Assembly (NCBI GenBank): GCA_041697335.1
Contig: JBGUGD010000007.1
Span: 128,001-192,000 of the forward strand
DNA from: Vampirovibrionaceae bacterium NZW_1234
GTDB lineage: Bacteria > Cyanobacteriota > Vampirovibrionia > Vampirovibrionales > JAGQHJ01
Direction of reading: 5' to 3'
DNA length: 64,000 nucleotides
Shown here: piece after piece, positions 1 to 64,000 of the stretch
Layout of the letters: each line of letters begins with the position of its first letter
How positions within the stretch are numbered: position 1 is the first letter of the stretch
Notes under the pieces: generated by a model
Seen by the model: only the letters and a program-made list of their open reading frames with translations
The model's database searches: none
What the model was told of the DNA's origin: nothing
Made by a program: the position numbers and the translations under genes

Positions 1-1581
1 TGCGGGGAGTGTTGGTTTGGAAGTATCGGTTTTGGCTTTCTCTGTCACTGACTTAGTGGGCTCTGTTTCCGGAGGGACGGAATCGGAGGCTGTCGAGGTT
101 TTTTCGGTCTTTGCTTTTTTTGTGATAATTCCGAGAAGGTGCTTTAAGGTGTTGTTCTTGGTCGAGGGAGTCGATGACGAGGGTTTTTTGTCGCCTGTGG
201 GCTCGATAGGATTGAGTTTTTCATAGATTGTTTTATAGGCGTCCGCCCCGATGGCATAGGGGTTGTCCTTTCCGGCGGTCAATTTTGCTAGTAATTCGCC
301 ATAGTCTTTAGAGGGCTTACCGCTATCCGAGAACGTCATCAAATCCGGGCTCAATGATTTTTTACTGTCCATTTCGTCAATGAACAAGAGTGCTGAGGGA
401 TACTCCTTTTCATCGGTCGCAGCCTGGGGTGAGGTGTAGAGCGTGGGATCGAGAATGTGCTTCAGCGTCTCATCGGTTTTGGGATCGTAGGTCTTCAGGT
501 CGGTTGGGGTCAGGTAGCGGGGTGTGTAATAGGCCGGATGATCCAGCAAATCTCGCCCAAAGACTTTGGAGGAATTGCGAATGATGAGGGTTCCATGAGA
601 CGGGTGGGAGACCAGCTTCAGGCCATGAAGCAGCAGGACTACGGTTTCCTCATCCAGAGGGAGAGAGGGGGTTAGTTTTTTGGAAAAGAGAAAGCCGTTG
701 CCAAAGGTCTGGGTGATGGGATGACCGTGGAAATAGACACCACCAAACTTCGCCAATAGGGCGTTTTCCTTGCCCATGGCGTCATATTTCAAATGGCGAA
801 AACCCAGACTTAAAGCACCAATGTGCCCCCAGTTGTCCAGGACCTCGGGTGGCGTCTGGAAAAGGCCATGCCGGATAAATCGGGTGATGCTGGTAAGGGA
901 TTTGACCAATTGGTCTTTGTGCGCTTTTTGGGAAACGTCGTGAAACATGGGATGACGCATCAGGAGCATCATCTCAACTTCATTGGGGTGCTGCCCGATA
1001 ATCTTCCGGGAGGCAGCCAGATGATCGCTGGCCTGTTCGATGTGCTGAATCAACGGGGTTACGCCTTCCAGCGTGGGGGCTGCCAACAGGTGATGTACGT
1101 TATCCTGAAGGGTGGCTGTATGCTTCTGGAGGAACTTGGCAAATGCCCCCGCATCCACAGTCCAAGGTTTGCTTAGGGCCAAGGCTTTGGTTAGAGGTGA
1201 TAGTTTACCGTATGATCCGCTTTTTCCTGAGGTTGGAACCCCGATTAAAATCTTCATTTTGGTGGATAATTTGTCGTAAGGGGTCTCAGAGGGGCTTTTG
1301 GGAGCCGACCCCGGGGCTGATGCGGAAGCCGTGGAAGCGTCCTTGTTCGGTTCGGATTTCGGTGTTTCGTCCTTGGGGGGACTATAGAATAGCTTGATAT
1401 CAACTTTGCTAAGGTCCGGCGGTGAAGGTTCCCCTGATTTTTCACCTGTCTCCGGTAACTCTGAGGCGGGAGGAGGGGGATTATCCCCGGGCTTCTTTGG
1501 TTCGTCGGCTCCAAAACGCAGCGGCCGGGTAACGAGCATCCCGGTCGATGGAGAATAAGGACGAAATGGCGTGATTCTCAT
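1..1581 (-). CDS. Large hypothetical protein with N-terminal LRFG leader (3' end outside window)
   Basis: Not in the ORF track. Hand translation from ATG 1581 (alternative ATG 1593) is open to position 1: MRITPFRPYSPSTGMLVTRPLRFGADEPKKPG..., with GVPTSGKS and LLFIDE motifs. Confidence 0.8.
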   Translation of the reverse strand, partial: MRITPFRPYSPSTGMLVTRPLRFGADEPKKPGDNPPPPASELPETGEKSGEPSPPDLSKVDIKLFYSPPKDETPKSEPNKDASTASASAPGSAPKSPSETPYDKLSTKMKILIGVPTSGKSGSYGKLSPLTKALALSKPWTVDAGAFAKFLQKHTATLQDNVHHLLAAPTLEGVTPLIQHIEQASDHLAASRKIIGQHPNEVEMMLLMRHPMFHDVSQKAHKDQLVKSLTSITRFIRHGLFQTPPEVLDNWGHIGALSLGFRHLKYDAMGKENALLAKFGGVYFHGHPITQTFGNGFLFSKKLTPSLPLDEETVVLLLHGLKLVSHPSHGTLIIRNSSKVFGRDLLDHPAYYTPRYLTPTDLKTYDPKTDETLKHILDPTLYTSPQAATDEKEYPSALLFIDEMDSKKSLSPDLMTFSDSGKPSKDYGELLAKLTAGKDNPYAIGADAYKTIYEKLNPIEPTGDKKPSSSTPSTKNNTLKHLLGIITKKAKTEKTSTASDSVPPETEPTKSVTEKAKTDTSKPTLPA

Positions 1582-1673
1582 CAGGCATTCCATACTATCT
1601 GAAACAAGCGTTCTAATAAACGCCGTTCAAGAGGTGAAATTGCCTGGGCAGATTGATTGTTTTCTTAAACGTG

Positions 1674-2384
1674 CTAGAACGACACGCGAATGCCTCGGGC
1701 TCGAAGGGCCGTTAAGACGTCTTGATCGGACCTGCTGTTGGCCACGATTTGCATAAATGTGTTGGAGTCAATGCCCAGTTGCTTGTGCAGGGCCTGATCC
1801 TGAGGGCAGGGGTAGAGCAAATACAGATCGTCCAGTTTGCCTTGGGCTTTCAGGCGGGCTTTGTCCATAGAGCGGCCCAGCCAGCGATAGCCTCCCACAA
1901 TCAGTTCCCCGTCACGAGGCTCGGTGATGCCGGTGCGATCCGAGGTCAAGGTCATCTCGCCGGATGTGCCCCCCGTCGTTGCCGAAGTGTCCGTTACAGC
2001 GGGGGCATTGGGTACGCGATCCGACACGGGCTCGGTCATCGGAGCCAGGCTGGAGAAGCTGCTGCTCTGGGCAGAGGATGTTTCGGCGGAGGCTGGTGTT
2101 TGTGTCGGCTCTGATGGCCTGTTTGTGGTTGCTCCTACACGAAAACCGGCGCCGTTACCGCCGGTGCTCTGGATGTCACGAAAACCCTCGTTACGGGATT
2201 CGAGAAATGTTTTTAATAAAAACGTCAATAACATCATTTGCTGGGAGCTTCCGGTGCTTCGTGTCAGTCCCATGGTGCGGTTGTTGCCGGGATTCAAGCT
2301 TCGCCCAAATGATGGCAACGCGGGTTGAGACCGCAGCAACGAGGTTGACAAGAGCGGCGAAAAAAGCGAACTCACGATAGACAC
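1674..2384 (-). CDS. Ser/Thr-rich protein with C-terminal DUF5069-like domain
   Basis: 236 aa ORF; AGGAG upstream of GTG start; C-terminal WLGRSMDKARL...YPCPQD...LGID pattern recalls DUF5069. Confidence 0.65.
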   Translation of the reverse strand: MSIVSSLFSPLLSTSLLRSQPALPSFGRSLNPGNNRTMGLTRSTGSSQQMMLLTFLLKTFLESRNEGFRDIQSTGGNGAGFRVGATTNRPSEPTQTPASAETSSAQSSSFSSLAPMTEPVSDRVPNAPAVTDTSATTGGTSGEMTLTSDRTGITEPRDGELIVGGYRWLGRSMDKARLKAQGKLDDLYLLYPCPQDQALHKQLGIDSNTFMQIVANSRSDQDVLTALRARGIRVSF

Positions 2385-2848
2385 AACAAGAACTCCTAAC
2401 TCATCAATAACCTAACGTTTAGCAGGAAAAAAAGCAGGGGAAAAAGGGGTGAGAACACAAGCCTAGAGAAAGAGAAGAAGAATAGTAAAAGAGAAGAAAA
2501 GAGAAAATACAACATAGCAAAGCGAGAAGAAGCGAACCTCACCGATAACCTGAGATGAAAAGAGAAAACTATTTAAGGCTGCAGGACACATTCACCTCAG
2601 CAAATCCTCACGGGCTCCCTTTTGGCATAGGGAAGGAAGACTTGCTCAAGTCAGAGCTGTCAGTCTGTTTACTATTTAACCGAGTACACAATTACGAACC
2701 TTACTAATATAAAAACAATCTTAAGAAAGTTGGTGTCAAAATGTTGCGAATTATAAAATAAATATTAAAAATTGGCTAAAATCCCCGCCACGACTGATCA
2801 ACGTTTCAGGGGCCTTAAAACCCATCTGGGGATTGCCGGGTAAAACGT

Positions 2849-4108
2849 TTATGAAAGTAAGGGTTCAAGCAGTGTACATGCATTTATCACGCCATTCTCC
2901 GCCTGAATCCGTTGGCCGATAGCCTCGGCTTGGGTGGCGAATTCGGGAGTGTTCAGCATCGGCGTTAAGGCTTTAATGGCCGCAGGTGCGTTGTAGTTTT
3001 TCCGCAGGATCGTTTGGGAAATCCCAAGGCGTTTCAGGCGGGCGGCATTGTCAAATTGATCGAATCCGAATGGGACGATAACCATTGGTTTTCCGGCTCG
3101 CATGGCTTGAGCTGTCGTGCCTGCACCGCCTTGATGGACGATGGCAAGGGCATGGGGGAACAGCAGTGAATAGGAGACATAATCCCAATGAAGCACGGTC
3201 TCAGGCAGCGGGCTGGTAAGGACATTGTCACCAGCCACAAAAATGGCCCGACAGCCAAGGGCTTTAACTGCTTTCAGGCTTTCCTCGAAGAATGGACCGG
3301 CTGTTCGGACAGCACTACTGCCCAGGGTAAAGACCACCGGAGGTGACCCTTGGGCCAGAAAGTCCTGAATGCCTTGAGGCAATGTTTTTTCGCCTGGGGT
3401 CATTTCGTCGAAAAATAAAAAGCCCGTGGCCGCAGTATGGGGTGGCCAGTCTTTTTGAGGAGCCCCCAGGATTGGAGAGAACAGCCCCAGGTTGAGATAG
3501 GGGGAAAAAGAGCCTTCGAAAATCGGGTTGCCGTAGGGGGCGACACCGGCTTCTTGTTGTAATTTGTAGAAAGCCTTACCCCAGCTGTGGGTGGTGCTTT
3601 TCATAAAGCGCATCAGGGGGCGCCAAAACCATGGGCCGAAGTGTCGCCAGGATTCACTGATGGGGGCCTGGGCCAGGACCGGGGGATCGAAGGCGGAAAA
3701 GTACAGAAACGGCTGTAAACCTACCGACGCCCATGGCAGGTTCAATTCTCGTGCCAAGAGTGGCCCGGGCAGAATCAAGGGGGAGTTGATCAGAACATCC
3801 GCACCGCTTAAGAGGCGCTTTAGATCTGCGTAGGTCTCATGGATATAAGGAAAAATGTACTTTCGAAACATCGTTTCCGGTCCTCGAACCGGATCAAAAA
3901 GTTCCTGGTAGACTCGATCGTCGTCCATGCTTATTTCGGGTCGAAGGGCATAAAATCCGAGGCCAACAGCTTCAATCTTTTCCCGATAGTGAACGGTAGT
4001 GGCCATGGTGACCCGGTGCCCACGGGCTTGAAGTTCCATCCCCAGGGCAATCAGTGGGTGTAAATCCCCTAGGGAGCCAAACACGGTGATTACAATGTGT
4101 TTTTGCAT
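2849..4108 (-). CDS. GT1 family (UDP-sugar) glycosyltransferase
   Basis: GSLGDLHP N-terminal motif; VHQGGAGTT...VPFGFDQFDNA C-terminal motif. Confidence 0.9.
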   Translation of the reverse strand: MQKHIVITVFGSLGDLHPLIALGMELQARGHRVTMATTVHYREKIEAVGLGFYALRPEISMDDDRVYQELFDPVRGPETMFRKYIFPYIHETYADLKRLLSGADVLINSPLILPGPLLARELNLPWASVGLQPFLYFSAFDPPVLAQAPISESWRHFGPWFWRPLMRFMKSTTHSWGKAFYKLQQEAGVAPYGNPIFEGSFSPYLNLGLFSPILGAPQKDWPPHTAATGFLFFDEMTPGEKTLPQGIQDFLAQGSPPVVFTLGSSAVRTAGPFFEESLKAVKALGCRAIFVAGDNVLTSPLPETVLHWDYVSYSLLFPHALAIVHQGGAGTTAQAMRAGKPMVIVPFGFDQFDNAARLKRLGISQTILRKNYNAPAAIKALTPMLNTPEFATQAEAIGQRIQAENGVINACTLLEPLLS

Positions 4109-4399
4109 CGGGTTGCACGCTCCGTTTTGTTGCCGTTTCTATCATACGCCAAAGCCATGGTGACGATTCAAGTGGCTTCCTAGGGTCATCCTATCCAGAG
4201 CGGATCTCTGTCGATGAAAGGATTTTTTGAAATGACCCTCCCCTACATAGCGGAGCTTTGATCTGGGGGGGCGGCTTTTGAATAAAGAATAGAAAGCCTC
4301 CGCCGATAAGTCGAATAGTGGATTCTCTCAGTTGGTTTCCGGTTTATTTTGACTCGCTCCGACGTGCCGGAAAATGGCCCAGACGATGCCGCAAGGTAA

Positions 4400-7300
4400 A
4401 TGAATGCCCAGGAGGTTTTACTCGTGTCAGCCTTGGTTCATGCTTTCTACAAGGTGTTGGTGTCCACGGTACTCGCACCCTTACGAGACAGTGCGTTTGA
4501 AAATACCCGCAAAGCCAAAATTTCGACCACCGAACAGGAAGCCCTGGCTTCGGGTTCGGTTGGGTTTGAAGGCGAGATTTTACGCGGTCATCCACGCTGG
4601 GACCAGTTGACGGGGCTGCCGAAACCGGCCTTGAGCGAAGAAGAACAGGCCTTTCTTGACGGGCCCGTAAACGAGCTGTGTGCCATGCTCGATGATTGGC
4701 AAATTCGGAGCCAGTTGCATGACCTGCCTCCGGATGTCTGGGCGTATATGAAAAAAGCCGGTTTCTTTGGCATGATTATTCCCAAAGAATTTGGTGGCCT
4801 TGGGTTTTCTGCCATGGCGCATTCGGAAGTGATTTTAAAATTGGCGTCTCGCAGTACCACGGCATGTGTGACGGCCATGGTGCCCAATTCGCTGGGACCG
4901 GCTGAATTGCTGATGCGCTATGGTACCGATGAGCAAAAACAGTACTATCTGCCACGCCTGGCCCGCGGTGAAGAAGTCCCCTCGTTTGCGCTGACGGAGC
5001 CTAACGCCGGGTCCGATGCCTCTGGCATGACCTCTCGCGGGGTGGTTTGTGAAAAAGACGGCGTGCTTGGCATTAAATTGACCTGGGAAAAACGCTACAT
5101 TACGCTGGCCCCGGTGACCACGCTCTTGGGCGTGGCCTTTAAACTGGTCGATCCGGACGGGTTGTTGGGCGATAAAAAAGATCTGGGCATTACCCTTGCA
5201 TTAATTCCAGCAAAAACACCCGGGGTGCAGATTGGCCGTCGCCACAATCCCTTGGGCACGCCGTTTCAGAACGGGCCGACCCGGGGCGAAGAGGTGTGGA
5301 TTCCATTGGATGCCGTGATTGGCGGGAAGGACTATGTGGGGCAAGGCTGGCGGATGTTGATGGAATGTCTCTCGGTTGGCCGCTGTGTTTCGCTTCCGGC
5401 TTTGTCTACGGGGTCTTCCAAATTGATGTGCCGTTTAACGGGCGCTTATAGTCGTATTCGTAAGCAATTTAAACTGGCCATTGGCAATTTCGAAGGCATC
5501 GAAGAATTACTGGCCCGAATTGCCGGGACCACGTATATGATGGAAGCCACTCGGGTGGCAACCCTTCAGATGCTGGATCGGGGTGAACATCCCACAATTC
5601 TGTCCGCCATTTTAAAATACCATCTCACCGAGTTGGCTCGCCAAAGTGTGAACGACAGCATGGATATTTTAGGGGGCAAAGCGATTTGTGAAGGCCCAAC
5701 CAACCTGATTAGCTCCATGTATCACGCTATTCCCATTGGGATTACCGTGGAAGGCGCCAACATTCTGACCCGCAATATGATTATCTTCGGTCAAGGCTCG
5801 GTGCGCTCGCATCCGTTTATTCTGAAAGAAATGCTGGCGGCCCGTCTGCCGGACAAAGCCGAAGCAAAGCGAAAATTCAGCGATTTAATGGCCTACCACG
5901 TTCAGCACACGAACGAAAATGTGTTCCGGACATTGTGGTACGGTTTAACGTTCGGGGCCTTCAGTCCGGTTCCCCAATGTGCATCTTCGCAAAAAGGTTA
6001 TTACAGGCATATTAATCGTTTATGTGCTGCCTATGCCACGGTGGTTGATGTGACGTTAATGCTGTTGGGTGACAGCGTAAAGCGCAAGGAACGTATTTCG
6101 GCGCTTCTGGGGGATACCATGAGTTACCTTTATCTGGCATCAGCCACGTTGCGCCATTATTCTTCCCAGGGGCATCTTAAGGACGATGAGCCTTTAATGC
6201 ATTGGGCCTGCCGGTTTGCCCTGTTTAAAGCTGAAGAAAGTTTGGATCTGCTGCTTCAGAATTTCCCAGTCGGGTGGATTGGCTCCGGTTTGCGGATGCT
6301 GGTCTTCCCACACGGTCGTGTACTCAAACGGCCTTCACATCGTCTGGATCGGAAAGTGGCCAAAACCCTCGTGTCTCCTGGAGAGGTGCGTAATCGTCTG
6401 ACGCAAGGGATTTATCTTCCCGCAGAGAAAGCCGAACCTTTGGCTTTGCTGGAGGAGACCTTTGGAGCCGTGGTGGAAGCCGAGGCCTTGGAAAAGCGCA
6501 TTCGCCAGGCCCACAAGGACGGCATCCTGAAGTCGGAGACCCCGGAAAGTCTTGTGACCGAAGCTTTGGACAAATCGGTTGTCAGCTTTGAAGAAGTCTC
6601 TCGCATGAAGCGGGCCGAATCCCTGCGGCGCCAGATTATTGATGTGGATGATTTTGATGCCTCTTTCGGCATGGCAAGTGAAAAATGGGCGGTGACTTCT
6701 GAAAAGGTTCTGCGAGACACCTATCCCATTGGAACTTCGTGGGCGATTGATATCCCCGCCACCACGCTGGTGGCCATGATGAATGAGGTGTTTGAGCAAT
6801 ACAAAGCCAACTCCTGTATGGACTTTCTGGGTAAACGTTACACCTACAGGGAAATTAAACAGCTTGTCGATAAAGCCGCTGCCGGGCTTCAGGCGATGGG
6901 TGTGGTGAAAGGGGATAAAGTCGCATTGCTGATGCCCAATACCCCTTACTATCCTATTATGTTGTTTGCGGCACTTCAGGTGGGTGCCGTGGCGGTGAAT
7001 GTCTGTCCGATGCAGACACCGGCTGAGTTGCGGGAACAGTTTCTTGATTGTGAGCCTCGGCTTCTGGTGACCCTGGACTTGAAAGACATGTTCCAGAAAG
7101 CATCGCTCCTGCATGCCGAAGGACTGGTGCAGCAGACGATTCTGTGTCGTATGGAAGAAGTGTTGCCCTTTTTTAAGGCCCATGCCTATCGGTTTATTAA
7201 AAACTCTCAGATTGCCAAGCCTGAAGAGATGGGCTTAACGACTTCTCAACAGGAAAAAGGTCTTGCGGCCACCATTGTCTATTTTAAGGATTTGACGGAT

Positions 7301-8491
7301 GTGGCCAGTACCTATCACCCCGTGCCTTTATCGCCCGAGGATGTGGCCATTCTGCAATACACTGGAGGCACTACGGGGACCTCGAAAGGGGCCATGCTGA
7401 CCCATCAGAATCTGGTGGCCAATGTCTGCCAGATGGAGGAATATTTGAGAGTGTCTGCCGACAAGCCTCAGGCCGATTCGCTCCTTCGCCTGGGTAAAGA
7501 ACGTGTATTGGCCACAATTCCCTTCTTCCACGTGTTTGGCTTAACGGCGGCCATGATTATTGGCCTCAAATTGGGCAGTGAGCTGATTATTCTGCCAGAT
7601 CCCAGAAATATCAAAGAGCTGCTAAAAACCATTCATGAAAAACGTCCTACGTTGTTTCCGGCTGTGCCTCGGTTATTGCAGGCGATTGTGGAACATCCCC
7701 AAGCCCGGGCCTTTGATCTGTCCAAGCTGGAAATGGTGATCTCCGGTGGGGCCGCATTGCCGGTTGCCTTAAAGGCTGATTTTGAAGCCCTGGTCCAGAA
7801 GCCGGGTCTTGTCAAACAGGGCTACGGTTTAACGGAAACCTCACCGGTGGCATCCTGTATTCCTGCGTATGGTCTGAATAAGCCTGGTTCCGTGGGTCTG
7901 CCTATGCCGATGACTGCAATTCGCATTGTCGATCCTGAAAATCCAAGCCATGTGATGGCGCTGGGTGAAATTGGCGAAGTTTGTATCCAAGGTCCTCAGG
8001 TGATGAAAGGCTATTACAATCACCCGGAAGAAACCCAGGCCATTATGCATCTTGGGTGGCTTCGCACCGGGGACTTGGGGTATCTGGATGAGGATTATTA
8101 TCTCTACCTCGTGGACCGTAAAAAACGGCTGATTCTGGTAAACGGTCTGAATGTGTATCCGACTCAAATTGAACAAGTCATTATGAAACATCCTGCCGTG
8201 GTGGAATGCATTGTCATCAGCGTACCGGATTCACGTTCCGGTGAGGCGGCCAAGGCTTTCATCCGATTGAAGCGCGATGCGCAACATCAGATGACGGAAG
8301 TCCAGATGAAAGAGTTTTTGAGTCAAAACCTCGGGCGGTTTGAAATTCCTAAATTTATCGAATTTGTGGATGAGGAACTGCCCAAGACCACTGTGGGTAA
8401 ACCGGACTGGCGTGGTCTGCAAGAGCAGGAGCGCCAAAAAGGATCCATCGCTTTCGGCGATTCCGATCTGGATATGGAGCAAGCATTATGA
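4400..8491 (+). CDS. Fused FadE-type acyl-CoA dehydrogenase and long-chain fatty acid-CoA ligase
   Basis: N-part has FALTEPNAGSDA, WEKRYITLAP and ITVEGANILTR; C-part has LQYTGGTTGTSKGA, GYGLTETSP and WLRTGDLG; one 1363 aa frame. Confidence 0.92.
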   Translation: MNAQEVLLVSALVHAFYKVLVSTVLAPLRDSAFENTRKAKISTTEQEALASGSVGFEGEILRGHPRWDQLTGLPKPALSEEEQAFLDGPVNELCAMLDDWQIRSQLHDLPPDVWAYMKKAGFFGMIIPKEFGGLGFSAMAHSEVILKLASRSTTACVTAMVPNSLGPAELLMRYGTDEQKQYYLPRLARGEEVPSFALTEPNAGSDASGMTSRGVVCEKDGVLGIKLTWEKRYITLAPVTTLLGVAFKLVDPDGLLGDKKDLGITLALIPAKTPGVQIGRRHNPLGTPFQNGPTRGEEVWIPLDAVIGGKDYVGQGWRMLMECLSVGRCVSLPALSTGSSKLMCRLTGAYSRIRKQFKLAIGNFEGIEELLARIAGTTYMMEATRVATLQMLDRGEHPTILSAILKYHLTELARQSVNDSMDILGGKAICEGPTNLISSMYHAIPIGITVEGANILTRNMIIFGQGSVRSHPFILKEMLAARLPDKAEAKRKFSDLMAYHVQHTNENVFRTLWYGLTFGAFSPVPQCASSQKGYYRHINRLCAAYATVVDVTLMLLGDSVKRKERISALLGDTMSYLYLASATLRHYSSQGHLKDDEPLMHWACRFALFKAEESLDLLLQNFPVGWIGSGLRMLVFPHGRVLKRPSHRLDRKVAKTLVSPGEVRNRLTQGIYLPAEKAEPLALLEETFGAVVEAEALEKRIRQAHKDGILKSETPESLVTEALDKSVVSFEEVSRMKRAESLRRQIIDVDDFDASFGMASEKWAVTSEKVLRDTYPIGTSWAIDIPATTLVAMMNEVFEQYKANSCMDFLGKRYTYREIKQLVDKAAAGLQAMGVVKGDKVALLMPNTPYYPIMLFAALQVGAVAVNVCPMQTPAELREQFLDCEPRLLVTLDLKDMFQKASLLHAEGLVQQTILCRMEEVLPFFKAHAYRFIKNSQIAKPEEMGLTTSQQEKGLAATIVYFKDLTDVASTYHPVPLSPEDVAILQYTGGTTGTSKGAMLTHQNLVANVCQMEEYLRVSADKPQADSLLRLGKERVLATIPFFHVFGLTAAMIIGLKLGSELIILPDPRNIKELLKTIHEKRPTLFPAVPRLLQAIVEHPQARAFDLSKLEMVISGGAALPVALKADFEALVQKPGLVKQGYGLTETSPVASCIPAYGLNKPGSVGLPMPMTAIRIVDPENPSHVMALGEIGEVCIQGPQVMKGYYNHPEETQAIMHLGWLRTGDLGYLDEDYYLYLVDRKKRLILVNGLNVYPTQIEQVIMKHPAVVECIVISVPDSRSGEAAKAFIRLKRDAQHQMTEVQMKEFLSQNLGRFEIPKFIEFVDEELPKTTVGKPDWRGLQEQERQKGSIAFGDSDLDMEQAL

Positions 8492-9663
8492 AAAACGTGG
8501 TGATTGTGGATTATGTCCGCACCCCTTTTACCCGAGCATTTGAGCCCAACGCCGGTAAGTCTAAGCAAGGTAAACTGGCACAGGTCCTTCCGGATGATAT
8601 GTTGGTTGCGCTCATTCGCACCTTACTGGAGCGGACCGGCGTTAGCCCCAATGATATTGAAACCCTGCTGACCGGGTGTGTCCACCAGGAAGCCGAACAG
8701 GGCTTGAATATGGCTCGTCTTGTGGTTTTGCATCCCGAATCCGGTTTGCCGCAATCCGTGGGGGGGATTACTCTGGATCGGTTTTGTGGTTCCTCGATGC
8801 AAGTCATTGCAGATGCCAAGAATGCTATTATGGCCGGTGAGGCCGAGATGATGCTGTGTACCGGCGTCCAATCCATGAGCCGAATTCCCGTGGCCGGGTG
8901 GAACGGCATGGTCAATCCGAAAGTGTATACCGGCAATGCCAGAAGCTTTATGAATATGGGCATCACCGCAGAGCATCTGGCAAAAATGTATGACATTGAT
9001 CGTCTTGCTCAGGAGAAATTTTCCTTGGGGTCCCATCAAAAAGCGGCCACAGCGCAAACCAATGGTTGGTTTAAAGATGAAATTGTTCCTATTCAAGGAG
9101 TGAGTCAAGACGATGGTGTACGTGCCGATTCAAGTCTGGAGCAGATGGCCGGGTTGAAGCCTGCCTTCGTCAAAGACGGCACTGTTACGGCAGCAACGTC
9201 ATGTCCTATTACCGATGGGGCTTCTGCGGTGTTGGTGGCTTCAGAGGAGTATGCCCGGGCCAATGACCTGCCAATTTTGGCTCGTATTAAGTCCTTTGCC
9301 AGCTCCGGGTGCGCTCCGGAGATTATGGGGATTGGCCCGGTGGAATCCAGCCGTAAAGCGTTGCAACGTGCCGGTCTAACGATGGCTGATATGGATATTG
9401 TTGAGATCAACGAAGCCTTTGCTGCTCAGGTGCTGGCGGTGCTTAGTGAAATGGAGAAACAAGGTATGCCACTGCCTCAGGAAAAACTGAACCTGGATGG
9501 CGGTGCTATTGCTTTGGGGCATCCCTTCGGAGCGTCCGGTGCACGCCTGGTGGGCAAGGCATCCAGTCTGCTGAAACGAACCGGCAAGCGCTATGCGCTG
9601 ACGACGATGTGTATCGGTGGTGGTCAAGGGATCGCCATGGTGTTGGAAAACCCTGAGGCCTAG
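8488..9663 (+). CDS. fadA: Acetyl-CoA C-acyltransferase (thiolase)
   Basis: RFCGSS, NEAFA, GHPFGASG and MCIGGGQG motifs; ATGA overlap with the upstream gene. Confidence 0.93.
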   Translation: MKNVVIVDYVRTPFTRAFEPNAGKSKQGKLAQVLPDDMLVALIRTLLERTGVSPNDIETLLTGCVHQEAEQGLNMARLVVLHPESGLPQSVGGITLDRFCGSSMQVIADAKNAIMAGEAEMMLCTGVQSMSRIPVAGWNGMVNPKVYTGNARSFMNMGITAEHLAKMYDIDRLAQEKFSLGSHQKAATAQTNGWFKDEIVPIQGVSQDDGVRADSSLEQMAGLKPAFVKDGTVTAATSCPITDGASAVLVASEEYARANDLPILARIKSFASSGCAPEIMGIGPVESSRKALQRAGLTMADMDIVEINEAFAAQVLAVLSEMEKQGMPLPQEKLNLDGGAIALGHPFGASGARLVGKASSLLKRTGKRYALTTMCIGGGQGIAMVLENPEA

Positions 9664-9672
9664 GAGTTAACG

Positions 9673-12312
9673 ATGGAGACTGTCGCAGAAACAGTTGCGC
9701 TTAAACCCCGCTTTGAGATTCAACAGGCTGTGGTTATCGGAGCGGGTGCCATGGGCTCCGGGATTGCCGCTCATTTGGCCAATGCCGGTGTGAATGTTTG
9801 GTTATTGGATATCGTTCCCGAAGGTGCTTCGGACAGAAATGTCATTGCCAACAGTGCCATTCAGCGCATGCTGAAGGCAACCCCCAGTACGGATCCCTTA
9901 AGTGCCGGGTTTATGGAACCCAGTCATGCCCAGCGCATCAAACCCGGCAATATTGAGGATCACCTGGCTGAGGCAGTGGGGGATGCCGATTGGATTGTAG
10001 AAGTCGTCCTGGAAGATCTGCCGACCAAGCGCGAGTTATTTGCAAAGCTGGATGCCCTAAAAAAGCCGGGGGCCATTGTTTCTTCCAATACTTCCACCTT
10101 GCCCTTGAAAGACTTAATTGAAGGACGTTCCTCGGAATTTAAGCGCCAGTTTGCAATAACCCACTTTTTTAATCCCCCGCGCTTTATGCACCTTCTGGAA
10201 GTTGTAGGCGGGGTGGATACCGATCCGGCCGTTGTTGAGGCATTGCGTGATTTTGGTGACGTGCGTCTGGGGAAAAATGTCATTCTCTGCAAAGACACCC
10301 CGGCCTTTATTGCTAACCGCATCGGTATATTTTATATGTTTCGCACTGTGGTGGAGGCTATTGAACAGCAACTCCCTATTGAACAAGTTGATGCCGTTCT
10401 GGGCACACCGATGGGGTATCCCAAAGATGGTATTTTCGGTCTGTTGGACCTGGTTGGGATTGGCATTTTGCCCCATATCTGTGAAAGTCTCCTGAGTACC
10501 TTGCCTCCGGAGGATGCGTTCTGTCGATTAAACCGTGAAAAGACCCTGGAACTGGTTTCGGGACTGATACAGGATGGCCGTACCGGCCGGAAGTCCTCAA
10601 AAGGTGGTTTTTATCGGATGCAGAAACTTCAGGATGGGAAAAAGCAGAAACAAGCCCTGAATTTAAAAACCGGTGACTATTATGATGTTGGCAAGGTCCG
10701 CCTGGAAAGCTTGAAGCGGGCCAAGAAGCTTGGTCCCAAAGCAGTTTTTGAAGCCAACGATGCCATCGGGCGCTTTGCCTGGGTAGTGATGCGGGATACA
10801 TTGTTGTACGCTGCTTCCTTGATCCCCGAAATTGCCGATGATATTGCTGATGTGGATGCGGCCATGCGCGATGGCTACAACGCGAAATGGGGACCCTTTG
10901 AGCTTTTGGATCAGCTTGGCGTCCAATGGTTTTGTGACAAGGTATTGGCTGATGGCCTAGCCTTGCCGCCTTTATTGACCTTGGCCAGTGGTCGGTCTTT
11001 TTATCGAGATTCCAGTGGTACTCGGCAACGCTTGATGTTGGATGAACACGGGGTTTCCGTCTCGTATCAAGCCTTCCCAGACACCCCCGGTGTATTGCGA
11101 TTAGCGGATGTAAAACGCCGTAGCAAGCCTGTTTTATCCCACTATTCAGCCGCTGTGTGGGATATTGGGGATGGGGTCTTGTGTTTTGAATTCCAGTCTA
11201 AGATGAACACTTTGGATCCTTCAATTTTATGGGTTTTAAATCAGACCATTGAATTGATACAAGCTCAGCCGGACTATAAAGCTCTTGTGATTTATAACGA
11301 GGCAAAAAACTTCTCCCTGGGGGCTAACCTGGGACTGATTTATGCGGGTGTACAGGCGGTTCAGTCGCGCTGGTTAAAAAATCTTGGGCTCTCCCACCCG
11401 TTGGCTTCAGCGTTTTACAATCTCGTCAATGCCATGGTGTATCATGGTCAATCGGTTTTTAAGGCGCTTCGGGATGCTCCTTTTCCTGTCGTTGGGGCTC
11501 CCCATGGGATGGCCTTGGGTGGCGGTTGTGAAATCCTGCTTCATTGTGATGCCATTCAAGCCAGTGCGGAGACCTACATGGGGCTGGTGGAAGTGGGTGT
11601 TGGTGTTGTTCCCGGTTGGGGTGGGTGTGTTCGCTTTTTGGAGCGTATGCAACAGTCTCCAGATATCAAGGGTGGCCCCTGTCCTGCTTCTCGGCGTGCT
11701 TTTGAAGCTATTATGATGCCACAGTTATCGGTGAGTACCTCGGCTCACGATGCTTGCCAAAAAGGATGGCTGCGCCCCGGGGATGGGATTACCATGAACC
11801 CGGATCGGTTATTGGCGGAAGCCAAGGCACGTGCTCTTGCAATGGTGGATGAGTATACACCTCCGGAGCCTACGGTGTTTCACTTGCCGGGTCCTGGAGC
11901 CAAGGCCTTATATTCGATGGGAATCGATGATTTTTATGCCAAAGGCGATGCAACCTATGTGGATGTCATGGTGGCCGATGCGCTGTTGGATATTGTGACC
12001 GGCGGGAATACTTACGCCGGTCAGGCGCTGACGGAGAGTGATATTGCCCAATTGGAGCGCGAGCATTTTCTGTCGTTGTTAAAAACCAAGCAAACTCAAG
12101 CACGAATTGCTCATACCTTAAAAACCGGCAAGCCCCTTCGAGAGGACCCTTTAGCGACGAATCCCTCTCTGGACGAGATTCGTGCCACACGGCGAGTAAC
12201 TGCGCTACCCAGGAAAGTGTTGACCGGGCACCCATTAAAAGGTCCTGAAGCGCTCAAGCTTCGGCTTATGGCAGAGATGACGGCGACGCTCTTAAAACAG
12301 GTGGCTCGCTAA
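9673..12312 (+). CDS. 3-hydroxyacyl-CoA dehydrogenase / enoyl-CoA hydratase (FadN-type domain order)
   Basis: GAGAMGSG, SSNTS and HFFNPPR, then a crotonase domain (ALGGGCE, MGLVEVGVG). Confidence 0.92.
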   Translation: METVAETVALKPRFEIQQAVVIGAGAMGSGIAAHLANAGVNVWLLDIVPEGASDRNVIANSAIQRMLKATPSTDPLSAGFMEPSHAQRIKPGNIEDHLAEAVGDADWIVEVVLEDLPTKRELFAKLDALKKPGAIVSSNTSTLPLKDLIEGRSSEFKRQFAITHFFNPPRFMHLLEVVGGVDTDPAVVEALRDFGDVRLGKNVILCKDTPAFIANRIGIFYMFRTVVEAIEQQLPIEQVDAVLGTPMGYPKDGIFGLLDLVGIGILPHICESLLSTLPPEDAFCRLNREKTLELVSGLIQDGRTGRKSSKGGFYRMQKLQDGKKQKQALNLKTGDYYDVGKVRLESLKRAKKLGPKAVFEANDAIGRFAWVVMRDTLLYAASLIPEIADDIADVDAAMRDGYNAKWGPFELLDQLGVQWFCDKVLADGLALPPLLTLASGRSFYRDSSGTRQRLMLDEHGVSVSYQAFPDTPGVLRLADVKRRSKPVLSHYSAAVWDIGDGVLCFEFQSKMNTLDPSILWVLNQTIELIQAQPDYKALVIYNEAKNFSLGANLGLIYAGVQAVQSRWLKNLGLSHPLASAFYNLVNAMVYHGQSVFKALRDAPFPVVGAPHGMALGGGCEILLHCDAIQASAETYMGLVEVGVGVVPGWGGCVRFLERMQQSPDIKGGPCPASRRAFEAIMMPQLSVSTSAHDACQKGWLRPGDGITMNPDRLLAEAKARALAMVDEYTPPEPTVFHLPGPGAKALYSMGIDDFYAKGDATYVDVMVADALLDIVTGGNTYAGQALTESDIAQLEREHFLSLLKTKQTQARIAHTLKTGKPLREDPLATNPSLDEIRATRRVTALPRKVLTGHPLKGPEALKLRLMAEMTATLLKQVAR

Positions 12313-12370
12313 CGGATCAACTGGCAGAGAAAAGTTTAGGCTGGCAGAAGCCCGACACACTTATTCGGGG

Positions 12371-13783
12371 TTACGGATTTTTCGTAAGGAGCATGTGTTT
12401 CAGATAGCGGGGAGCTGCATAAGAGGTTCCCTGTAACACACTGACTGCATTGGGCTTTCCTGAACCATCGGGATCATAGGTGATAGTGCCATGAACATTG
12501 CGGAAATGAAAAAAGCGGTTGAGCTCCATCAGTTCTCCTTGAGCCGGATGAAACTGGATTCCCGGGAGACTGATGATCTCGGCATCACACAGGCGTTTGA
12601 TGAACTGGACCGGGTAGAGTTTCTGAAAAAGCGGGTGAGTCTTTTTTAGGGTATCTAGTGCCGATGCCAAGGCAGGCTGCTCCAATAGCTTAAAGTCACT
12701 GTATTGTGTGCCAATCAATGAGACGAGGGCTTTTACATCATTCGGAGTGGCCAACATGACATTGCTCGAATGTCCTGCATACTGTTTTACGATGGATCCT
12801 TGTCCTGAAACCTCGTGAGGCGAAATATCGGCTTTACCGTCACCATTCATGTCATAACCTTCCAACTGGCCATTCTCATTGTGAACCTCTGTTACGGCAA
12901 GGGTTCCCTGAGCATACCCGTGGACAAGGGCCCGGCTGCCGGAGTAGGGAGTAATTTGGCCTTTTGCATTGGTGGCTCCCACGATATGCGTGCCTTCGGC
13001 AAGTGCAAAGATATTGATATCATCAGGTCCTTCGTTACCGCCTCCGATGGTTACCTTTGGCTTTGGTTGGCATTCGTATAGATATGCCAGCATCAGGTCT
13101 TCAATCCGAGTCGTTGTTTCAAACTGACTCCGATGTTTCTCCAAAAGGAATCTCGATGCGTCAGGCTGGCTTTTTAGAGGACTGACAATATGATGGCGCA
13201 GTGGTTTCAGCTTGCTATTTGATAATAGTGGTTTTGGAAGGTCATCCCGATAGCCGTATTTGAGGAGTTGGCGATTGATTAGGGTACGGGTTGCGTCAGG
13301 TCCATGGTGGTCTCGAATCTGAACGAGTGGGTTTAGGTGTAAGCTGGCCTCGAATTGATTTTGGCGCAGCATGGCCTTATCGCGGAGGGAAAAATTAATG
13401 CCGTCAAAAAATGGGAACGTGTTTCCCAATTTCGAAATAATATCTTCGCATGCCATCTTGATGGCCAAGTGCTCGGGAAATTTTCGAAGGAGCGGCCCGA
13501 TATCATACCGATGGGTTGTGATGGCCTTGTTCTTCAGCTGAGCTTCAACGACTCGTCCATGGCTGATGTCGGGGATTCCATCCCCATCAATGTCCACATG
13601 TTTGGCTTCCAAAGCTGGCACTGACAGGTGTTCTCTTGAAACGCCAGATGAGCTTATAGGGGTTTCCCGGGCCTTGGAAAATTCGTCCACGATTAGGACG
13701 TGGTACTGCTTTCGAGGGCCCATCGTTTTGTTGTTTCCAAAGCGCGGGATTGTTGTTCTTTCAGCGTTAGGGGGCAGGATCAT
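12371..13783 (-). CDS. S8 (subtilisin-like) serine protease with Ca-binding loops and PRFG leader
   Basis: VLIVD, SHG, GGGNEG and QGTSYAAP catalytic motifs; DIDGDG and DMNGDG loops. Confidence 0.75.
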   Translation of the reverse strand: MILPPNAERTTIPRFGNNKTMGPRKQYHVLIVDEFSKARETPISSSGVSREHLSVPALEAKHVDIDGDGIPDISHGRVVEAQLKNKAITTHRYDIGPLLRKFPEHLAIKMACEDIISKLGNTFPFFDGINFSLRDKAMLRQNQFEASLHLNPLVQIRDHHGPDATRTLINRQLLKYGYRDDLPKPLLSNSKLKPLRHHIVSPLKSQPDASRFLLEKHRSQFETTTRIEDLMLAYLYECQPKPKVTIGGGNEGPDDINIFALAEGTHIVGATNAKGQITPYSGSRALVHGYAQGTLAVTEVHNENGQLEGYDMNGDGKADISPHEVSGQGSIVKQYAGHSSNVMLATPNDVKALVSLIGTQYSDFKLLEQPALASALDTLKKTHPLFQKLYPVQFIKRLCDAEIISLPGIQFHPAQGELMELNRFFHFRNVHGTITYDPDGSGKPNAVSVLQGTSYAAPRYLKHMLLTKNP

Positions 13784-13899
13784 CTTGCGGCTTCTTTATG
13801 GTTTTTTCCCTCTGGGTCGGAATGAGATTACAACGCGGGTGAAGGCTGAAAATTGCCTTACCGGTTGAGCCTGGCTCATGGCGCTCATGGACCAAGGGG

Positions 13900-13928
13900 T
13901 TGTCAAAGTCGAAAAACATGTGTATTAT
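13900..13928 (+). promoter_or_regulatory. Sigma70-type promoter
   Basis: TTGTCA-17 nt-TATTAT. Confidence 0.6.
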
Positions 13929-13954
13929 TGCAAATGAGAATCATTATCAATAAG
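13928..13954. promoter_or_regulatory. Fur-like box 1
   Basis: TTGCAAATGAGAATCATTATCAATAAG resembles the GATAATGATAATCATTATC consensus; overlaps the predicted +1; near-identical copy at 24007. Confidence 0.7.
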
Positions 13955-14087
13955 ATGTGAGGCGGTCGTTTTGTAAAGCCGATATTAATGGAATTGGTAG
14001 GGGAAGAGCGGGGCAAGTGGCCGATATGCATGACCCGGTAAGCCTCGCTTGCTTTCCCTTATTTGCAAATAAATCAGGGAGTGTTTC

Positions 14088-14558
14088 ATGTCTCGTTCCA
14101 GGCAACGTTATTACCTGAATTACTTTGAAATTATGGATCCTCCCAGCCGGGAGGCACTCAGTGCAATTTATCATCTTGCGCACGATGCCTCTCAGTCCAT
14201 TGGTCAGCATGTACTTTGTGCCATGCACTATTCGGTCAAGAACCCCGCATTGTTTCGTTTGACCATCCAGAATGTCAGTCTGCGGTTGGCCTTAAAATAT
14301 GCCTATCAGCGAAGTCAAACGCATAAAGTGGCGCAGTTGACCCAAGCGCTGGAGGATTTTCACATTGCGTTGGATGCGTTTATGCTTGGTCTTTCTTTGC
14401 CTGAGGTGGAGCTGATGAGACAAGCTCGTCCCTATGTTCCTTCCTCGGTGCGTCAGCGATCCACCCCGTTTGCGATGGACACCTTGGTTCAATATAAATA
14501 TTTAATGCGCCCATTTTTGCATCGGCTCAAGCAGGCCTTACAACATCAGGCTGCTTAA
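14088..14558 (+). CDS. Hypothetical protein
   Basis: 156 aa ORF with AGGGAG RBS, downstream of the promoter and Fur-like box. Confidence 0.7.
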   Translation: MSRSRQRYYLNYFEIMDPPSREALSAIYHLAHDASQSIGQHVLCAMHYSVKNPALFRLTIQNVSLRLALKYAYQRSQTHKVAQLTQALEDFHIALDAFMLGLSLPEVELMRQARPYVPSSVRQRSTPFAMDTLVQYKYLMRPFLHRLKQALQHQAA

Positions 14559-14671
14559 CACAGGAACAAGGTTATCGGTTTGATATTCACTAGTCTGGCA
14601 ATGGTTTCTTCTTTGAAGACAGATAATCTTGAAAGGAGGAAGAGAGGTTAAATTATGGGAGTTTGATACGT

Positions 14672-14980
14672 ATGGAAAAGATAAACCCTCAGGAGTTTAT
14701 TGCGGAGGCCTGTCCCAATACTCAGGTTGATATTGAAGAAATTGTTCATGTGGTTGAGGTGACCAAGTCCGAAGCCGATGCTGCTGCGGAAAGGGCTGGT
14801 ATTGCAGAGGCTGAGTCTGCCTTTGTCCCTGATGCCGGCATGAAGGAAGTCGAGATGAAGACGGCAATAGCAAAAAAAGAGGCGAACCGGGCTTTGATTG
14901 CTGAAGAGGTTGTGACGACCATTATACAGGCTGTGGTTTGCGAAGAAGAAGACCCCTCGAATCCCTCAAAGCAACAATAA
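14672..14980 (+). CDS. Small acidic hypothetical protein
   Basis: Glu/Ala-rich ORF (track start 14663 TTG; ATG at 14672) followed by a hairpin. Confidence 0.65.
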   Translation: MEKINPQEFIAEACPNTQVDIEEIVHVVEVTKSEADAAAERAGIAEAESAFVPDAGMKEVEMKTAIAKKEANRALIAEEVVTTIIQAVVCEEEDPSNPSKQQ

Positions 14981-15013
14981 TTGGCGCACAGCGTAGAGGT
15001 GTGACACACAGAA

Positions 15014-15047
15014 AAAACGAGGTGTGATAACTATCCCACCTCGTTTT
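15014..15047. terminator. Probable bidirectional intrinsic terminator
   Basis: AAAACGAGGTG / CACCTCGTTTT inverted repeat between convergent genes. Confidence 0.7.
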
Positions 15048-15069
15048 CGTTGCTTTCCTACCTATAGTT

Positions 15070-15981
15070 TTATTTCTTTTTTAAACCCGTAAAGTCGAAG
15101 TTAATGGTATCTGCAGTTTGCCCATTGGTAAATTCGGCAGTGCTGCGACCTTTTTCCTCAACCCCTTTTGTGCCGGTTTGCCCGGGTTTTGTGAGGTTGT
15201 AACCAAAAGACTTAATCCCAGGTTTGCCTCCCGGACCTTCCTCACCAAAGCCCCGAACTTGCTCTTTACCCGTATTTTTATCGTAAGACACAAATTTGAG
15301 GTTTCCGGCCTTGGCTTCGGCCTCGTCCAGTTTGCCATCATTATTTTTATCAAACCCGGACTTTTTAATGGCCTCAGGGTCCTTGGTACTTTGAATTTCA
15401 TCCGCCTGGAACTTGCCGTCGTTATTTTTATCTTCGAACAGCATGTCGTCTTCCCATTTGTTGACTTCTTTTTCGCCCGTGCCGTCATCAATTTTGACTT
15501 TGCCTTTATCGTCACCCAAGAGGGTCATTTTGCCGTCGCCATTAGAATCGACGGCAAAGGGATCGGCCTTGCCTGTGCCGATATCTTGTTTTTGCTGTTC
15601 AGATAAACCGCCCATGGGTTCCCATTGGTCATGATTTTTGGACCATACCCATTCCGTTCCGGGTGGTGGATCTTCTGTCGGTTTCGGCTTGGTCGGGTTA
15701 ATACCGCCAGCGCCACTATCGCCGCCCATGCCGCCAGCATCGGAGGCTTCTTCGCCACCGCCCAGACCGCCGCCTTCACCGAAAATGTCATCTTCTTCAA
15801 AGTCGTTCCACAATGTGTCTGCGTTCACATCGATCTGATCTTGAGGGTCCTCCTCTAAATTGAGCATCATCATCAGGGGATTCATCGACTCACGACGTGC
15901 CCGCAGATCTCTGTTTTGTTGTTGTAAATCTTGTACAAACGCCTCGTCACCACGAGCGCGCATTGCTGCTCCTATTGCCAT
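15070..15981 (-). CDS. Gly/Asp/Lys-rich protein with EF-hand-like Ca-binding loops
   Basis: DSNGDGK, DKNNDGKFQADE and DKNNDGKLDEAE; Gly-rich linker. Confidence 0.75.
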   Translation of the reverse strand: MAIGAAMRARGDEAFVQDLQQQNRDLRARRESMNPLMMMLNLEEDPQDQIDVNADTLWNDFEEDDIFGEGGGLGGGEEASDAGGMGGDSGAGGINPTKPKPTEDPPPGTEWVWSKNHDQWEPMGGLSEQQKQDIGTGKADPFAVDSNGDGKMTLLGDDKGKVKIDDGTGEKEVNKWEDDMLFEDKNNDGKFQADEIQSTKDPEAIKKSGFDKNNDGKLDEAEAKAGNLKFVSYDKNTGKEQVRGFGEEGPGGKPGIKSFGYNLTKPGQTGTKGVEEKGRSTAEFTNGQTADTINFDFTGLKKK

Positions 15982-16211
15982 AAATTATACCCACCTGTTA
16001 ACTAACCTACCTATATCCAATCTTAAATATAACAGTAAAAAAACAATTATTTAAAATGTGATGGATTTTTTTTAGACCTATAAAAAAAATATTAATGTAC
16101 GCGTAGGTCACTAGAGCTTAAAGCATTGTTCTTAGCGGGTTTGCTTTGCGTTCATCGAAATCGGTAGTGACATGATAGGCTAATGAAATTCAAGCGGTGA
16201 CCGTATTTAAA

Positions 16212-17420
16212 TCACACCACTCGTGCAGGTTCCCAGAAATCATTCTGGTTGACTTGATGTGTCACTTGGTCCAGTGCTTTGGAAATATCCTGGATCAGAT
16301 CCTCCGCTGCCTCCAGGCCGACGGAGATGCGAAGGAGTTGGTCCGATATTCCCGCTGTTCTTCGGGCTTCTGGGTCCATGGCGGCATGGGTCATGGTGGC
16401 CGGGTGGGCAATGAGGCTCTCAACGCCACCCAATGACTCGGCGAGACTAAAAAGCTCTAAGGCATTTATGAACGAGATGATTTCATCATCACCGCCAATG
16501 AGCTCAAAACTCACCATGCCGCCATAGCCTTTTTGTTGCCGACATGCCAAAAGATGGTTCGGGTGGCTGTTTAGACCTGGATAGTAGACTTTATGTACTG
16601 CAGGGTGTTCCTCCAGAAGTCGTGCAATTTGCAGCGCGCTGGCTTCTTGTTGTCGAATGCGAATATCCAGTGTACGAATTCCGCGTAAGGTTAGATAGCT
16701 GTCAAAGGGTGCACCTGTATTCCCGATACAGTTACTCCACCAGGAAAACAGTTGATGTAATTCCGGGGTTTTCGACACCACTGCCCCACCGACAACATCG
16801 CTGTGGCCATTGATATATTTGGTTGTGGAGTGAACAACAATATCGACCCCCAGATTTAGAGGTTGCTGAAGGGTGGGTGATAAAAATGTATTATCTGCAG
16901 CGCATAACGTTTTGTATGGTTTGGCCAGACGGGTTACGGCCTGAATATCCGTTAAGCGTAATAAGGGGTTACTTGGGGTTTCGATGAGGAGTAGTTTTGG
17001 GGCTTCCCGTTCAAATTCTTGATTTAAGGCTTCCAGGTTGGTTAAGTCCACAAATTTAACCCGGAAATACCCTCGTTCGGCTTTATGTTTCAATAATCGA
17101 TAGGTTCCGCCATAACAGTCATGAGGCGCAAAGATAAGTTCTCCTGGTTCTACGGCATAGAACAGGAGATCGAGCGCTGCCATGCCAGATGCCGTGAGCA
17201 CGGCGCCAAACCCGCCCTCTAAGTTGGCAATGGTTTGAGCGGCATCATCACGTGTGGGGTTTCCGCTTCTGGTGTAGTCATAAGGGCGTTTGCCTTTAAA
17301 CCCGTCAAACGTAAAGTTGCTTGACAGATACAAGGGCGGTATAACGGCTCCATGAGCCGTGTCGGTTTCCACGGCGGATCGTGCGGCAATGGTTGCGGGT
17401 TGATAGGGACGGACTGTCAT
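16212..17420 (-). CDS. metB: Cystathionine gamma-synthase
   Basis: YTRSGNPTR, ETPSNP, HSTTKYINGHSD (PLP lysine) and AESLGGVESL; adjacent to metX. Confidence 0.92.
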   Translation of the reverse strand: MTVRPYQPATIAARSAVETDTAHGAVIPPLYLSSNFTFDGFKGKRPYDYTRSGNPTRDDAAQTIANLEGGFGAVLTASGMAALDLLFYAVEPGELIFAPHDCYGGTYRLLKHKAERGYFRVKFVDLTNLEALNQEFEREAPKLLLIETPSNPLLRLTDIQAVTRLAKPYKTLCAADNTFLSPTLQQPLNLGVDIVVHSTTKYINGHSDVVGGAVVSKTPELHQLFSWWSNCIGNTGAPFDSYLTLRGIRTLDIRIRQQEASALQIARLLEEHPAVHKVYYPGLNSHPNHLLACRQQKGYGGMVSFELIGGDDEIISFINALELFSLAESLGGVESLIAHPATMTHAAMDPEARRTAGISDQLLRISVGLEAAEDLIQDISKALDQVTHQVNQNDFWEPARVV

Positions 17421-17444
17421 GGTCGGATCCTCTCTGATATCTTG

Positions 17445-18461
17445 CTATCGTGTACCAATAGTGTGATGCGCCAGGATTACCTGACGAAAAATGCTTTCGA
17501 GATAGGGAATTTCTTTTAAGAAGGCATCATGGCCATAAAGCGAATGGTGGGTATAACACTGCTTTTTCATGGGAAGTGCATCATACAGATCAGTGATCGA
17601 TTCAATAGGAACCAGTTGATCGTGTGTGAAGCCAACCACAGTGACAGGCACATGGATTTGTTTGGGATCAACATGATGCAAGTCGATGGATTCGGACAAG
17701 GCAAGGTAACGTTCTGGAGACATTCTTCCAATAAACGCCCGGCCTTGGCTTTGTAAGTATGCTTCCAACTCAGTACGATCGGAAAAGCGTTGGCGAAATT
17801 CCTGAGAGGTTCTGTAGGTCGTCATGCCCAACTCTCTCGCCAGGCTCAACGCTCGATCCGGTTGTTGGGTTTCCATGCCAAAGCGAAGAATTTTTCGCTG
17901 AATACTGCGCCAGGCCGATCCCAACGGATCCGGATGATGGGCCGCACAAAGTACCAGGAGCTCTTGAACTCTCTCTGGAAAGAGTTCGCCAAAACTCAGG
18001 GCCACCATTCCCCCATAGGAGGCCCCGATAAAGGCGGCGAGCTGCTTGATGCCGAAATAATTGCATATCACAGCTGCAATACGGGCTTGATCCGTGGGTG
18101 TCACCGGTAAGTTCAGTGCTGTTGCTTCTGCGTCAGACGGAAAAAACTCAAAGGATAAAATTCGGAATTTGCGGGTATCTAAAGTTTTTTCAGGGCCACA
18201 TAATGCAGACCACCACCCCGACTGTTGGGTTTCTGGATTGGGGGATACGAACCGGTTGGCCGAAATGCCTCCTAAAACACAAAAAACGGGGGCTTTCACA
18301 GGACCCACCAATCGGGCGCGAACAGAAACCGGGAAATCAAAGAGCCCATACTCCAAACGAAGGGGTGTTGGAAGTGTTATCTGGCAATCAATATCCTGAT
18401 AAGATTCTCCAGAATACCAGGATTTTGTTGTCTTGAGTGATGATTTGAGGGCCGTTTTCAT
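17445..18461 (-). CDS. metX: Homoserine O-acyltransferase (MetX alpha/beta hydrolase family)
   Basis: LGGISA, GWW, IGASYGGMVA and YGHDAFL motifs; start probably ATG 18461 after GGAGA (track start 18491). Confidence 0.85.
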   Translation of the reverse strand: MKTALKSSLKTTKSWYSGESYQDIDCQITLPTPLRLEYGLFDFPVSVRARLVGPVKAPVFCVLGGISANRFVSPNPETQQSGWWSALCGPEKTLDTRKFRILSFEFFPSDAEATALNLPVTPTDQARIAAVICNYFGIKQLAAFIGASYGGMVALSFGELFPERVQELLVLCAAHHPDPLGSAWRSIQRKILRFGMETQQPDRALSLARELGMTTYRTSQEFRQRFSDRTELEAYLQSQGRAFIGRMSPERYLALSESIDLHHVDPKQIHVPVTVVGFTHDQLVPIESITDLYDALPMKKQCYTHHSLYGHDAFLKEIPYLESIFRQVILAHHTIGTR

Positions 18462-18550
18462 TGACATTCTCCGTTGAAATGGCTCTTCCATTTTTGGCTT
18501 AGGTTCCGATTTGCCATATCTGGGATTCTGCTGATTAGGGTCATCGTCAT
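18458..18550 (-). CDS. Possible 30 aa small ORF translationally coupled to metX
   Basis: AAGGAAA RBS; MTMTLISRIPDMANRNLSQKWKSHFNGECQ; its TGA overlaps the metX ATG (ATGA). Confidence 0.35.
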   Translation of the reverse strand: MTMTLISRIPDMANRNLSQKWKSHFNGECQ

Positions 18551-18587
18551 TAATTTCCTTTGCATTTTTCTTGAATTAAGAACAGTT

Positions 18588-18622
18588 AAAAGCCCCTCCG
18601 GACGAACTGTCTGGAGGGGCTT
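18588..18622 (-). terminator. Attenuator terminator hairpin upstream of metX-metB
   Basis: Minus-strand AAGCCCCTCCAGAC-AGTTC-GTCCGGAGGGGCTT followed by TTAACTGTTCTT. Confidence 0.8.
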
Positions 18623-18650
18623 GTCAAATCTGATGAGCTTTTGAGTAGGA

Positions 18651-18782
18651 CTAATGCGACAAGAAAGTTCCTCCGGACAGCCTGAACGGCATCGGCATCA
18701 TCATCATCGCCATGGTGGAATGACCCAAGCGCGAAGAAACAACTTGGGAGGGCATGTGTTGAATTGTGGTTAACAACAACAT
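18651..18782 (-). CDS. Met-rich leader peptide of metX-metB (43 aa)
   Basis: MLLLTTIQHMPSQVVSSRLGHSTMAMMMMPMPFRLSGGTFLSH; 6 Met in 8 codons; its 3' part is complementary to the terminator 5' arm. Confidence 0.85.
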   Translation of the reverse strand: MLLLTTIQHMPSQVVSSRLGHSTMAMMMMPMPFRLSGGTFLSH

Positions 18783-18905
18783 CTGTATCTCATTCCAGCC
18801 TAAGGTATTATATAAAAACACTTGATGCGTTTGAGGAACCATCGTTGCAAATTTTCAGGGACTTGTCAAACAAAAATTAAAAAACGTAACAGCCAACTCA
18901 AGCGG

Positions 18906-19697
18906 TTATATGGGTTGAAGCAGGGGTGTTGACGCTTGTTGTGCAACAAAATCCCAGAGGGTTTTCCGAGCATTTAGCGCCTCTTCAATGGCCGCTTCTG
19001 CCACTGGAATCAGTGCCGGTGTTTGAGTCAAAAGCTCATCCAGAATTCGATGGGCTCGTGGGCCGTGCTCTTCCCCATCCAGTTGAATGTGACGCTCAAG
19101 GTAAATAAGAAATGAGGCGCAATTTAAGCCGTGACGATGGAGTTCCGAGACCATTTCCATAAACATTTTGGGAATAATATCTTCACGGGCATGAAAGAAC
19201 ACGGCAGCCTGGACTTCCGGTGGGGCCTCCAACACGCGGAACGTGGTTAAGATGAAATTTTGAACTTCAGCAGGTAATGCTGCTTCTGCCAGTGCATCAG
19301 CCAGGGGGTGTCCTTTGTCCAGGGCAGCAATTACTGTTGTAATGGGGCCAAGGTCGCATTTTGCTTCGTCCATTGCGTTTAAATAAAGCTGAAAGTGACT
19401 CAATGTCTGGTTATTAATTCTATCCGTCTCTTCATCTAAGATGATTTCGTTGATCAGGCGAGCCAGTTCCAAGTTTTTGGGAGGCCGCCAAGGGAGGATC
19501 ATGCCTGTCAAATGAAGCTGAAGACTCTTGACCAGTGACATAAAATCCCAGACACAAAAAATGTGATGCTCCATGAACAGTCTTAAGGCTTGAGGAGAAT
19601 CTATCTGGGCGTAAACCGGATGGTCTTTTAACGCGTGTTTAAGCTCAACAATCCGGGACGAGGAAAAGAGTGGCTGTGTCATGGGGCTGACTTTCAT
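18906..19697 (-). CDS. DUF3050 / heme-oxygenase-like fold protein
   Basis: HPVY, FMEHHIFCVWDFMSLVK, RLINEIILDEETD, SHFQLY and YLERHIQLDGEEHGP. Confidence 0.85.
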   Translation of the reverse strand: MKVSPMTQPLFSSSRIVELKHALKDHPVYAQIDSPQALRLFMEHHIFCVWDFMSLVKSLQLHLTGMILPWRPPKNLELARLINEIILDEETDRINNQTLSHFQLYLNAMDEAKCDLGPITTVIAALDKGHPLADALAEAALPAEVQNFILTTFRVLEAPPEVQAAVFFHAREDIIPKMFMEMVSELHRHGLNCASFLIYLERHIQLDGEEHGPRAHRILDELLTQTPALIPVAEAAIEEALNARKTLWDFVAQQASTPLLQPI

Positions 19698-19726
19698 TGA
19701 TTAAGGGGGCCAATTTATCGTAAGGC

Positions 19727-21814
19727 TTACCCGGGGGATTGTCCAGTTGCATGCTGAAGGGCGGTCTTCAGAACGGTCCTGAGGGATTGGGCCATGTCTT
19801 TGTGCGTGTCAGGCAGCCCTGCCAAGTTCCCTTTGACCGGATCGCAAGCAGCGATATATAAGTTCTTGAGCTCAGATTCACTCAACTGCTTCACGCGAGC
19901 TGAGTAATGTTCACTAATGGCCAAAAGCTCTTCACGTATGGCAGGCAGTGGCTCCGGATCTCGCAGTAGTGAAAGTACTTTGGTCTGTGCTGCCGGTGAT
20001 GGAAAGGCAGTTGCCGGAATGCTTTTTTCAATGAATTCAGCAAATTGAGTTGCGAAAGATTTTGCCAGATCGGTTTCATGTTTCTCACCGTCCATAACCA
20101 CGGTAGAGCGCAACGCATTGGCCATACGCTGCAGGACTTTTAAATACTCATTGGGGGCGGTTGAAATACCGCCACTCGACTTTACGATGTCGCTGAGTTC
20201 TTCTTGAAGAATCGATTTCATTGTTTTTCCATTCATCGACAACTCGACCCCTAAGCCATCCGTAAATGATTCCACCGTGTTCATGACGCGACGGTTGAGA
20301 AGTTCAATCCCTTTGTCTGTAGGGCTTTCCCAGGGGCGTTTGTCTTGTTGGAACCGTTCGCTCACCACTTGGCGGATCAGCCCCGCAATTTCACCATCAT
20401 CCAGCGGTCGGTTAAACAGTTTGAGTTGGAACTGGGTGACGGGATCCAAAGGCTGATTTTTCTGTTTGGAAGCGTTGACCTCTTTCACAACCGCTTTAAC
20501 CACACTGATGATGCTGCGAGTACTGTAGCCGGGATTTTGATTAAGAATGGCAATGATGGTTGGGCGCTGGATGGCTTTATTGAGCTTTATTCCACCTTTG
20601 GCCAGCTCATTTAAAACGATTTCTGCCAGTTTATCCTTGGCTGCGTAATCAATAAACAGGATGCCTTCATGGACACGGCTTTTGGCTGCCCCATCAAAGG
20701 CAGGGAGTTGGTTACTGGTTGCCAGAATGCGTAATTTGGGGAGTCGCATCTTTCCACTGGCATTGCCCATGGCATTGACAATGGTTTTGTTCAGTTCCGG
20801 GAACTGCTCCATTTCATTGACGACCAGTAGAATTTCATCAAACGGTTTGCCATGAAGTTTTTCCAAGATTTTTAAGGCATGCTTGGATTCCACCTCATCG
20901 CCCCCGTAGACACGGTAGAGTAAATCTCGCGTACGAGCATCAAAGCCGGGATCGAGGCAAACGACATTTCCCTTTTCGAGACGCTCTCTGGCGACGGTTT
21001 GTAACAGGAATGTTTTGCCTGTACCGGGTGGACCTTGGGCAATGAGAAAATCTTTATGGCCTTTGCGAAAATCGTTGACCATGTCTTGAGTTGCTTGGTC
21101 ATAATAGCGCAAAGATTCCGTAACCGGGGTTTTAACATCTTCGAAAGTTTTAATGGAACGTTTCAGCGCATCTTCAATCGGGCCTTTTTCCATCATGGGC
21201 CGAAAGACATGGCGGAACAACAACCATCCGGCCAGGGAGGTCAAACCAAAAATCAGGATGGGCACAAATGTTTCTTTCAAGGTTTCTGTAAGTGCACCCG
21301 CCGCTTTTTCCGATATGGGTGTAACACGAGCTTGGAATTGATACGGAATGCCCTGCTTGTCGAGGGCATGGGTAAATTCTTTTGTGTTCTTCGGCAGGGT
21401 TGTTTTGAGCCACTGTTGATCGGCTAACTGTAACTTTGCGACCGGCAAGGCCATTAATGCGTGAGTATCGGTTTCAATGATTGCTCCAGTCACTGCATTG
21501 GATTGAATGAGTGTCATAGCATGCGTATAGGGCACAGTGCGAGAAGCACCCGAAGAAGGAGGGTCAATCTTGTCTCGTGTCTCTTGTGGTTGTTGTTTTT
21601 CTACCGCCAGTTCATCGGTGAATGGCTGTGCGGAGATTGAAGCGGTAGGTAATTCCTGCGAGGTTTGGAAAGTACTGTAGTAAGGTTGTGGTGGCCAATA
21701 GGGGCCAGGGTAGTTAGCTTGCATGGGTGTTGAGGAATAGTAGGGTGAAGAATAGGTCGGATAACCCCAGAAGGGATAACGAGCTGAATTGGCATACATA
21801 TAGGGAAACGACAT
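19727..21814 (-). CDS. Membrane-anchored AAA+ ATPase-like protein (FtsH-like N-terminal half, no protease motif)
   Basis: Tyr/Pro-rich N-terminus, one TM segment, GPPGTGKT, degenerate Walker B LLVVNE, LATSN. Confidence 0.75.
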   Translation of the reverse strand: MSFPYMYANSARYPFWGYPTYSSPYYSSTPMQANYPGPYWPPQPYYSTFQTSQELPTASISAQPFTDELAVEKQQPQETRDKIDPPSSGASRTVPYTHAMTLIQSNAVTGAIIETDTHALMALPVAKLQLADQQWLKTTLPKNTKEFTHALDKQGIPYQFQARVTPISEKAAGALTETLKETFVPILIFGLTSLAGWLLFRHVFRPMMEKGPIEDALKRSIKTFEDVKTPVTESLRYYDQATQDMVNDFRKGHKDFLIAQGPPGTGKTFLLQTVARERLEKGNVVCLDPGFDARTRDLLYRVYGGDEVESKHALKILEKLHGKPFDEILLVVNEMEQFPELNKTIVNAMGNASGKMRLPKLRILATSNQLPAFDGAAKSRVHEGILFIDYAAKDKLAEIVLNELAKGGIKLNKAIQRPTIIAILNQNPGYSTRSIISVVKAVVKEVNASKQKNQPLDPVTQFQLKLFNRPLDDGEIAGLIRQVVSERFQQDKRPWESPTDKGIELLNRRVMNTVESFTDGLGVELSMNGKTMKSILQEELSDIVKSSGGISTAPNEYLKVLQRMANALRSTVVMDGEKHETDLAKSFATQFAEFIEKSIPATAFPSPAAQTKVLSLLRDPEPLPAIREELLAISEHYSARVKQLSESELKNLYIAACDPVKGNLAGLPDTHKDMAQSLRTVLKTALQHATGQSPG

Positions 21815-22653
21815 TAGTGTTGACTCCGTTTTTTAGCCAGTTCAAAGCGACTGAGGAAAATACCAATCATCCCGACGGCAACAGTACCAGCAACGATCAT
21901 GGCCATGAGGTTGCTGGCTCGTCTTAATTCGGAAAAGAGTTTGGTGAAAAATGCTTGATTGTACCTGGGGTTGGTTAGCCCTTTGCTAAGCAGCGACTTG
22001 ATAAACAACGACGGATTTTGACGAGCCATTGCTTTAACTTCGTGAGTTGAAATGCCCAGTGGTTTGGCAATGATAGGAATCGCCAGTTTTTCCAGACCGG
22101 AAGCATTACCTACAACCCGATGAAATTGCTGGGTATACCCAAGCACTTCCCGCTCCATTTGAATGACTTGAGCGGTCATCGGATTGCGCAGCTTGAGGCG
22201 TTTGATGGGTTCAGCCATTTCCAGGGGGGAAGCACCCATGGTTAGTGCCAGGTTTACTCGGGATAGTGTTCCGGCAGAATCGGGATGAAGAATTGTTTGA
22301 CCCATGGGACGAGACATACCATGTTGGGTCAGCCATTGCCCGAGGGATAATGCTTTGTCCCGATGGTGGGTTAATTGGGCAAAGTCTTGGACTATTTGAG
22401 ACTCGGCATTATAGGACTTGTACAGGAGGTAGGCGAGACCACCGGCCATTAAGGATAAAGGAATGTCTGTTCTTACCAAGCGTTGCTGCATGGTTTTTAA
22501 ACGCACTTGTTGTTGAAGAATATGAAAGGAGATGATCTCCTGCTCCATGTCGTCTTCGGGCTCGGATGAATGTTTTTTGGGTGAGGCGGCTCTCAGACTA
22601 CTCCGATGTAATGGAGTAGTGACTTGAGGATAAGGACTCATGAAGTGAACCAC
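21814..22653 (-). CDS. Hypothetical membrane protein
   Basis: 279 aa ORF with two hydrophobic segments; stop overlaps the next start (TAATG). Confidence 0.75.
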   Translation of the reverse strand: MVHFMSPYPQVTTPLHRSSLRAASPKKHSSEPEDDMEQEIISFHILQQQVRLKTMQQRLVRTDIPLSLMAGGLAYLLYKSYNAESQIVQDFAQLTHHRDKALSLGQWLTQHGMSRPMGQTILHPDSAGTLSRVNLALTMGASPLEMAEPIKRLKLRNPMTAQVIQMEREVLGYTQQFHRVVGNASGLEKLAIPIIAKPLGISTHEVKAMARQNPSLFIKSLLSKGLTNPRYNQAFFTKLFSELRRASNLMAMIVAGTVAVGMIGIFLSRFELAKKRSQH

Positions 22654-22668
22654 CAGGCGGGTCTCCTG

Positions 22669-23934
22669 TTAATCATTCAGATTGAGTGTATAGCGCTCAT
22701 TGGGGTCAAATGTGAGTTTGGGCAGTGGTGCTACGTCTTCCTCATGTTGGTGGGATTGCCCGTTTAACATGGTTGCGCCCGCAGCGGGAGGAACGTGAAA
22801 CAAGGAAACAAACTCCAGCCCTGAAAGTCCTGTTTGATTTGCAGAAGGTACTTTTGAGCGTAAATCCGGATCCGCTTTAACCAGTGCGCGAATGGTTTCG
22901 CTTGGAAGACCGTTTTTGAGCCAATGCTTTATAGGTTTCAGATCCACTTGATACACAGAGGGGGCTTGTTTGGGAAATAAGCGTTCAATCGTTGTCTGAT
23001 AGGTGGATGGCAGTTTGAGGCTATTTGGTATTTGAGCCGGATTGCCGACGTAAGGTTTTACAGGTATACCCACGGCCTTTAAATGGTTTAAATAGCCTTT
23101 CAAATCCTCTTGCTGAGGCTCAACCACAACGGCCAATGTGTCGAATTTCCCAAACTGTTCATGAGCCAGGAGTCCCAGTAGATTCGTTAATCCTGTGGGT
23201 GCAATGTCCATGTTTTCCATGGTTGGGAATTCACGTGCGGAAACCATAACCAGTTCGTTGGATTTTGGTTCAAGAACCTGGGTTAGAACGTATCCCATAG
23301 AGACTGGTGTGGTGTGGGGTTTGTTGTCTTCGGGAAACATCTGATGCACGATTGACAGGAGTGTCGGTTGAGTGGGATCCGCTGGGGGCGTCAGTGAAAT
23401 GTCACATAAGGGGACCGTGTCCATGGATTTGGGATAGGTCCGATATTGGACGGGTTTTTGAGGCACTTTGGCAAAGGCGCCACAGACTGTTGTAAATAAG
23501 CTGCCTTCCGCAGGAATCTCCAGTTTGATTTGGTTCTTGGCAGCGCCATGAAGGGCTTGGCGTTCCATAACCGCCGCCTTGATGCGGTTATCATCACATT
23601 GCGCCGGGGTGACCAGGCGAGTGGCATGGTCATGAACCATATAATCGTGCTGGGTTTGAGCGGAAATATTTCGCATCAATCCGCCAGCTTCAATGGTTTC
23701 ACCTTGTTTAATCTTATCAATACTGTTATAGGCGTTTTCAATAATGCCAATGGATAAGCAAATGGGACACATACAGCCTGCAAAGCGGAGATGGCCTGAG
23801 GGCGAGTTACCAGGCGCTTTGGTTGCAATGAAGCGATCCGTCATGTTGGGCTGCCATGTCAGAGGTTTTTGCCCCGGGATAGGGATCTTCTTCGCAGGGA
23901 ACTGAGAGGATGCTTGAAAAGACTGGACTTTCAT
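22669..23934 (-). CDS. Hypothetical protein with LRFAG leader and CMCPIC motif
   Basis: Likely start MKVQSF at 23934; the track start 24156 overlaps the upstream gene and the Fur-like box. Confidence 0.75.
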   Translation of the reverse strand: MKVQSFQASSQFPAKKIPIPGQKPLTWQPNMTDRFIATKAPGNSPSGHLRFAGCMCPICLSIGIIENAYNSIDKIKQGETIEAGGLMRNISAQTQHDYMVHDHATRLVTPAQCDDNRIKAAVMERQALHGAAKNQIKLEIPAEGSLFTTVCGAFAKVPQKPVQYRTYPKSMDTVPLCDISLTPPADPTQPTLLSIVHQMFPEDNKPHTTPVSMGYVLTQVLEPKSNELVMVSAREFPTMENMDIAPTGLTNLLGLLAHEQFGKFDTLAVVVEPQQEDLKGYLNHLKAVGIPVKPYVGNPAQIPNSLKLPSTYQTTIERLFPKQAPSVYQVDLKPIKHWLKNGLPSETIRALVKADPDLRSKVPSANQTGLSGLEFVSLFHVPPAAGATMLNGQSHQHEEDVAPLPKLTFDPNERYTLNLND

Positions 23935-24006
23935 TGAATTCACAAGCCAATAATGTATTTTCAACGTTGATTTCTTTTGTGGCTGATTGAGGGTGGAGAA
24001 TTTGAG

Positions 24007-24033
24007 TTGCAAATAAGAATCATTCTCAATAAG
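24007..24033. promoter_or_regulatory. Fur-like box 2
   Basis: TTGCAAATAAGAATCATTCTCAATAAG, 25/27 identical to the box at 13928. Confidence 0.7.
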
Positions 24034-24127
24034 CCTGGGTCCACCGTAAGAGAAAAGTACTATGTATGTCAAGTCAAAGAAAAATCGGGCTACTGTCGGT
24101 TTTATATACTTTTCTCTGCCAAAACCT

Positions 24128-25825
24128 TTAATTTGTAGGTTTCGATTGGATACCAAGTCGCTTTACTTCTCGATACAAAGCACTTCGGGTTAAACCGGAG
24201 TCTTCAATCATATTATTGATGCGGTAGTCATGACGCTTGAGCAATTGTTCCAAATAGGATTTTGAAGCTAGATCGACAACGGTTGTCAGTGGCTTCGTAT
24301 CCAAATGCTCGACAGCCTGCTTTAATGATTCAAGCCTTGCTTCAATGGGTGGAATAGGGATAGCCGGATCTGCCTGGAGAGCATTTGTTTTACCTTTCAG
24401 TTCGGTTGGGAGGCCGATACCCAATCGTGACAACTCCCGATAAAAGGTCATCACAGCCAATCCTGATTTTGTAGCTGCCTTTGGGACCTTAAAGTCGTTT
24501 TGCTTCAAGGCATGAAGCAGATAGGTTTTTGCCACAAGGTCTCTTAAGGGAGGCAAGGGGCCATCGATGAATTCGCTGACCGCATGATGGAGTTGCTCTT
24601 CGGTGTCGGCAGGAGCCGCTTCATCTTGAGAACGATTGATACGGAGTAAATCCAAGCGGACCTTGTCATCCCACAGCCCCATATTCTTCGCCGTTGCGGT
24701 AATCACGCCGCCGCACAGCTGGTGACGTTGTTGAAGCACCGTTTGATAGACCAGGGCATGAAGTTTATCCCAGGTCAGGTCACCAAAGGCGGCAAGGACC
24801 TGCGCGAGAACACCATTACGAGTATCTGGGGTCAAATTATCTAAATTCATCGGTTTTGCTGAAGGCGGGCTTATTCCCAGATCAGTGGCCTGGATTGCGG
24901 ATTCTTCTCCATTAATCACTGCGCGTTCAATCACGTTCTCCAATTCGCGAATATTGCCTGGCCATGGAGCATTTTTTAAAGTATGGAGGGCCTCTTCAGA
25001 AAACCCACCCGGAAAGGGCTTCCCATATCTTTCGCTGAATTTTGCCAGAAAGTGGTTTGCCAACAGCGGAATATCTTCCTGGCGCTCTCGTAACGGGGGC
25101 ACCCGAATGGGAAACACATTGAGTCGGAAGAACAAGTCATCGCGAAACTTTTTTTCGTCGACCATTTTGGGGAGATCCTGCTTGGTGGCCGTGATGACGC
25201 GAACATCAACGGGGATTTCATCGTTACCCCCCACCCGTTTGATGGTTCGCTCCTGAAGTGTGCGCAGCAGATCCGATTGACACTTGGTCGACATATCACC
25301 CACTTCGTCGAGAAACAATGTTCCACCTGAAGCTTGCTCAAAGATGCCAATACGTTGGCCCGCTGCACCACTGAAGGAGCCTTTCTCATGGCCAAACAGC
25401 TCCGATTCTAAAAGACCTTCCGGGAACGCTGCACAATTCAGGGCTTTCAGCTTTTTACGCGGGCTTAATCCATGAATGGCTTTTGCAACCAGTTCTTTAC
25501 CTGTCCCTGTTTCACCGAGGATGAGTATCGTGGCCGTGGTTGGAGCCACTTTCTGTATTGTTTTGCGGACCTGCTGCATGGCCGGGCTGGTGCCGATGAG
25601 AAAGCGGTCCAGATTGGCTGGAGTAATTTCCTGCGTTTTTATGGATACGCTTTGAAGCGGCTCGTTTCCGGTAAACCGGAATGAAGCTGAATAGAAATAT
25701 GTGGCGGTAGATTGAGGCTTTTGATCTCGATAATGGGTACGGCTTGCACTTGTGTAAAACGACTGAGGCACATAACTATGCCCTAGTGTGCTATATGAAC
25801 CAAGTCGCATCATTACCGAACCCAT
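24128..25825 (-). CDS. Sigma-54 interaction (NtrC-type AAA+) transcriptional regulator with multiple HTHs
   Basis: [37 protein letters not shown] and [10 protein letters not shown]; no receiver domain. Confidence 0.9.
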
Positions 25826-26170
25826 CTATGAATCGCTCATTCGGGGGATTAGTTAGTGTCAGCGCTTTGAAACAGAGGCCTTACCGTCCCCAACCAATTC
25901 CATTGTATGTAAGTCATCACGGCGACTTCAAGCTTAGGTTTTAAAACTGTTACAATATTGAACTAAATTTGAAGGTCTAAATGATAATTGAGATCGTAAC
26001 CGTTAAAGCCTGAAGTGGTTATTCTGTTTAAGTTCGGAACAATTTCTGTTGGGGCCACCCAGTATTGATTTACTCTAAAGATCACGCCTTCTGCTTTACG
26101 GTAGAAGATGCCCCTTATTATTTTGATAAGCGGGTTCGTATCCTATAGTAGGCTATGCCCAATTCGCTTT

Positions 26171-26788
26171 TTAAGCCATCCAGAAGGGTTGTGGATTGAT
26201 TTGGGCGTTCGGTACAACAACGCGTATGGCATCGGTTGCAAGAGGGCCTGCCGGGGTGGTGATATTTTTGTAGGAATCGATGTACGAATCGAGGACCCCT
26301 TTGGCTTCGAAGGTTGGGACGTAAATATCAACGCCGCCTTGAGCCCCTTTGACTGTTAGTCCCGGAACCAATGGGACTGCGGGTCTTTCCTGAACTCCCA
26401 TAACGAGATGGCGCAAATTATTGGCCGATAAAAACTTTTCAACGGCCCCACGAGCCGACAAGATGGCCGGATCAATCCCTCGGGAATACATCGGTTGGCT
26501 CACCGGCATATAAGACGCATAACTTTGCTGGAATGCCGGGTTCGGGAGGGCCGGTGGAGCATTAAATGCTGTGCTTGTGTATGCGGCTTGGCTTGGGGGG
26601 AACATATTTTGCATCGGCTGAGCTGCTGCATAGGCCGATGGAAAGCTTGGTGTCGGCAGGGCCGGTGGAACAAAAGCGGGTGGATTATTAAACGCATTTT
26701 GCTGAGCGGCGTATGGCGACATTTGCGGATTCAATGCATTTTGTTGTTGCATCATTGGATTGGGTAATACTGGAGAGAGGCTGTACAT
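26171..26788 (-). CDS. Pro/Gln/Ala-rich hypothetical protein
   Basis: 205 aa ORF with GGGAG RBS; low-complexity N-half and globular-looking C-half. Confidence 0.7.
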   Translation of the reverse strand: MYSLSPVLPNPMMQQQNALNPQMSPYAAQQNAFNNPPAFVPPALPTPSFPSAYAAAQPMQNMFPPSQAAYTSTAFNAPPALPNPAFQQSYASYMPVSQPMYSRGIDPAILSARGAVEKFLSANNLRHLVMGVQERPAVPLVPGLTVKGAQGGVDIYVPTFEAKGVLDSYIDSYKNITTPAGPLATDAIRVVVPNAQINPQPFWMA

Positions 26789-27373
26789 GTTCCGAAAACT
26801 CCCAGGCCATTAGTAAACTAGACTGTACCCCATATAAACCCCCACGTCTTCTAAAATTGTCATAAGGATGAATTTTTGTTGCAATATTCTGAAATGTTCC
26901 AATATAACAGAGGGTTTGAGCTGTTTACGACTCAAAAGCCCTCAGTCTTTCATTAAGATTGAGGGCGTCGTGGTTGTGTTTTCAGGGATGGAAAGGGTTA
27001 TGGCCGAGATTCCAAAATCAATTGGCCATAAGTCTCTAACCACTGAACAAGTTGTGTAAGTGCACTTCTCATTGCCGTAGCTCCTTTTGTTTACTGTGTG
27101 AGCCTATGATAAAAGGGATACGGCAATCAGAAATCAACTGTTCACAGTATTTGGCCATGCGGTTGAGTTGTCAAGGTTGTCAGCCTAGAACAGATGCTTT
27201 TCTCTCAGTATTTAAAAATATTTTCAGGATTCATTTTGCTCAATGCTAGACCAGTTTCGTGTTTTATCGAAAGAGATGTGAATGTTCGATTTCGAGGATC
27301 GAACGCATGAATCCATAAGCGTCGGGGTGGTTCTGTATGGAGAGTCTGTTGCTCGAATTCGTCTCGAATTCGA

Positions 27374-27445
27374 GCCTCGTTTTTTCGGAGGATTTACGCT
27401 ATGCTGAAGTCCCAATATTCACGTATTGATCTGTCTCGATAAGAT
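27374..27445 (+). repeat. Direct repeat copy 1 (duplicate of tpx upstream region)
   Basis: GCCTCGTTTTTTCGGAGGATTTACGCTATGCTGAAGTCCCAATATTCA...TATTGATCTGTCTCG.TAAGAT. Confidence 0.9.
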
Positions 27446-27497
27446 CAAAAAGTTACGAAAATTGGTGATCAGAAACGCCCAGGAGTCATGTCATCAA

Positions 27498-28199
27498 ATG
27501 TTTTCGTTTTTGAAACGCTCGAAGCTTAGCCCAGAAGAGCCAGATGGCCATTACGACATAGAAGGGATTCGTTTATATCGTGATGGTTTTAATCTCTCGT
27601 GGCTTGTGGAACTCAATGTTCAGCCTGAGGTTATTGTTGATGTTGGGAGTTATGATGGTGGGGACGCCATTCGTTTCAAGCTTGCCTATCCAACCGCTAG
27701 GGTTGTGGCTATTGAGGCTGATCCAGATAGAGCTCCAATTGTTCGCTCTAATGCTGAGCAACATGGCGTAGTAGTAATCGAAGCTGCAGCGTTTAAAATA
27801 GATGGCTCAATTCCTTGGTATCAGGCCACTATAAACGGCTTAGTCCATGCACAGGGCTCTGCTTATCTACAAACTGATGAGATGAATGAGAGATATCCTC
27901 ATGTATGTCAGAAAACTGTTCCGAGGACTGTTCCTGCTGTAAGGCTGGATTCTATATTCTCGCATATTGACGTTCTGCACGTTGATGCTCAAGGTTCTGA
28001 ATACGATGTATTGATTGGCTTAGGAGATATACGCCCTGCTATTGTATTCCTTGAAACTATGGACGGTTGGGTTGGAGCCAAAAGCGTTAAAGAACTCTGT
28101 AGTTTAATGCAAAATCTAGGCTATGTCCTTGGAAGAGATTTAGTTTCTGATCGTCTGTATATTAGAAAGAATCTTTTCTTACGATGGCCCTGGATATAA
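27498..28199 (+). CDS. FkbM family methyltransferase
   Basis: IVDVGSYDG, VAIEAD and LHVDAQGSE motifs; ATG 27498 after AGGAG. Confidence 0.85.
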   Translation: MFSFLKRSKLSPEEPDGHYDIEGIRLYRDGFNLSWLVELNVQPEVIVDVGSYDGGDAIRFKLAYPTARVVAIEADPDRAPIVRSNAEQHGVVVIEAAAFKIDGSIPWYQATINGLVHAQGSAYLQTDEMNERYPHVCQKTVPRTVPAVRLDSIFSHIDVLHVDAQGSEYDVLIGLGDIRPAIVFLETMDGWVGAKSVKELCSLMQNLGYVLGRDLVSDRLYIRKNLFLRWPWI

Positions 28200-28291
28200 T
28201 GTAATTAATGAATTTTGCTTTTGATAATTTGACTAACTTACTCTGATGGTAGATGAAATCTCTTGCAATGCAAATTTAACCCTCGAGTCGC

Positions 28292-28361
28292 GCCTCGTTT
28301 TTTCGGAGGATTTACGGTATGCTGAAGTCCCAATATTCAATATTGATCTGTCTCGTAAGAT
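28292..28361 (+). repeat. Direct repeat copy 2 (tpx promoter region)
   Basis: Near-identical to 27374-27445; contains a TATGCT -10-like hexamer and runs into the AAGGAG RBS of tpx. Confidence 0.9.
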
Positions 28362-28378
28362 AAAAGGAGTGTACTACA

Positions 28379-28909
28379 ATGAGCGAACAAGAACGCCAAG
28401 GGGTGATTACCTTTAAAGGCAATCCGTTAACCTTGATTGGGCCGGAAATCAATGTGGGGGACCAGGCTCCCGATTTTACCGTATTGGCCAACGACCTGTC
28501 TCCCGTGACGCTTGAAAGCACGAAAGGCAAAACCCGACTCATCGTCACTGTTCCTTCTCTGGATACTCCGGTGTGCGATACCGAAGTCCGCCGCTTTAAC
28601 CAGGAAGCCTCTCAGTTGTCCAATACCGAAGTTTTGGTTATCAGCATGGACTTGCCTTTTGCCCAAACCCGCTGGTGTGGTGCTGCTGGAATCAGCAACG
28701 TTAAAACCCTGTCCGATCACCGGGACGCTTCTTTTAGCAAAAACTTCGGCGTTCTGATCAAGGAGCTCAAGTTGACTGCTCGGGCTATTTTTGTTTTAGA
28801 TGCCAACAATAAAGTGGTTTATAAGGAAATTGTTTCCGAAGTAACCCAAGAGCCTAACTATGAAGCGGCTTTAAAGGCGGCTTCCGCTCAGCCTGTTGGC
28901 GCTCGTTAA
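28379..28909 (+). CDS. tpx: Thiol peroxidase
   Basis: VPSLDTPVC and [13 protein letters not shown] motifs. Confidence 0.95.
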
Positions 28910-28935
28910 TCAAACGCCTGATTTGTAGGACCCTT

Positions 28936-28969
28936 AACCCCCTTGGGCATTTTGTCCAAGGGGGTTTTT
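28936..28969 (+). terminator. Intrinsic terminator of tpx
   Basis: AACCCCCTTGGGCA / TGTCCAAGGGGGTT followed by a T run. Confidence 0.8.
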
Positions 28970-29145
28970 GTTTATTTATAAACGTAACCCTAAAGGATGG
29001 ACTAAAACTTGTTGAGTCGAGCGCAACATTTTTTTCCTTCAGTGGCCTTAATTTGATTAATCCGAATTGATCCCTTTTCAATCCGGTTTGTTTCTCCTTT
29101 AATCATCCAATGAACATATCTTGAGGAACGGTGGGTATAATCTGA

Positions 29146-31491
29146 ATGGGTATAATTACGTTTCAAAATTTAAATGTCGGCGCGTTGCTTGCTCAGAAGT
29201 CTAAGAGAGCCTCAACGCAACGAGGCACCCCAACAGAGGCCCCCATTAACAGGCGTTTGGGGGCGTTTGCAACGTCTTCCTCTATTTCCCCTCAAAACTG
29301 GAGAGCCTACAAGCTCCAGGTACCCCGGTTTGGACGCCACTTGACCCAAGGGGATCGCAATCATTTGCAGTATTTAGGTGCACATTACCTTGGCAATAAT
29401 CGGGCCGTTTTTCGGGTTTTTGCTCCTGCTGCCAAACAAATGCAGCTTCAACTGACATCTTCCAGTCATCACGGGGCCTACTATGATCCAGTGGCTCCCG
29501 ATGATACGCGAACACTCCCGATGAAACCTCATCCGAGAGACCCTCGGGTCTTTGAAATTGAAGTGGATCAGGTGGTGCCGGGCCACTTGTATCGGTTTGT
29601 TCTTGAGGCAGATCAATCCCGTCGGTACTTGAAAGATCCCAGATCGCAGTTTCAACCCAATGATACGTTTGGTTGGTCGCAACTGATCGATCATGGGGCT
29701 TTTCAATGGACTGATTCTCAATGGAAATCTCCATTTTCCCATCGCAATGACTCTGGTCAGTCAGGAATTCCACCCGGTATGGTGATGGCGGAACTCCATC
29801 TGGCGACCTTGGGGGGATATGATGCTGCTAAAAAAGAAATTGATCGACTTGCGGCAGAAGGTGTCTGTAATACGGTTGAGATTATGCCAATCGGAGAAGG
29901 CTATGGCAAGCTGGGGTGGGGGTTTGATGAGGTGGATAAATTTGCCCCTGAAAGTGGTTTAGGGAGTCCGGAAGCCTTCAAATCACTGGTGGATTACAGT
30001 CATAAAAAGGGTTTAAGTGTTGTTTTGCATGTCGTTCCCAATCACTTTGGACCCTATGGGAATGTCGTTCATGAGTTTGGTGAAGCCTTGGCCTCCAAGG
30101 ATACGGGGTGGGGCCGTCGGCTGAATTTTGACAGCCATAATCGTGACTATATGCGTGATTACATGGTTGACATGATGATGAACTGGGTCGTGAATTATCA
30201 TGTGGATGGATTTCGCATGGATGCGTTGCAAGAGGTGGATTCCGATCAGGCGATGAAACTGATGACCTCCGAATTGCGAAGTCATCCCGAGACGTCGAAG
30301 ACAATCCTGATCGCCGAAAGTATGACCAAATCCAAGCGTCTTACGGCACCTCTGGAAGCTCATTTTATTAACAATCCCGAAGATGAAGTCAACAAGGCCC
30401 AAGCATGTTCTACAGCGCTTCTAAAACAAGGTTATGATGCGCAAGAGATTTTTGATTTTCGAAGTGTCGTGACTGCTTTGGCGATGGATTGGACCATCTA
30501 CGACTGTTCCCCGAGTATTGATGACTTGGCGACAGTATTTCGTCAAGGACAGCGCTACTTTGAACCTTATGGTCAGCATTTACCAACACCACCAGGGTCA
30601 AACAATGTGATCTATGTCAGTGCCCACGACGAGAACGATACGTTCGGGGGAACAAGGCTAGTGCCTCGCTTAATTGCGACTCGGTTAGGTCTGACCCCGG
30701 ATCGACAGTTGACAGATGCCCATAAGCTTAACAAGAAGCCGTTTCGAGATGTATTACCCCTTTTAAAACTGTATCTTCAGCCTAATATGACAGAACAGCA
30801 ATGGAACCAACAGACGGGTGCTCTGGGGTTATCGTTTCAGGTTCCATTGAGTCGGTTTGCTCAGGCCTATCATGAGGCAAAAGCGCTTAATCGTTTAACC
30901 ATGGGGACAATGTTTGTCCATCCTGGACAGAAACGTGTCTTTATGGGCGATCAGCGAGGTGAACTGGCACCTTTTAATTTTAATGGCGAATATCCACCAG
31001 ATGCGAAACATGGGGATAAACCTCTGGCAGATTATGTTTCCGAGCAAAAAGGGTATCGACTGGGCCATGAGGCCTATGCTCAATCTTTGCTGGATCAACC
31101 CGAACTGACCGATCCGATTTGGCAGCGCCAAATGCTTTTATATAGTCAAGATTTGGCGAGATTGCTTCGTACGAACAAAGCTCTGAATAATGGGAGCTTC
31201 ACAAACCTTAAAACCGCTGTGAATCAGCAGCATAAGTTGTTGTTTGTTCATCGCTGGCAGGATAACCATGAGGTGATCGCTGTGATGAACTATGGAGAAA
31301 AGGACTTGCAGAATTTTTCTCTCAATAGCTTTGGCATTTTTCCTCAAGGAACTTGGGAAGAGGTCTTAAACAGCAACGAGGCCAAGTATGGGGGAGACGG
31401 CCAGAACGTGAACGGTGCAAAAGGTATTACTCAACAACAATCTCAAGTGTCGGTTCCTCGACATAGTCTTTTAATTTTTCAAAAGCGATAA
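29146..31491 (+). CDS. GH13 alpha-glucan enzyme (TreZ/branching-enzyme-like) with PRFG leader
   Basis: FRVFAP CBM48-like start; VVPNHFGP, DGFRMDA, IAES and SAHDE; C-terminal WEEVLNSN...YGG. Confidence 0.85.
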   Translation: MGIITFQNLNVGALLAQKSKRASTQRGTPTEAPINRRLGAFATSSSISPQNWRAYKLQVPRFGRHLTQGDRNHLQYLGAHYLGNNRAVFRVFAPAAKQMQLQLTSSSHHGAYYDPVAPDDTRTLPMKPHPRDPRVFEIEVDQVVPGHLYRFVLEADQSRRYLKDPRSQFQPNDTFGWSQLIDHGAFQWTDSQWKSPFSHRNDSGQSGIPPGMVMAELHLATLGGYDAAKKEIDRLAAEGVCNTVEIMPIGEGYGKLGWGFDEVDKFAPESGLGSPEAFKSLVDYSHKKGLSVVLHVVPNHFGPYGNVVHEFGEALASKDTGWGRRLNFDSHNRDYMRDYMVDMMMNWVVNYHVDGFRMDALQEVDSDQAMKLMTSELRSHPETSKTILIAESMTKSKRLTAPLEAHFINNPEDEVNKAQACSTALLKQGYDAQEIFDFRSVVTALAMDWTIYDCSPSIDDLATVFRQGQRYFEPYGQHLPTPPGSNNVIYVSAHDENDTFGGTRLVPRLIATRLGLTPDRQLTDAHKLNKKPFRDVLPLLKLYLQPNMTEQQWNQQTGALGLSFQVPLSRFAQAYHEAKALNRLTMGTMFVHPGQKRVFMGDQRGELAPFNFNGEYPPDAKHGDKPLADYVSEQKGYRLGHEAYAQSLLDQPELTDPIWQRQMLLYSQDLARLLRTNKALNNGSFTNLKTAVNQQHKLLFVHRWQDNHEVIAVMNYGEKDLQNFSLNSFGIFPQGTWEEVLNSNEAKYGGDGQNVNGAKGITQQQSQVSVPRHSLLIFQKR

Positions 31492-31597
31492 GGTGATTAA
31501 GAGAATCACATGAATTAATTAAGGCTATAGGACAAGTGTTTAGTATTCTTTTGTCATCCTTACGGGTACAGTAGATGATGAGTCTCAGCCAAACTGA

Positions 31598-32530
31598 GTG
31601 GTCTACATGTACCGATTCTTTCAGAATTCTGCCTATTCAGGGGCGGATAATCGATTTACTCGCCAAATGCAATCCGGGCTAACCTTTCTAAAATTGTTGT
31701 ACAAGAAAATCATGCGGGATGATTGTACCGGGTTGGCCAGCCAGATGGCCTATAACCTAATTATGTCATTGATCCCGGCACTGATTTTTTTAATCTCGCT
31801 TTTCGGAATCATTGGTCAACAGACCACTTTTTTGCCCTTATTGTTGAATAGCCTGGAAAAATTGGCTCCAGCACCTACATTCCTTCTTCTTAAACAGACC
31901 ATTCTATCGATTGTGGAAACAAGTTCTACACAGCTAACAATTTTGGGGCTTATTTTCTCTCTGTGGTCTGCTGCAAGAGGCTTAGGAGTTTTGGTTAAAG
32001 GTTTGAGCCGTGCATTTGTCATTCGAAAACAGTTGACAAAGTTTTGGTATGTTCCTGCATTATCGCTCTTGTTAATGGTTTCTTTCGGTGCCATGTTGAT
32101 TTTCTCTGCCAATATGATTCTGTTTGGCGATTTGGCCATCTCGTGGTCGGGTCAATATTTTCAGCTTTCTGATGTGGTTTTAACACTTTTAAACTGGGGG
32201 CGTTGGGTGTTAACTGTAGTTGGCCTCGTCTTTTTCACCAGTTTCGTGTATGCACTCGTGTTGCGCCCAAAACGTCATGGGATGGCTTGGCGCCAGTCTT
32301 TGCCAGGAGCGACCGTTTTTGTAGCGTTATGGATCACGTTGTCCCTATTGTTTCGTATATATGGTGATAGAATGTACCATTACAACCCTGTCTACGGATC
32401 GATGGGGGTATTTGTCGTCCTTTTGTTCTGGTTTTATCTGACTTCCCTGTTTTTGCTCGTGGGCGGGGAAATCACAGCGATCATTGCTTTATACGTGGAT
32501 AAAAAGTCTTTGAAATCGGAATTGTCGTGA
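31598..32530 (+). CDS. YihY/virulence factor BrkB family membrane protein
   Basis: LASQMAYNLIMSLIP and VYGSMGVFVVLLFWFYL...GGE. Confidence 0.9.
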   Translation: MVYMYRFFQNSAYSGADNRFTRQMQSGLTFLKLLYKKIMRDDCTGLASQMAYNLIMSLIPALIFLISLFGIIGQQTTFLPLLLNSLEKLAPAPTFLLLKQTILSIVETSSTQLTILGLIFSLWSAARGLGVLVKGLSRAFVIRKQLTKFWYVPALSLLLMVSFGAMLIFSANMILFGDLAISWSGQYFQLSDVVLTLLNWGRWVLTVVGLVFFTSFVYALVLRPKRHGMAWRQSLPGATVFVALWITLSLLFRIYGDRMYHYNPVYGSMGVFVVLLFWFYLTSLFLLVGGEITAIIALYVDKKSLKSELS

Positions 32531-32607
32531 TTAAATTGAACCAAGATATTGGAAACTTGAATATGCTGAAGCTGAAGTTAAATTCTCAGGTATTGTAGGG
32601 GTAGTTT

Positions 32608-33015
32608 GTGAGTATTGGTGAACTGGAAAAATCAGATTGGCAGGTTAACTCTGATCCGTTGGTTTACTCTGTAGAATTGAGAGAAATGATTTGGGCGGAT
32701 TTAATGGATCGGGTGGCCCAAAATTGTGATGTGGCATTGCGCCTGGTCACGTTATTTATTGAGAAATCCGGAGAAGATATGGCGCTTATTGCATTGGGTA
32801 TCGAGTGTCAGGACCCGGATTTACTTAGGTTGTCGTCTCATGGGCTTATGGGAGCGACAAGTTACTTTTCCAAGGACTTAGCCTACCCAACTCTGGCCAA
32901 ATTAGAAGCGCTTGCGAGATCGGGTTCATTTGAGACTGCAGAAGACCTCTTGATGCAATTAAAACAAGAGATGACACTTCTGCTGACTCTTTTAAAATCT
33001 TTTGTATCATCCTAA
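32608..33015 (+). CDS. Hpt (histidine phosphotransfer) domain protein
   Basis: SHGLMGA motif in a helical 135 aa protein next to a response regulator. Confidence 0.7.
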   Translation: MSIGELEKSDWQVNSDPLVYSVELREMIWADLMDRVAQNCDVALRLVTLFIEKSGEDMALIALGIECQDPDLLRLSSHGLMGATSYFSKDLAYPTLAKLEALARSGSFETAEDLLMQLKQEMTLLLTLLKSFVSS

Positions 33016-33171
33016 TCAGTAAAGGGTATTGTTTTTGTAAGGCTCATTCTGGTTAAGCCTGCTTATTTGAGCTGTTTCCCACGGAGTAGCATCTATAAAA
33101 ATCGTTTTCTTCATATGATAAAATGAATAAAATGTTGCAATCCCGTAATTTTCTTCAAATCCTTTACAATT

Positions 33172-33843
33172 ATGGAATTTTCGTCCAAAGGCCCGCCCAC
33201 ACCATTAAGGCTATTGATTGTTGATGATCATGAGTTTACACGAGCAGGACTCACTTACTCTCTTCAACAACGAGAAGGCATTGTCATCGTTGGCGAAAGT
33301 GAAAACGGTGAAGAAGCCATTCGCGCTGTAAACGATTTAAAGCCGGATGCCGTTCTCATGGATATTGTTATGCCTGTGATGGACGGGATTGCTGCAACAC
33401 AAGCTATCAAGTCTGATCATCCAGATATTAAAGTTGTCATGTTGACCGCTATTGACTCTATTGATGAAATCCATGCTGCATTATCCGCTGGGGCTGATGC
33501 GTATTGTATGAAAGATATTCATCCTGGGCAGTTGCTTCAGGTTTTTAATGTTATTTTTGAGGGTACTATTTGGCTTGCGCCATCCATTGCCCGGAAAGTA
33601 TTAATTGCTCTTTCTGAAAAACCAGAAGTACCTGCTTCCTCAAATACCACAGGCGAGTTGCGTCCTCGCGAGCTTGAGGTCCTGAAACTCATTTCTCAAG
33701 GGAGGAGCAATAAGGAAATTGCTCAGGAGTTGAATATCTCCGTTCCTACTGTTAAGGCCAATGTCAGCAGTTTGATACAAAAATTATCTGTCTCGGACAG
33801 GACGCAGGCGGCCATAAAAGCCATTCAGGATGGCTTGGTATAA
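33172..33843 (+). CDS. NarL/LuxR family response regulator
   Basis: IVDDH, LMDIVMPVMDG and a C-terminal LuxR HTH. Confidence 0.95.
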   Translation: MEFSSKGPPTPLRLLIVDDHEFTRAGLTYSLQQREGIVIVGESENGEEAIRAVNDLKPDAVLMDIVMPVMDGIAATQAIKSDHPDIKVVMLTAIDSIDEIHAALSAGADAYCMKDIHPGQLLQVFNVIFEGTIWLAPSIARKVLIALSEKPEVPASSNTTGELRPRELEVLKLISQGRSNKEIAQELNISVPTVKANVSSLIQKLSVSDRTQAAIKAIQDGLV

Positions 33844-34290
33844 ATCGCTAGCAAAGATGAGTAGATGTAGAGAGGACTAGTTCTTACGAGCGGTCTCTCT
33901 TTAGAGAAAAAATGACTCGCAAGAGCCCTGACCAAAACTCTGACCCGGTCGATTACTAGATTATTCATGACAGAATCGTCAATATGATCTTTGTGCTTTC
34001 CTCCTCCTCGTGAAAAAAGTGGGCTATTGATGTCGCAAGGAGTGCATTGGCCGAGTGCCGGTGGTCACGGATGACCTGAGAGGAGAGGTAGGGCAGGAAA
34101 GTCTGGCTAAAGGGTTTGACCCAGTATCGATCTACCAATTCAACACCGTATGGTTCAGGGTTTTACTAGCGGTATTATTTGTTGGGTTCGTGTTTTTCGA
34201 TATATTTGTTACAGTTGTAACTTTTGAATTGTCTTTCGAGTTCTTCTGTTTTATAGTTCATTTACCCGCACCTTAAGGAGAACTTTTTTC

Positions 34291-35376
34291 ATGTTAGGAA
34301 GACGTCTTGAAATTGCTGGACATATTCTGGATGATGCTAGCGATTGCTTTGTGATTGCTGAAATTGGCCATAATCATCAGGGGAGTGTAGAGACCTGTAA
34401 GCAATTGTTTGATGCCGCTAAGGATGCAGGGGCTCAGGCTGTTAAGCTTCAAAAGCGGGATAATAAGGCTCTTTTTACCGAAGCGTTTTATAACAGCCCT
34501 TATAATTCCGAAAATGCCTATGGGCCTACATACGGTCTGCACCGAGAAGCCTTGGAATTTGGTAAGGCGGAATATACAGAATTAAAAGCGTATGCAGAGA
34601 GTCTTGGGCTCGTCTTTTTTGCGACTGCCTTCGATATGCCCAGTGCAGATTTTCTGGAGGAGCTTGATGTTCCGTGTTTTAAGCTTGCGTCAGGTGATTT
34701 AACCAATATTCCCTTACTGAAATACGTGGCTCAATTCCAAAAACCTCTGATCTTAAGTACAGGCGGCGGGGATATGGAGGATGTCCAGCGGGCTTACGAC
34801 GCGATTATGCCCATCAACCCCCGGCTTGCCCTGTTGCAATGTACCACGACTTACCCCACTGAGTTTGAGAAGCTGAACTTGAATGTTATCACGACCTATC
34901 GAGAGGCATTTCCCGAGGTCGTGGTTGGTTTGTCCTCTCACGATAGTGGGATTGCGATGGCTGTTGCCTCGTATATGCTTGGTGCTCGTATTGTAGAGAA
35001 ACACTTTACCTTGAACCGTGCTATGCGCGGCACGGATCACGCCTTTTCTTTAGAGCCTGTTGGATTGAAGAAAATGGTGCGAGACTTGAAGCGTTTGCGA
35101 GTAGCCCTTGGGGATGGCGTGAAAGCAGCATTCCCTGAGGAGGCTGCTGCCCGTATGAAAATGGGTAAAAAAATCGTCGCTGCAAAAGACCTACCGCAAG
35201 GCCATGTGCTTACCGAAGGTGATTTGGCATTTAAATCTCCTGGAGATGGTTTGCCTCCGTATTATGCCGATGACTTCTATGGGAAACCGCTTCGCACCGC
35301 TGTCGTTCGAGACCAGGATATGCTTTTTGAGTTTGTAGATGCGGTGCAATCTGCGGAATTACAAGCTCTGGTTTAG
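34291..35376 (+). CDS. N-acetylneuraminate synthase (NeuB) family protein with SAF domain
   Basis: IAEIGHNHQG, KLASGD, LSTG, QCTTTYP and EKHFTL. Confidence 0.93.
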   Translation: MLGRRLEIAGHILDDASDCFVIAEIGHNHQGSVETCKQLFDAAKDAGAQAVKLQKRDNKALFTEAFYNSPYNSENAYGPTYGLHREALEFGKAEYTELKAYAESLGLVFFATAFDMPSADFLEELDVPCFKLASGDLTNIPLLKYVAQFQKPLILSTGGGDMEDVQRAYDAIMPINPRLALLQCTTTYPTEFEKLNLNVITTYREAFPEVVVGLSSHDSGIAMAVASYMLGARIVEKHFTLNRAMRGTDHAFSLEPVGLKKMVRDLKRLRVALGDGVKAAFPEEAAARMKMGKKIVAAKDLPQGHVLTEGDLAFKSPGDGLPPYYADDFYGKPLRTAVVRDQDMLFEFVDAVQSAELQALV

Positions 35377-35392
35377 TAATTGCAACGTCATT

Positions 35393-35441
35393 TAAAACAA
35401 GCGCCTCAGGATTATTTTTTTCCAATGAGGCGCTTGTTTTA
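35393..35441. terminator. Probable bidirectional terminator
   Basis: 16 bp inverted repeat TAAAACAAGCGCCTCA / TGAGGCGCTTGTTTTA between convergent genes. Confidence 0.75.
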
Positions 35442-35470
35442 TGGGCTCTTTCTGAAAGCGACGGTCAGCG

Positions 35471-37303
35471 CTAGACGGCAACTGTAGTTTCTTTGCTCTC
35501 TGTTGTAGACTCCGGTGAAGTGAGGCTTAAATCTTTAAATTGGGTATTGTAAAGCATCGCGTACGTTCCACCTTGGCTTATCAATTGGTTATGGGTGCCT
35601 TCTTCGGTAATACGCCCTTCGCTTAATACGACGATCCGATCGGCGTTGCGGATTGTGGATAACCGGTGAGCAATCACAATAACTGTCCGGTTTCTCATGA
35701 GCGCTTCGATGGCTTTTTGAACAATCGCTTCGGATTGGTTGTCTAATGCACTGGTTGCTTCGTCCAATATGACAATCGGGGCATCTTTCAGCAGGGCCCG
35801 AGCAATGGCGAGACGTTGCTTTTGGCCGCCGGAGAGGAGGACACCTCGTTCTCCAATCAGGGTATCCAGGCCATCGGGCTGGTTGGCAACAAAGTCAGAG
35901 AGAAAGGCCTTTTCCAGGGCATCATTAATTTCCGTCTCTGAGGCATTGGGCTTGCCGTAAAGCAAATTGTCTCGAATCGAGCCATTGAAGAGAAAATTTT
36001 CTTGCGTAACGAGACCAATATGTTGTCTTAAGGAGTCCAGGGACAAATCACGGAGATCGACTCCATCGATTTTGATTGCGCCTTCCTGTACGTCATAAAA
36101 GCGAGGGATGAGGTTGGCGACTGTTGTTTTTCCGCCTCCTGAATTACCCACCAAAGCCACGGTTTCACCTTTTTTAAAGGTGAGATTGATGTGATGAAGT
36201 ACCGGTCTGTCAGGGGTATAGCTAAAACACACGTTTTCGAAGCTTATCCCTTGGTTTACGCCATTAAGGACGATAGCATTTTCTTTATCCTGAATTGTGG
36301 GCTGAATTTTAAAGATATCAATCAACCTTCCCACCGCCATCATATACGTTTGGTTTCGCATCACCATGCCACCCAGGTTTTTAATGGGGTTAAACAGCAG
36401 GATGAGGGCAATAATAAACGAGGCAAATGCACCGGCTGTTAAACTTCCTGATGCCATTTCCTGGAATCCGAACCAGATGATGACTGCAATGCCAATGGAG
36501 GCAATAATGTGAGTAGACGGGGTGAGCCACCCTTGGAGTTTGATGAATTTCATATATTTGTTTAATAAATCGCGTTGATAATCATTAAACTCTTTTAACC
36601 GAATTGAGGCGAGGTTATAGCTGTAGACGACCCGAATGCCCATGGTTGTTTCGTTATAAAACGTCAGCATTTCTGACGAGAGGTTGTTGATTTGGTGGGA
36701 GACAACCCGGATGATTTTCCGCAATCGGGTTGTGGGATACACAATGAGTAATAGAATACCGATAGCGACGATGGCTAATTTCCAGGACGTGTAGAGTAAA
36801 ACACAAGACAATGCAACAGCTGAGACACTTCGGGTGAGTAAACCCTTACTGTTTTCAAGGAGTCCGGTCTGTAGTGTCGCCGCATCGTTGGAAAAGCGTT
36901 GAATAACGAAGCCGGTACCATTTTGATCAAAGAATTGAACGTCCATGGTTTGCAGCTTCTTGAACAGATCTGTGCGAATATTATTAACTAGGCGATATCC
37001 CAGCCAGCCATTCAGATATATCCAAAACCAGTTGAGGATGCCTTGGCAGACCGTAAATCCAACAATAACAAAAGGGATATAGCCATGAGCATGGGCGATT
37101 TCATTCTTATCCATTAAGGGTTTAATGGAATACGCAATGGCGGCATCCAGGCTGCCAATGGGAATACTAATGAAAAGCGCCACAATGGCTCTTAGCAAAT
37201 AGGGGCGAATATACGTATACAGCCAATAATAGAGGTAAAGGGTTGAGTATGTGCCGTCTTCACGGGGTTGACTGCGCTTTTGAATAAAGGCTGGAGGGGT
37301 CAT
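35471..37303 (-). CDS. MsbA-like ABC exporter (TMD+NBD)
   Basis: GNSGGGKT, LSGGQKQR and ILDEATSALD; six TM segments; likely start ATG 37303. Confidence 0.92.
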   Translation of the reverse strand: MTPPAFIQKRSQPREDGTYSTLYLYYWLYTYIRPYLLRAIVALFISIPIGSLDAAIAYSIKPLMDKNEIAHAHGYIPFVIVGFTVCQGILNWFWIYLNGWLGYRLVNNIRTDLFKKLQTMDVQFFDQNGTGFVIQRFSNDAATLQTGLLENSKGLLTRSVSAVALSCVLLYTSWKLAIVAIGILLLIVYPTTRLRKIIRVVSHQINNLSSEMLTFYNETTMGIRVVYSYNLASIRLKEFNDYQRDLLNKYMKFIKLQGWLTPSTHIIASIGIAVIIWFGFQEMASGSLTAGAFASFIIALILLFNPIKNLGGMVMRNQTYMMAVGRLIDIFKIQPTIQDKENAIVLNGVNQGISFENVCFSYTPDRPVLHHINLTFKKGETVALVGNSGGGKTTVANLIPRFYDVQEGAIKIDGVDLRDLSLDSLRQHIGLVTQENFLFNGSIRDNLLYGKPNASETEINDALEKAFLSDFVANQPDGLDTLIGERGVLLSGGQKQRLAIARALLKDAPIVILDEATSALDNQSEAIVQKAIEALMRNRTVIVIAHRLSTIRNADRIVVLSEGRITEEGTHNQLISQGGTYAMLYNTQFKDLSLTSPESTTESKETTVAV

Positions 37304-37572
37304 AAGCGAGACATCTTGCAGGTTGCGAACACGTGTGAGGTTATTCTGACACAAATGTGGTGTGAGATAAATCATAAGCTTTTACAAACCGTATTGGTTA
37401 ATGCTTGGGTGCTTCTGACAGAGGACTCATTGATTTCTTTGAGGCTGTTTTGGCTTATGGCCTTTTCAAATTGACTTCCTGTGTTCCCTGGTATATAACT
37501 CTAATCAAGGTTTGAGTGGCTTTATATCTTCTTGCCATGGTGAAGCCGGTATTAATCCTAAGAGATGCTTCA

Positions 37573-38139
37573 ATGAGCTTTTCCGAAAAGTTTGTACTCC
37601 AGAATGGGCCTGAGTCAGCTCCTATTAGTCCCTTGCCCGTGCCTGACCCATTGGCGGCTCAGGTTAAATTAGTGGTTTTTGACTTTGATGGTGTCTTTAC
37701 TGACAATGCAGTCTGGGTCTCAGAGACAGGAGAAGAATGGGTTCGTTGTAGCCGAGGGGATGGCTACGGGTTGAAGCTTCTTCGGGAACAAGGAATTTCC
37801 CTCTGTGTGCTGTCCAGTGAAATTAACCCGGTGGTTCAGGCTCGATGCACGAAATTAAAGCTGGATTGCTACCAGGGTTTCGAGGATAAGTCTTCCAAAT
37901 TCGCTGAAATTGTTGAGCAGTATGGTGTTTCATTAATGCAAACAGCCTATGTCGGTAACGACATTAACGATATTTGCTGTTTACAACAAGCAGGGGTCTC
38001 TGTGGCCGTCAGTGACGCTTTTCTTCCTGCGCTTGCTGCGGCACGCTATCAGACACAATTGCCTGGAGGCCATGGGGCTGTTCGCGAAGTCTGTGAATGG
38101 ATCTTTGCTTGTCGGCAGGCTTTGGTTGATCCACAATAA
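37573..38139 (+). CDS. KdsC/YrbI-type HAD phosphatase
   Basis: FDFDGVFTD, YVGNDIND and GGHGAVREVCE. Confidence 0.9.
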   Translation: MSFSEKFVLQNGPESAPISPLPVPDPLAAQVKLVVFDFDGVFTDNAVWVSETGEEWVRCSRGDGYGLKLLREQGISLCVLSSEINPVVQARCTKLKLDCYQGFEDKSSKFAEIVEQYGVSLMQTAYVGNDINDICCLQQAGVSVAVSDAFLPALAAARYQTQLPGGHGAVREVCEWIFACRQALVDPQ

Positions 38140-38143
38140 ACCT

Positions 38144-38965
38144 ATGGATGCGGTTTTAGAGCAATTTTCGTTGAAAAATACGGTTGCCGTGGTGACTGGA
38201 GCACTTGGCAAGCTCGGTTATACCTGGGTCAGGACATTGCTTTCGGCAGGTGCCATGGTAGCTGCTGTTGATTTGCCTGGTGCTAAAGCGTCTCCTGAGT
38301 TTGAAGCACTTCTCCTGGGAGAGGGTGCAGAACGCCTTAACGTGTTTGAAGCCGATGTGACGGATAAGGCGTCGCTTTTGGCTTGTCGTGATAAAATTCA
38401 TGACACCTTTGGGTTGGTGTCTGTGTTGGTAAACAATGCCGGTATTGATCAGCCACCGTCTGGGCAAGCAAAAATGTACACCCTTCCTGAGATCCCCATT
38501 GCCAATGTGCAGCGTGTGTTTGATGTCAATGTGATGGGTGCTTTCCTCTGCCATCAGGTTTTTGGTGAAGACATGCTTAAGCAGGGGCAAGGCAGCATTA
38601 TTAACATTGGGTCTCTTTATGCCTCTGTTTCGCCTCAAGAACGCTTGTATGATCATTTTCAAATGGATCCGCCCTTTCTGAAGCCCCCGGCCTATGGAGC
38701 CTCGAAGGCGGCCTTGATTAATCTGACCCGTTATTTTGCTGCCCATTGGGGTAAACACGGTATTCGTGTCAATGCGCTTTCTCCCGGGGGAGTTGAAGGG
38801 GGCCAGGATGACGAGTTCAAACGCAAATTTTGTGAGCGTGTGCCCATGGCACGCATGGCTCAGCTTGAGGATTTGGCAGGGCCGCTTTTGTTTCTGGCAA
38901 GTCCTGCGTCTCAATATGTTACCGGCACGGAACTTGTGGTTGATGGAGGATTTTTGGCATGGTAA
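38144..38965 (+). CDS. SDR family oxidoreductase
   Basis: TGALGKLG, NNAG and YGASK. Confidence 0.92.
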   Translation: MDAVLEQFSLKNTVAVVTGALGKLGYTWVRTLLSAGAMVAAVDLPGAKASPEFEALLLGEGAERLNVFEADVTDKASLLACRDKIHDTFGLVSVLVNNAGIDQPPSGQAKMYTLPEIPIANVQRVFDVNVMGAFLCHQVFGEDMLKQGQGSIINIGSLYASVSPQERLYDHFQMDPPFLKPPAYGASKAALINLTRYFAAHWGKHGIRVNALSPGGVEGGQDDEFKRKFCERVPMARMAQLEDLAGPLLFLASPASQYVTGTELVVDGGFLAW

Positions 38966-40467
38966 ACACCCCTGAGTCTCAGACGGTCTTGGCTGAAAAG
39001 ACAGCCCTTTATCCCAAACAAGTGGGACATTGGATTGGCAACACAATGGTCGGCTCTGAAAGCCTGGCCGAGTTTGAGAAGCGAAATCCCCATAATGGCG
39101 AGGTCCTGGCTCAGGTGGCTCGTGGGGCCTGGGTGGAAGTAGACCGTGCTATTGAGAATGCTGTGACGCTGTTTCCTCAATGGAGTCAAACGCCCATTGT
39201 AAAACGTTCGGAAATTCTTCGCTCTGCCACTCAGCTGATCCAAGAGCGTTCTCACGAAATTGCTGCCATTGTGGCTCTGGAAACGGGGAAATCCATGAAA
39301 GATGCCCTCGGCGAAGTTTCTGCCGCCATTGAGATGGGTTATTTTATTGCCGGTGAGGGCCGCCGTTTTTACGGCCGAACCACAACCAGTGCTGTCCCCA
39401 ATCGTATGGCGATGACGGTCCGCCAGCCCGTGGGAGTTTGTGGTCTGATCATTGCTGCCAATACGCCCATTGCCAATGTGGCATGGAAAGTTTACCCCGC
39501 TTTATTGTGTGGTAATACGGCGATATTGAAGCCTTCGGAAGATACACCCTATTCAGCGGTTTGGTTTGCCCAACGATTGGCAGAAGCGGGGCTACCTGAA
39601 GGTGTATTGTCGGTTCTGCAAGGTCATGGCGAAGACGTTGGGGCTCCTTTGGTTGAAGATCCTCGGGTGGATCTTATCAGTTTTACCGGGTCTGAGCCTG
39701 TCGGGCGCTATATTCAGAAAACAGCCGGTGAGCGTCTTGCCAAAGTTTGCCTGGAACTGGGGGGTAAAAACGCCCTGGTTGTCTGTGATGACGCGAATTT
39801 AGATGCTGCCGTGGAATCTGCCGTATTATCGGCATTCTCAAATGCAGGACAGCGTTGTGCTGCTGGGAGTCGCGTTGTTATTTTCGATAGCGTTTATGAT
39901 GCGTTTAAGCAGAAGATGATTGCACAGACTCAAGCTCTCAGCTTGGGGAACCAGGACGACAACGATTATGGCCCCGTCATTAACGAAACGCAGCTGACTC
40001 AAATGCTTCAGGCTGTCGAGAAAGCGGTTTCCGAGGGAGCCTCACTCTTGACTGGTGGTTTTCGGCTTGTGGATGACACGCATCAAGGGGGGTATTATAT
40101 GGCTCCGACCATCTTGGAAAACGTGCGTCCCGATGCCCCTATTTCTCGGGATGAGCTGTTTGGCCCAATTACCTGTCTGTATCGGGTTCCGGACTTTGAA
40201 GCGGCAATTCAACTGGTGAATGACAGTCCCTTTGGGTTGACGGCCGCCATTCATACGAAAAGCCTCCATCGGGCCAACCGCTTCCAAGAATTGGCTTGTA
40301 CCGGGGTTGTTTCCATCAATGGCCCCACCTATGGGAGTGAGCCCCATATGCCATTCGGTGGCCTTGCCGCCTCTGGCAACGGGTTTCGTGAAGCCGGGAC
40401 GGAGGTTCTAGACGTTTATTCCGAGTGGAAAACGGTTTACACCAAAATTGATCCTGCCGAGGTATAG
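38959..40467 (+). CDS. Aldehyde dehydrogenase
   Basis: FTGS, LELGGKN, NAGQRC and ELFGP. Confidence 0.93.
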   Translation: MVNTPESQTVLAEKTALYPKQVGHWIGNTMVGSESLAEFEKRNPHNGEVLAQVARGAWVEVDRAIENAVTLFPQWSQTPIVKRSEILRSATQLIQERSHEIAAIVALETGKSMKDALGEVSAAIEMGYFIAGEGRRFYGRTTTSAVPNRMAMTVRQPVGVCGLIIAANTPIANVAWKVYPALLCGNTAILKPSEDTPYSAVWFAQRLAEAGLPEGVLSVLQGHGEDVGAPLVEDPRVDLISFTGSEPVGRYIQKTAGERLAKVCLELGGKNALVVCDDANLDAAVESAVLSAFSNAGQRCAAGSRVVIFDSVYDAFKQKMIAQTQALSLGNQDDNDYGPVINETQLTQMLQAVEKAVSEGASLLTGGFRLVDDTHQGGYYMAPTILENVRPDAPISRDELFGPITCLYRVPDFEAAIQLVNDSPFGLTAAIHTKSLHRANRFQELACTGVVSINGPTYGSEPHMPFGGLAASGNGFREAGTEVLDVYSEWKTVYTKIDPAEV

Positions 40468-40471
40468 CCTG

Positions 40472-42424
40472 ATGACTTCACTGCAATACGTACCTGTTGA
40501 AGAGATTCGTCGTATCCGCACCGCCATGGCGGATCCATTCGAGCGAAGTCAGGTCCTTGCGGATCTGTTTCGCCTCAACACCTTGTACATGATTATGATT
40601 GCTGGTTCGGGTCATATTGGCAGTAGTTTTAGTTCCATGGATCTGTTCACTTGGCTTTGGTCGGAAGTAATGACCTCACCCAATGAGTCATCTGCCCCAA
40701 ATCACGATATCTTTTTCTCTTCTAAAGGACACGATGCCCCTGGACTGTATTCGGTGCTGATTGGATTGGGCAAATTGCCTGAGGCCAAGTTGCACCAGCT
40801 TCGACAATTAGACGGTTTGCCAGGACATCCGGATGTTCATACGCCCTTTATTGCGGCCAATACCGGATCCTTGGGCATGGGAATTTCGAAAGCTCGTGGT
40901 ATGGCCCTAGCTAAGAGGCTTTCCGGTGAATCGGGCACGATTTATGTATTGACCGGGGACGGCGAATTACAAGAAGGCCAGTTTTGGGAATCCTTGCAAC
41001 CGACGGTTAACCAGAAATACGGCAATATTGTCGTGATTGTGGATCATAATAAATTCCAATCCGACACCTGGGTGAAGCAGGTCAGTGATTTGGGAGATTT
41101 GGCTGGTAAATTGGAAGCCTTTGGCTGGGATGTTGCTCGCTGTAACGGTCATGACCTTCGTGCTGTGGCGCAGTGTTTGGAAGGGTTTAAGAAAACCACC
41201 GATAAGCCTCATATTTTGATTGCCGATACCATTAAAGGGGCCGGTGTTTCGTTTATGGAGCACACGACCTTGGGCGATGACAGTGAGTTGCGGATGTACA
41301 ACTACCATAGCGGAGCCCCTTCTGTGGAAGACTATGCCAAGGCCTCTCAGGAGTTGGTTGCCAGAATTAATAACACGCTTAAGGCCCATCAGCTTTCATC
41401 ATTGTCATTGCTGTCTGTGGATAAGGCGCCCAATTCTCCCCCAACCTCTGTGCAAAAGTTGGTGGTGGCTTACGGCGAAGAACTGAAGGCCCTGGGGCAG
41501 CAGAACGCCAAGATCGTTGTGCTGGATGGCGACCTGATGAAGGATTGCGGCCTGATGCCGTTTAAAGACGCATTTCCCGATCGCTTTGTCGAATGTGGTA
41601 TTGCAGAGCAAGATATGACCTCAATGGCAGGCGGCTTGGCTTTGTCTGGTTATCTTCCCATTGTCCATTCGTTTGCCTGCTTTTTAACCACGCGCCCCAA
41701 TGAACAGATCTATAACAATGCCACTGAGGGGACCAAAGTCATTTATGCAGGTTCCTTGGCTGGGCTCATTCCTTCGGGGCCTGGCCACTCCCATCAATCG
41801 GTCCGCGATATCAGTGCGTTGGGCTCTATTCCGGGCCTTACTATGATTGAACCCTGTGATGAAGCCGAAACACGTTTGGCCTTGCAATGGGCCGTGAATG
41901 AGAACCTAAAGAGTACCTATATCCGCCTCACCAGTGTTCCGTTGGAAATTCCCTATACGCTGCCCTCGGGGTATCGCTTGGAGAAAGGCCACGGCGTTGA
42001 ATTGCGCTCCGGTCGTGATGCGGCAATTATAGGCTATGGCCCAACATTATTATCCGAAGCCTATCGCGCTGCTGAAGTGCTGGAGCAGGAGTTCGGCCTC
42101 TCGGTTGCGGTCATTAACCTTCCTTGGCTCAATACGATTTCATCGCAATGGCTTGAACAGCTGGTGCGGAAGTATTCTGTCATCATTACGCTGGATAACC
42201 ATTACACCACCCTCGGGCAAGGCACGCTTTTGGCGGCTAACATTGCTCAACTTGGTGCCTCCTCGTCTGTCCGCCTACTCAGCCTGGGCTTGGATGAAAT
42301 TCCGGTTTGCGGCTTGAATCACCAGGTTCTGGCGCATCATCAACTCAATGCTCAGGCCATTGTTTCCAAGGTTAACGCTTTTATCACTTCCACCCCGGCC
42401 CTTGCCCATAGTGCCGGCTCATAA
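40472..42424 (+). CDS. Transketolase family ThDP enzyme (single chain)
   Basis: GSGHIGSS, SKGH, TGSLGMG, GDGELQEG and GIAEQ. Confidence 0.92.
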   Translation: MTSLQYVPVEEIRRIRTAMADPFERSQVLADLFRLNTLYMIMIAGSGHIGSSFSSMDLFTWLWSEVMTSPNESSAPNHDIFFSSKGHDAPGLYSVLIGLGKLPEAKLHQLRQLDGLPGHPDVHTPFIAANTGSLGMGISKARGMALAKRLSGESGTIYVLTGDGELQEGQFWESLQPTVNQKYGNIVVIVDHNKFQSDTWVKQVSDLGDLAGKLEAFGWDVARCNGHDLRAVAQCLEGFKKTTDKPHILIADTIKGAGVSFMEHTTLGDDSELRMYNYHSGAPSVEDYAKASQELVARINNTLKAHQLSSLSLLSVDKAPNSPPTSVQKLVVAYGEELKALGQQNAKIVVLDGDLMKDCGLMPFKDAFPDRFVECGIAEQDMTSMAGGLALSGYLPIVHSFACFLTTRPNEQIYNNATEGTKVIYAGSLAGLIPSGPGHSHQSVRDISALGSIPGLTMIEPCDEAETRLALQWAVNENLKSTYIRLTSVPLEIPYTLPSGYRLEKGHGVELRSGRDAAIIGYGPTLLSEAYRAAEVLEQEFGLSVAVINLPWLNTISSQWLEQLVRKYSVIITLDNHYTTLGQGTLLAANIAQLGASSSVRLLSLGLDEIPVCGLNHQVLAHHQLNAQAIVSKVNAFITSTPALAHSAGS

Positions 42425-42440
42425 TAAAAGAGAAATAGTT

Positions 42441-44201
42441 ATGTATCTTTTCTGGGATCCTATTATCAAGCCGTTATTTAACCTTCTTCAGCCCTCTACC
42501 ATTGTTTTTATTGGCTCTGACTTTGCGTTTGAAACACAGAATTTATTAGATTACTGTGTCTCTCATCAGGCCCAACTGCACATCATCGATCCTGTTCCGA
42601 AGTCTGATGTTGCCGAGTGGGAACAACGGTATGGTCAGGCACTGGTGTTTCATACGGCGATGAGCGTGGATGCGTTGCCCAAAATTCCAGCCATGAATGT
42701 GGTTTTGATTGATGGCGATCAAAACTGGTATACGGTTTATCACGAGTTAAAGCTGGTTGAACAGCAGTGCCAGAAACATCAGCAGCCATTTCCGCTCGTT
42801 TTCCTACATGACATTCATTGGCCCTATGGTCGCCGTGATCTGTACTACGATCCGGATAACGTCCCAGAAGCCCATCGCCAGCCCTATGCGAAAAAAGGCA
42901 TCCGCATTGGTTCTACCGAGCTTGTCGAGACTGGCGGGTTAAATTGGCATTTGCCGAATGCACTTCGAGAAGGCGGACCCAGAAATGGTGTTCTGACCGG
43001 AGTTGAGGACTTTCTCAAGGAGTCTTCTTTTAACCTGAAGCTCCTTCAGATTCCCGGCTATTATGGTTTGGGGGTATTGCATGAAGAGTCGCTTGCTCAA
43101 GAAAATCCAGCCATCCGGGAATTTTTAAAGATCTTTGAGCTCGCTTCCCCGGTGGACGGCTTGTTGCGAGCGCTGGAAGAATCTCGCTTACAGACCCTGA
43201 CCCAGCGTTGTGATCGGGACTGGACGATTAATCAAATGAAAATTCCGAGCATCCTGAAGCGAATGGCGGATCAGATACAAACTGCCCTTCGAATCTCTAA
43301 GCCCAAACCGGCGATTTCAACAATCATGTCACAGGCCCGTCAATCCAACGCTTCTTTGGTCTCTCAGGATGTGACCGTGATTATTCCGGTTCACAATGCG
43401 TTTGCCGAAGTCAAAGCGTGCATTGAAAGTGTCATTAAGCATACCCCGCGTATGTACTCGATTTTGCTCATCGATGACGCCAGTACGGATCCCGCAATTT
43501 GGCCTTTGTTGCAGTCCTATGCCATAAATCACTGGCAGGTGAAAGCCGTTCAAAATGCGAAGAACCTCTATTGGACGGCCACTATAAATGAAGGCCTAAA
43601 GCATGCCACGGGCGATGTTGTGTTGCTTAATAGTGACACAGTGGTTACGCCTGGTTGGGTGGATAAACTGGTCAACGTCGCCTATAGTCGACCCAATGTG
43701 GCCACAGTGACACCTTTGTCTAATGCTGCGGGTGCATTTTCTGTTCCTGAAAATAATACGGTCAATATTCTCCCTCCACATTTAACGGTGGACGAGATGG
43801 CTATACTCGTCGAGCGATTATCTCCCAAATTAACTCCTGAAGTACCCATCGGAAATGGATACTGTCTGTACATCACACGCCATGCATTAGATGTCGTTGG
43901 TCAGTTAAATGTCGAGCAATTCCCCTATGGCTATGGCGCCGAAAATGATTTCTGTATGCGAGCCAGTGCCGCTGGCTTTGTTCATCTTATCGAGGACTCA
44001 ACATTCATCTTCCATCATCGGAGCGCTTCTTTTAAGGAAAGTAAGCACGAAAAACTAGAAGCAGCGAACCAGAAACTTAAGGAATTACACCCCTCTTATA
44101 AAAAGCGAATTCGGGCCTGGGCTGACAATGACCCTTTAAATGATTTTCGAAATAACTTGAAAGTTGTTATTGATTCTCAAAAAGTGTTATCTGATTCTTA
44201 A
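42441..44201 (+). CDS. Methyltransferase-like domain fused to a GT2 glycosyltransferase
   Basis: N-part LIDGDQNW...FLHD; C-part VIIPVHN, IDDASTD, LLNSDT and GAENDF. Confidence 0.85.
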   Translation: MYLFWDPIIKPLFNLLQPSTIVFIGSDFAFETQNLLDYCVSHQAQLHIIDPVPKSDVAEWEQRYGQALVFHTAMSVDALPKIPAMNVVLIDGDQNWYTVYHELKLVEQQCQKHQQPFPLVFLHDIHWPYGRRDLYYDPDNVPEAHRQPYAKKGIRIGSTELVETGGLNWHLPNALREGGPRNGVLTGVEDFLKESSFNLKLLQIPGYYGLGVLHEESLAQENPAIREFLKIFELASPVDGLLRALEESRLQTLTQRCDRDWTINQMKIPSILKRMADQIQTALRISKPKPAISTIMSQARQSNASLVSQDVTVIIPVHNAFAEVKACIESVIKHTPRMYSILLIDDASTDPAIWPLLQSYAINHWQVKAVQNAKNLYWTATINEGLKHATGDVVLLNSDTVVTPGWVDKLVNVAYSRPNVATVTPLSNAAGAFSVPENNTVNILPPHLTVDEMAILVERLSPKLTPEVPIGNGYCLYITRHALDVVGQLNVEQFPYGYGAENDFCMRASAAGFVHLIEDSTFIFHHRSASFKESKHEKLEAANQKLKELHPSYKKRIRAWADNDPLNDFRNNLKVVIDSQKVLSDS

Positions 44202-44210
44202 GCTTGGTAT

Positions 44211-45626
44211 CTAAACACTTAAAGGTCTTAATTGAGAAATGACGCTGGGCATTTCCTGGTAGATATTTTTGCCTTCTGCAGCCAACATAATCGCTCTTGC
44301 CGCCACGGTTCCTGAAATTACGGATTCGCCATGGGGACGAACGAAGGAAGTTATGAAGCGATTGCGCTGTTGAAGTTTTAAATCGACTCCTTGCAGGATA
44401 TTGGCAATCTGTGAAATAAATTCCAGGATCTGGGTCGATGTTTCAAGAACATCGCATTGATTCAGATATTGGAAATGTACGGCTTCCGTTTGTGTTTTGC
44501 TATACCGTTCTGTCAGTATGGAAAGCGTAGGCTTTTGGAGAATAACACTATCAATCATACCCGTGGTATTGACGCCAACACAGGCTAAGGCATGATGAAC
44601 CGAATTAACAAAATCCGAGCGTGAAGTCGGATCGTCCGGGAAACTAATATCACGTGGCCAAAGAGCAACTTGAGGTTCTTCAAAAGAGTTAAATACTTCA
44701 CGATTAAACGGATGGGGTCTGAGAAGCACACCGATGGAGCTAATGTTGGGATCCGGGTGTTTACGAAGTGTATCAATCAGTTCTCGGACCAACCAAGACT
44801 CATCGGGGGCAATGTTTTTAGTGGATGCCATGTACATAATATAGTGTTTTGTTGGATCAAGCCCCACTTTTTGGCAAAAAGCATCCCGAGTTTCCAGTAA
44901 GGTTTTGCTAGAAAACCATTTATCAAAAAATGGGGAACCTGTTACAACTATTCTGTCGTGGGGAATGCGATGAATGGTTTCCGCTTCTTTTGCATGGGTG
45001 TCGTTCCAAGCAAGGAGCCAGTCTGGTTGAATGTGATACAACCCCTTCGTCGTTAAGTTATCCCAGCTAAACACCGGTACTAATGTAGGAATACCGAGGT
45101 ACTTTGCTGCTTTAACATACTCCACCTCGCTACAGGAAAGTAAGTTCATCGGGGTTGCAACGACAGCATCAGGCCGATTTTCTTTGAGCCAGTTTAATAT
45201 GGCTTTATCCGGTGGAGCCATTGTTTCAATTGTCCGCAAGATCTCTTGAAATTCGGGAGCAGAAGCAATTTGTTGAATAAACTTCCACATTGCAACTTTT
45301 TGCATGGATTTGGGTAAAAATGTAATCGCACGATTTAAATAGAATTCAGATTGTTTACCTTTCCGACTCAGATAATTCGCATAGGTTAACAGTGAGCGAG
45401 AGGGTCTTAGCAGGCCACGCCAAAAGTCCGAGCGTCTGAGGAATGAACCCGTGGTTAATTCGGGGTGATGTTGCTCATAGGCCCTAACAGCTCTATCAGA
45501 GTCTTCTAGACGGGTTGGATCAAAAAGAAGAGTTACGTCTTGTCCCTGTCGTAAAAGCTCATCAATAATCGATTCAAAATAGGAAAAATAAATGGGGGAC
45601 CGGGACAGAAATAAAATCTTGCTCAT
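44211..45626 (-). CDS. Putative GT-B glycosyl/ulosonate transferase
   Basis: SWDNLTTKG, VTGSPFFD and LRPHP motifs; lies in the NeuA/NeuB cluster. Confidence 0.6.
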   Translation of the reverse strand: MSKILFLSRSPIYFSYFESIIDELLRQGQDVTLLFDPTRLEDSDRAVRAYEQHHPELTTGSFLRRSDFWRGLLRPSRSLLTYANYLSRKGKQSEFYLNRAITFLPKSMQKVAMWKFIQQIASAPEFQEILRTIETMAPPDKAILNWLKENRPDAVVATPMNLLSCSEVEYVKAAKYLGIPTLVPVFSWDNLTTKGLYHIQPDWLLAWNDTHAKEAETIHRIPHDRIVVTGSPFFDKWFSSKTLLETRDAFCQKVGLDPTKHYIMYMASTKNIAPDESWLVRELIDTLRKHPDPNISSIGVLLRPHPFNREVFNSFEEPQVALWPRDISFPDDPTSRSDFVNSVHHALACVGVNTTGMIDSVILQKPTLSILTERYSKTQTEAVHFQYLNQCDVLETSTQILEFISQIANILQGVDLKLQQRNRFITSFVRPHGESVISGTVAARAIMLAAEGKNIYQEMPSVISQLRPLSV

Positions 45627-45885
45627 TTGGGTATGTACCTAAAATCGTGGTTGGTAGGACTATTAAGGGCGAAAATCCAAATCTCATTGGTATATTACCA
45701 CGAGACGTTTGCCTGTCTCAATTAATTTAGCATTTTGTTCGGCGTTAAATCAGGGCTTCAAACGGAATTAGTGCTTTTCATATCATTGTGGCCTTGAGGT
45801 TCGCGCTAAAAGACTTGGCAGGAAGTTAACCACTAAAATTGAAGCTTCAAAGGGTGAGTTAGGGGCTCTGTAGAGGAAAAACTGT

Positions 45886-46518
45886 TTATGAATTGCCAGT
45901 AAAGCGATTTTGGATCACGACGTCGTGGTATGGCAATTGTCCGCCGCGTGGTCGAGCCGGTTCCAGGGCTTTGCCCACGGTGACCATCAAGGCGATGACA
46001 TGATCCTCTGGGAGGTCAATGATTTTTGCCACCTCAACGGGATCAAACCCCACCATGGGGCAGCTGTCATAGCCCATGCTCCGTGCGGCCAGCATTAAGG
46101 TTTGGGCGGCCAGGCCACAGGAGCGCATGGCTTCGTCACGTTGCAGCTGGGGTTTGTCTTTATAGAAGTTTTCGAGCATAGGGACAAGGGTATTTTGAAT
46201 TTCTGCTGGGGCATTTTTCCAGTACCGCTCTGGGTTTTTTTCAGCAGCTCTGAGGTCTGCGCAAAACACCACCGTAAAGGAAGAATCTGTAATTTGTGCT
46301 TGGTTCCATGCCGCCTCTCTGAGCTGCTGCTTGATTTCGGGAGCGGTGACGAGGACCAGTCGCCAGTTCTGAATATTAAACGATGTGGGGGACAGCAAGG
46401 TGAGTGACAGTAAGGTTTCCATGTCGGCCTGTGGCATGGCAAAGTCCGGATCATAGCGCTTGACGGCCCGCCGGGTTTGGATGGCTTCTACGGTATTTAA
46501 CAAGGTTTGTGTTGGCAT
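45886..46518 (-). CDS. Nitroreductase family protein
   Basis: RRAVKRY, SPTSFNIQNW and SCPMVGFD. Confidence 0.92.
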   Translation of the reverse strand: MPTQTLLNTVEAIQTRRAVKRYDPDFAMPQADMETLLSLTLLSPTSFNIQNWRLVLVTAPEIKQQLREAAWNQAQITDSSFTVVFCADLRAAEKNPERYWKNAPAEIQNTLVPMLENFYKDKPQLQRDEAMRSCGLAAQTLMLAARSMGYDSCPMVGFDPVEVAKIIDLPEDHVIALMVTVGKALEPARPRGGQLPYHDVVIQNRFTGNS

Positions 46519-46604
46519 TGGGGTTTTTCTCCTGATGGGTTGTGTATAAAGCTATCCGTCAACTCTAGAAAGTAGGTGCTCTCTCGTAACTCGAATTTAT
46601 GGGC

Positions 46605-47357
46605 CTAGACCTCTAAAGGCACTTGATAGGAGGCAACATCAATTTGTGGCAATGTGGCATGCCCGGTTTGAAGCCAATGTTGTGCAATCAGCCAATCATC
46701 TTCATAGTCAATGGAAAACCCTTCACTCGGATCAGTCAGAAAGGGAGCAATAATGCGTCCTTCTCGTGAGTTTGTTTCAAATACCACTCTGCTCCACGCC
46801 ATCTCCAAACTGCTATTTTGAATATAGACTTTGGGGCAATCCTGGTATTGTCGCGCATGGTAGGGCACGTCTAAATGATCTTGAGGCAAAAGAGGTTCCA
46901 TCAGCGTATCGTTAATAATCCACATTTTGCCAGGATGTTGCTTGCAAAGCTCAACGGCCCGGATAGAGTCAATGCCCGATTGACTGAGGAATTGGGTCTT
47001 CGCTCGTAAAATGGTTTCTACCTGGCGAAACGGGCTGGTGGGCCGAAGGATTGCAAAGGCGTCATAGGTTTCACCCAGATTGCTGAAAGTATACTTCAGC
47101 CACTCAATATCGGGGGATGTGGATGAGGCGAGTTCTGGAGGCCGAAGAAAAGGAACATCGGCACCATAGTGGCGAGCCACATCGGCAATCGCCTCGGAGT
47201 CGGTCGATACCAGAACGCGATCGAAGATGTTGCTTTGAAGGGCTGTCTGTATGGCATAGGCCAAGAGCGGATGCCCTCCCAAGGGGCGAATATTTTTGAG
47301 TTTGACACGTTGTGAGCCTGCTCGAGCCGGAACAAAAGCAATCAATTTGGCGGACAT
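46605..47357 (-). CDS. Acylneuraminate cytidylyltransferase (NeuA family)
   Basis: PARAGSQRVKLKN, VSTDS, LRPTSPFR and SIDYEDD. Confidence 0.93.
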   Translation of the reverse strand: MSAKLIAFVPARAGSQRVKLKNIRPLGGHPLLAYAIQTALQSNIFDRVLVSTDSEAIADVARHYGADVPFLRPPELASSTSPDIEWLKYTFSNLGETYDAFAILRPTSPFRQVETILRAKTQFLSQSGIDSIRAVELCKQHPGKMWIINDTLMEPLLPQDHLDVPYHARQYQDCPKVYIQNSSLEMAWSRVVFETNSREGRIIAPFLTDPSEGFSIDYEDDWLIAQHWLQTGHATLPQIDVASYQVPLEV

Positions 47358-48298
47358 GCCAGCAAACTCCTTTCTGAATGATGTATGGTGTATTGAGCTT
47401 CTTCGATAGAGCGGATACGTTCAACCAGCGTAGCAATGGTGTGGCATGGAATCTGGAGGTGTTCGCCAAGTCGCATTAAGGCACCACCGATGGCATCCAC
47501 TTCAGTGGTTTTTCCAGAGTAGAGATCTCGTTGCATGGATGTTCCCAGTGTGGCCGGGAGCTTATCAATAAAGGCCAGCACTTCTGCCGTCTCGAAGGCT
47601 AGACCCATGGCTTTGGCTACGGTTACACCTTCTCGGACACAGCCTTCAAGAGCATTACGATATTCAGGGGTATTGCGTATAACTCCCAATTCGCAGTTAA
47701 AGGCCGAGGTGGTGAGGGCCAGTGCATTCAGGCGCACCAGTTTATCAAACAGCACTTGATTTTCATCGGCGTAGGTTTCAAAATCCACTCGACTTACCTG
47801 AAGTTGGTTGGCCAGGGCTTTTAAGTCGGCCATGGGAAAATCCTGGGAAGCCCACTGGATAAGCGCAAAGTGAGAGGTGTGGTCAAAACGGTTGGGCGCG
47901 ACATACTTGGCTTCAATGCGGACCACGCCGCCAACCAGTCGTGGCCCGAAAACTTTTCGCAGTGTATTCATATGCTCATACCCGTTCAGTAGGGGTACGA
48001 CCATGCCGCTTTGTAAGGCATTTTGAGAAATACGCTTCAGGGCTTCAGACAGATGTTGCCCTTTGGTCGTGACAAAAAGGATGTCAACGGGCGCATCTAA
48101 GCAAGCGGTGGCTTCAGGGTGGGCGACAATGGTGCCGAAGTCCACACTGTTAACAAGGATGCCTTCTTTTTGAATCAGGGCGGTGGTAGACTCACGTGCC
48201 ACACAGGTGACAGGGAAACCGGCTTGCCAGAACATTGCTGCCAGAAAGCCGCCAACTGCACCGGGGCCCAGAATGCCAATGGAGGGTTTATCGTTCAT
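47342..48298 (-). CDS. Ketopantoate reductase (PanE/ApbA) family protein
   Basis: ILGPGAVG, LLNG and TSMQRD...TEVD. Confidence 0.88.
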   Translation of the reverse strand: MNDKPSIGILGPGAVGGFLAAMFWQAGFPVTCVARESTTALIQKEGILVNSVDFGTIVAHPEATACLDAPVDILFVTTKGQHLSEALKRISQNALQSGMVVPLLNGYEHMNTLRKVFGPRLVGGVVRIEAKYVAPNRFDHTSHFALIQWASQDFPMADLKALANQLQVSRVDFETYADENQVLFDKLVRLNALALTTSAFNCELGVIRNTPEYRNALEGCVREGVTVAKAMGLAFETAEVLAFIDKLPATLGTSMQRDLYSGKTTEVDAIGGALMRLGEHLQIPCHTIATLVERIRSIEEAQYTIHHSERSLLACPPN

Positions 48299-49514
48299 GA
48301 GTGGCAACTAAGGGTTTTACCACACCGGAACCTGAAGGATTTGGCCAGGGGTGGGCACGCAGAACCTCTTCATTCAGATCTGCACCCCAGCCCGGAGCTG
48401 TTGGCAGGTGTAGATAACCGTCTTGAATCTGTGGCACGGCTGTAATCAATTCTTCTCGCCAGGGAACATCATCGACATCGACTTCGAAAATTCTTAAATT
48501 CGGGACAATTGCACAGAAGTGGGCACCGATCAGCGTGGCTAAGTGGCTATAATAATTGTGAGGCGCCACGTTCATCTCGTGGATTTCGGCCAGATCTGCA
48601 ATTTTCTTGGACTGAGCAAGGCCATTCCAAGGTATGTCTACCATCACAACCGACATGGCTTGTTTCTCCAGGAAGGGGCGATATTGACGAGCGGTGTAGA
48701 GATTCTCGCCAGAACAAATTGGAATGGTTGTGGCGTTTCGTATGGTCTTCAGGGCATCCGGGTCGTAGCAATCGACTTCCAGCCAGAACAAGTTGAAGGG
48801 TTCCAAGGCTTTTGCCATCTGGATACAGCCCTCAGGTTTAAAGTTGAAGTTCAAGTCCAACATAATGTCGACATTCGGCCCAACCGCATCTCGAAACGTG
48901 CCAATGACGGAGACAACGTGATCAATGAGTTTTGGGGGTATGTTCTGGTCAACACTGCCCTGATCTCGACGAAAGCCCTGCATAAACACGTGGGGATTAT
49001 CCGGATCCAGGACCAGCATATTGGTTTTAAAGGCCGTGTAACCTTTTTCAACCACTTCTCTACCCAGCTCGGCCACATCGCCCAGTGTGCGGACAGGCTT
49101 CACATTGGCATGATGAGCTGCGCGAACCCGGGTTGTTCCGCAATGGGACCAGTAGGTGCGTATCTTCTCGCGAACAGGTCCTCCGAAGAGTTCATAAACG
49201 GGCACACCCAAGTCTTTGGCTTTGAGATCCAGGAGGGCATTTTCGATGCCGCCAAGGGCCTTCTGGACAATGCCGCCTGGACTTTGGCGAGTGGCCCGAT
49301 ATAAATCCCAGTAAATTTTTTCATAGGGACGCGGATCCTGGTTCAGGAGTAAGGGCTTGAGATCGTCAATGCATCCGGCAATGGCCCGGGGAGAGCCGTT
49401 GGAGTCGGTAATTTCGCTATAACCGATTAATCCTTTATCGGTTGTGATTTTGATAAAAATCCAGGGACGCCATCCAGCGTCACAAAACAGGGTTTCTACA
49501 TTGGTGATTTTCAT
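48288..49514 (-). CDS. Mandelate racemase/acid-sugar dehydratase (enolase superfamily)
   Basis: Start MKITNVE at 49514; ALLDLKAK...PVYELFGG, FKTN, WLEVD, SGEN and APHN. Confidence 0.9.
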   Translation of the reverse strand: MKITNVETLFCDAGWRPWIFIKITTDKGLIGYSEITDSNGSPRAIAGCIDDLKPLLLNQDPRPYEKIYWDLYRATRQSPGGIVQKALGGIENALLDLKAKDLGVPVYELFGGPVREKIRTYWSHCGTTRVRAAHHANVKPVRTLGDVAELGREVVEKGYTAFKTNMLVLDPDNPHVFMQGFRRDQGSVDQNIPPKLIDHVVSVIGTFRDAVGPNVDIMLDLNFNFKPEGCIQMAKALEPFNLFWLEVDCYDPDALKTIRNATTIPICSGENLYTARQYRPFLEKQAMSVVMVDIPWNGLAQSKKIADLAEIHEMNVAPHNYYSHLATLIGAHFCAIVPNLRIFEVDVDDVPWREELITAVPQIQDGYLHLPTAPGWGADLNEEVLRAHPWPNPSGSGVVKPLVATHER

Positions 49515-49639
49515 AGGGTGTTCTCCGGGCTGCACGTTGCCATCATTGATCACGTGTTCGCCTTGATGATAGCACAAACCTAAGGGTCTTCCCTCTGCAA
49601 TCCCACAGGAAACCTGATGTATTTGAATTGAAAAAAGGG

Positions 49640-49723
49640 TGGTGGGCAGAACAGGACTTGAACCTGCACGCATTGCTGCACTGGTACCTAAAACCAGCGC
49701 GTCTACCATTCCGCCATCTGCCC
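49640..49723 (-). tRNA. tRNA-Leu (TAG)
   Basis: GGGCAGATGGCGGAATGGTAGACGCG CTGGT-TTTAGGT-ACCAG, long variable arm, GTTCAAGTCC, encoded CCA. Confidence 0.95.
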
Positions 49724-50347
49724 ACGACGGCACTCCGATGGGATCGGAGACGCTGAGGTAATGAGGCTATTTTACACCAGTCTTTGGGCCGAGACTAGGT
49801 GTTATTCACGGCGTGTTCAATCGTGCGAAATGTCTTAGCGTGCGTGTTGAAATGCTTTATCCGTCATAAAAAAGAAGCTTTTTGGTTAGAAATGCGATGT
49901 CTGGGAATGATTGTCAGGGTTGTTGTAGCTAATGTTATTGTAGGGAAAAGGTTTTTTCTTTGTAAAAGGTTTGAAAATTAGGCAAGATGGGAATAATTAT
50001 GGAAAAAAGGTTTGTGTGACTTCCATGAAGACATTTCTCCGGTACATATCAGGGTCAAATCGACAAAATACGACAAATCGCGTCGTTTGCCCCCAGAGTT
50101 TGAAGATGAAATGCTGAAACGCTCTTCTTGAGAGGGTTTTGGCTTTTGTGGTGTTGGTAACCCGACGCGAAACCGACGTTGAAAAGACGAATTTTACCGC
50201 GATTCTACCGATAAATTGCCGCGAGCGTGTTTTCTGCGAGGGTTTCATCCGCGACACCTTGATGCTATGGTAACGGATGGATGGGAAGACAATGGGTCAA
50301 GGAAGACGATTCATCCAGTGACATAGGGTAATTGGGAGATAAGGGCC

Positions 50348-51451
50348 ATGGGGATACCTCGTGTTTTTCCGACATCTGTGCGCTTTGGCTGGTTCGATCA
50401 TGGTCATCATGCCATTGATACCGGGGCCATAAACCGACTACCGCAACAAACTCAAGATGAAAGGCAATGGCAAGGGTTTTTAAAGGAAAACCTGCAATTC
50501 ATCCATGACGAAGATGATATGGAGGATCTGGTTTATGACGGCCCGATGCATTATGTGGATCTGGATAAATGGCTTCGCCCCGACGTTCCGGTCGCTCACG
50601 AGAAGAAAATGGGGGTTTCTTGGGAGGAGGCCCAAAACGCTTTTTCTGAAGAGGAGCGCCATCGGTTACACCAGCGCTGGCATGCCTCCAGTATTGAACC
50701 CGAGGACTTCTATCGCCCGCGGAACATCTTCTTATCCGTGATGCAGAAATACGATATGGTGAAACGCCAGTTGGAATCCATTGCTCAAGGAAATAAGCGC
50801 CTTTTGACGGTGGCGCCAGGCCACACCAGCCGGGAGTTAAATATTCAACGGAACTTTTACCTGGAGCTGGTGCGCAATGTGGGTCGATTGTCACATTACA
50901 TTGGCGATTTGTTTATGCCACTTCACTTAACACGTTATCACGACTGGCTCTTACACCCGGATGCGAAGGCCGAACAGCACGCCTTTACCGAGGGCATGCA
51001 CTTTTTTCTGGAAGGCAAAACCTTGACGACCCAGGATTATCAATCGCTTCTAAGCACCCCTGTCAAAGCGCCGCCAGGACCACCTCTGAATCGAGAGGCC
51101 CTGAGAACCTACCTGATTGAGAAGATGCAGCAAACCTATGGCCGGATGTATGACCTGGTCAGACTTCAACAGCAGGCGCTTGCCCAGAAGCGTGAGCACG
51201 CCAGTACCGACCTGTACGAAAAGCGTCTGGCGGAAGCGGTAAAGCCCCTGTTATTAGAGCAACTGCAATCGGCACAAGAGGCCTTGGCAGTGACACTCCA
51301 ATCGGTATGGCACGAAGCAGGACGACCAGTAGATTTTCGCTCCACTCAACCGGTTTCACTTCAGCAGAAAGCTTGGTCTGCCTTGATCAGTTTGCCCCGG
51401 AAGCTGGTGGGCCTGCTCCTTCGACGAACACCGCCTGAGGGGAAAAATTAG
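50348..51451 (+). CDS. Zn-dependent phospholipase C / S1-P1 nuclease superfamily protein with VRFG leader
   Basis: WFDHGH, HYVD, SHYIGDLFMPLH and HFFLE zinc-ligand pattern. Confidence 0.8.
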   Translation: MGIPRVFPTSVRFGWFDHGHHAIDTGAINRLPQQTQDERQWQGFLKENLQFIHDEDDMEDLVYDGPMHYVDLDKWLRPDVPVAHEKKMGVSWEEAQNAFSEEERHRLHQRWHASSIEPEDFYRPRNIFLSVMQKYDMVKRQLESIAQGNKRLLTVAPGHTSRELNIQRNFYLELVRNVGRLSHYIGDLFMPLHLTRYHDWLLHPDAKAEQHAFTEGMHFFLEGKTLTTQDYQSLLSTPVKAPPGPPLNREALRTYLIEKMQQTYGRMYDLVRLQQQALAQKREHASTDLYEKRLAEAVKPLLLEQLQSAQEALAVTLQSVWHEAGRPVDFRSTQPVSLQQKAWSALISLPRKLVGLLLRRTPPEGKN

Positions 51452-52013
51452 TGTTCGATTGGTAGGGACTTGTTAGGGAACCTGCTGGCAGCGGCGGTTT
51501 TGTTTTAATGTTGCTTTCAGCTCAAATAAGACGTTGAGCACGCGTGAATTCTGTTTGGTCCAACCCATCGGGTGTGCCGGTAGACCCCGCCCCAGGGTGC
51601 TTTTAGATAGTTCTGACTGACATCCCGATGTCGCTGTACATTCTTGATGCGATTCGCCCGTAAGCCATTCCAGCGTTTCCTGTTCTAATATCACCCACGG
51701 TTGCAAGTCCGAGGCCAGTCGTGTCCAAGACGGTTTCATAAAGTCTCTCCTCATTTCACTGCTTAACGACACATTATCTATAGCACTGTCTATAGCAATA
51801 AAAACGAGTATTGGGTTTAGATTGCATTAATATTTCCTTCGCAAGGATCTGTTATTTGCGATAATGTTCTCCCAGACAATGTTTTAGCGATCTCTTAAGT
51901 CATTCTTAAATCTCGATATATGTAGATTCAGGAGAAAGAAAAAGGATGTCTGACGGTTTCAAACGATCAGACACCCGAAGGAGCAATCGAAAATAGCTCG
52001 ATTGACAGCGGAT

Positions 52014-53282
52014 TTAGCGAATCCGCTGAATCACCAGTTTTTTGGATTCCAAGGGATTCAGGCCCAGGCGAGCGCTGGCATTGTCAAAGTTCAAGGCAAT
52101 TTCGACGAAGCGTTTGTCTGGTTTCGGGCTGTAGGTGCTGCCCAAGTACAAGACAGGGTCTTTTTTGGGGACTTGGGCAAAGAATTTTTTCAAGGGCAAT
52201 TGCAGCGGCGTAATGGGATCTGTGGGATCGGCGCTTCGAATTTCAAATACCGCATCCTGGGCCAAGAGCTTTTCTGCTTGTTTGGCGTTGAGAATCAGGT
52301 TCGTTTTGATGTTACCGAAGGTTCGGTCTTGAACGCCATAAAATTCCGTGCCCTTGTCGCTTGCTTTTAGAGGCAGAGAGACGATGGATTGGGCAAATGG
52401 GGTGATCTTGGGCGTAAATTTACGAGCTCGTTTCTCATCACATAAGGCTTCCGGGGCAATGCCGTTGGCAATGGCCGCAGCTGCCACCATAAACACATCT
52501 CGCCCGTGGAAGGTTTCAGGCAGTGTGTAGCTGGGGTTTTTCAGGCGAATGCGCTCCAGTTGCTGAACTTTTTCCAAATCGATGGGCAGGAGTTTATAAC
52601 GTTCGCCTTTTTCTTCCAGACTCTTGATGGCCAAGCTGAAAATGCCGTTATTGGGGCCAATCACCAAGCCGTAGTTCTCCGTGATGAGAATGCTTCGATC
52701 ATGGGTGATTTTTTTCTTTCGGGTCTCCCCATTACCAACACCGGGGTCACACACCAGAACAACAATGTCTTTGTTTGGACGTGATGTTGCAATCCGTTGC
52801 AGGGTGAGTGCAGCGTAGTCGGTATTCCCGAAGGGAATGTCGGACAGGGAGTGAACGGGGATGGTGTCGGCTTTTTTCGGTGTTGAGAACACCCCTAAAA
52901 TGGCGTTTAGAACTGTCTTTAAAATCGCTTTGATTTGGCCGATTAGTGATGTGTCCGGTGCTTCTTTGGGGGCGCGATTCCAGCGCTTAAAGGGTTGCAG
53001 TTCCTGGCCCCGGGTGTCGGTGAATTTTAAGACGTCCCGGTAACGACTGATGGCTTCGGCATTGGAGCTGGCATCGTTAAAATCGGTAATGAGGTGAACA
53101 TTTTCAATGGGGGCTTTAACCCAGGATTTTCCAAATCGCAGGTTTGGCAAGGAATGTAATGACCCTGCGCCTTTTAGGAGGCTGTGACGAGCGGGCACCC
53201 GTTGGGAAATCTGCGCTGGGGATTTTTTTAGGGGAAGGGTGTGTTGTGTGACAGTGTGGTGAATGGGGTGAATGTGGGACAT
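52014..53282 (-). CDS. SAM hydroxide adenosyltransferase / SAM-dependent halogenase (DUF62) family with LRFG leader
   Basis: LITDF, VCDPGVG, GPNNGIF, TFHGRDVF and FGNIKTN. Confidence 0.85.
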   Translation of the reverse strand: MSHIHPIHHTVTQHTLPLKKSPAQISQRVPARHSLLKGAGSLHSLPNLRFGKSWVKAPIENVHLITDFNDASSNAEAISRYRDVLKFTDTRGQELQPFKRWNRAPKEAPDTSLIGQIKAILKTVLNAILGVFSTPKKADTIPVHSLSDIPFGNTDYAALTLQRIATSRPNKDIVVLVCDPGVGNGETRKKKITHDRSILITENYGLVIGPNNGIFSLAIKSLEEKGERYKLLPIDLEKVQQLERIRLKNPSYTLPETFHGRDVFMVAAAAIANGIAPEALCDEKRARKFTPKITPFAQSIVSLPLKASDKGTEFYGVQDRTFGNIKTNLILNAKQAEKLLAQDAVFEIRSADPTDPITPLQLPLKKFFAQVPKKDPVLYLGSTYSPKPDKRFVEIALNFDNASARLGLNPLESKKLVIQRIR

Positions 53283-53319
53283 GAGGGAGCATCCTTTCGG
53301 GGTTTACTGACAGAACAAT

Positions 53320-53357
53320 AAAAAAGACCGCCGACCTGGTGGAGGTCGGCGGTCTTT
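53320..53357 (-). terminator. Attenuator terminator upstream of the SAM hydrolase
   Basis: Perfect 15 bp stem AAAGACCGCCGACCT-CCACC-AGGTCGGCGGTCTTT ending in a T6 run, ~40 nt before the start codon. Confidence 0.9.
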
Positions 53358-53374
53358 GAAGCTTTGGGTTCGAC

Positions 53375-53485
53375 TTATCTCGATCCGGCGCTGCACGTGC
53401 CAACCTCCACCAAGAAGGGCATCATCATGGTGGACATCATCATGGCAGTGGTTTGTGCAGCGGTTTGGATGGCAAGAGTCAGCAT
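53375..53485 (-). CDS. Met-rich leader peptide of the SAM hydrolase (36 aa)
   Basis: Hand translation MLTLAIQTAAQTTAMMMSTMMMPFLVEVGTCSAGSR*; 6 Met in 8 codons; contains the antiterminator strand. Confidence 0.85.
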   Translation of the reverse strand: MLTLAIQTAAQTTAMMMSTMMMPFLVEVGTCSAGSR

Positions 53486-53525
53486 GGGAAAATTTTTTTC
53501 AAATTTAAGGTCAAACTTGGTAAGA

Positions 53526-53554
53526 AGAATAACAGCGTTCTCGTGTGCTGTCAA
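53526..53554 (-). promoter_or_regulatory. Sigma70 promoter for the leader/SAM hydrolase transcript
   Basis: Minus strand TTGACA-17 nt-TATTCT with TGn extended -10. Confidence 0.7.
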
Positions 53555-53579
53555 TCTGTAAGGTAAAACTCGGTCTTGT

Positions 53580-53921
53580 TCAGCGTGACTGTCTTCGTTT
53601 GGCTAGAGATGACAGCAGCAGCGGAGGCTGACATTGATGAATATTCACGGAAATCCGATTCATCGCCTCTAATTGCTCCTGATGCAGGATCATCCCAAGG
53701 CGAATCCGTTTTTGAAGCGTCGGCAATGCCAAGGCCTCACACACGGTTTCTGGGTCAATGGATGCTGCATCCCGTTGTGTTTGAGTGACTTCGTGGATGG
53801 CTCGGCTGGTTGAAAACCGAAGCTTGCCCAAGGCCAAGCGATCCAGCAGGTGTTCGGCCTGTTCAAAGAAAAACGTATAGGATGGGGGAATAACCACCGG
53901 GGGGCGTTCAGTGACAACCAT
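53580..53921 (-). CDS. Hypothetical protein
   Basis: Likely start MVVTERPP; 113 aa. Confidence 0.55.
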   Translation of the reverse strand: MVVTERPPVVIPPSYTFFFEQAEHLLDRLALGKLRFSTSRAIHEVTQTQRDAASIDPETVCEALALPTLQKRIRLGMILHQEQLEAMNRISVNIHQCQPPLLLSSLAKRRQSR

Positions 53922-54051
53922 TGATAAAAACCATATTTCTTTGCGGTTATCGTAACAGATATGAATTTTATAAGTACTCGAATAAAACCACAACAGCAGC
54001 AAATATGCATCTGTTACGAGCAAAGATTACAGAAGTTTAAGTAACAAATCG

Positions 54052-56016
54052 TTAAAAACGGGACGATAAAGGGCGCTGATCGACGCTGGTTGCCCAGTCT
54101 TTGACGATGCTGCTACGGGAAGGTGTGGTTGTATAAGAATCACACGATTCTGTTACCGCAGACACCGTATCCGTATTGGGATTAATCGCAGAGCCTAACT
54201 TTCCATACAGGCAATAGCCTACACCTGGAGCAAAAAGCTCTTGGCCCGGCTGCGGGTGATAGAAGTTGGAGCAGCTGCCACAGGAGACGAGTGTGAAGCC
54301 TTTGGCCCGAAGCTTGTCTTGAAGGGCTTCAAAGGCATCGTCCAATATGGAATAGGTGCGTGTTGTAAAGGAGAGGTTTTTGTACTCGAAAATCAGATGG
54401 TAGGCCGGATCTCCATTACTGTCATAATCGGTTACGGTCGTGATGCTGCACATCACAGCATTTTTACCGTTCGTGATGGGTAAGGTGGTGGTCACCGAGG
54501 TGGGTTCTTTCGAAGCTTCCTGAAGGGGGGCTTCTTGGCGATTCAATTGATCCTGGTAGATTTGAGTAAAGGGATCCTCGGCCAATTCCGTTGTCGTTAC
54601 CCACTGAGAGGTGGCTACCGGTTTGTCTTCCATGACGTAATCGGCGGCATACATATCGGCAGTGGGAGATTCAAGCGTCGTATCAAAATCGACGGCAAAC
54701 CGGCGTGGCTTGCGATTTGATTTTTTGGATTTTTCCTGGCGAGCCGGCTTTTCTTTAACAGACATATCTGTTTTTGCGGCCGGTTGACTTTCGTCAAAGC
54801 GCTTGCCGATTCGTGCCTGGCGGTTTTGGGTACTGAGGTTCATAACGCTTTCAATTCCAACCCGGACCAGGTAGAAGGGCAGAGCCACCAAACCCAAGGC
54901 ATAGACCAGCGGTGTCACTGCAATGGAGAACAGGATATCTCCCAGACCACACCGGGCAACGGCCAAAGACATCAGTTGCAGGCTCCAGAAGGCCAGGGTG
55001 AATGCACCAAAAGCATAAAAACCTGCCAAGCCATTGGGGTCCTGCATGAAGGAGACGGCAACCGTGGCTGCAATCAGGCCCAAGACAAAGCCGGGCGGCT
55101 TTGCAATACACCATGCTTGCTCAAGGGCGTTTAATTCCAATTTGGAGATCCCCTGCCAGAGCAATTTCGGTACATACTGGACCAGCATTCCCAGGCGAGT
55201 CGGGATGCTTTGGGCAATGCGATGCATCTGGGACGGGAAGGTAACCCGATCTTCTTTATACACCACCACATTGGGGGCCCAGTGAACGCGGTAGCCATTT
55301 AAATTGAGAAGGGCCGTATACTCCAGGTTGTCCAGTTCATCAACTTGACGAAAAGGGAGCATTTCCAGAACTTCCTGGCGAACCACCCAGCCGGAACTCA
55401 TTAAACGACAGGACAGGCCCATGTGAAAGCGCCCTGCGTTTTCAATCCGGTTAATCAAGCGATTGGACAGGGCCACGATTTGCGAAATGGGGCCTTTGGG
55501 TGGGCGTTTCAGTGCCAGGTAGCCTTGAATGGCAAAACAATCGAACGCTCGTGTCGTGACATTCTTCAGAAAATCGGGGCGAATAATGTCATCGGGCTCT
55601 AAAAAAACAAAGAGTTTAGAGGGGCCACCGGCAGCCAATAACCGTTCTACCAACCAGCAAACCAGCTGCCCCCGGTTTGCCGGTCGCTGAGGATAGGTCC
55701 AGACTTTGGCATGGGATGGAAGTTCCCCGGGCATGGGGAGCCCATACTGATTGGCTTCCGTGGTGACAATGTGAATCCCCAGGCGACTGACAGGATAATC
55801 CTGTTTCTCCAGGGCCTGCATCAAATCCTGAAAAGCCAGGGCTTTGCGGGAATCGGTAAAGGGAATAACAATGGCGATATGAAAGTCGGTGCCACTTTTA
55901 TAAATATGTTTGATGAGATCCTGTTTGCGCCCCATTTCCGCAAAGAATAACAACAGGGCAGAACGAAGCAGGATTAGGCTCCCGAGAACGGTAAAAGCAA
56001 TAGACAGCATGGTCAT
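54052..56016 (-). CDS. GT2-like membrane glycosyltransferase (degenerate) with C-terminal Cys-cluster domain
   Basis: IAIVIP, QDYP, VFLEPDD, TM helices; C-terminal CGSCSNF...GYC...C. Confidence 0.75.
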   Translation of the reverse strand: MTMLSIAFTVLGSLILLRSALLLFFAEMGRKQDLIKHIYKSGTDFHIAIVIPFTDSRKALAFQDLMQALEKQDYPVSRLGIHIVTTEANQYGLPMPGELPSHAKVWTYPQRPANRGQLVCWLVERLLAAGGPSKLFVFLEPDDIIRPDFLKNVTTRAFDCFAIQGYLALKRPPKGPISQIVALSNRLINRIENAGRFHMGLSCRLMSSGWVVRQEVLEMLPFRQVDELDNLEYTALLNLNGYRVHWAPNVVVYKEDRVTFPSQMHRIAQSIPTRLGMLVQYVPKLLWQGISKLELNALEQAWCIAKPPGFVLGLIAATVAVSFMQDPNGLAGFYAFGAFTLAFWSLQLMSLAVARCGLGDILFSIAVTPLVYALGLVALPFYLVRVGIESVMNLSTQNRQARIGKRFDESQPAAKTDMSVKEKPARQEKSKKSNRKPRRFAVDFDTTLESPTADMYAADYVMEDKPVATSQWVTTTELAEDPFTQIYQDQLNRQEAPLQEASKEPTSVTTTLPITNGKNAVMCSITTVTDYDSNGDPAYHLIFEYKNLSFTTRTYSILDDAFEALQDKLRAKGFTLVSCGSCSNFYHPQPGQELFAPGVGYCLYGKLGSAINPNTDTVSAVTESCDSYTTTPSRSSIVKDWATSVDQRPLSSRF

Positions 56017-56054
56017 GAACGTTTTCTACATCCCTCTGCTTAGAACGGTTAGTC

Positions 56055-56672
56055 CTATTGTAAGGTATTTCCCATGGGTTTGGCTACTTTCATCGCTTCA
56101 AGGTTTACACGTGCGGCATCAGCCAGTTCTGAGCGAGGGGCAAGTTTTACAAAGGTTTCAAACGCTGTTCTTGACTCCGCTTCTCGGCCTTGGGCCTGAA
56201 GAAGTGAGCCAAGCAGATACCAGCTTTGGACGTTGTTGGGATTGCTTTGGGTAAGGCGTTGCAACTGGTTAATAGCCGTTTCACATTTGCCGCCTTGGCG
56301 GTAGGCTTTGGCCAGATTTTCGTAATAAAGGCTGTAGTTGGGGTTTGTGGATACGGCTTTTTGGAGGTACTTTATGGCATTGCCGGGCTGGCCAATCTTC
56401 AGGTAAGCCAATCCCAGATTGTTATAGATGACACCACTCATGGCGGCTGTAGGTTTTAAACGAATGGCGATTTCCCACTCCTGGATAGCCGCTGAGTAGT
56501 CTCCGACTTCCATCCAGCTTTGACCCGTATGGAAATGACTGATGGCATTGTCATCCATCTCAAACATATCGGTGCTAATGCCGTTTGCCCTGAGTATCAA
56601 GCACGAGAGAAGCACGCTTAGGGATAGTCCCAGGCACCTGACGAGCTGACTTATCCGAATACAGGACTTCAC
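56055..56672 (-). CDS. Exported TPR protein
   Basis: Signal-like N-terminus; YNNLGLAY and YENLAKAY TPR repeats. Confidence 0.88.
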   Translation of the reverse strand: MKSCIRISQLVRCLGLSLSVLLSCLILRANGISTDMFEMDDNAISHFHTGQSWMEVGDYSAAIQEWEIAIRLKPTAAMSGVIYNNLGLAYLKIGQPGNAIKYLQKAVSTNPNYSLYYENLAKAYRQGGKCETAINQLQRLTQSNPNNVQSWYLLGSLLQAQGREAESRTAFETFVKLAPRSELADAARVNLEAMKVAKPMGNTLQ

Positions 56673-56891
56673 TGTAAACCTCCACGCGTGGGGGGTGTTT
56701 CTCGAATTATGTCCAGTATCGGACGGAATGCAAGGCAGAGTTCAGTCATCTTTCGATAAGATACGTTGCCTGGTTGAGTAACGACAACGGGACGATTCTG
56801 AGCAATGGTAGACGTTTGGGCGGTGTCAACGCCAGAAATGTCTCCTACAATAATAGCGCTGAAGAATTTCATTAATAGGCGGAGTTGGAGT

Positions 56892-57785
56892 ATGCCAGAG
56901 CTTTTAACCCGAGAGGGGACTCGCGTCTATTACGAGACGACGAGTGATGTTGGTGAGCCGCTTGTTCTGATTCATGGTCTGGGTTCGTCCGGGCAGTTAT
57001 GGCAACCGCAAGTGGCCGACCTCAAGAATCACTATCGTGTGATAACGCTTGATTTCCCAGGCCATGGACGTTCCGGCAAGGCGGATGCCTATTCCATTGA
57101 GCAGCTGGTGGATGTCCTGGAAGACGTGATGGATCATTGCGGCATTGAGAAAGCCCACCTGATGGGCTTATCTCTGGGATGTGCAGTGGCTTTGACGTAT
57201 GCTACCCGATTTCCGGAGCGGGTATTATCGCTTGTTCTTCAAGGGCCGGTTGGTGGCTTGGTCCCCAGAACACATCCCGGCTGGTGCGTTAAAATCGCCT
57301 TGTTAAGGGCTTACCTTTTATTTTTATACCTCTTGTCGTGTATTGCCAGTCGCGAAGCCGCCATTCATTGGGTTAACTGCTACGGATTTCAAACGTATGG
57401 GGTTTATCAATTCCTGGAGTCCATCCAGTGCCGTGCGCAACCCAAGGCGATATGGCAATTGGCCCAGGCTCTGGCCTATCCCCCTTACATCGGCAAACTG
57501 CACCAGGTGGCTTGCCCCCTGCTCTTGGTGGTGGGGGCTGGAGATGTCACGCCGAAACGTTACTGGCAGTACATTATGGAGAATGTATCCGGGGCAACCC
57601 AGTACGTGATTGTCCCGAGAGCCCGGCATATTGTCTCTATTGAACAATCATCCCACTATAACCAGCTTGTCCTTCAGTTCTTGGGGGATTTGAAGAGAGC
57701 ACATACGTTTGGGGTCTCAAAATCGCAGGCTGCTCGTCAGCCAGTTAAGACTCGGGGCGTTCTTTTTCCGGCAGGCGCTCAATAA
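56892..57785 (+). CDS. Alpha/beta hydrolase
   Basis: LIHGLG, DFPGHGRS, GLSLG and ARH; GGAG before ATG 56892. Confidence 0.9.
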   Translation: MPELLTREGTRVYYETTSDVGEPLVLIHGLGSSGQLWQPQVADLKNHYRVITLDFPGHGRSGKADAYSIEQLVDVLEDVMDHCGIEKAHLMGLSLGCAVALTYATRFPERVLSLVLQGPVGGLVPRTHPGWCVKIALLRAYLLFLYLLSCIASREAAIHWVNCYGFQTYGVYQFLESIQCRAQPKAIWQLAQALAYPPYIGKLHQVACPLLLVVGAGDVTPKRYWQYIMENVSGATQYVIVPRARHIVSIEQSSHYNQLVLQFLGDLKRAHTFGVSKSQAARQPVKTRGVLFPAGAQ

Positions 57786-59310
57786 CATTAACCATGCAGT
57801 TCAAGAGTCCATCGCCGTCTTCCAGCTCCAGCATGCCGGGGACGGGGATCAGAATCGCCTGTGGGCCATACAGTTTACGATAGGTCTCTAACGCCTCTTT
57901 GTCCTGGGGGCTGTTGCCACCTTGCACTCCGATATACAGAATGGGTTGGCCTGTGTCTGTCTGGTCGGTCACAATATTGACATAGTTGAGCAGGCTGCTT
58001 TTCCCATCCGGTGTGAGCCATAGAGTTGATGAGGGGACGGTTTCAATCTCGAATCCGCCATCAAGCAATTGTTTGCGAGCCCCATTGTAGTACACAAGGC
58101 TTTTTTCATAGCGCTCCCGGGCGAGGTCGGTTTTTGCTGAGGTGAGGTTCAAGGGCGGAACCGGACGACTCAGCACCATCACAGGTTTTCCGGAAGGTCC
58201 CGCACAACCGGGCGTGAACCCCACCAAATCTGCATGATAATCCAGGCCATGCATCGGGAGTTCCGACTCTTTCAAAGTTTCGATATGAGGGTGTAGACGG
58301 CGTCGTTCTTCTGGCGGCATGGTTTTCAATACATCCCCAAAGGTCAGCTTTTGGGTGTTGCCACCAATAAATACCAGGGAGCGAGGGGAATAGCCGAGCG
58401 TCGAAAAAGTGTTGATAAATTCACTCACGGTTTGAACGATACGCTGTGGTAATGGGGTCGGTGCCTGATTCATCCAGATAGCCTGGTGTTCCAGAGAACG
58501 GTAACCAATCAGGAGGCCCGGCCCGTAAGGCGTGTGTATGGGGCGGATGTCCCCGCCTTCAAAATAGAGGGTTGAATGTTGCTTTTCATCGAACCCAATA
58601 CGGGCTTTTACCAGATCGGACGCCACGTGTGACGAATGGCGGTATCCACCTTTGGGCTCCAGCGCCATGCGTTGATTTCCAGAAGGTGTTTTCAGATTTA
58701 GGGCCATCAGATTATCCTGTTGATACCACGTGACGTTGCCTTCAGAGGGGAGCAACCGGACGGTTTTTCTCGGGATTTTCAAGGTCTTGAACAAGGTGGT
58801 TTCCAGCTCCATTAGACGTTCAGGCGTCGTGTGCTTACCATAGGTCAATAAAATGGTGGCATTCGGGTTTTGGGTATGAAGGGCTTTCAGAAATTCGATT
58901 TGAAGAGGATGAAGCCCATCTTGAGACTTCGCCCTGTCATCAATTCCCATCAGGACCGTCTTAATAGGGCCACGCTGCTGGTTTACCAGGGGCATGGTCG
59001 CTGTTGGTTTTAGCCAGCGATATCCATTGCCTGCCTGAATCGGGGGGATTATGGCTTCTGGTGACGACATTGAATGCCTTGGATTGGAAGGCCGGAGTGC
59101 CCAGGCTCCGGAAGCAAGCCCCGAGCTTAGAGCGAGAAACAGGGCGGTCTGTTTTAGTTTGGATCCGCAAAATGAAATGCTTGGCAATGTTGATGGGGAT
59201 AAAGAACCTGTCTTCGTCGTTATAGACCGGGTATGAGGCTGTCCATTTGAAGCACCCCGATAAGGCCTCATCGGCGAATAAGAGCCAGTCCGAATTGCGT
59301 TAAGCTTCAT
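57745..59310 (-). CDS. Pentein-superfamily (agmatine/peptidylarginine deiminase-like) protein
   Basis: WYQQD, FEGGD, HAD, NYVN and C-terminal GLLNC in the order typical of guanidino-modifying enzymes. Confidence 0.65.
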   Translation of the reverse strand: MKLNAIRTGSYSPMRPYRGASNGQPHTRSITTKTGSLSPSTLPSISFCGSKLKQTALFLALSSGLASGAWALRPSNPRHSMSSPEAIIPPIQAGNGYRWLKPTATMPLVNQQRGPIKTVLMGIDDRAKSQDGLHPLQIEFLKALHTQNPNATILLTYGKHTTPERLMELETTLFKTLKIPRKTVRLLPSEGNVTWYQQDNLMALNLKTPSGNQRMALEPKGGYRHSSHVASDLVKARIGFDEKQHSTLYFEGGDIRPIHTPYGPGLLIGYRSLEHQAIWMNQAPTPLPQRIVQTVSEFINTFSTLGYSPRSLVFIGGNTQKLTFGDVLKTMPPEERRRLHPHIETLKESELPMHGLDYHADLVGFTPGCAGPSGKPVMVLSRPVPPLNLTSAKTDLARERYEKSLVYYNGARKQLLDGGFEIETVPSSTLWLTPDGKSSLLNYVNIVTDQTDTGQPILYIGVQGGNSPQDKEALETYRKLYGPQAILIPVPGMLELEDGDGLLNCMVNVIERLPEKERPES

Positions 59311-59528
59311 GAATCCTCATCGAGAGTTGTGGCCATTATCGGGTTGGCATACCTGGCCCTCACGTTTCAACTCCAACCAATGTCTCTCATGTGACGGAAT
59401 CAAGCATCTAAGTCAAGTTTTTTTCTGATTTAGTAGTAAATATTGTAAGGATTTTAAATTGCTGGTGTTTGGGAGTCGTCAAGAACTCTGATAAGGTCTT
59501 TGTGAGGCAGCAAGTTCATCGGAAAAGG

Positions 59529-62132
59529 CTAGTGGGCTTTACGATGTGGCTCATTGCCCATGGCGGCTGCAATACCGGGGTGGGTGTTTTGTCCTGTCAG
59601 ATAGGTGGTCAGTGCATACTGGACCTTGGGAATAATCCAGCCTAAGCCGGCAATGCCAAAGGCAATTCCAATGATGTTGGTGACATAGCGAATATTCCGG
59701 GTAAAGCGAAAGACATAGGCGATCTGATCCTGAATTCGGTTGGGAGTAAGCGGACCTTTTAGCAGGCTTAAACGTGTTGTCAACTGTTTAAGGTAATCGG
59801 CCAGATAGGCTTGAAGCTGGGTGAATTTGTGAGGGTTCTGATAAAATCGGCCATTTTCAGCCAAGGTTCCTGTCAGACGCAGTCCTTGCTTCAAAAGGGG
59901 TACATCGCGTTCAAGCCCTCCGAGGATCAAGGCTTCCAGCTTTTGTAGGGTCATCGACGGGTGTTTGCCGGTCTCGAATGAAAATAGGCGACTGACAGCG
60001 GTAGGGTTCATTTGTTCCAGAATGCGGGTCTTCAGTCGGGCAAAAAGCAGATTCTTGGCTGGATGGGATATCTCTCTCTCCAGTGCGTGTAATACTTTGG
60101 GCAGGGACTGTTTCAGATGACTGCCCTTCTCCAGGGATTGGATACGCTGATAGAGTGCCGGTTCGGTAATGTGAAGCGAAGGTTTCAAAGCTTTTAAATC
60201 GTTCAGAAGGGTTTTTAACGAGTACTGCGGTGCTTTTGTAAGCCCTGAAGCCATGGGACGGGGTGCATATTTCTGGAGTCGGCGCTGATGATGGTCTGTA
60301 AACCCATGGCGGTCTCGCCAGAGATGTTGAAGAAGTTCCTGGGCCTCTTCGTATATCGTTTTTTCCAGTGAAAGGCTTCGGGCCTGGGCTTTCTCCAGCC
60401 AAAGGCTTAAGTCTTCCCCGTGCTTGAGAAGTTTATTGGTGCTGGGAGAAGCGTTGCCTGCCAGGACCAAGGCTCGGCGAACCAAGGCGTTCAGGTGAGA
60501 CATGCCGTCTTGCCGGGCAGTTGTCGTGATTCGTTCTTTTAAAGCGGACCATTCCGATGCACTTAATTTGTATTGCAGATGCTTCATCCCCGGCAAGGAC
60601 AACAGTTCGTGCCCGCTGATGCCCACGCTGTGCTCAAACGCCTGCTTTACGGCAACGGCTACGTCTCGTCGCTGAGAATGACTCAGGCGCGAAAATGCCG
60701 GTTTTGTGCCTTTTTGAATCGTGTCCAGCAGAGACGCGATCTGATCCGTAGAGATACGCCCTGACTTTTTGGGCAACGTCTCTTCAATGGCCTTCAGAAT
60801 CGCGTTCGACTGGTTTGATCCTCCGACATAGCTGGGAACTTCTAGATGCAACCACTCAAGGAAGCCTCGGGTTGGATGTTTTAGTGGGGCTGATCGCAGT
60901 GAAGCCAGGAGTTCGGGTTGAATCTCTTTTAATGTGACAGGAGAGAGACCATGAAACAGGGTATTCAGTTGGGCCATGGTGACGTGCCCCGAGGCATCTT
61001 TCAGGTGGGGCAGCGAGGACTGGATTTTTTGGGTCAGGGCTTCTGCAACCATGGGCTCCAGCATCAGGTTGGTTTTTACAACCGGCTTCAGGGCCAGATT
61101 CATCAACTGCATGCTGTGGCTGACCGCCATGAAGTAGAAATAATAGGACGCCACATCTCTCAACACCACTTCGGCAGACTCAAACGTGCTTCGTCGTGCG
61201 GCGGTGTAGGCACGTCCCCCAATGATTCCGGTATCCAGAACAAACATTCGGCCCAGGTCGGTATCTTGCACCATATGACCGGTCCAGTTCAAGGCGGATT
61301 GTCCCCAGCCCTGGTAGCGAATTTGGCGTAAGGGCTGTTGCGCCGGCAATGGTTTGGTATTGTGAAGTCCTCCTTGGGGCGGAGACCAGGGGGCAAGGCT
61401 AGGCCAATAGTAAGGGTATCCGGAATAAGCGGCCTGAATCCACGATGGAGACTGTGACCTGATGCTGTGGTGGAGGTCAGCCTGTGTCGCGGGTGTGGCA
61501 TTGCCTTGCTGTAGTACAGACGCTAATGCTGGGGTCGCGGATGAAACCGGCCTGGATGCTGAGGCTTTGGACTGGGGAGAGATTTCGGGCTGCGGCGGGA
61601 CAGGCTGTGTTTTGGGTTTCTGGTAGTAGCGCTTAATCAGCCAGTCGGTTTTAAGCTGGTTTAACCAGGGCACCACCAGGGCTATCAACACCACGGCAGA
61701 CAGGACGCTAAAGGCCAGCCGGATGCCTTTGAGCGCAAGAATCCGCTGGGCCACGGTGGTGTTGGGTGCATAACGCTCCAGAGGTTGTAATGCCACACTG
61801 GGCTCTTTCACGGTCCACCCAATCGTCGTGTCCAAATTTTTCCATCGAGGGGGCGATACTTTCTTCTGGGTCCGATCAAACAGCTTTTCCATCCAGCCTA
61901 CGCCCCAGAACCAGAGCGCTGCGACAGAGGCCTCCTCCATAAAGCGCTCCTGGGATTCCAGAAAGCCGCTTCGCTTCCAGCCATTGACAGTTCTGCCGAC
62001 AATATTCCCCGATTCCAGGACAACCGTCGGGAGAAGATTCTCCGGGCTGGAGTTGCTCAGCTTGCTCATCACCTGGATCATCCCGGTAGAGGGCGTCGGC
62101 TTGGCAATCAGCGCTGGAATCTTGTCCCACAT
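59529..62132 (-). CDS. Large membrane protein with internally duplicated module
   Basis: 867 aa; GRTVNGWKRSGFLESQE and GRAYTAARRSTFESAE repeats, each closed by a TM-P-x-LT segment. Confidence 0.8.
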   Translation of the reverse strand: MWDKIPALIAKPTPSTGMIQVMSKLSNSSPENLLPTVVLESGNIVGRTVNGWKRSGFLESQERFMEEASVAALWFWGVGWMEKLFDRTQKKVSPPRWKNLDTTIGWTVKEPSVALQPLERYAPNTTVAQRILALKGIRLAFSVLSAVVLIALVVPWLNQLKTDWLIKRYYQKPKTQPVPPQPEISPQSKASASRPVSSATPALASVLQQGNATPATQADLHHSIRSQSPSWIQAAYSGYPYYWPSLAPWSPPQGGLHNTKPLPAQQPLRQIRYQGWGQSALNWTGHMVQDTDLGRMFVLDTGIIGGRAYTAARRSTFESAEVVLRDVASYYFYFMAVSHSMQLMNLALKPVVKTNLMLEPMVAEALTQKIQSSLPHLKDASGHVTMAQLNTLFHGLSPVTLKEIQPELLASLRSAPLKHPTRGFLEWLHLEVPSYVGGSNQSNAILKAIEETLPKKSGRISTDQIASLLDTIQKGTKPAFSRLSHSQRRDVAVAVKQAFEHSVGISGHELLSLPGMKHLQYKLSASEWSALKERITTTARQDGMSHLNALVRRALVLAGNASPSTNKLLKHGEDLSLWLEKAQARSLSLEKTIYEEAQELLQHLWRDRHGFTDHHQRRLQKYAPRPMASGLTKAPQYSLKTLLNDLKALKPSLHITEPALYQRIQSLEKGSHLKQSLPKVLHALEREISHPAKNLLFARLKTRILEQMNPTAVSRLFSFETGKHPSMTLQKLEALILGGLERDVPLLKQGLRLTGTLAENGRFYQNPHKFTQLQAYLADYLKQLTTRLSLLKGPLTPNRIQDQIAYVFRFTRNIRYVTNIIGIAFGIAGLGWIIPKVQYALTTYLTGQNTHPGIAAAMGNEPHRKAH

Positions 62133-62140
62133 GTTCGTTG

Positions 62141-63532
62141 CTACCTTGCGCTAGGGGAAACGCTTTGACGGGTCCAAAAGAAGTACGCCGGAATCCCGGC
62201 CAGGATAATGCCCAGGCCAATCAAGGCATCTCGGGGGTTAGCCCAGATAGTGTTTACGGTAAGCCAAAGGGCAAAGCCGATAAACAGCAGCGGCGTCCAG
62301 GGATACCCCCAGACCTTGTACGCACGAGGAACATCCGGCTGTGTTCGTCTGAGGATAAACAAGGCTCCGCAGGACAGGGCATAAAACAGCCATGAGGCGA
62401 AGATGACATAGGTGAAGAGCTGCTCAAAACTGCCGGTTAACGTTAATATACAGGCCCAGGAACCTTGAAGAATGAGTGCTGCATAAGGCGCTTTGGTCTT
62501 GGGATGAATGGTTCCGGCCCAGGGAAAGAACTGGCGCTTGCGGGCCATGGCATAAGAAATTCGAGCCCCGGTTAAAATAAACCCGTTATTGGCCCCCAGG
62601 GTCGACAGAATAATCGCCAAGGCCACGAAGCTTGCCCCCCAGAGACCGGTTGCCACTTGGGCCGCATCGGCGGCCACGCGCTCGGACCCGGCCATAACGT
62701 GTGGGGCCAGTAAATGCAGGTAGGCGATGTTAATAAGCAGATAAAGGCCAATAACCATTGCTGTTGATGCCACCAGAGCCTTGGGCAAGGTTTTCTGAGG
62801 CTCGGCCACTTCACCGGCGACATAGGTAATCTGAATCCACCCGTCATAAGCCCATAAAACGGCAACCATGGCGGTGCCAAAGGCTTGAAACCAGGATGCC
62901 GAGTGATCGGTGCTAAATAACGGTGTAAAGTGCCCCCAAGACCCCGCAGGCAGGCCCAAGCCCATCAAGATGAGCAGCCCCAAGGCGCCGATTTTGAGCA
63001 GGGTCAAGGTGTTTTGGACTTTTGCACCGGATTGCACACCCAGTGTATTGATAACCGTCAAGAGTAGTACGGAGACGATAGCAACCCCTTTAATGCCCCA
63101 AGGGCTTAAAGGAATGAAATAGCTCAGGTACAAGGCAAAGGCGGTTCCTACGGCAGCAATAGAAGCCGTATTAATGACGGCAAACCCTGTCCAGCCGGAA
63201 AGAAAACCAACCAGCGGGCTGTAGGCCGAGCTCAGGTAAACAAACTGTCCACCGGCCTGAGGCATCATTACGCCGAGTTCCGCAATGGACAAGGCCCCCA
63301 TCATGCTGACCAGGCCGCCAATAATCCAGGCTGCCAGCATGTCGCCCGGCATCCCCAGGGCCAGTGCTACTGAGGCTGGGACAAAGAAAATGCCCGAACC
63401 AATCATGCTGCCCATATTGATCATAAGGGCATCCAGGAGTTTTAGGCGCCGCGGCAATTCTTCCATGCTTTCAGACGTCATCGACGATGGCGTGGCTTCC
63501 ATGGGGTGCCCCCCTGAGATGGCATTGGTCAT
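62141..63532 (-). CDS. APC family amino acid permease (LAT/SteT-like)
   Basis: GSMIGSGIF, AELG...PQAGG, WAYDGW and GYPWTP. Confidence 0.93.
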   Translation of the reverse strand: MTNAISGGHPMEATPSSMTSESMEELPRRLKLLDALMINMGSMIGSGIFFVPASVALALGMPGDMLAAWIIGGLVSMMGALSIAELGVMMPQAGGQFVYLSSAYSPLVGFLSGWTGFAVINTASIAAVGTAFALYLSYFIPLSPWGIKGVAIVSVLLLTVINTLGVQSGAKVQNTLTLLKIGALGLLILMGLGLPAGSWGHFTPLFSTDHSASWFQAFGTAMVAVLWAYDGWIQITYVAGEVAEPQKTLPKALVASTAMVIGLYLLINIAYLHLLAPHVMAGSERVAADAAQVATGLWGASFVALAIILSTLGANNGFILTGARISYAMARKRQFFPWAGTIHPKTKAPYAALILQGSWACILTLTGSFEQLFTYVIFASWLFYALSCGALFILRRTQPDVPRAYKVWGYPWTPLLFIGFALWLTVNTIWANPRDALIGLGIILAGIPAYFFWTRQSVSPSAR

Positions 63533-63574
63533 TAATTGCGTTTCCCCCTGTCGCTCCCCCTGACATCAATCGAT

Positions 63575-64000
63575 CTATTCTATTCCTCGGCACCGCTCCA
63601 GAAACTGAACCTTTGCCTGGTGTTGCTCACTGCGCTTCATGCCCAGTCGATAGGCTTCCTTCAACAAATTTTGGAAGTGGTATACGCCTTCTTCGCGCTT
63701 TACGGAAAATCGGCCCTGATGATACACCCCGGATTCCAGATTTTTCTGGACATGTTGGCAGATTTCGATGTCCTGCTCCTGAACAACATCGCTATAGGCC
63801 AGGTCCTCCTCAATCATTTTTCGGGCCTGGGGTGATGTCGTGTCGTCGTAGAAATAATCAAAAACCACCTGAGAGCGGTCCGGCCCCACGGGGACCACGA
63901 TATTGGTCTGGACCCGCGATGGCATGATATTGAGCATCATGTTCGGGAAAATAAAGTAGTAGAAGACCTGGTCTCCCCCGTAAAAATTGTCCTGGCCCTT
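63575..64000 (-). CDS. C-terminal part of a Rieske oxygenase alpha subunit (choline monooxygenase-like)
   Basis: Frame open to the window edge: YYFIFPNMMLN...VQEQDIEICQHVQKNLES...REEGVYHF. Confidence 0.85.
   Translation of the reverse strand, partial: KGQDNFYGGDQVFYYFIFPNMMLNIMPSRVQTNIVVPVGPDRSQVVFDYFYDDTTSPQARKMIEEDLAYSDVVQEQDIEICQHVQKNLESGVYHQGRFSVKREEGVYHFQNLLKEAYRLGMKRSEQHQAKVQFLERCRGIE

Follow-up and report, generated by a model that had tools for sequence, protein, structure and literature searches.

What is the N-terminal leader that recurs on otherwise unrelated proteins in one stretch of a Vampirovibrionales genome, and what is it for? The window analyzed here is a 64,000-nt stretch of contig JBGUGD010000007.1 of Vampirovibrionaceae bacterium NZW_1234. 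An earlier note had described nine proteins encoded in it whose non-hydrophobic N-terminal extensions end in RFG or a similar motif just before the folded domain. All nine instances are present in the sequence, with canonical RFG at 1510, 13736, 29326, 50381, and 53130 and variants in the rest. The features considered below are as follows.

1510 to 1593, minus strand: LRFG leader (RFG at nt 1510 to 1518), with no D or E in the 15 residues upstream
1615 to 1643, minus strand: promoter-like element GCAATTT-N16-TTTATT upstream of the 749-aa gene (score 27.8)
2304 to 2384, minus strand: PSFG, weak variant leader of a DUF5069 protein (SFG at nt 2304 to 2312)
13736 to 13783, minus strand: PRFG leader of 13 aa on a 470-aa protein (RFG at nt 13736 to 13744)
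23776 to 23934, minus strand: LRFAG variant leader (RFAG at nt 23776 to 23787)
25667 to 25825, minus strand: FRFTG extension of a sigma-54-type AAA+ activator (RFTG at nt 25667 to 25678)
29146 to 29334, plus strand: VPRFG leader of a GH13/CBM48 glucan enzyme (RFG at nt 29326 to 29334)
50348 to 50389, plus strand: VRFG leader of 14 aa (RFG at nt 50381 to 50389), with a putative cut between Gly14 and Trp15
50390 to 51451, plus strand: predicted mature zinc phospholipase C (PLC) / S1-P1 nuclease-fold enzyme, starting at Trp15
53130 to 53282, minus strand: NLRFG leader of 51 aa on a homologue of SAM hydroxide adenosyltransferase (SAM hydrolase) (RFG at nt 53130 to 53138)
59164 to 59310, minus strand: ISFCG variant extension (SFCG at nt 59164 to 59175)

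The motif was counted in 3032 open reading frames (ORFs) of at least 100 aa from the 3.70-Mb Vampirovibrionales genome, defined by the longest-ORF rule without a gene finder. Of all RFG occurrences, 176 fall within residues 1 to 60 and 197 lie further along the proteins. This 4.3-fold enrichment, which bears out the N-terminal bias that the earlier note had predicted, is the strongest of all tripeptides (binomial p 4.5e-40), while the other five orderings of R, F, and G, taken as a control, are enriched just 1.08- to 1.52-fold. In coding terms, the enrichment is seen in frame 0 (4.3-fold versus 1.2- and 1.1-fold in frames 1 and 2), there is none in the 150 nt upstream of ORFs, and 36 codon triplets with varying wobble positions are used across 186 RFG sites. 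The RFG leader is encoded at the protein level.

Could the pattern nevertheless be an artefact of over-extended ORF starts, of a nucleotide element read in frame, or of chance? The ORF set is crude, and chance alone would account for ~41 of the 176 N-terminal sites; moreover, RFG is native to the conserved N-termini of FliW and MoaA-like proteins. Against such an origin stand the p value, the restriction to frame 0 with free wobble positions, the good Shine-Dalgarno sites found 5′ of leaders, and the retention of the motif in orthologues across genomes of 42 to 62% GC. We consider an artefact extremely improbable.

A related form, RF[SQA]G, is enriched 6.0-fold (48 N-terminal versus 38 elsewhere), which makes RFAG (10 versus 11, 4.1-fold) plausible as a variant. 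RFTG (3 versus 5), SFG (1.65-fold), and SFCG are weak. RFG and RF[S/Q/A]G carriers together make up about 175 of the 3032 ORFs, and no paper that describes the leader was found in the literature.

Within the window, the 749-aa LRFG protein belongs to an unknown family, and its gene leaves the window (full gene, C13:127344-129593). The PSFG gene (2384) has a GTG start with no ATG upstream. LRFAG lies at aa 50 when counted from the ATG at 23934 and at aa 124 in the longest ORF; this protein has no family in Pfam or NCBIfam. In the GH13/CBM48 enzyme (29146), CBM48 begins 14 aa past the leader, and the promoter score is 19.5. The activator (25825) lacks a receiver domain, its Sigma54_activat domain begins at aa 76, and its membership in the leader set is doubtful; it is hard to see what use a sigma-54-type activator would be once exported. 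The ISFCG gene has a good Shine-Dalgarno sequence (GAGGA) before the ATG at 59310. The GH13, SAM hydrolase, sigma-54 AAA+ regulator, and PLC/nuclease labels of the earlier note proved sound. Sequence searches of Pfam, NCBIfam, and the PDB gave nothing in favor of the subtilase (13783) and pentein (59310) labels: the former protein shows weak FG-GAP matches, and the latter has no family in any of the three.

A position-specific profile gives the consensus [S]-[L/P/V/I]-R-F-G-[S/A/Q/N]. L, P, V, or I account for 69% of the residues preceding R, and R itself is outside the six commonest at that position. In a strict set of 105 proteins, the part before the motif is S/T/P-rich, non-hydrophobic, and acid-poor (by definition, its last 12 residues contain no D or E) and measures ~3 to 60 residues (median 18), with 9 or fewer in a quarter of leaders and 7 to 12 in many. 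Proline is ~2-fold enriched in the profile. In orthologues, the motif keeps its place while the remainder of the leader drifts; the F is invariant (F50) in the SAM-hydrolase alignment A1. The claim that the motif directly precedes the folded domain does not always hold, since the distance to the Pfam domain start ranges from 3 to more than 25 residues. Similarly, the strict set lacks a hydrophobic core, as claimed (5 of 105 have a hydrophobic 15-mer within the 60 aa that follow, versus 16.3% of all ORF N-termini), but the ISFCG protein has a hydrophobic, signal-peptide-like stretch immediately after SFCG. Membrane- or signal-like segments follow the motif in 18 of 161 flagged proteins, compared with 24.4% of non-flagged N-termini.

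We compared these properties with those of known leaders. Sec signal peptides have an h-region of ~10 to 15 residues before the cut and a small-x-small cleavage site; Tat signals carry S/T-R-R-x-F-L-K and then an h-region. The RFG leader is likewise N-terminal, but it has no h-region, R-F-G replaces small-x-small, and the whole may be 7 to 8 residues long; its upstream part is S/T/P/R-rich, and the five hydrophobic 15-mers lie after the motif. A single R directly precedes F, so there is no twin arginine. The earlier assessment that the leader is neither Sec nor Tat thus holds. Prepilin leaders have Gly at −1, a hydrophobic helix after it, and Glu at +5. The RFG leader resembles this short basic type in its putative cut after an invariant Gly, and Gly at −1 is present, but the stretch from +1 to +30 is hydrophilic and shows no enrichment of E at +5. 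Double-glycine leaders, with Gly-Gly or G-A/S at −2/−1 and a cognate C39 peptidase transporter (PCAT), are likewise non-hydrophobic and N-terminal and are cut after glycine, as is likely for RFG. In the RFG leader, −2 is an invariant Phe by motif definition, GFG is not enriched (0.94-fold), the sequence is acid-poor, the cargo consists of full-size enzymes of up to ~1400 aa, and the distribution of C39 does not match that of the leader.

The position of a putative cut is suggested by the gene at 50348 to 51451. Its AF2 model (pLDDT 80.7; leader residues 1 to 11 below 50) aligns with 29 PLC/S1-P1 PDB entries at VIA-align Z 16.1 to 19.0 (rmsd 2.7 to 4.0 Å, 208 to 229 residues aligned), while the next, unrelated match has Z 5.0. 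Foldseek probabilities for family entries are 0.84 to 1.00, the top-ranked being 1.00. Pfam scores of the gene itself are below cut-off (E 0.041), and a profile of its family matches PDB entries of S1/P1 nucleases and of PLC (E 1e-4). The model assigns the protein to the superfamily with the all-helical PLC/P1 fold, with His/Asp zinc ligands and an N-terminal Trp as the predicted first mature residue: Trp15 is superposed on the residue with which the mature chain begins in each of the 29 entries. In alignment A2, F13, G14, W15, H20, H68, H183, D187, H193, H218, and E222 are invariant, and the eight homologues listed, from seven genomes, all have [R/Q]FG and then W. A search of 1.84 billion proteins extended this worldwide: 50 of 64 family representatives have xFG directly before W or F, on leaders as short as 7 to 8 residues, and in 5 distant representatives a classical hydrophobic signal peptide stops exactly there (maximum hydropathy 2.3 to 2.9 versus at most 1.5 for FG leaders).

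Mature S1 nuclease is described as beginning at Trp21 once its signal sequence is removed, with zinc coordinated by the N-terminal main chain (PMC5201275). The Trp after RFG would need a free N-terminus for zinc binding, and the leader is therefore likely cut directly after Gly; the argument comes from one family, PLC/S1-P1, and speaks strongly for the cleavage peptide that the earlier note had proposed. Because signal peptides of distant relatives end at the identical position, the leader would also replace the Sec signal and, occupying its place in a family of secreted enzymes, would serve export. The reading that we favor, and hold to be rather probable, is that RFG marks a lineage-specific N-terminal presequence, likely cut after Gly to free the mature N-terminus, which would export ~175 otherwise unrelated proteins by a route other than Sec, Tat, prepilin, or double-glycine. 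It keeps the secreted set of the earlier note, with export suggested by the PLC/S1-P1 family, but not its size of nine proteins.

As expected of a modular element on unrelated proteins, 88 of the 105 strict-set proteins are singletons in all-against-all blastp. Pfam families were found in 21 of 54 and 8 of 35 leader proteins scanned. Some carriers are hydrolases, as had been supposed, but most of the set consists of additional copies of AAA+ proteases and of enzymes of central metabolism and nucleotide turnover. Diverged second copies of cytoplasmic enzymes and AAA+ proteases are frequent, among them Lon-, FtsH-, ClpB-, and ClpP-like proteins, kinases, citrate synthase, and the dehydrogenases of malate and glutamate. 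Enoyl-CoA hydratase, GH13/CBM48, and an NTP-transferase are also part of the cargo. Every tagged enzyme checked has a leaderless paralogue with 30 to 55% identity, the alignment beginning past the leader, in agreement with the claim that housekeeping genes lack it.

Such cargo, being mostly of cytoplasmic type, could also mean that nothing leaves the cell and that RFG acts within the cytoplasm, as a propeptide or as a short linear motif read by a Prp/L27-like protease or a binding partner that activates, times, or degrades stage-specific isoenzymes. Leaders of 7 to 8 residues and the failure of any export machine to co-vary with the leader fit this scheme, as does a common alternative promoter, suggestive of a stage-specific programme. 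The GCAATTT-N16-TTTATT type precedes 21 of 94 leader genes versus 140 of 2938 others (odds 5.7, p 7.8e-9), and leader genes are partly co-regulated through this unusual promoter. On the other hand, the PLC/S1-P1 leader stands in for a Sec signal peptide, with its end at the identical residue, an active zinc nuclease/phospholipase would presumably be harmful in its own cytoplasm, and the trypsin-like paralogues of the tagged protease bear signal peptides or membrane anchors. Cysteine is depleted in leader carriers (0.65% versus 1.10%), and a single compartment would hardly account for so systematic a doubling of housekeeping enzymes. We regard a purely cytoplasmic role as unlikely.

If the proteins are exported, which machine carries them? 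Relatives were sampled at 120 to 200 kb per genome. The leader was found in f1 and f3, two of the three Vampirovibrionales families, but was seen neither in the one f2 genome sampled nor in four outgroup families, which agrees with its supposed lineage specificity. The expectation that a secretion system or peptidase would track the leader failed for T4SS, T6SS, eCIS, C39, M16, and SecA2. C39 occurs in none of four f1 relatives and in 4 of 13 f3 genomes; both f1 relatives sampled for the leader have it, and C39 was not found in them. M16 (eight domain hits in this genome) is present in 31 of 31 genomes searched and hence does not discriminate. TatC is present in this genome.

The sole translocon candidate seen, and a weak one, is the second of two complete flagellar-type type III export gene sets in the genome (FliI, FlhA, FliF, FliG, and rod genes on contig C32, FlhB on C29, and FliPQR on C8). 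The leader might be the export signal of this set, acting as a flagellum-derived secretion device. Type III export depends on the type III apparatus, with a signal in the first 15 to 25, disordered residues, and Chlamydiae offer a precedent for type III-secreted metabolic enzymes. RFG leaders are comparably disordered, S/T/P-rich, and acid-poor on many unrelated proteins, with hydrophobic residues at positions 3 and 4 in 46% versus 30%; the cysteine depletion fits as well. The second FliPQR adjoins a run of four leader genes, and a FliA-like sigma gene adjoins the second FlhB, its neighbor having the regulon promoter. However, each of the 15 Vampirovibrionales sampled, leader-poor f2 among them, has two full FlhA copies, as do outgroup families f4, f6, and f11. 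Both export sets are also present in f2 and in outgroups where no leader was seen, so that the apparatus and the leader differ in distribution. The regulon promoter is absent from flagellin genes and both export gene sets, and leader genes are spread genome-wide with mild clustering only (17 adjacent pairs versus 8.3 ± 2.7). To our knowledge, type III substrates are not cleaved and their known signals have no strict motif, whereas the RFG leader has such a motif and a putative cut. A type III signal is therefore, in our estimate, unlikely.

Acid-poor, putatively cleavable extensions on isoenzymes that duplicate cytosolic ones also recall organelle presequences, which are ~20 residues or longer and cleaved by M16 peptidases (MPP/SPP), a class plentiful here. 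Mitochondrial presequences have an R-3 cleavage motif, and plastid transit peptides an FGLK motif; the RFG leader has R at −3 and S/A at +1, and its FG is akin to FGLK. RFG might then mimic such a presequence and be recognized by the import machinery and peptidase of a host or prey after delivery by other means, the enzymes entering plastids or mitochondria. The cargo does resemble an organelle proteome in its citrate synthase, malate and glutamate dehydrogenases, enoyl-CoA hydratase, Lon, FtsH, ClpP, ClpB, GH13/CBM48, and NTP-transferase; the S/T/P/R-rich composition is suitable, and signal-peptide-like segments after some leaders are reminiscent of bipartite transit peptides. A cultured relative is described as preying on Chlorella (PMC4451040). 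But this is a bacterium, and a bacterial export step would still be required; the many leaders of 7 to 12 residues are too short for known organelle import, the aromatic residue at −2 is a difference, natural transit peptides are much looser in sequence than this motif, and the ~2-fold proline enrichment is unsuited to amphipathic mitochondrial helices. We judge mimicry very unlikely.

As a short conserved N-terminal motif on a diverse repertoire, RFG is also like the RxLR motif of oomycetes and PEXEL of Plasmodium, short motifs and presumed protease sites that mark large, diverse effector repertoires. In the eukaryotic pathogens that use those motifs, however, a Sec signal peptide comes first; RFG is bacterial and has none.

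Under the favored reading of RFG as an export presequence, the destination would hold ATP and metabolites and would most likely be the cytoplasm of another cell, prey or host, because citrate synthase, malate and glutamate dehydrogenases, kinases, and Lon-, FtsH-, ClpB-, and ClpP-like proteins are among the cargo. We tentatively raise the possibility of an unrecorded delivery pathway in which an organelle-style x-R-F-G presequence, cut after Gly, would send AAA+ proteases and a whole “shadow” set of TCA, nitrogen, and nucleotide enzymes into the cells of prey or host. In ancestry or in logic, this FG-containing presequence may be related to plastid transit peptides. If this is true, the metabolism of the victim would be run and dismantled from inside by non-photosynthetic relatives of cyanobacteria.

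A protein-level, modular, lineage-restricted N-terminal motif is carried by ~175 proteins in this genome; its place is conserved in orthologues, and its genes are partly co-regulated. The organism is a non-photosynthetic relative of cyanobacteria, and the window corresponds to C13:128001-192000. The genome (3.70 Mb in 41 contigs, 94.75% complete; family f1 of an order that also contains families f2 and f3) was represented by a crude set of 3032 open reading frames (ORFs) of at least 100 aa, called genome-wide by a greedy longest-ORF procedure without overlap. The nine N-termini listed in the earlier note are all present in the sequence, and the enrichment it proposed for N-terminal Arg-Phe-Gly (RFG) over background was recovered: RFG was counted 176 times within the 60 N-terminal residues of the ORFs versus 197 times in the other ~865,000 residues, a 4.3-fold excess (binomial p = 4.5e-40). 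RFG is the most N-terminally enriched of all tripeptides, above every Met-initial one, and R, F, and G in the remaining five orders reach 1.08- to 1.52-fold. The related pattern R-F-x-G, where x is S, Q, or A, is found 48 times N-terminally versus 38 times elsewhere (6.0-fold). After subtraction of the internal rate, ~175 carriers of the leader (135 + 40), or 5.8% of ORFs, remain.

The RFG coding pattern is enriched 4.3-fold in frame 0 versus 1.2-fold in frame 1 and 1.1-fold in frame 2, and 36 codon combinations are used at the 186 RFG sites located within the first 70 residues. Therefore, the signal is in the protein. No enrichment of the coding pattern was observed in the 150 nt upstream of ORFs; the frame and upstream controls thus rule out a nucleotide-level element as the source of the motif.

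When 185 proteins were aligned on RFG, Ser was found at position −2 in 25% of them (4.1-fold) and Leu, Pro, Val, or Ile at position −1 in 69%; S, A, Q, or N usually follows at position +1, and P, S, T, and R are abundant upstream. In 105 of the 185 proteins (the strict set), the −1 residue is an allowed one and Asp and Glu are absent from the 12 residues preceding the motif, while composition alone (10.6% D+E in the genome) predicts ~26% without D/E in these residues. The D+E content of 0.7% in the flagged set of 161 proteins is a circular figure, since the same filter defined the set. In the strict set, the motif lies a median of 18 residues from the best-scoring start codon (quartiles of 9 and 27; 5th to 95th percentile, 3 to 42). 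Hydrophobic residues are commoner at positions 3 and 4 (46 and 41% versus 30 and 29% in other proteins), and cysteine makes up 0.65% of carriers versus 1.10% of the rest. A hydrophobic segment follows the motif in 5 of 105 proteins (as a 15-mer) or 18 of 161 (as a 12-mer), compared with 24.4% of non-flagged proteins that have one within their first 60 residues. The leader lacks the defining features of Sec signals, and both the Tat motif and the h-region are absent, in agreement with the earlier note.

Some leaders are followed, within 10 to 20 residues, by a signal-peptide-like, lipobox-like, or transmembrane segment. The bipartite layout of leader and then signal-like segment is seen in the following genes:

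Window 57745-59310, (−) strand
Contig C34, 13551-15176
Contig C30, 132242-134326
Contig C34, 197549-198304

A single paralogous family as the source of the motif is ruled out by 88 of the 105 strict carriers having no blastp relative inside the set. Pfam was run on 54 of the 102 strict carriers outside the window, taken from twenty 20-kb stretches and biased to clustered genes, and gave families for 21. These comprised AAA+ proteins and proteases (an FtsH-like AAA+M41 protein, Lon, three ClpB-like AAA_2 proteins, an M20 peptidase, and a trypsin-like protease), metabolic enzymes (lactate/malate dehydrogenase, enoyl-CoA hydratase, isochorismatase, and an acyltransferase), nucleotide-related proteins (PRPP synthetase, guanylate kinase, NTP-transferase, an NMNAT-like protein, adenosine deaminase, and an EEP nuclease/phosphatase), and EF-hand, FHA, YunG, and FliW. 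FliW probably carries the motif by chance, as RFG sits in the conserved N-terminus of FliW itself. Of 47 further flagged proteins, 35 made up a second batch (12 with a chance-looking context were left out), which yielded families for 8: citrate synthase, CinA, two ClpP-like proteins, a glutamate-synthase domain, glutamate dehydrogenase, TPR, and DUF444. In the window, Pfam confirmed GH13/CBM48, SAM hydrolase, and the sigma-54 AAA+ protein, but the labels subtilase and pentein from the earlier note were not recovered by relaxed Pfam/NCBIfam searches. PDB sequence searches with genes 12371-13783, 50348-51451, and 57745-59310 returned no matches.

Each enzyme checked has at least one leaderless paralogue elsewhere in the genome, at ~30 to 55% identity, and the alignment starts past the leader. 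Residue 100 of the tagged citrate synthase aligns to residue 10 of a 376-aa leaderless copy; the corresponding starts are 188 and 27 for glutamate dehydrogenase, 22 and 3 for malate dehydrogenase, and 60 and 33 for PRPP synthetase. Many housekeeping functions are therefore encoded a second time in this genome, in tagged form. Carriers are mildly clustered, with 17 adjacent pairs versus 8.3 ± 2.7 in 2000 shuffles. One co-directional run in the window is possibly a single operon:

Window 19727-25825, (−) strand: an AAA+ protein of the sigma-54 type that lacks a receiver domain, two proteins (495 and 279 aa) with no known family, and a 695-aa AAA/STAND-like ATPase whose N-terminus is P/Y-rich

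The fate of the leader is best seen in the family of gene 50348-51451, which has a zinc phospholipase C (PLC)/S1-P1 nuclease fold and a 14-residue leader ending in VRFG, with Trp immediately after. The initial homologue search with this protein found the query alone. Homologues are present in 18 of 49 genomes of the order (1 of 4 in f1, 2 of 19 in f2, and 14 of 25 in f3); a pattern filter applied to 19 loci gave eight ORFs, in all of which [R/Q]FG is directly followed by Trp. An alignment of seven sequences contains invariant F13, G14, W15, and H20, and its profile matched plant and bacterial S1/P1 nucleases (E values of 1e-4 to 0.008) and Bacillus phospholipase C (0.015) in the PDB. In the AlphaFold2 model (pLDDT of 80.7, pTM of 0.85), residues 1 to 11 score under 50. 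The model matched 29 PLC and S1/P1 nuclease entries at Z scores of 16.1 to 19.0, compared to 5.0 for the best unrelated entry, and in all 29 the aligned range opens with model residue 15 paired to the residue that begins the mature chain. In S1 nuclease, the mature protein begins at Trp21 once the signal sequence has been removed, and zinc is coordinated by the N-terminal main chain (PMC5201275).

Searching 1.84 billion representatives exhaustively with HMMER yielded 64 members of this family. The FG-then-W pattern fits 40 of them, and 10 more have xFG followed by W or F as judged by eye; in 8 the sequence is truncated or the region missing, and 1 is of another kind. The shortest leaders have 7 to 8 residues. 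In the five most distant members (E values of 1e-6 to 6e-4), a classical hydrophobic signal peptide ends exactly ahead of the Trp. We infer that in this family the leader has replaced a Sec signal peptide and that its removal after Gly is required for enzyme function. The trypsin-like family, in which four paralogues bear signal peptides or anchors and two bear the RFG leader, suggests the same Sec-for-RFG swap. Cleavage of the leader after Gly is a well-supported inference, and the proteins would be exported. A leader serving as a cytoplasmic propeptide is an unlikely alternative to such export. Since ATP- and cofactor-dependent enzymes would be useless in the periplasm or medium, export would mean delivery into the cytoplasm of another cell. 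An f2 homologue (locus L178 of genome G098, 1000-2124) has a similar non-hydrophobic leader with RQG and then Trp, without Phe; judging from this sequence, cleavage after Gly may have preceded the Phe of the motif.

SAM-hydrolase orthologues from five other f1/f3 genomes keep x-F-G (or F-S) 12 to 15 residues before the first conserved strand; F is invariant in the alignment, and the leaders otherwise vary in sequence and length. The motif is doubled in three more homologues. A close homologue of the Vampirovibrionales SAM hydrolases with a similar N-terminal extension (L012) is titled uncultured Gammaproteobacteria bacterium, a bin label that looks doubtful. The restriction of the leader to a lineage, as the earlier note suggested, is supported by the f1 and f3 samples compared with the one f2 genome and four outgroup families sampled.

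RFG occurrences (N-terminal/rest) in ten other genomes sampled at 120 to 200 kb each; the samples are small and related and are not independent tests
G004 (f1): 7/7, 4.2-fold
G003 (f1): 3/9, with RFSG, RFQG, and KFG leaders besides
G022 (f3): 7/12, 2.9-fold, leaders clear
G006 (f3): 2/7, a few leaders, different residues ahead of FG
G020 (f3): 2/19, a few leaders, different residues ahead of FG
G005 (f2): 2/6, no leader-like cases
G096 (f5, outgroup): 1/5
G055 (f7, outgroup): 2/3
G031 (f4, outgroup): 1/1
G091 (f6, outgroup): 0/2

Upstream of carriers, the 7-mer GCAATTT is present in 27 of 161 cases versus 134 of 2871 for other ORFs. The genome contains 57 copies of the extended pattern GCAAT[TA]T-N15-16-TT[TC]A[ATG]T, of which 40 lie upstream of an ORF in the sense orientation; carriers account for 11 of these 40 ORFs. 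With a weight matrix (consensus AAAGGCAATTT, ~12 nt, GTTTTTATTGTAA), 94 ORFs scored at least 16, including 21 carriers, versus 140 carriers among the 2938 ORFs below this score (odds ratio of 5.7, p = 7.8e-9). The promoter also precedes leader genes in G004 and G003, and in f3 it precedes low-complexity genes. The rest of the regulon consists largely of low-complexity proteins that are rich in G/N/Q/Y/P/F and lack signal peptides. In all, this unusual promoter-like element (GGCAATTT, ~13 nt, GTTTTTATT) lies ahead of ~90 genes, and it is kept in f1/f3 relatives. One promoter-like site is located in the window:

Window 1615-1643, (−) strand: promoter-like site upstream of the first gene

The window also encodes Q/P/N/Y/G-rich low-complexity proteins of eukaryote-like character, at 26171-26788(−), 15070-15981(−), and the N-terminal part of 19727-21814(−). 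Many of their genome-wide relatives (e.g., C37:20670-23252 and C29:47765-48454) have abundant FG/GFG repeats.

No VirB4, type VI sheath, or phage-type sheath was found in the genome. VirB4 is present in just 2 of 31 relatives, both of genus g20, and type IV secretion is missing in most leader-carrying genomes. Type IV secretion, the attack mechanism hypothesized for Vampirovibrio in PMC4451040, therefore cannot explain the leader and is rejected as its route. There is one TatC and one SecA; SecA2 was rejected, SecA being single wherever it was found. An injectisome secretin was rejected as both secretins of the genome belong to other loci, those of the type IV pilus/type II secretion system and Tad. 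Two complete flagellar-type type III export gene sets are present:

Set 1, C2:99137-104324 and C2:179936-186195: goes with L/P-ring and hook-associated genes and flagellins
Set 2, C32:10110-20950, C29:178739-179761, and C8:66046-68072

FliPQR of set 2 adjoins four consecutive carriers, and its FlhB adjoins a FliA-like sigma gene. All 15 sampled Vampirovibrionales have two full-length FlhA proteins, as do outgroup families f4, f6, and f11; f7 has one full FlhA and a protein of ~500 aa with the C-terminal domain only. The leader regulon is not the flagellar late regulon, as its promoter is absent from flagellins and both export sets.

Among peptidases, C39 domains matched seven times in the genome, two barely over the Pfam cutoff:

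C37:142312-144786, C5:228339-229037, C14:49516-50214, C17:11018-12145, and C4:52203-53150: five stand-alone C39-like cysteine peptidases of 232 to 375 aa, with no ABC fusion
C16:2359-4485: C39-ABC transporter

At E ≤ 1e-5, the other 30 genomes gave single C39 matches, on ~700-aa proteins, in 4 of 13 f3 genomes. With seven in this genome and none in the four f1 relatives, C39 enzymes were rejected as the leader peptidase. M16 peptidases occur in 31 of 31 genomes and are therefore not informative as a discriminating candidate. Recurrent neighbors of leader genes in this genome include nothing machinery-like. The co-distribution with a secretion system or peptidase to which the earlier note had looked was thus found for none of type IV secretion, C39, M16, SecA, and FlhA.

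The RFG leader does not qualify as a Sec, Tat, prepilin, or double-glycine leader on the features that define these classes. Its composition recalls that of type III signals, and, like RxLR/PEXEL, it places a large effector-like repertoire under a short, probably cleaved motif. It is like organelle presequences in logic, and the layout of leader plus signal-like segment recalls the bipartite transit peptides of the thylakoid lumen; an organelle mimic is nevertheless a weakened reading, very short leaders counting against it. Literature on Vampirovibrio, Vampirovibrionales, Vampirovibrionia, and Melainabacteria, covered mostly at the level of abstracts, gave no description of such a leader, and no paper was found that combines an RFG motif with N-terminal and secretion.

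A conserved, cleavable, non-hydrophobic tag on ~6% of a proteome would be a new class of bacterial sorting signal, and the motif opens this question to direct testing. To our knowledge, the lineage has only one cultured member, whose attack mechanism is known solely as the type IV secretion hypothesis mentioned above. If the interpretation is true, the carriers amount to a ready-made catalogue of the proteins that this little-known predatory or host-associated lineage directs to other locations. The plastid ancestor's lineage has these bacteria as its sister group, so a presequence of theirs that is poor in acidic residues and contains FG bears on the origin of transit peptides.

Follow-up and report, generated by a model that had tools for sequence, protein, structure and literature searches.

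Methionine-codon leaders upstream of metX-metB and a divergent DUF62 gene in a Vampirovibrionales genome as candidate ribosome-stalling attenuators

Two short leaders in a 64,000-nucleotide stretch of contig JBGUGD010000007.1, the whole of which is called the window here, are very probably transcription attenuators in which a stalled ribosome reports on charged elongator Met-tRNA. The bacterium, a member of the order Vampirovibrionales, is a non-photosynthetic relative of cyanobacteria. Methionine control in bacteria is usually attributed to SAM riboswitches, T-boxes or repressors. One leader precedes the metX-metB operon (leader 1) and the other a divergent paralog of the DUF62 family (leader 2). 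The preliminary description of the window had placed them about 35 kb apart, each with six Met codons in eight followed by Pro-Phe, and the coordinates bear this out (34.7 kb; Table 1). The Met codons are numbers 24, 26, 27, 28, 29 and 31 in leader 1 and 15-17 and 20-22 in leader 2.

Table 1. Positions in the window of both leaders and of the genes downstream of them
Feature	Position	Strand	Details
Leader 1 ORF	18651..18782	minus	43 codons
Leader 1 control codons	18690..18713	minus	6 Met in 8 codons
Leader 1 antiterminator strand	18665..18682	minus	pairs with 5' arm of terminator 1
Leader 1 intrinsic terminator and short U-tract	18588..18622	minus	hairpin 18622-18590, -23.5 kcal/mol
metX, homoserine O-succinyltransferase	17445..18491	minus	NCBIfam NF006449, 311.9 bits vs cut-off 296
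metB, cystathionine gamma-synthase	16212..17420	minus	TIGR02080, 567 bits vs cut-off 504.6
Leader 2 sigma-70-like promoter	53526..53554	minus	10/12 matches, extended -10
Leader 2 ORF	53375..53485	minus	36 codons
Leader 2 control codons	53420..53443	minus	6 Met in 8 codons
Leader 2 antiterminator strand	53399..53411	minus	13 contiguous pairs with 5' arm and loop of terminator 2
Leader 2 intrinsic terminator and U-tract	53320..53357	minus	hairpin 53357-53323, 15 pairs, -27.2 kcal/mol
Divergent SAM hydroxide adenosyltransferase (DUF62) paralog	52014..53282	minus	422 aa

As first described, the antiterminator strand follows closely behind the last ATG, with pairing beginning 7 nt past it in leader 1 and 8 nt past it in leader 2. 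The leader 1 duplex (-20.2 kcal/mol) was equalled by 1 of 300 shuffles, and that of leader 2 (-27.7 kcal/mol) is the best among the 117 leader-like strong terminators of the genome. Each strand is matched to its own terminator, which upholds the claim of separate stems: the leader 1 strand pairs with arm 2 at only -10.9 kcal/mol, and the leader 2 strand with arm 1 at -15.6 kcal/mol. A common origin of the two leaders was considered and rejected, as the similarity score of their coding parts (27) was at the level of Met-preserving codon shuffles (25.3 +/- 3.4, p=0.31). Terminator 1 also has only a short U-tract and, because of a bulge, was not picked up in a strict pattern scan. For leader 1, the promoter scan yielded no passing sigma-70-like site, and a Shine-Dalgarno sequence could not be clearly established. 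An additional ATG in frame, at 18755, is a possible alternative start. Contigs from another run, possibly one connected with the source sample, cover 18586-18736 and 53207-53473 with zero mismatching letters.

This anatomy, in which a short ORF overlaps mutually exclusive antiterminator and terminator pairings, suggests the following switch. When Met-tRNA is scarce, a ribosome translating the leader would be held up at the clustered Met codons, and the antiterminator strand 7-8 nt downstream would stay unoccupied and capture the 5' arm of the terminator during its emergence. The terminator would thereby be prevented, and RNA polymerase would enter metX-metB or the DUF62 paralog. When methionine is plentiful, the ribosome would instead cover the antiterminator strand and reach the stop codon, which lies 20-31 nt before the hairpin, and the terminator would fold. 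A model in which only the ribosome footprint is blocked and the RNA folds at equilibrium cannot tell the stalled state from the stop-codon state in these two leaders: with a ribosome at the stop codon the antiterminator helix still forms (0.88 and 0.92 for leaders 1 and 2), and the finished terminator prevails in five of six stall states. Because the equilibrium model fails to separate these states, the predicted switch would have to be kinetic or steric.

Within this genome, at least four internal Met codons in eight were found for 3 of the 227 genes with leader-like terminators (four, six and six Met), against 0.045 per genome expected from 200 shuffles, none of which gave five or more. Of their three targets, two relate to Met or SAM. 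Together with further cases in relatives, this confirms the earlier statement that the recurrence goes beyond chance. The terminator scan is incompletely sensitive, having missed a Trp leader on contig C12, and the Met-run search repeated without it yielded no additional strong case in the genome. It is highly improbable that constitutive terminators merely coincide with ATG repeats, without regulation. Met-rich runs do occur in five long reading frames, and 53 intergenic frames carry at least three Met in eight codons before some gene, but a strong hairpin (-24 or better) accompanies merely three of these 53, with the next best at -18.9, and the reading is largely refuted by the enrichment, the conservation and the matched pairing. 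The genome also contains leaders of like architecture whose control codons are those for Trp, Phe/Tyr, Ile/Val, His and Arg, several of them before cognate genes: an Ile/Val/Leu leader precedes ilvB, and a Phe/Tyr leader and a Trp leader precede two DAHP synthases. The proposal of a methionine regulon gained a third member, on contig C29, but did not extend to metH and metG, before which no Met leader was seen, nor was one seen before the cystathionine lyase-like genes or the metY/metZ-like gene of this genome; metE was not found.

At metX-metB, both of whose products score above their family cut-offs, a SAM-I riboswitch (RF00162) sits at the equivalent position in all six other orthologs, which therefore places the operon under a Met-type signal in relatives. 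Leader 1 stands alone, with a conserved homolog at none of these six; it has no SAM-I match itself and has probably taken the place of a SAM-I riboswitch. In the six relatives SAM-I controls metX-metB by termination, as leader 1 is predicted to do here, but it senses SAM through an aptamer. In this genome (94.75% complete) there were no matches to SAM-I, with 150 of 350 candidates scored, to the T-box (RF00230) or to MetJ; the earlier question whether these regulators are missing from the lineage is thus answered by no match in this genome, but for SAM riboswitches the absence fails in part, given the six relatives. A search of metagenomes for MetX turned up a single weak locus.

The target of leader 2 passes the Pfam thresholds for SAM_HAT_N (52.9 vs 26.3 bits) and SAM_HAT_C (28.8 vs 25.5 bits), but its assignment as an (R)-SAM hydrolase equivalog was rejected, both NCBIfam scores being far under cut-off (NF058624, 59.3 bits against 350; NF053629, 38.5 bits against 470). 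The protein shares aligned DPGVG and TFHGRD motifs with PH0463. It differs from known DUF62 enzymes in its length, its insertions and an N-terminal extension that ends in Arg-Phe-Gly, and in coexisting with a separate ordinary DUF62 copy. We take the catalytic residues of PH0463 to be Asp68, Arg75 and His127; the Asp and His positions align, while the Arg75 position adjoins an insertion and aligns to Asp195, next to an invariant Arg196. A first genome scan with a single DUF62 protein as query gave no match. The DUF62 family (PF01887, PF20257) hydrolyses SAM to methionine and adenosine (PMC12120602; bioRxiv 10.1101/2025.08.29.672840). The earlier view that both leaders control methionine-yielding enzymes stands for metX-metB, but release of methionine from SAM was overstated for so divergent a paralog, which may nonetheless have this activity.

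Among Vampirovibrionales relatives, which are kin so that counts are not independent, at least four Met in eight codons were found before 12 of 19 metY genes; the other seven, one of them doubtful, have no clear Met leader. A leader ORF with terminator precedes 8 of the 11 readable long DUF62 paralogs and is absent before three, while the control set of ordinary DUF62 copies had no case (0/39) with at least three Met in eight codons upstream. In nine DUF62-type leaders the antiterminator strand pairs better with its own terminator than across leaders (-21.4 vs -15.4 kcal/mol, permutation p=5e-5), and over 20 leaders own-terminator pairing was equalled in 0 of 20,000 permutations; taken alone, pairing was not significant against shuffles (p<0.05) in 9 of 19 leaders. 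Below a score of about 35 bits, covariance-model matches consisted mostly of plain terminators and of leaders of the ilvB, aromatic or Cys type; the exceptions were the leaders of metY and a single additional Met leader.

The codon content of these homologs bears on what is sensed. Cys lies in or beside the Met run of 13 of 20 leaders, and four of the 11 long DUF62 paralogs have leaders that mix Ile, Cys and Met with only one or two Met. Such mixtures would suit a broader sulfur or aspartate-family sensor (Met and Cys, perhaps Ile), of which the pure Met runs in the window would be a local extreme. We consider this very unlikely, as the control regions of leaders 1 and 2 contain neither Cys nor Ile, and Met alone can therefore be read there. 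About equally unlikely is that the ATG run supplies alternative start codons, so that the switch would sense initiation (fMet-tRNA or general ribosome loading) and not elongation stalling. Met codons can act as starts, the leader 1 start is unsettled, and the ORF of one homolog begins at the Met run itself; against this, an upstream in-frame start several codons before the run is kept in nearly all homologs, and initiation sensing cannot apply to the similar leaders built on Trp, Phe/Tyr, Ile/Val, His or Arg codons. It had also been suggested that the shared Met-Pro-Phe ending acts as a pausing motif. That a nascent peptide with this motif arrests the ribosome on a metabolite such as SAM or methionine now seems very improbable: the motif closes the run in both window leaders and Pro often falls within three codons past the run in homologs, but the 18 other leaders never have Pro-Phe after the run, the peptides cannot otherwise be aligned, and base-pairing with the G-rich antiterminator strand, as in the third leader, can account for the C-rich Pro codons. 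Stalling at Met codons during elongation remains the preferred reading.

The third leader (contig C29, position 117394) shares its terminator stem with leader 2 and, unlike leaders 1 and 2, gives a textbook three-state pattern in the footprint model. Downstream lies an uncharacterised helical membrane protein, and a Met-containing leader with terminator precedes all 10 of its close orthologs in Vampirovibrionales. The protein has no Pfam match. Its structure model reached pLDDT 91 (51 in an earlier model); Foldseek returned no match for it at E<=0.001, and the top VIA result had Z 5.7 at rmsd 10.0 over 154 residues; these outcomes do not show that the fold is new and do not point to a function. 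An Atlas search found unnamed Melainabacteria clusters only. Judged by its leader, the protein may be a methionine importer.

These leaders resemble the classical leader-peptide attenuators of trp, his, leu, thr, phe and ilv operons (PMC1262725, PMC2965389) in their short ORF, clustered cognate codons, antiterminator/terminator alternative, U-tract and cognate biosynthetic operon downstream. The downstream genes supply the amino acid in the case of metX-metB and, in relatives, metY; for the DUF62 paralog this holds at family level only. They differ in using Met as the control codon, in a stop codon downstream of the antiterminator strand, in their lineage, and in that no Rfam family reached its gathering score at the leaders (Thr_leader, 18 of 55 bits). 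The closest parallel is MetL of Campylobacter jejuni, a predicted 20-aa Met leader peptide with three Met codons before metBA, reported from only three Campylobacter species in the relevant passages (Porcelli 2013, PMC3847290), for which translation initiation has been demonstrated (Froschauer 2025, PMC11955535); CJsORF19 likewise precedes a methionine transporter gene (Porcelli 2013, PMC3847290; Froschauer 2025, PMC11955535). Both share with the present leaders a Met-codon ORF before methionine synthesis or transport genes and a proposed coupling of transcription to charged tRNA. Matched antiterminator pairing is found here, whereas the passages on MetL give neither antiterminator covariation nor a regulation test, and the Campylobacter and Vampirovibrionales leaders probably have independent origins. 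The conserved structured metXZ element of beta-proteobacteria (Leyn 2014, PMC4239095) also has predicted terminator/antiterminator control before methionine biosynthesis genes, but the passages describing it mention no leader peptide.

In the literature searched, ribosomal methionine attenuation otherwise appears only as the Campylobacter prediction with its translation evidence, and the principle is not categorically new; new here are the putative order-wide methionine regulon, the probable exchange of riboswitch for attenuator, and the two orphan targets. The locus offers compact examples with pairing matched across genera and a natural swap of control device at one operon. It also gives a physiological clue to the enzymes of the DUF62 family, about whose role there is debate (PMC12120602), and its leader codons offer a way to guess substrates of the orphan membrane-protein family. 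A more speculative joint reading, which we hold to be possible but doubtful, is that Vampirovibrionales share an order-wide methionine regulon run by ribosome stalling and interchangeable with SAM-I, and that leader codons reveal which substrates two hitherto undescribed scavenging tools use: a divergent DUF62 enzyme freeing methionine from SAM, and a large helical membrane-protein family whose fold has no match and which would constitute a new family of amino-acid transporters. Both might work inside the prey cell or at its surface, and in this genome the riboswitch may have gone because of an apparent loss of metK. Paralogs within the membrane-protein family carry Met, Trp/aromatic or Arg leaders, and an Arg-Phe-Gly N-terminal tag is frequent both in this family and in the long DUF62 paralogs.

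Each of the two short ORFs carries six Met codons within eight, at positions 24, 26-29 and 31 of leader 1 and 15-17 and 20-22 of leader 2, followed by Pro-Phe, with antiterminator pairing beginning 7 nt (leader 1) or 8 nt (leader 2) after the last ATG, which confirms the preliminary description of two separate Met leaders. In each, the antiterminator strand can pair with the 5' arm of the leader's own terminator, which lies 31 nt (leader 1) or 20 nt (leader 2) beyond the stop codon; antiterminator and terminator energies are -20.2 versus -23.5 kcal/mol for leader 1 and -27.7 versus -27.2 kcal/mol for leader 2. The stems also differ as claimed, since pairing with the other leader's arm was poor (-10.9 and -15.6 kcal/mol) and the likeness of the coding parts was not above Met-preserving shuffles (p=0.31). 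A promoter-like site (10/12 matches) was found at leader 2, no site passed the scan upstream of leader 1, and no Rfam family reached gathering score at either. Both leader sequences are repeated, with zero differing letters, in low-depth DNA contigs of another run. The leaders are very probably Met-tRNA attenuators.

Locations of the leaders and other features (window coordinates, or contigs C and loci L of the source genome G000)
Feature	Location	Strand	Remark
Leader 1 ORF	18782-18651	minus	43 codons; further in-frame ATG at 18755
Leader 2 ORF	53485-53375	minus	36 codons
Third Met leader and target	C29:117394-118899 (L025:895-2400)	plus	429-aa helical protein
tRNA gene	49643-49723	minus	
Acyl-CoA dehydrogenase/ligase fusion	4400-8491	plus	
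867-aa protein	59529-62132	minus	
APC-family amino-acid permease	62141-63532		
Genes for proteins with Arg-Phe-Gly-ending N-terminal extensions	12371-13783; 29146-31491; 50348-51451; 52014-53282		
ABC genes	C10:27783-28820		mid-contig
ilvB leader	C14:135665	minus	Ile/Val/Leu
DAHP synthase-like leader	C26:172654	plus	Phe/Tyr
DAHP synthase-like leader	C12:7730	minus	Trp
563-aa protein leader	C7:71422 (L044)	plus	His-rich
502-aa protein leaders	C37:101308 and 101127 (L046)	minus	tandem Gln/Arg

In G000, three of the 227 genes with a leader-like terminator have at least four internal Met in eight codons (4, 6 and 6), as compared to 0.045 expected per genome from 200 dinucleotide shuffles, in which five Met were never reached; this supports the earlier argument against a chance origin. 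When the terminator filter was removed, 53 intergenic frames had at least three Met, and a hairpin of -24 or better was present in those three alone. The third leader and leader 2 have a terminator stem in common. The proposed genome scan for a Met regulon yielded a third member, but in G000 neither metH nor metG was seen to have a Met leader, and the same holds for three further genes of Cys/Met PLP enzymes. The suggested check for MetJ, SAM-I (150 of 350 candidates scored) and T-box elements returned zero matches in this genome (94.75% complete).

Leader 1 lies upstream of metX (NF006449) and metB (TIGR02080), both above cut-off, and leader 2 upstream of a gene whose 422-aa product matches both Pfam domains of SAM_HAT. 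This DUF62 paralog matches solved DUF62 proteins weakly (best E 8e-8). The Asp and His residues that we take to be catalytic in DUF62 proteins align, and the Arg position is ambiguous. The paralog scores below the (R)-SAM hydrolase model cut-off (59 versus 350), its N-terminal extension ends in Arg-Phe-Gly, and G000 has a separate ordinary DUF62 copy. Met release from SAM by the paralog is therefore plausible at most. The earlier statement that both leaders control Met-yielding enzymes thus stands for metX-metB, but for the paralog it is plausible only. DUF62 enzymes split SAM by hydrolysis into Met and adenosine; what they do in the cell is a matter of debate (PMC12120602).

A ribosome stalled on the Met codons would expose the antiterminator strand. 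In the folding model, this strand of leaders 1 and 2 pairs with the emerging terminator arm in the stalled state (0.83-0.92) and hardly at all when covered by a ribosome (0.00-0.03); a ribosome at the stop codon still allows the antiterminator helix (0.88 and 0.92, respectively), and the completed terminator prevails in 5/6 stall states. A simple equilibrium switch is disfavoured for these two leaders, and the decision between stall and stop would therefore need a kinetic basis, or a steric one with the ribosome sitting in the loop. The modeled third leader behaves as in textbook attenuators: untranslated, it forms a protector hairpin, and the antiterminator appears on stalling alone (0.58-0.67 at the later Met codons and 0.1 at the first one).

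Among relatives (Vampirovibrionales/Melainabacteria), the long DUF62 paralog occurs at 13 loci outside G000, two of them unreadable at contig ends; a leader ORF with terminator precedes eight of the 11 counted and is absent in three. Four of these eight leaders have 3-6 Met in eight codons, and the other four have 1-2 Met amid Ile and Cys codons (one by eye). In relative G012, a 5-Met leader precedes a weakly matching 227-aa gene, and a distant second copy in G018 is without a leader. As a control, at least three Met were found upstream of 0/39 ordinary DUF62 copies (one row mis-parsed, many within operons). A terminator and a leader that contains Met precede 10/10 orthologs of the third target at E<1e-40, seven with at least three Met; three of the ten leaders were taken from the printed sequence, the script having picked a different hairpin. 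The metY gene is present in 19/49 genomes, and 4-7 Met in eight codons lie upstream of 12 of the 19 (10 from one genus), with terminator and antiterminator pairing detected by script in nine; of the remaining genes one is doubtful and six lack a Met leader.

Kinship inflates the support from all three pairing tests, in which nine DUF62-type leaders, including that of the G012 gene, gave -21.4 kcal/mol for own versus -15.4 kcal/mol for cross pairing (permutation p=5e-5), 0 of 20,000 permutations were as good as the matched pairing of 20 leaders, and antiterminator pairing taken singly reached p<0.05 against shuffles in 10/19. A strict leader pattern gave eight matches in 49 genomes versus 0 for the reversed control, seven being DUF62-paralog or third-target leaders and one lying inside a thiolase gene. 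Cys occurs in or next to the Met run in 13/20 leaders. The idea that the shared Met-Pro-Phe ending acts as a pausing motif was not borne out, as Pro-Phe follows the run in 0/18 other leaders.

Regulation points to the third target as a candidate Met (amino-acid) importer. A Pfam search gave no match, its family has 393 representatives at E<=0.001, and its Atlas matches are unnamed Melainabacteria clusters alone. The predicted structure (pLDDT 91) is nearly all helical, and a structure search gave no clear match; a hydropathy profile shows two strongly hydrophobic segments and no more. Five distant paralogs have Trp or aromatic leaders (loci L063, L067, L070, L076 and L079), and leader codons may reveal the substrates of such proteins. 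The family profile matched the 502-aa Arg-led gene product of G000 weakly (E 1e-4) and the His-led one not at all. V. chlorellavorus has been described as preying on algae and as limited in its amino-acid synthesis (PMC4451040). The window's 867-aa protein, encoded directly 3' of the permease gene, also matches the profile weakly (E 3e-6).

Close metX orthologs were found in 6/400 other genomes of the class, all of the same order, and a SAM-I riboswitch lies upstream of all six, so that the suggested check for absence of SAM riboswitches from the lineage fails in part; in 40 relatives SAM-I was found at these loci alone (three genomes). A quick, provisional tree with a midpoint root comprises 83 rows (the 75 best matches, two more and the six loci); in it the MetX of the window sits on a long branch inside a 60-row clade (SH-aLRT 98) with all six SAM-I orthologs. 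On the parsimonious reading, SAM-I was probably replaced by a Met leader at metX-metB. While metK is present in 47/49 genomes of the order, it was not found in G000 (tblastn best E 0.93), for which true loss is no likelier than an assembly gap; with the gene truly lost, a SAM sensor would be a poor gauge of Met. The ABC genes that come after metK in relative G004 are present in G000 too, in the middle of a contig and with no metK beside them.

The proposed mechanism is of a classical kind, and Met specificity has published precedent. A 20-aa MetL with three Met codons was predicted before metBA in Campylobacter, with tRNA-dependent antitermination proposed (Porcelli 2013, PMC3847290); its translation initiation was later shown, together with a second Met-rich ORF upstream of a gene for a Met transporter (Froschauer 2025, PMC11955535). 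In Actinobacteria, a conserved RNA element was looked for upstream of Met operons and not found (Seliverstov 2005, PMC1262725); repressors, riboswitches and the metXZ element are listed for Met control, without mention of attenuation (Leyn 2014, PMC4239095); and sensing systems are exchanged between lineages (Naville 2010, PMC2965389). A term search of Weinberg 2017 (PMC5737381) gave nothing relevant, and no paper on Met attenuators in Vampirovibrionales was found among openly readable main texts. New here are the order-wide regulon with matched pairing, the riboswitch-for-attenuator exchange and two orphan targets.

The same design occurs with other amino acids, before ilvB in G000 and several relatives and before two DAHP synthase-like genes. 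In G000, a His-rich leader with antiterminator and terminator precedes a 563-aa protein with an Arg-Phe-Gly N-terminus, and the tandem Gln/Arg leaders have terminators. Cys-rich leaders with terminators precede a 329-aa unannotated protein (L193, relative G044) and a 505-aa protein (L177, relative G030) with an N-terminal extension of similar kind. Arg-Phe-Gly falls within residues 9-60 in 146/3061 ORFs versus 29/2440 in a control stretch, and four such extensions lie in the window. Elsewhere in the window, a fusion of acyl-CoA dehydrogenase with long-chain fatty acid CoA ligase is encoded ahead of genes for a thiolase and a hydroxyacyl-CoA dehydrogenase.

Follow-up and report, generated by a model that had tools for sequence, protein, structure and literature searches.

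Methionine genes are usually described as being controlled by MetJ/MetR, SAM riboswitches or T-boxes. The metX-metB pair on the minus strand of the 64-kb stretch of DNA analysed here (the window), which comes from a Vampirovibrio-like bacterium, is preceded by a short open reading frame crowded with Met codons and by a hairpin, which raises the question of what kind of switch, if any, this leader represents. The initial annotation had read the arrangement ahead of metX-metB (a Met leader followed by a terminator, with an antiterminator that excludes the latter) as attenuator logic, and the comparative evidence favours that reading. We propose, with considerable confidence in an assignment made from sequence, that the element would act as a trp-type ribosome-mediated transcription attenuator sensing Met-tRNA.

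The leader and the proposed terminator and antiterminator of metX-metB

The leader ORF lies between the stop of the upstream gene (18906) and metX (Table 1), and it was found on the minus strand with the 43 aa, the six ATGs in eight codons and the stop at 18651 that had initially been described for it. Its Met run is spelled ATG GCG ATG ATG ATG ATG CCG ATG (18713-18690), and all six ATGs of the leader region share one frame, which according to the ORF list stays open further upstream to ATG 18842, giving a 63-aa version. A 151-nt contig from the run of another sample (X9) is identical to the window across 18586-18736. Such runs are rare: a six-frame scan of the 3.70-Mb genome found only 11 places with at least 6 ATG per 8 codons, most of them inside long Met/Gly-rich proteins. 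Short frames with at least 4 ATG per 9 codons number 107, and a hairpin and a T run follow 17 of them; the two richest of these 17 both lie in the window.

Table 1. Positions and supporting evidence of the genes and leader elements discussed, in window coordinates
Feature	Position	Strand	Evidence
metB, cystathionine gamma-synthase	16212..17420	-	NCBIfam TIGR02080, 567.2 bits (cut-off 504.55); Pfam Cys_Met_Meta_PP
metX, homoserine O-succinyltransferase type	17445..18491	-	NCBIfam NF006449, 311.9 bits (cut-off 296); Pfam alpha/beta hydrolase
Intrinsic-terminator-like hairpin with short U tail	18588..18622	-	Fold energy -22.6 kcal/mol
Leader ORF, 43 codons plus TAG (18653-18651)	18651..18782	-	From ATG 18782; sequence and ORF list
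Antiterminator upstream strand (putative), within leader ORF	18665..18683	-	Duplex with terminator 5' arm and loop
Regulatory run (putative), 6 ATG in 8 codons (M A M M M M P M)	18690..18713	-	Sequence
TATAAT, alternative candidate -10 box	18807..18812	-	Sequence reading; good -35 partner absent
TTGACA, candidate -35 box of leader promoter	18864..18869	-	Sequence reading
SAM_HAT-like gene (SAM hydroxide adenosyltransferase / SAM hydrolase family)	52014..53282	-	Downstream of second leader; Pfam SAM_HAT_N 52.9 bits and SAM_HAT_C 28.8 bits, both over cut-off
Terminator of second leader	53316..53357	-	15-bp perfect stem; -27.2 kcal/mol
Second Met leader ORF, 36 codons	53375..53485	-	Met run 53443-53420, 6 ATG in 8 codons

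Two candidate promoters can be read upstream of the leader, and under either of them ATG 18782 is the first AUG of the transcript. In each of the three copies of the element in this genome, a perfect TTGACA stands about 70-85 nt ahead of the leader ATG; at metX its partner -10 would be AACGAT, 17 nt on, which is weak. The promoter scan of the locus returned no site reaching thresholds, and the alternative TATAAT was likewise unreported. By inspection there is no clear Shine-Dalgarno sequence ahead of ATG 18782. The real start of metX itself is probably ATG 18461, with a GGAG 7 nt upstream.

The GC-rich hairpin with a U tail that had been placed ahead of metX at 18622-18588 is present there. 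It begins 29 nt past the leader stop and consists of a 5' arm (18622-18609), the loop AGTTC (18608-18604) and a 3' arm (18603-18590), with one A/C mismatch. The 3' arm is followed by TT AA CTGTTCTT, the U tract being short (4 U, then AA; TTTTAA). The hairpin appears in both the MFE and the centroid folds of the whole leader. A simple terminator scan missed it; in our reading, which is not tool output, the internal mismatch broke the ungapped stem that the scan requires.

The predicted antiterminator duplex begins 6 nt downstream of the Met run, and 15 nt separate its end from the stop. As had been claimed, 13 of 16 positions match between 18680-18665 and the reverse complement of 18622-18607. 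At -20.0 kcal/mol, the duplex between leader and terminator is stronger than its shuffles (-8.6 ± 2.8 kcal/mol; none of 500 as good) and than the control duplexes formed by native flanks of equal length (-6.0 and -3.6 kcal/mol). In folds of a transcript truncated before the 3' arm, 0.83 of the 5' arm is paired in the antiterminator when a ribosome is masked on the middle Met codon, as against 0.67 when it is masked on the stop codon.

The region corresponds to no known RNA family. An Rfam 15 scan of 17000-20500 at E <=10, the check that had been suggested to exclude a SAM riboswitch, returned seven matches, all far below the gathering score, and no SAM, T-box or other riboswitch. SAM-I (RF00162, gathering score 44.4 bits) has no match at the locus at E <=10, nor anywhere in the genome. 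A metX orthologue occurs in 7 of the 49 genomes of the order, this one included, and in all six others the genome's single SAM-I match, at 62-74.7 bits, lies directly upstream of it. As for the metX copy of the leader, no orthologous metX leader was found elsewhere and the copy is a singleton; a scan of genome contigs gave no close relative of this metX, and metagenome contigs gave one distant fragment (34% identity over 50 residues). With neither an orthologous leader nor a near relative of the gene, the metX copy has no covariation of its own.

Recurrence of Met-codon leaders in Vampirovibrionales

The window holds a second leader of the same kind, upstream of a SAM_HAT-like gene. Its antiterminator strand (53412-53399) forms a duplex of -27.7 kcal/mol that none of 500 shuffles equals, the flank controls reaching -2.3 and -4.6 kcal/mol, and its terminator carries a T tract, TTTATTGTT, following three T's of the stem. 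Matches of the SAM_HAT-like protein to the NCBIfam (R)-SAM hydrolase models are far below cut-off only. A third copy in this genome precedes an uncharacterised helical protein, for which no Pfam or NCBIfam family was found, and which in the Atlas falls in hypothetical Melainabacteria clusters only. Its AlphaFold model (mean pLDDT 72.2) has no PDB match at E <=0.001 and the protein has only two strongly hydrophobic 19-residue windows, so that calling it a transporter would be a guess.

The Met contents of the proteins encoded downstream of the three leaders were ranked among the 1190 ORFs of at least 350 aa in this genome, whose median is 2.47%. The SAM_HAT-like protein, with 2 Met in 422 aa (0.47%), is in the lowest 0.2%, the helical protein (0.70%) in the lowest 1.4% and metB (1.24%) in the lowest 6%; metX is ordinary (2.30%).

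The leader and terminator architecture recurs in 33 copies in 29 of the 49 Vampirovibrionales genomes. One copy precedes metX-metB, six precede metY, six a SAM_HAT-like gene and 20 a member of the helical-protein family; the metY identity rests on TIGR01326 (635 bits) in one genome, G031, and on N-terminal sequences in the other five. The search of relatives that the initial annotation had proposed has thus yielded, within this bacterial order, another 32 poly-Met leaders that are followed by terminators and precede Met-related genes. In the first 75 nt of the 33 copies, 170 of 173 ATGs fall in one frame, a bias that points to translation, and 59 of the 62 gaps between non-adjacent ATGs are multiples of three. 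The metY leaders and the metX leader have the stretch Met-Met-Met-Pro-Met-Pro-(Ile/Phe) in common, and across the gene families the run is preceded by a conserved Thr-Ala(-Leu) and followed by Pro or Cys-Pro. Cys codons are interspersed in the Met run of many leaders, which makes a Met-only specificity uncertain. In one genus (g20, represented by five genomes), the orthologous leader has just 2-3 ATG, with Ile codons elsewhere. The organisms with the full leader are represented by uncultured MAGs, the present genome occurring in mat or hot-spring communities, and in the cultured V. chlorellavorus group the leader is degenerate. Other leaders in the order are rich in Ile, Val and Leu before acetolactate-synthase-like genes, or rich in Tyr and Phe before a DAHP-synthase-like gene, these genes being named from their N-termini. 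Rfam at gathering thresholds found nothing at 20 loci of relatives that lack the Met run.

Terminator and duplex statistics were computed for 18 of the 33 copies; in the remaining 15 the terminator was read by eye. All 18 have a hairpin of -16 to -33 kcal/mol with a T tract, 2-49 nt past the leader stop. The antiterminator duplex is better than at least 95% of its own shuffles in 10 of the 18 and does not reach that level in the other 8. The segment after the Met run outpairs a native segment of equal length taken upstream of the run in 17 of 18 copies and one taken downstream of the terminator in 18 of 18, the mean duplexes being -18.9 kcal/mol for the post-Met segment, -7.0 for the upstream flank and -6.1 for the downstream flank. 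With the ribosome masked on the middle Met codon of a truncated transcript, the post-Met segment takes up half or more of the 5' arm in 16 of 18 copies; with the ribosome at the stop codon, the antiterminator is lost in only 9 of 18. The RNAalifold consensus of the 18 copies retains five pairs, all within the terminator. A covariance model built on that consensus (R1) has a match at E <=0.01 in 39 of the 49 genomes of the order, a figure that does not count Met leaders, since many of its low-scoring matches are lone terminators or leaders for other amino acids.

Proposed mechanism and rival explanations

We propose that the signal would be the supply of charged elongator Met-tRNA and the output transcription of metX-metB. 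With Met-tRNA plentiful, the ribosome would run through the leader and cross the antiterminator strand as the hairpin is being transcribed, so that the terminator would form and the transcript would end near 18588. A shortage of Met-tRNA would leave the ribosome halted at the first AUGs of the run, 15-30 nt short of the antiterminator strand, and the freed strand would capture the emerging 5' arm of the terminator, allowing read-through into metX-metB. At equilibrium the terminator is the more stable of the two folds, so the competition would have to be kinetic and be decided during transcription, as it is in the trp attenuator. In equilibrium MFE folds of the full leader, the terminator is kept whether the ribosome mask sits on a Met codon or on the stop, and in 17 of 18 copies no stall position removes it. 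In folding with a masked ribosome, suggested initially as a check, the antiterminator forms in most of the truncated folds; the equilibrium folds do not switch, so that the switch must be assumed to be kinetic. How an unstalled ribosome would block antitermination is left unexplained by this simple folding model.

A translated leader may also control the terminator and yet report general translation speed or coupling (starvation, ppGpp, antibiotics), or cysteine equally with methionine. The interspersed Cys codons and the g20 copies with few ATGs are compatible with such a broader signal; nevertheless the in-frame ATG run is the one feature common to copies before four unrelated gene families, the regulated genes belong to the methionine pathway or cleave SAM, and leaders of other amino-acid pathways in the order are differently enriched, all of which makes this account unlikely. 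Still less probable, in our judgement, is an arrest peptide whose nascent Met-rich chain senses free Met or SAM in the ribosome tunnel, as TnaC does for tryptophan. The conserved residues that flank the run could reflect selection on a peptide, but common descent together with the pairing of the downstream nucleotides explains them as well, and stalling induced by a ligand would free the antiterminator at high Met or SAM, which is the wrong sign for biosynthetic or salvage genes.

If instead the leader were an untranslated RNA switch, either a new SAM or Met riboswitch or a protein-binding leader, the AUG repeats would be an RNA motif. The element does stand in for a SAM-I riboswitch at metX, and its ATG lacks a clear Shine-Dalgarno sequence; an RNA motif, however, does not require the frame bias and the gap periodicity of the ATGs, and no conserved structure beyond the terminator and no Rfam family was found, so that we give this reading an even smaller chance. 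The smallest is left for an (ATG)n repeat without function that happens to lie by an ordinary terminator or a chance hairpin, or for its mirror version, a His leader on the plus strand with a CAT-repeat ORF at 18654-18773. Slippage can create ATG runs, yet this run is interrupted by other codons while staying in frame, it is conserved across three families of the order, and 280 nt separate the end of the upstream gene from the hairpin. The mirror version draws on a plus-strand ORF with 6 His in 8 codons and on the best Rfam match of the locus, a sub-threshold one to the His operon leader (RF00514; 23.3 bits against a gathering score of 49, E 0.9) on that strand. That match aligns to the hairpin only. 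Read on the plus strand, the hairpin precedes the His-rich ORF and lacks a T tract behind it, and what follows is only the antisense of a DUF3050 gene, with no his gene; the candidate was rejected.

Beyond the Met-tRNA attenuator at metX-metB, we suggest tentatively, and at somewhat below even odds, that the poly-Met leaders constitute an order-wide Met-tRNA regulon that displaced SAM-I at metX here. The SAM_HAT-like enzyme and the helical protein would then form a Met-starvation rescue module in which SAM may be sacrificed for methionine, while the helical protein, probably a membrane protein, might import or handle methionine. Under this rescue reading, the near absence of Met from both proteins would mean that they could still be made when Met-tRNA is scarce. 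The leader family thereby provides functional leads for the SAM_HAT-like enzyme and for a protein family that is specific to Vampirovibrionales and uncharacterised.

Comparison with known systems

The classical ribosome-mediated attenuators are those of the enterobacterial trp, his, leu, thr, ilv and pheA operons; Rfam holds families for such leaders (Trp_leader, His_leader, Leu_leader and Thr_leader) and none for methionine leader attenuators. The element in the window resembles the trp type in having a leader ORF with codons for the end product, a terminator that precedes the first structural gene and an antiterminator built on the 5' arm of that terminator, with the putative regulatory codons one ribosome footprint upstream of the antiterminator strand. 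It differs in that its host is a non-photosynthetic relative of the cyanobacteria rather than an enterobacterium, and that it has no sequence relation to the known attenuator families beyond the sub-threshold, wrong-strand His_leader match. The antiterminator strand, moreover, is wholly inside the ORF, so that a ribosome at the stop would not obviously cover it. The regulatory codon would be AUG, which is both the sole Met codon and the start codon and is read by separate initiator and elongator tRNAs; this raises questions of internal initiation that are absent from the trp and his models.

Met-codon leaders before methionine genes are not unprecedented, as they have been predicted in Campylobacter jejuni and Streptomyces lividans. 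According to the available text of the C. jejuni reports, a predicted MetL leader precedes metBA (cj1727c-1726c) (Porcelli et al. 2013, PMC3847290) and shows translation-initiation peaks (Froschauer et al. 2025, PMC11955535). As described there, MetL is likewise a short ORF that contains Met codons and precedes methionine-biosynthesis genes; the short RNA that carries it ends soon past the stop, and it too is proposed to work via ribosome stalling and antitermination. The likeness is one of architecture and target pathway only; the leader described here has 43 codons with 6 Met in 8, and belongs to an order-wide family of 33 copies with a four-family regulon. In S. lividans TK24, the portion available of Droste et al. 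2021 (PMC8079986) describes a predicted metL before metNIQ, also a small ORF that contains both Met and Cys codons and stands ahead of a methionine-related operon, and names it a methionine-dependent attenuator. As presented in that portion, metL differs in being leaderless, in having only 2 internal Met codons, which are mixed with codons for Cys and Arg, and in lacking, per its authors, a typical Rho-independent terminator, whereas a hairpin and T tract are found here in 18 of 18 tested copies.

The statement of the initial annotation that no Met leader-peptide attenuator has been characterised therefore holds for functional dissection, judging from the accessible parts of these reports, and fails for prediction, since predicted ones are in print (PMC3847290, PMC11955535, PMC8079986). 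In the literature as far as it was accessible, brief predictions for C. jejuni MetL and S. lividans metL were the only Met leader peptides to surface. The accessible text of Seliverstov et al. 2005 (PMC1262725) records no RNA element before methionine operons in Actinobacteria, and that of Naville and Gautheret 2010 (PMC2965389) mentions none for methionine. A related principle is found in the polycysteine leaderless short ORFs of mycobacteria (Canestrari et al. 2020, bioRxiv 10.1101/834739), where, in the available text, a sulfur amino acid is likewise sensed through ribosomes that stall in an upstream small ORF, at a series of its codons. Those ORFs are there described as sensing Cys and as acting on translation through sequestration of the Shine-Dalgarno sequence, without an intrinsic terminator; here, in contrast, Met codons dominate and the terminator lies about 100 nt before the gene start.

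The SAM-I riboswitch (S box, RF00162) of the six relatives has the same position and the same job, the control of metX by premature termination. SAM-I senses SAM directly, by an RNA aptamer. The element in the window has no aptamer, and what it would read, by way of translation, is the charging of Met-tRNA. Two kinds of control, a riboswitch for SAM and a Met-tRNA sensor coupled to translation, would be interchangeable at one and the same gene within a single order, and a family as large and consistent as this one (33 copies in 29 genomes, before four gene families) makes the proposed mechanism easy to test.

The leader upstream of metX-metB

The minus-strand element upstream of metX-metB is very probably a Met leader attenuator, as the initial annotation proposed for 18588..18782. 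Its anatomy was recovered on re-reading of the sequence exactly as first described: six ATG in eight codons, a terminator hairpin, and a leader segment (18680-18665) identical at 13 of 16 positions to the reverse complement of 18622-18607. The hairpin (-22.6 kcal/mol) lies 29 nt past the leader stop and is followed by TTTTAA; in the ORF listing the leader frame is also open from ATG 18842, giving 63 aa. Zero differences from 18586-18736 were found in a contig from another sample's run. Between the terminator and metX there is a 35-codon ORF with an ATGA overlap at ATG 18461, which may represent translational coupling or chance; ATG 18461, with GGAG 7 nt upstream, is probably the true metX start.

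Runs of at least six ATG in eight codons occur at 11 places in all six frames of the whole genome (3.70 Mb, GC 50%). A hairpin and T run follow 17 of the 107 short frames in the genome having at least four ATG in nine codons, and both of the richest of these 17 are in the window. The duplex between the metX leader segment and the terminator 5' arm plus loop reaches -20.0 kcal/mol, against -8.6 ± 2.8 kcal/mol for shuffles (0 of 500 match the native value) and -6.0 and -3.6 kcal/mol for native flanks of the same length paired with the terminator arm. The whole leader is more stable than its own shuffles (z = -2.77), and the hairpin appears in both its MFE and centroid structures. Most of the other dense ATG runs in the genome lie within long Met/Gly-rich proteins, several of which have repeated blocks of 5-7 Met in 8 residues; one of these, a 303-aa protein, combines a Met-rich stretch with weak EF-hand-like matches.

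A permissive Rfam scan of 17000-20500 returned no riboswitch or T-box, which excludes the SAM riboswitch considered as an alternative in the initial annotation. The best match was to the His_leader model: it lies on the plus strand, scores 23.3 bits against a gathering score of 49 and aligns the hairpin alone. A His leader would find its peptide in a CAT-rich, His-rich ORF at 18654-18773 (+), but that ORF exists because CAT complements ATG; moreover, the hairpin lies 5' of it, no T tract follows the hairpin and no his gene lies downstream, and this candidate was rejected in favor of the Met leader on the minus strand.

Features of the Met leaders and related loci (window coordinates unless a contig is named)
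Feature	Location (strand)	Description
metX leader ORF	ATG 18782 to TAG 18653-18651 (-)	from ORF listing and sequence
Met run of metX leader	18713-18690 (-)	ATG GCG ATG ATG ATG ATG CCG ATG
metX terminator hairpin	5' arm 18622-18609, 3' arm 18603-18590 (-)	loop AGTTC; one A/C mismatch
35-codon ORF	18458-18565 (-)	
metX		MetX-type homoserine O-succinyltransferase; NF006449, 311.9 bits (cut-off 296)
metB		cystathionine gamma-synthase; TIGR02080, 567.2 bits
Second leader	53485-53375 (-)	6 ATG in 8 codons
Antiterminator strand of second leader	53412-53399 (-)	14 bp, one G-U
Second leader plus terminator	53316-53485 (-)	perfect 15-bp stem, then T tract
Gene after second leader	52014-53282 (-)	Pfam SAM_HAT_N and SAM_HAT_C (SAM hydroxide adenosyltransferase family)
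Third leader	contig C29:117394-117547 (+)	4 ATG in 6 codons; terminator -33 kcal/mol
Gene after third leader	C29 117610-118899 (locus L045:1501-2787)	429 aa
Met/Gly-rich repeat proteins	C29:134400-135300 and 166600-166900; contig C15:12785-12935; window 15070-15981 (-)	303 aa (window protein)

Copies in the genome and across the order

Two further leaders were found in this genome (Table), upstream of a SAM_HAT-like gene and of a gene for an all-helical, order-specific 429-aa protein, which has paralogues in many Vampirovibrionales genomes, matches no Pfam or NCBIfam family and has no PDB fold match. By sequence reading, a perfect TTGACA stands about 70-85 nt 5' of the leader ATG in all three copies; a promoter scan reported nothing.

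Elsewhere in the order, in further genera and families, orthologues of both genes have Met-run leaders directly 5'. A covariance model trained on 18 copies recovered additional copies outside its training set. Six new copies belong to genus g6, from a different family of the order, and precede the O-acetylhomoserine sulfhydrylase gene metY (TIGR01326, 635 bits, in genome G031; the other five were assigned by N-terminal sequence); their peptides have Met-Met-Met-Pro-Met-Pro-(Ile/Phe) in common with the metX leader. Together with the search of relatives for poly-Met uORFs suggested in the initial annotation, the total is 33 copies across 29 of the 49 order genomes: one before metX-metB, six before metY, six before SAM_HAT-like genes and 20 before the helical-protein family. 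Because the copies are related, the 33 are not independent events, and seven are weak (2-3 ATG), including all five from genus g20. In these five genomes (L093-L097, before the helical-protein gene) the Ile codons ATT/ATC replace the ATG of other genera, and the antiterminator and terminator nucleotides are still conserved. Cys codons are often interspersed in the Met run of the 33 copies, and Thr-Ala(-Leu) stands before the run in leaders of different gene families; these features could reflect common descent, joint sulfur amino acid sensing or a nascent-peptide role.

The first 75 nt of the 33 copies contain 173 ATGs, 170 of them in a single frame; where successive ATGs are not adjacent, the gap is a multiple of three in 59 of 62 cases. 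This periodicity argues for translation of the leader, as an RNA motif would not need such phasing.

A metX orthologue is present in seven of the 49 genomes (E up to 1e-40). The other six have exactly one Rfam SAM-I match each, directly 5' of metX, and the whole genome of NZW_1234 has none; at the level of predicted elements, the comparison shows a clean swap between SAM-I riboswitch and Met leader at metX. All six SAM-I genomes also have a Met leader upstream of their helical-protein gene (a weak one, with 3 ATG, in two of them), and both systems therefore coexist in the order.

Among the 1190 ORFs of at least 350 aa in the genome (median 2.47% Met), the SAM_HAT-like protein is in the lowest 0.2% (0.47%; 2 Met in 422 aa), the helical protein in the lowest 1.4% (0.70%) and MetB in the lowest 6% (1.24%), with MetX ordinary at 2.30%. 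A low Met content fits proteins needed during Met-tRNA scarcity.

Weak matches of the model included leaders for other amino acids with similar terminators. In six genomes, acetolactate-synthase-like genes are preceded by leaders rich in Ile, Val and Leu; a DAHP-synthase-like gene follows a leader rich in Tyr and Phe (both gene types named from N-termini), and one further leader is rich in Thr and Ile (loci L114 on G004 C81, L118 on G024 C24, L122, L123, L127, L109; L126 on G004 C119; L111 in G032). Leader-peptide attenuation thus appears, from these sequences, to be a common device in Vampirovibrionales.

Folding and the proposed switch

It is proposed that, when a ribosome stalls on the run's first AUG codons, the strand downstream would remain available for pairing with the emerging 5' arm of the terminator; an unstalled ribosome would cover this antiterminator strand, and the terminator would form. 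Hairpin and duplex statistics were obtained for 18 of the 33 copies. In every one of the 18, a hairpin with a T tract lies 2-49 nt beyond the leader stop, and its energy falls between -16 and -33 kcal/mol. The antiterminator duplex is better than at least 95% of shuffles in ten copies and at least 90% in three more, and falls below this in five. The post-Met segment (mean -18.9 kcal/mol) outpairs the native upstream control (-7.0) in 17 of 18 copies and the downstream control (-6.1) in all 18. Helix sequences vary between gene families and the complementarity is kept.

Ribosome-masked folding, a check named in the initial annotation, gave results both for and against the proposed switch. In 16 of 18 copies the post-Met segment takes up at least half of the 5' arm when the transcript is cut short of the 3' arm and the ribosome sits on the middle Met codon. 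Two results speak against a simple picture. Equilibrium folds of the full-length leader retain the terminator in all states (at every stall position in 17 of 18), and a ribosome masked on the stop codon removes the antiterminator in 9 of 18 only; for metX the paired fraction of the arm is 0.67, versus 0.83 with the ribosome on the Met codon. The proposed terminator/antiterminator switch would therefore have to be kinetic.

Comparison with known leader peptides

The architecture of the metX leader is that of the trp, his, leu, thr, ilv and pheA attenuators. Attenuators of this class are textbook cases, and predictions of Met-specific ones already exist. For Campylobacter jejuni, Porcelli et al. 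(2013, PMC3847290) predicted a 20-aa MetL with three Met codons, encoded on a short transcript upstream of metBA. Froschauer et al. (2025, PMC11955535) describe peaks of translation initiation at MetL and also another Met-rich small ORF, upstream of a gene for a methionine transporter. A metL before metNIQ was named in S. lividans, where a typical terminator was not found (Droste et al. 2021, PMC8079986). The initial annotation's statement that no Met leader-peptide attenuator had been characterised holds insofar as the accessible portions of these three papers report no test of MetL or metL for a response to methionine, but predicted Met leaders are in print. Literature searches gave no further case, and for methionine operons of Actinobacteria the accessible part of one survey reports none (Seliverstov et al. 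2005, PMC1262725). The Vampirovibrionales family adds to these an independent set of leaders that is unusually large and clear, from a little-studied lineage, and it provides leads on the function of two gene families that are so far uncharacterised.

Follow-up and report, generated by a model that had tools for sequence, protein, structure and literature searches.

A methionine leader-peptide attenuator predicted upstream of a SAM_HAT-family gene in an uncultured member of the Vampirovibrionales

What decides whether RNA polymerase enters a SAM_HAT-family gene that lies directly behind a short, methionine-rich open reading frame (ORF) and an intrinsic terminator? The question is raised by a stretch of DNA from Vampirovibrionaceae bacterium NZW_1234, an uncultured, non-photosynthetic member of the Cyanobacteriota (Vampirovibrionales), taken from assembly GCA_041697335.1, contig JBGUGD010000007.1, positions 128,001–192,000 of the forward strand. 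The whole of this stretch (64,000 nt) is called the window below, and its own numbering is used throughout; the host genome that was scanned along with it comprises 3.7 Mb. The stretch was found in DNA sequencing runs only, namely in 11 rows from hot-spring or microbial-mat metagenomes belonging to 8 studies. Textbook leader-peptide attenuation concerns Trp, His, Leu, Thr, Phe, and the branched-chain amino acids, and the known controls of methionine genes are MetJ, SAM riboswitches, and T-boxes. The original prediction, made from the letters of the DNA, described the locus as a Met leader-peptide attenuator, complete from promoter to terminator. Every element that it names lies where it was placed, and the reading is supported by how the element is built, by counts and shuffles, and most strongly by comparison with relatives. 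The element is probably a ribosome-mediated leader-peptide transcription attenuator that senses charged elongator Met-tRNA and thereby controls the SAM_HAT-family gene.

All parts of the element lie on the minus strand and are described here in the order of transcription. The sigma-70-type promoter (53554–53526) consists of a −35 hexamer, TTGACA (53554–53549), a 17-nt spacer, and a −10 hexamer, TATTCT (53531–53526), just as had been claimed; it agrees with the consensus at 10 of 12 positions and carries a TG upstream of the −10 hexamer, and promoters with an identical −35 hexamer occupy the equivalent position in relatives. From this promoter the transcript would start near 53521–53517, about 35 nt before the leader ORF. 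The short 5′ UTR (53519–53486) begins with a small hairpin and ends with an A/U-rich tract that adjoins the leader start codon and is unpaired in the minimum free energy (MFE) fold. The 15 bases ahead of the leader ATG are A/U-rich and contain no Shine-Dalgarno-like purine run, which bears out the weakness that had been conceded for this leader from the outset; A-rich tracts likewise precede the ORF in the leaders of relatives, as read by eye. The ORF itself, for which 36 residues including MMMSTMMMPF had been foretold, spans 36 codons plus TAA at 53485–53375 (ATG at 53485–53483, TAA at 53377–53375). Its regulatory cluster, codons 15–22 (53443–53420), holds six AUG in eight codons (three Met, Ser, Thr, and three Met) and is followed by a Pro and then a Phe codon.

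Four regions of the transcript can pair with one another. Region 1, the anti-antiterminator strand (53438–53428), is located within the Met-codon cluster and can base-pair with region 2 in its 5′ portion; region 2, the antiterminator 5′ strand (53412–53399), covers leader codons 25–29 and begins 7 nt past the last Met codon; region 3 (53357–53337) comprises the terminator 5′ arm (53357–53343) and loop (53342–53338); and region 4 (53337–53320) comprises the terminator 3′ arm (53337–53323) and a six-U run (53325–53320). The terminator (53357–53323) is formed by 15 pairs, 9 of them G-C, around a loop of 5, with a folding energy of −27.2 kcal/mol; the first three T of the six-T run make its three outer A-U pairs. 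A 15-bp terminator with U6 had been predicted and is indeed there, and transcripts cut short by attenuation would be expected to end near 53320. Similarly, the predicted antiterminator of 14 bp, one of which is a G-U pair, is formed by 53412–53399 with 53350–53337, the duplex amounting to −27.8 kcal/mol. What the first account did not contain is the 1:2 hairpin, in which the antiterminator strand is tied to the Met-codon stretch, and with this hairpin the trp-type layout of 1:2, 2:3, and 3:4 helices would be complete. The apical hairpin (53445–53395) reaches −16.9 kcal/mol and the hairpin of the whole ORF (53485–53370) −42.0 kcal/mol; on a transcript that ends at 53337 and carries no ribosome, the 2:3 helix forms at −44.4 kcal/mol, so that on the truncated transcript 1:2 has no clear advantage in stability over 2:3 (−42.0 vs. 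−44.4 kcal/mol).

The arrangement is far from random. When the 5′ arm and loop of the terminator are paired with the leader ORF region, the best duplex has −29.5 kcal/mol, against a mean of −12.0 kcal/mol (sd 2.5) for shuffled sequences, none of 2000 being as good; likewise, the fold of the whole leader (−74.6 kcal/mol, z = −5.9) was equaled in stability by none of 200 shuffles. Among 3551 pairs of a small ORF and a terminator in the entire genome, six Met codons in eight are found in two pairs, i.e., the leader at 53485–53375 and the leader near 18700, both of which sit in the 64-kb window upstream of methionine genes; four Met codons are found in three pairs and three Met codons in 34. A uniform leader detector flags five of the 2398 long ORFs of the host genome, three of which are the three attenuators described in this work. 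Another flag, a Met/Cys-rich small ORF on contig C10, was discarded as a false positive because it falls within the gene before it, in the protein-coding part, and the remaining one is on C2. In the output of a genome-wide scan for leaders with Trp, His, Cys, Tyr, or Phe codons before terminators, no candidate was recognized as a convincing further attenuator.

The gene behind the terminator (53282–52014) encodes a protein of 422 aa with an N-terminal extension of approximately 135 residues, and both domains of the SAM_HAT (DUF62) family exceed their Pfam cut-offs (PF01887 and PF20257: SAM_HAT_N, 52.9 bits against 26.3; SAM_HAT_C, 28.8 bits against 25.5). The NCBIfam equivalogs for (R)-S-adenosyl-L-methionine hydrolase, NF058624 and NF053629, score far under their cut-offs (59.3 against 350 and 38.5 against 470), and the protein is therefore regarded as a distant member of the family; its nearest solved structures are 2cw5, 1wu8/2wr8, and 2q6i (E from 8e-8 to 2e-4). 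Of the earlier statement that a SAM hydrolase starts at 53282, the start thus holds, and the name is retained as a family assignment; cleavage of SAM to adenosine and methionine is the presumed activity, judged from the family to which the protein belongs. A scan of 52900–54100 detected no promoter-like site of the gene's own between 53320 and 53282.

The dependence of folding on the position of the ribosome was addressed with a footprint scan, in which the ribosome footprint is masked codon by codon on a transcript that stops short of region 4. Sequestration of the terminator 5′ arm is about 0.6 with the A site at any codon through the last Met, and it falls to 0.0–0.2 with the A site at codons 23–33, i.e., from the Pro codon onward; with the ribosome at the stop codon, region 2 is uncovered and sequestration is back up to 0.5–0.6. 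Taken together, the 2:3 helix and the footprint scan indicate an antiterminator that is incompatible with the terminator and becomes available while the ribosome is on the regulatory codons. The same drop directly past the last Met/Cys codon is seen at L040, L002, L006, L008, L011, and L013, and no clear drop is seen at L012 and L025. An equilibrium switch model that includes the full terminator had to be set aside: it gives a terminator probability of 0.3–0.5 at every ribosome position here and is flat in most other leaders too, and it was replaced by the truncated-transcript scan on account of this near independence of ribosome position. Equilibrium folding alone does not predict a switch, which means that the mechanism would have to be kinetic; moreover, the preference for 2:3 when no ribosome is present means that the “off” state rests on an assumed co-transcriptional order of folding.

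The proposed mechanism may be outlined as follows. With plentiful Met-tRNA, the ribosome would pass the six Met codons and either cover region 2 or let the 1:2 hairpin re-form behind it; region 3 would then emerge, the 3:4 hairpin would form, and RNA polymerase would terminate near 53320. With scarce Met-tRNA, the ribosome would stall with a Met codon in its A site, masking region 1 and leaving region 2 free to capture the nascent region 3, whereupon no terminator would form and the hydrolase gene would be transcribed; the cleavage of SAM to adenosine and methionine would refill the methionine pool. The divergent SAM_HAT enzyme would thereby acquire a role in recovering methionine from SAM under shortage. 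Methionine starvation would also reduce the charging of the initiator tRNA and, with it, initiation at the leader, an effect opposed to read-through. This is the mechanistic puzzle of the locus: a device whose initiation requires Met-tRNA would report a shortage of Met-tRNA in elongation.

To speak of a second attenuator, as the original prediction did, implies a first, and the first exists upstream of metX-metB, also on the minus strand (18782–18588). Its leader ORF of 43 codons (18782–18651) contains seven Met codons and is followed by a terminator hairpin with four U at about 18622–18588. The genes behind it (18491–16212) encode MetX, a homoserine O-succinyltransferase (18491–17445; NF006449, 311.9 bits against 296), and cystathionine gamma-synthase (17420–16212; TIGR02080, 567.2 bits against 504.55). 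A simple scan flagged neither a promoter nor a terminator at this first attenuator, the terminator being passed over because its T run consists of only four T. A third copy of the device is found upstream of a lineage-specific membrane protein gene, and 12 of 13 orthologues of this third gene have it as well. Searches of Pfam, NCBIfam, and the protein atlas returned no function for the third regulated protein; the shared regulation would link this Melainabacteria membrane protein family to methionine metabolism. An extended proposal, in which an order-wide sulfur-amino-acid regulon operates in non-photosynthetic Cyanobacteriota, the Met(-Cys)-Pro leaders are arrest peptides for methionine or SAM, and the membrane protein is a methionine/SAM transporter or salvage component, is rather unlikely as a whole.

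The comparative data were collected from related loci. A single-protein query of genome contigs found no related loci, and an alignment query found 15 loci in genome contigs together with 8 metagenome loci. The uniform detector finds a Met- or Met/Cys-rich leader with a terminator ahead of 7 of the 12 SAM_HAT orthologues in relatives within the Vampirovibrionales, a laxer cut raising the count to 8 of 12; leaders were also seen at L025, L072, and L076, and four of the 12 orthologues (L004, L009, L010, and L014) show no such leader. The leaders of other genera and families in the order are non-homologous to that of the host and are built alike: a promoter is followed by a short ORF that bears a Met or Met/Cys cluster, by an antiterminator a few bases later, and by a terminator. 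In 11 of the 14 leaders compared, the best antiterminator strand begins 3–15 nt past the last Met/Cys codon of the cluster, and in 10 of the 14 no more than 2 of 500 shuffles match the antiterminator duplex. The nucleotide sequence diverges among relatives, and an ATG-started in-frame ORF with a Met/Cys cluster just before the antiterminator is kept.

The same parts can be read in other ways. One is coincidence, in which a frame rich in AUG just happens to stand ahead of an ordinary terminator. A structure predicted from a single sequence can mislead, and the genome encodes many Met-rich proteins; nevertheless, coincidence is extremely improbable in view of two instances among 3551 small ORFs, none among 2000 shuffles, and a detector that responds to 7 of 12 orthologues as against 5 of 2398 long ORFs. 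Nor does the locus look like a self-contained micro-protein gene that ends in a terminator of its own, or like translational control only (e.g., by re-initiation), with no transcription attenuator. It is true that a free-standing small gene would have just these parts, namely promoter, ORF, and strong terminator, and that the 40 nt from the terminator to the next start codon are a short distance; however, the 14-bp complementarity between the 3′ part of the ORF and the terminator arm lies far beyond chance and recurs in relatives, the ORFs always stand ahead of methionine-related genes or the third gene family, and the scan of 52900–54100 showed no separate promoter-like site between terminator and SAM_HAT start, all of which makes this alternative very improbable. 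Alternatively, a real terminator/antiterminator switch might be set by a tRNA, an RNA-binding protein, or a ligand-binding RNA, in which case the Met codons would be incidental. The missing Shine-Dalgarno sequence would suit such a switch, as would alternative helices that form without a ribosome. Searches of Rfam at the gathering score gave no family in the window except a tRNA, none in 53250–53600, and none in 11 leader-bearing loci. SAM-I (RF00162) had no match in the window, the whole genome, the leader-bearing loci, or 53250–53600 at E up to 1, other SAM riboswitch classes had none in the window (17 loci were covered as well), and T-boxes and the Rfam Thr, Trp, His, and Leu leader families did not reach their gathering scores in the window. 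Within 53250–53600, a sub-threshold match to sX13 (28.8 bits against 50, E 0.00094) could be counted in favor of a switch of this type; it was taken as a hairpin look-alike, as were ohsC and further sub-threshold Rfam matches there and a match to Thr_leader (18.2 bits against 55) that lies over the terminator only. Against control by such a factor also stands the retention of the ORF and its Met/Cys cluster while the nucleotides diverge, as translation-based sensing predicts, and a switch set by protein, ligand, or tRNA is quite improbable.

A further alternative keeps the ribosome and changes the signal. In programmed nascent-peptide arrest, the Met/Cys run with its Pro would stall the ribosome on a small molecule (free methionine or SAM) and not on tRNA charging, for which TnaC with tryptophan and the plant CGS1 peptide with SAM offer parallels; region 2 would still be freed by stalling, and the signal, perhaps also its sign, would differ. 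Such a peptide would account for the Pro codon found within three codons after a Met/Cys run, counted by eye in 12 of the 14 leaders and in 11 of the 13 that precede members of the third gene family, as well as for a leader ORF that is far more conserved than its surroundings within one genus, with 0–6 differences per 90 nt compared to 35–48 ungapped mismatches per 60 nt in the 5′ flank. However, RNA pairing inside the ORF explains this conservation equally well, the 0–6 differences being too few for synonymous and non-synonymous changes to separate a constraint on the peptide from one on the RNA. At the same time, the length and sequence vary widely outside the Met/Cys cluster, induction by excess methionine or SAM would have the wrong sign for metX-metB, and a cluster of end-product codons is established as the hallmark of charging-based attenuators. 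Arrest by the nascent peptide is accordingly given little credence, and an attenuator that responds to the charging of Met-tRNA is preferred.

Classical leader-peptide attenuators are those of E. coli and Salmonella, i.e., trpL, hisL, leuL, thrL, pheL, and ilvL. The present locus shares with them the promoter-proximal short ORF, the cluster of end-product codons overlapping region 1, the predicted mutually exclusive helices (2:3 with 3:4, and 1:2 as a candidate), and the intrinsic terminator just before the structural gene. It differs from them in several respects: the amino acid sensed would be methionine, and the codon for it doubles as the start codon; the leader ORF ends past region 2, with its stop codon 22 nt downstream of that region, whereas the classical stop codon lies between regions 1 and 2; no Shine-Dalgarno sequence is present, the host belongs to the Cyanobacteriota, and no Rfam leader family matches; and the gene regulated is that of a putative SAM-cleaving enzyme, not a biosynthetic operon.

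Leader peptides of this kind are not new, having been predicted previously in Campylobacter and Streptomyces. In Campylobacter jejuni, the leader peptide MetL was predicted before metBA, with stalling proposed to give read-through and its absence termination (PMC3847290), and its translation start was detected by Ribo-seq (bioRxiv 10.1101/2022.11.09.515450). As far as these descriptions go, MetL is likewise a short ORF with several Met codons on a short RNA upstream of methionine biosynthesis genes, presented with neither an antiterminator model nor a test of regulation, and the leader considered here differs in its six Met codons and full set of predicted alternative helices, in its phylum, and in the gene regulated. 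In the actinobacterium Streptomyces lividans TK24, metL before the methionine-related operon metNIQ is a prediction, described as leaderless and as missing a typical Rho-independent terminator (PMC8079986); the description has it mixing Met and Cys codons near its C-terminus, in the manner of the Met/Cys leaders of the family-f3 relatives. The present leader shares with MetL and metL the short ORF with at least three Met codons upstream of methionine genes, a likeness of kind that is drawn from description, and an independent origin from both is likely because the hosts belong to different phyla. Cysteine leader-peptide attenuators of Actinobacteria (PMC1262725), the polycysteine short ORFs of mycobacteria (bioRxiv 10.1101/834739), and the cysS uORF motif of Rhodobacterales (PMC8632094) are described as sensing a sulfur amino acid through clustered codons of a short ORF as well, some with a terminator-type read-out; they differ in employing Cys and not Met codons and in their lineages and genes. 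The literature covered yielded Met leader peptides as predictions only; experiments on an attenuator of this kind did not turn up in it, nor did any account of attenuation in Melainabacteria. The locus and its relatives offer a clean, complete, and conserved example of a Met leader that is directly testable.

A further counterpart is the SAM-I riboswitch (RF00162), which usually controls metX in relatives and is also a transcription-termination switch upstream of methionine genes; it senses SAM directly via an aptamer, whereas the leader at this locus does not match RF00162. Both types of control occur among relatives. A SAM-I riboswitch precedes six of six metX orthologues in family f3, and metX of the host is preceded by a leader peptide, which points to a turnover of regulatory devices on one gene. 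In two genomes (G040 and G044), the SAM-I riboswitch is on metX and the leader is on the SAM_HAT gene, and this placement on different genes suggests that the leader serves as a separate sensing channel.

The SAM_HAT gene on the minus strand (53282-52014) is probably preceded by a ribosomal attenuator that senses Met-tRNA, and this reading, advanced in the original prediction as a Met leader-peptide attenuator, is supported by alternative RNA helices beyond those of shuffled sequences, by the rarity of such leaders in the genome, and by the leaders found in relatives. The window corresponds to contig C13:128001-192000 of a 3.7-Mb, 41-contig genome with 50% G+C, whose closest named relatives are MAGs carrying the label Vampirovibrionales or Melainabacteria. 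On the minus strand, a 95-nt gap located 3' of a 110-aa ORF without assignment contains a promoter-like site at 53554-53526, in which TTGACA and TATTCT are spaced by 17 nt (10 of 12 consensus positions) and a TG stands ahead of the -10 element. A leader ORF of 36 codons (ATG at 53485, TAA at 53377-53375) begins approximately 35 nt past the inferred start, and its codons 15-22 specify three Met, Ser, Thr, and three Met, ahead of a Pro and a Phe codon. Further downstream, a 15-bp terminator hairpin (53357-53323; 9 G-C pairs, a loop of 5, -27.2 kcal/mol) ends in six U (53325-53320), and the SAM_HAT gene, encoding a 422-aa product, starts at 53282, 40 nt beyond the terminator. All coordinates originally claimed for the promoter, the 36 aa ORF, the antiterminator, the terminator, and the gene start proved correct, together with the promoter hexamers and the 15 bp of the terminator with its U6; the weakness conceded at the same time is equally real, in that no Shine-Dalgarno-like sequence was found ahead of the leader ATG.

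The predicted antiterminator is likewise present, with 53412-53399 (region 2, leader codons 25-29) pairing over 14 bp, including one G-U, with 53350-53337 in the terminator 5' arm and loop (region 3), at a duplex energy of -27.8 kcal/mol. The best duplex between the leader ORF and the terminator arm plus loop amounts to -29.5 kcal/mol, which is reached by none of 2000 dinucleotide shuffles of the leader ORF region (mean -12.0 kcal/mol, sd 2.5). For the leader as a whole, the minimum-free-energy fold has -74.6 kcal/mol (z = -5.9), a value equalled by none of 200 shuffles; in this fold, region 2 is bound by 53438-53428, a strand within the Met-codon cluster (region 1), and this pairing, absent from the original prediction, constitutes the apex of a long hairpin across the entire leader ORF (-42.0 kcal/mol). 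As the 1:2 hairpin is thus found beside the 2:3 antiterminator and the 3:4 terminator (region 4 being the terminator 3' arm and U run), the predicted layout is that of the full trp-type set. Once the terminator is complete, ribosome position has no effect on the equilibrium probabilities; therefore, the switch must be kinetic, which is the established view for leader-peptide attenuators. In a transcript ending at region 3, 2:3 is already favoured in the absence of a ribosome (-44.4 kcal/mol), and a leader that is off by default therefore requires 1:2 to form first during transcription.

Ribosome positions were scanned codon by codon with a footprint mask, reaching 15 nt upstream and 12 nt downstream of the A-site codon's first base, on a transcript ending just before region 4. 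In the SAM_HAT leader, pairing of the terminator 5' arm with upstream sequence stays at about 0.6 for all positions through the last Met codon; once the A site has moved past it, at codons 23 (the next codon, Pro) to 33, the value drops to 0.0-0.2; with the ribosome at the leader stop codon, region 2 is uncovered and sequestration of the terminator arm is back up to 0.5-0.6. A drop directly past the last Met/Cys codon also occurs in the leaders of loci L040, L002, L006, L008, L011, and L013, is weaker in L003 and L005, and is absent in L012 and L025. Of the 14 leaders, 11 have their best antiterminator strand beginning 3-15 nt past the final clustered Met/Cys codon, and the other three have offsets of -5, -5, and -28, the last (L025) because the cluster rule chose a C-terminal pair. 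In 10 of the 14 leaders, no more than 2 of 500 shuffles equal the complementarity; in the others, 10, 21, 30, and 41 do. By eye, a Pro codon lies no more than three codons past the Met/Cys run in 12 of the 14 leaders, and in 11 of 13 leaders of a third gene described below; ribosomes may be slowed by it at the point of decision, or it may be no more than a consequence of pairing constraints on the RNA.

In the proposed mechanism, which is that of classical attenuators, a ribosome would begin translating the leader shortly after the emergence of the RNA. When Met-tRNA is ample, the ribosome would clear the six Met codons and cover region 2 during the synthesis of regions 3 and 4, or, alternatively, 1:2 would re-form behind it; by either route 3:4 would form and transcription would end near 53320. 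When Met-tRNA is scarce, the ribosome would stall at codons 15-22, hiding region 1 and leaving region 2 free to capture region 3, and transcription would proceed into the SAM_HAT gene. The established reaction of DUF62 enzymes converts SAM to adenosine and methionine; taking this family reaction for the gene product, induction under Met shortage would thus recover methionine from SAM, which would also explain why the gene is not under a SAM riboswitch. The 422-aa protein passes both Pfam SAM_HAT domains, and among solved structures it is closest to the DUF62 proteins 2cw5, 1wu8, and 2wr8 and to the chlorinase SalL; it scores far below the NCBIfam (R)-SAM hydrolase equivalog cut-offs. This protein and its orthologues also share a conserved extension, about 135 residues long, N-terminal to the Pfam-matched part.

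No Rfam family matches the SAM_HAT leader region, and a literature search yielded no experimental work on a methionine attenuator. In Campylobacter jejuni, a predicted MetL of 20 codons with 3 Met lies before metBA on an RNA that ends just past the stop (PMC3847290), and its start codon has been detected by ribosome profiling (bioRxiv 10.1101/2022.11.09.515450). The predicted metL before metNIQ in Streptomyces lividans is described as lacking a typical terminator (PMC8079986). Cys leaders are described or predicted in Actinobacteria (PMC1262725), mycobacteria (bioRxiv 10.1101/834739), and Rhodobacterales (PMC8632094).

Such leaders are rare in the genome. Its 3880 terminator-like sites are preceded by 3551 small ORFs ending 15-95 nt ahead of one, and the maximum number of Met per eight codons is 0 in 2011 of these ORFs, 1 in 1235, 2 in 266, 3 in 34, 4 in 3, and 6 in 2. 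Both six-Met ORFs lie in the window, namely the SAM_HAT leader and a leader near 18700, and one of the three with four Met is a leader on contig C29. A uniform detector, demanding an ATG-started ORF of 10-70 codons in which eight codons include four or more Met or Cys, and a hairpin at least as stable as -12 kcal/mol that leads into four or more T, both no more than 350 nt upstream of a gene, flags 5 of 2398 ORFs of at least 200 aa, three of which are these Met leaders. One of the five flags was rejected as a false positive, as it lies inside the coding sequence of the preceding gene.

A search of 60 relatives with the SAM_HAT protein gave 13 loci (L002-L014; E-values 3e-40 or better), of which L007 was left out of the count with only 65 nt upstream on its contig. 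The detector flags 7 of the 12 orthologues (L002, L003, L005, L006, L008, L011, and L012), and L013 becomes the eighth at a threshold of three Met/Cys in eight codons. No leader was flagged at L004, L009, L010, or L014; L009 and L010 have a Cys/Met-containing frame and lack a clear terminator, and the gene at L014 is closely behind another. Eight of 15 named loci from a genome collection were inspected, yielding one new leader (L025), duplicates of L004, L010, and L013 (L027, L029, and L032), a Cys-rich frame only (L036), and no leader at L028, L033, or L039. Among six of eight metagenome loci inspected, L072 and L076 carry leaders, the latter with ten Met codons in 31, and L071, L073, L074, and L078 have none. 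The leader sequences cannot be aligned across genera, yet they share a construction, in which a promoter whose -35 hexamer is always the same is followed by an A-rich tract, an ATG, a cluster of Met or mixed Met/Cys codons, a strand able to pair with the terminator arm, and the terminator, whose T run begins 49-72 nt past the leader stop. The cluster is nearly pure Met in family f1 and in L012, L025, and L076; in several genera of family f3, Cys codons are mixed with Met or predominate (L005, L006, L008, L011, L013, and L072), which suggests sensing of both sulfur amino acids ahead of a gene whose product should yield methionine. The L025 leader has a Met-Pro pattern resembling that of the first attenuator of the window and lies on an A+T-rich contig labelled uncultured Gammaproteobacteria, whose SAM_HAT homologue is 40% identical; this means either that the label is imprecise or that the device extends beyond the order.

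The first attenuator, also on the minus strand, comprises a leader ORF with seven Met codons (18782-18651) and a terminator hairpin with four U (~18622-18588), ahead of genes (16212-18491) for two enzymes that pass their NCBIfam cut-offs, MetX homoserine O-succinyltransferase and cystathionine gamma-synthase. A SAM-I riboswitch occupies the same place in all six f3 metX orthologues (E 4e-95 or better), and RF00162 has no match in the whole genome (94.75% complete); from these sequence comparisons, a Met leader attenuator therefore appears to have replaced the riboswitch before metX-metB in the NZW_1234 lineage. The SAM_HAT attenuator is notable as a complete, conserved, and testable case of the same device. 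Genomes G040 and G044 have the riboswitch on metX together with a Met/Cys leader on the SAM_HAT gene. At gathering score, Rfam matches nothing in the 64-kb window apart from a tRNA gene (49643-49723, minus strand).

The third leader (495-578 of locus L070, contig C29), with a terminator of -33.7 kcal/mol at ~601-650, precedes a gene (711-2000) for a 429-aa protein with several hydrophobic stretches, which belongs to no Pfam or NCBIfam family and has look-alikes in Melainabacteria only. A Met/Cys-rich leader with terminator, ending 74-167 nt upstream, is present in 12 of 13 orthologous loci, the thirteenth having a doubtful candidate 429 nt upstream; this makes a link of the family to methionine probable, perhaps as a transporter. 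Both a divergent putative SAM hydrolase and an uncharacterized membrane protein family would thereby be tied to methionine supply. By eye, the G+C-rich core of the SAM_HAT terminator arm (53357-53323) is common to terminators of third-gene leaders (L070, L086, and L091-L093), which come from the NZW_1234 genome and a genus of another family; the leaders may therefore share ancestry and may have moved between genes.
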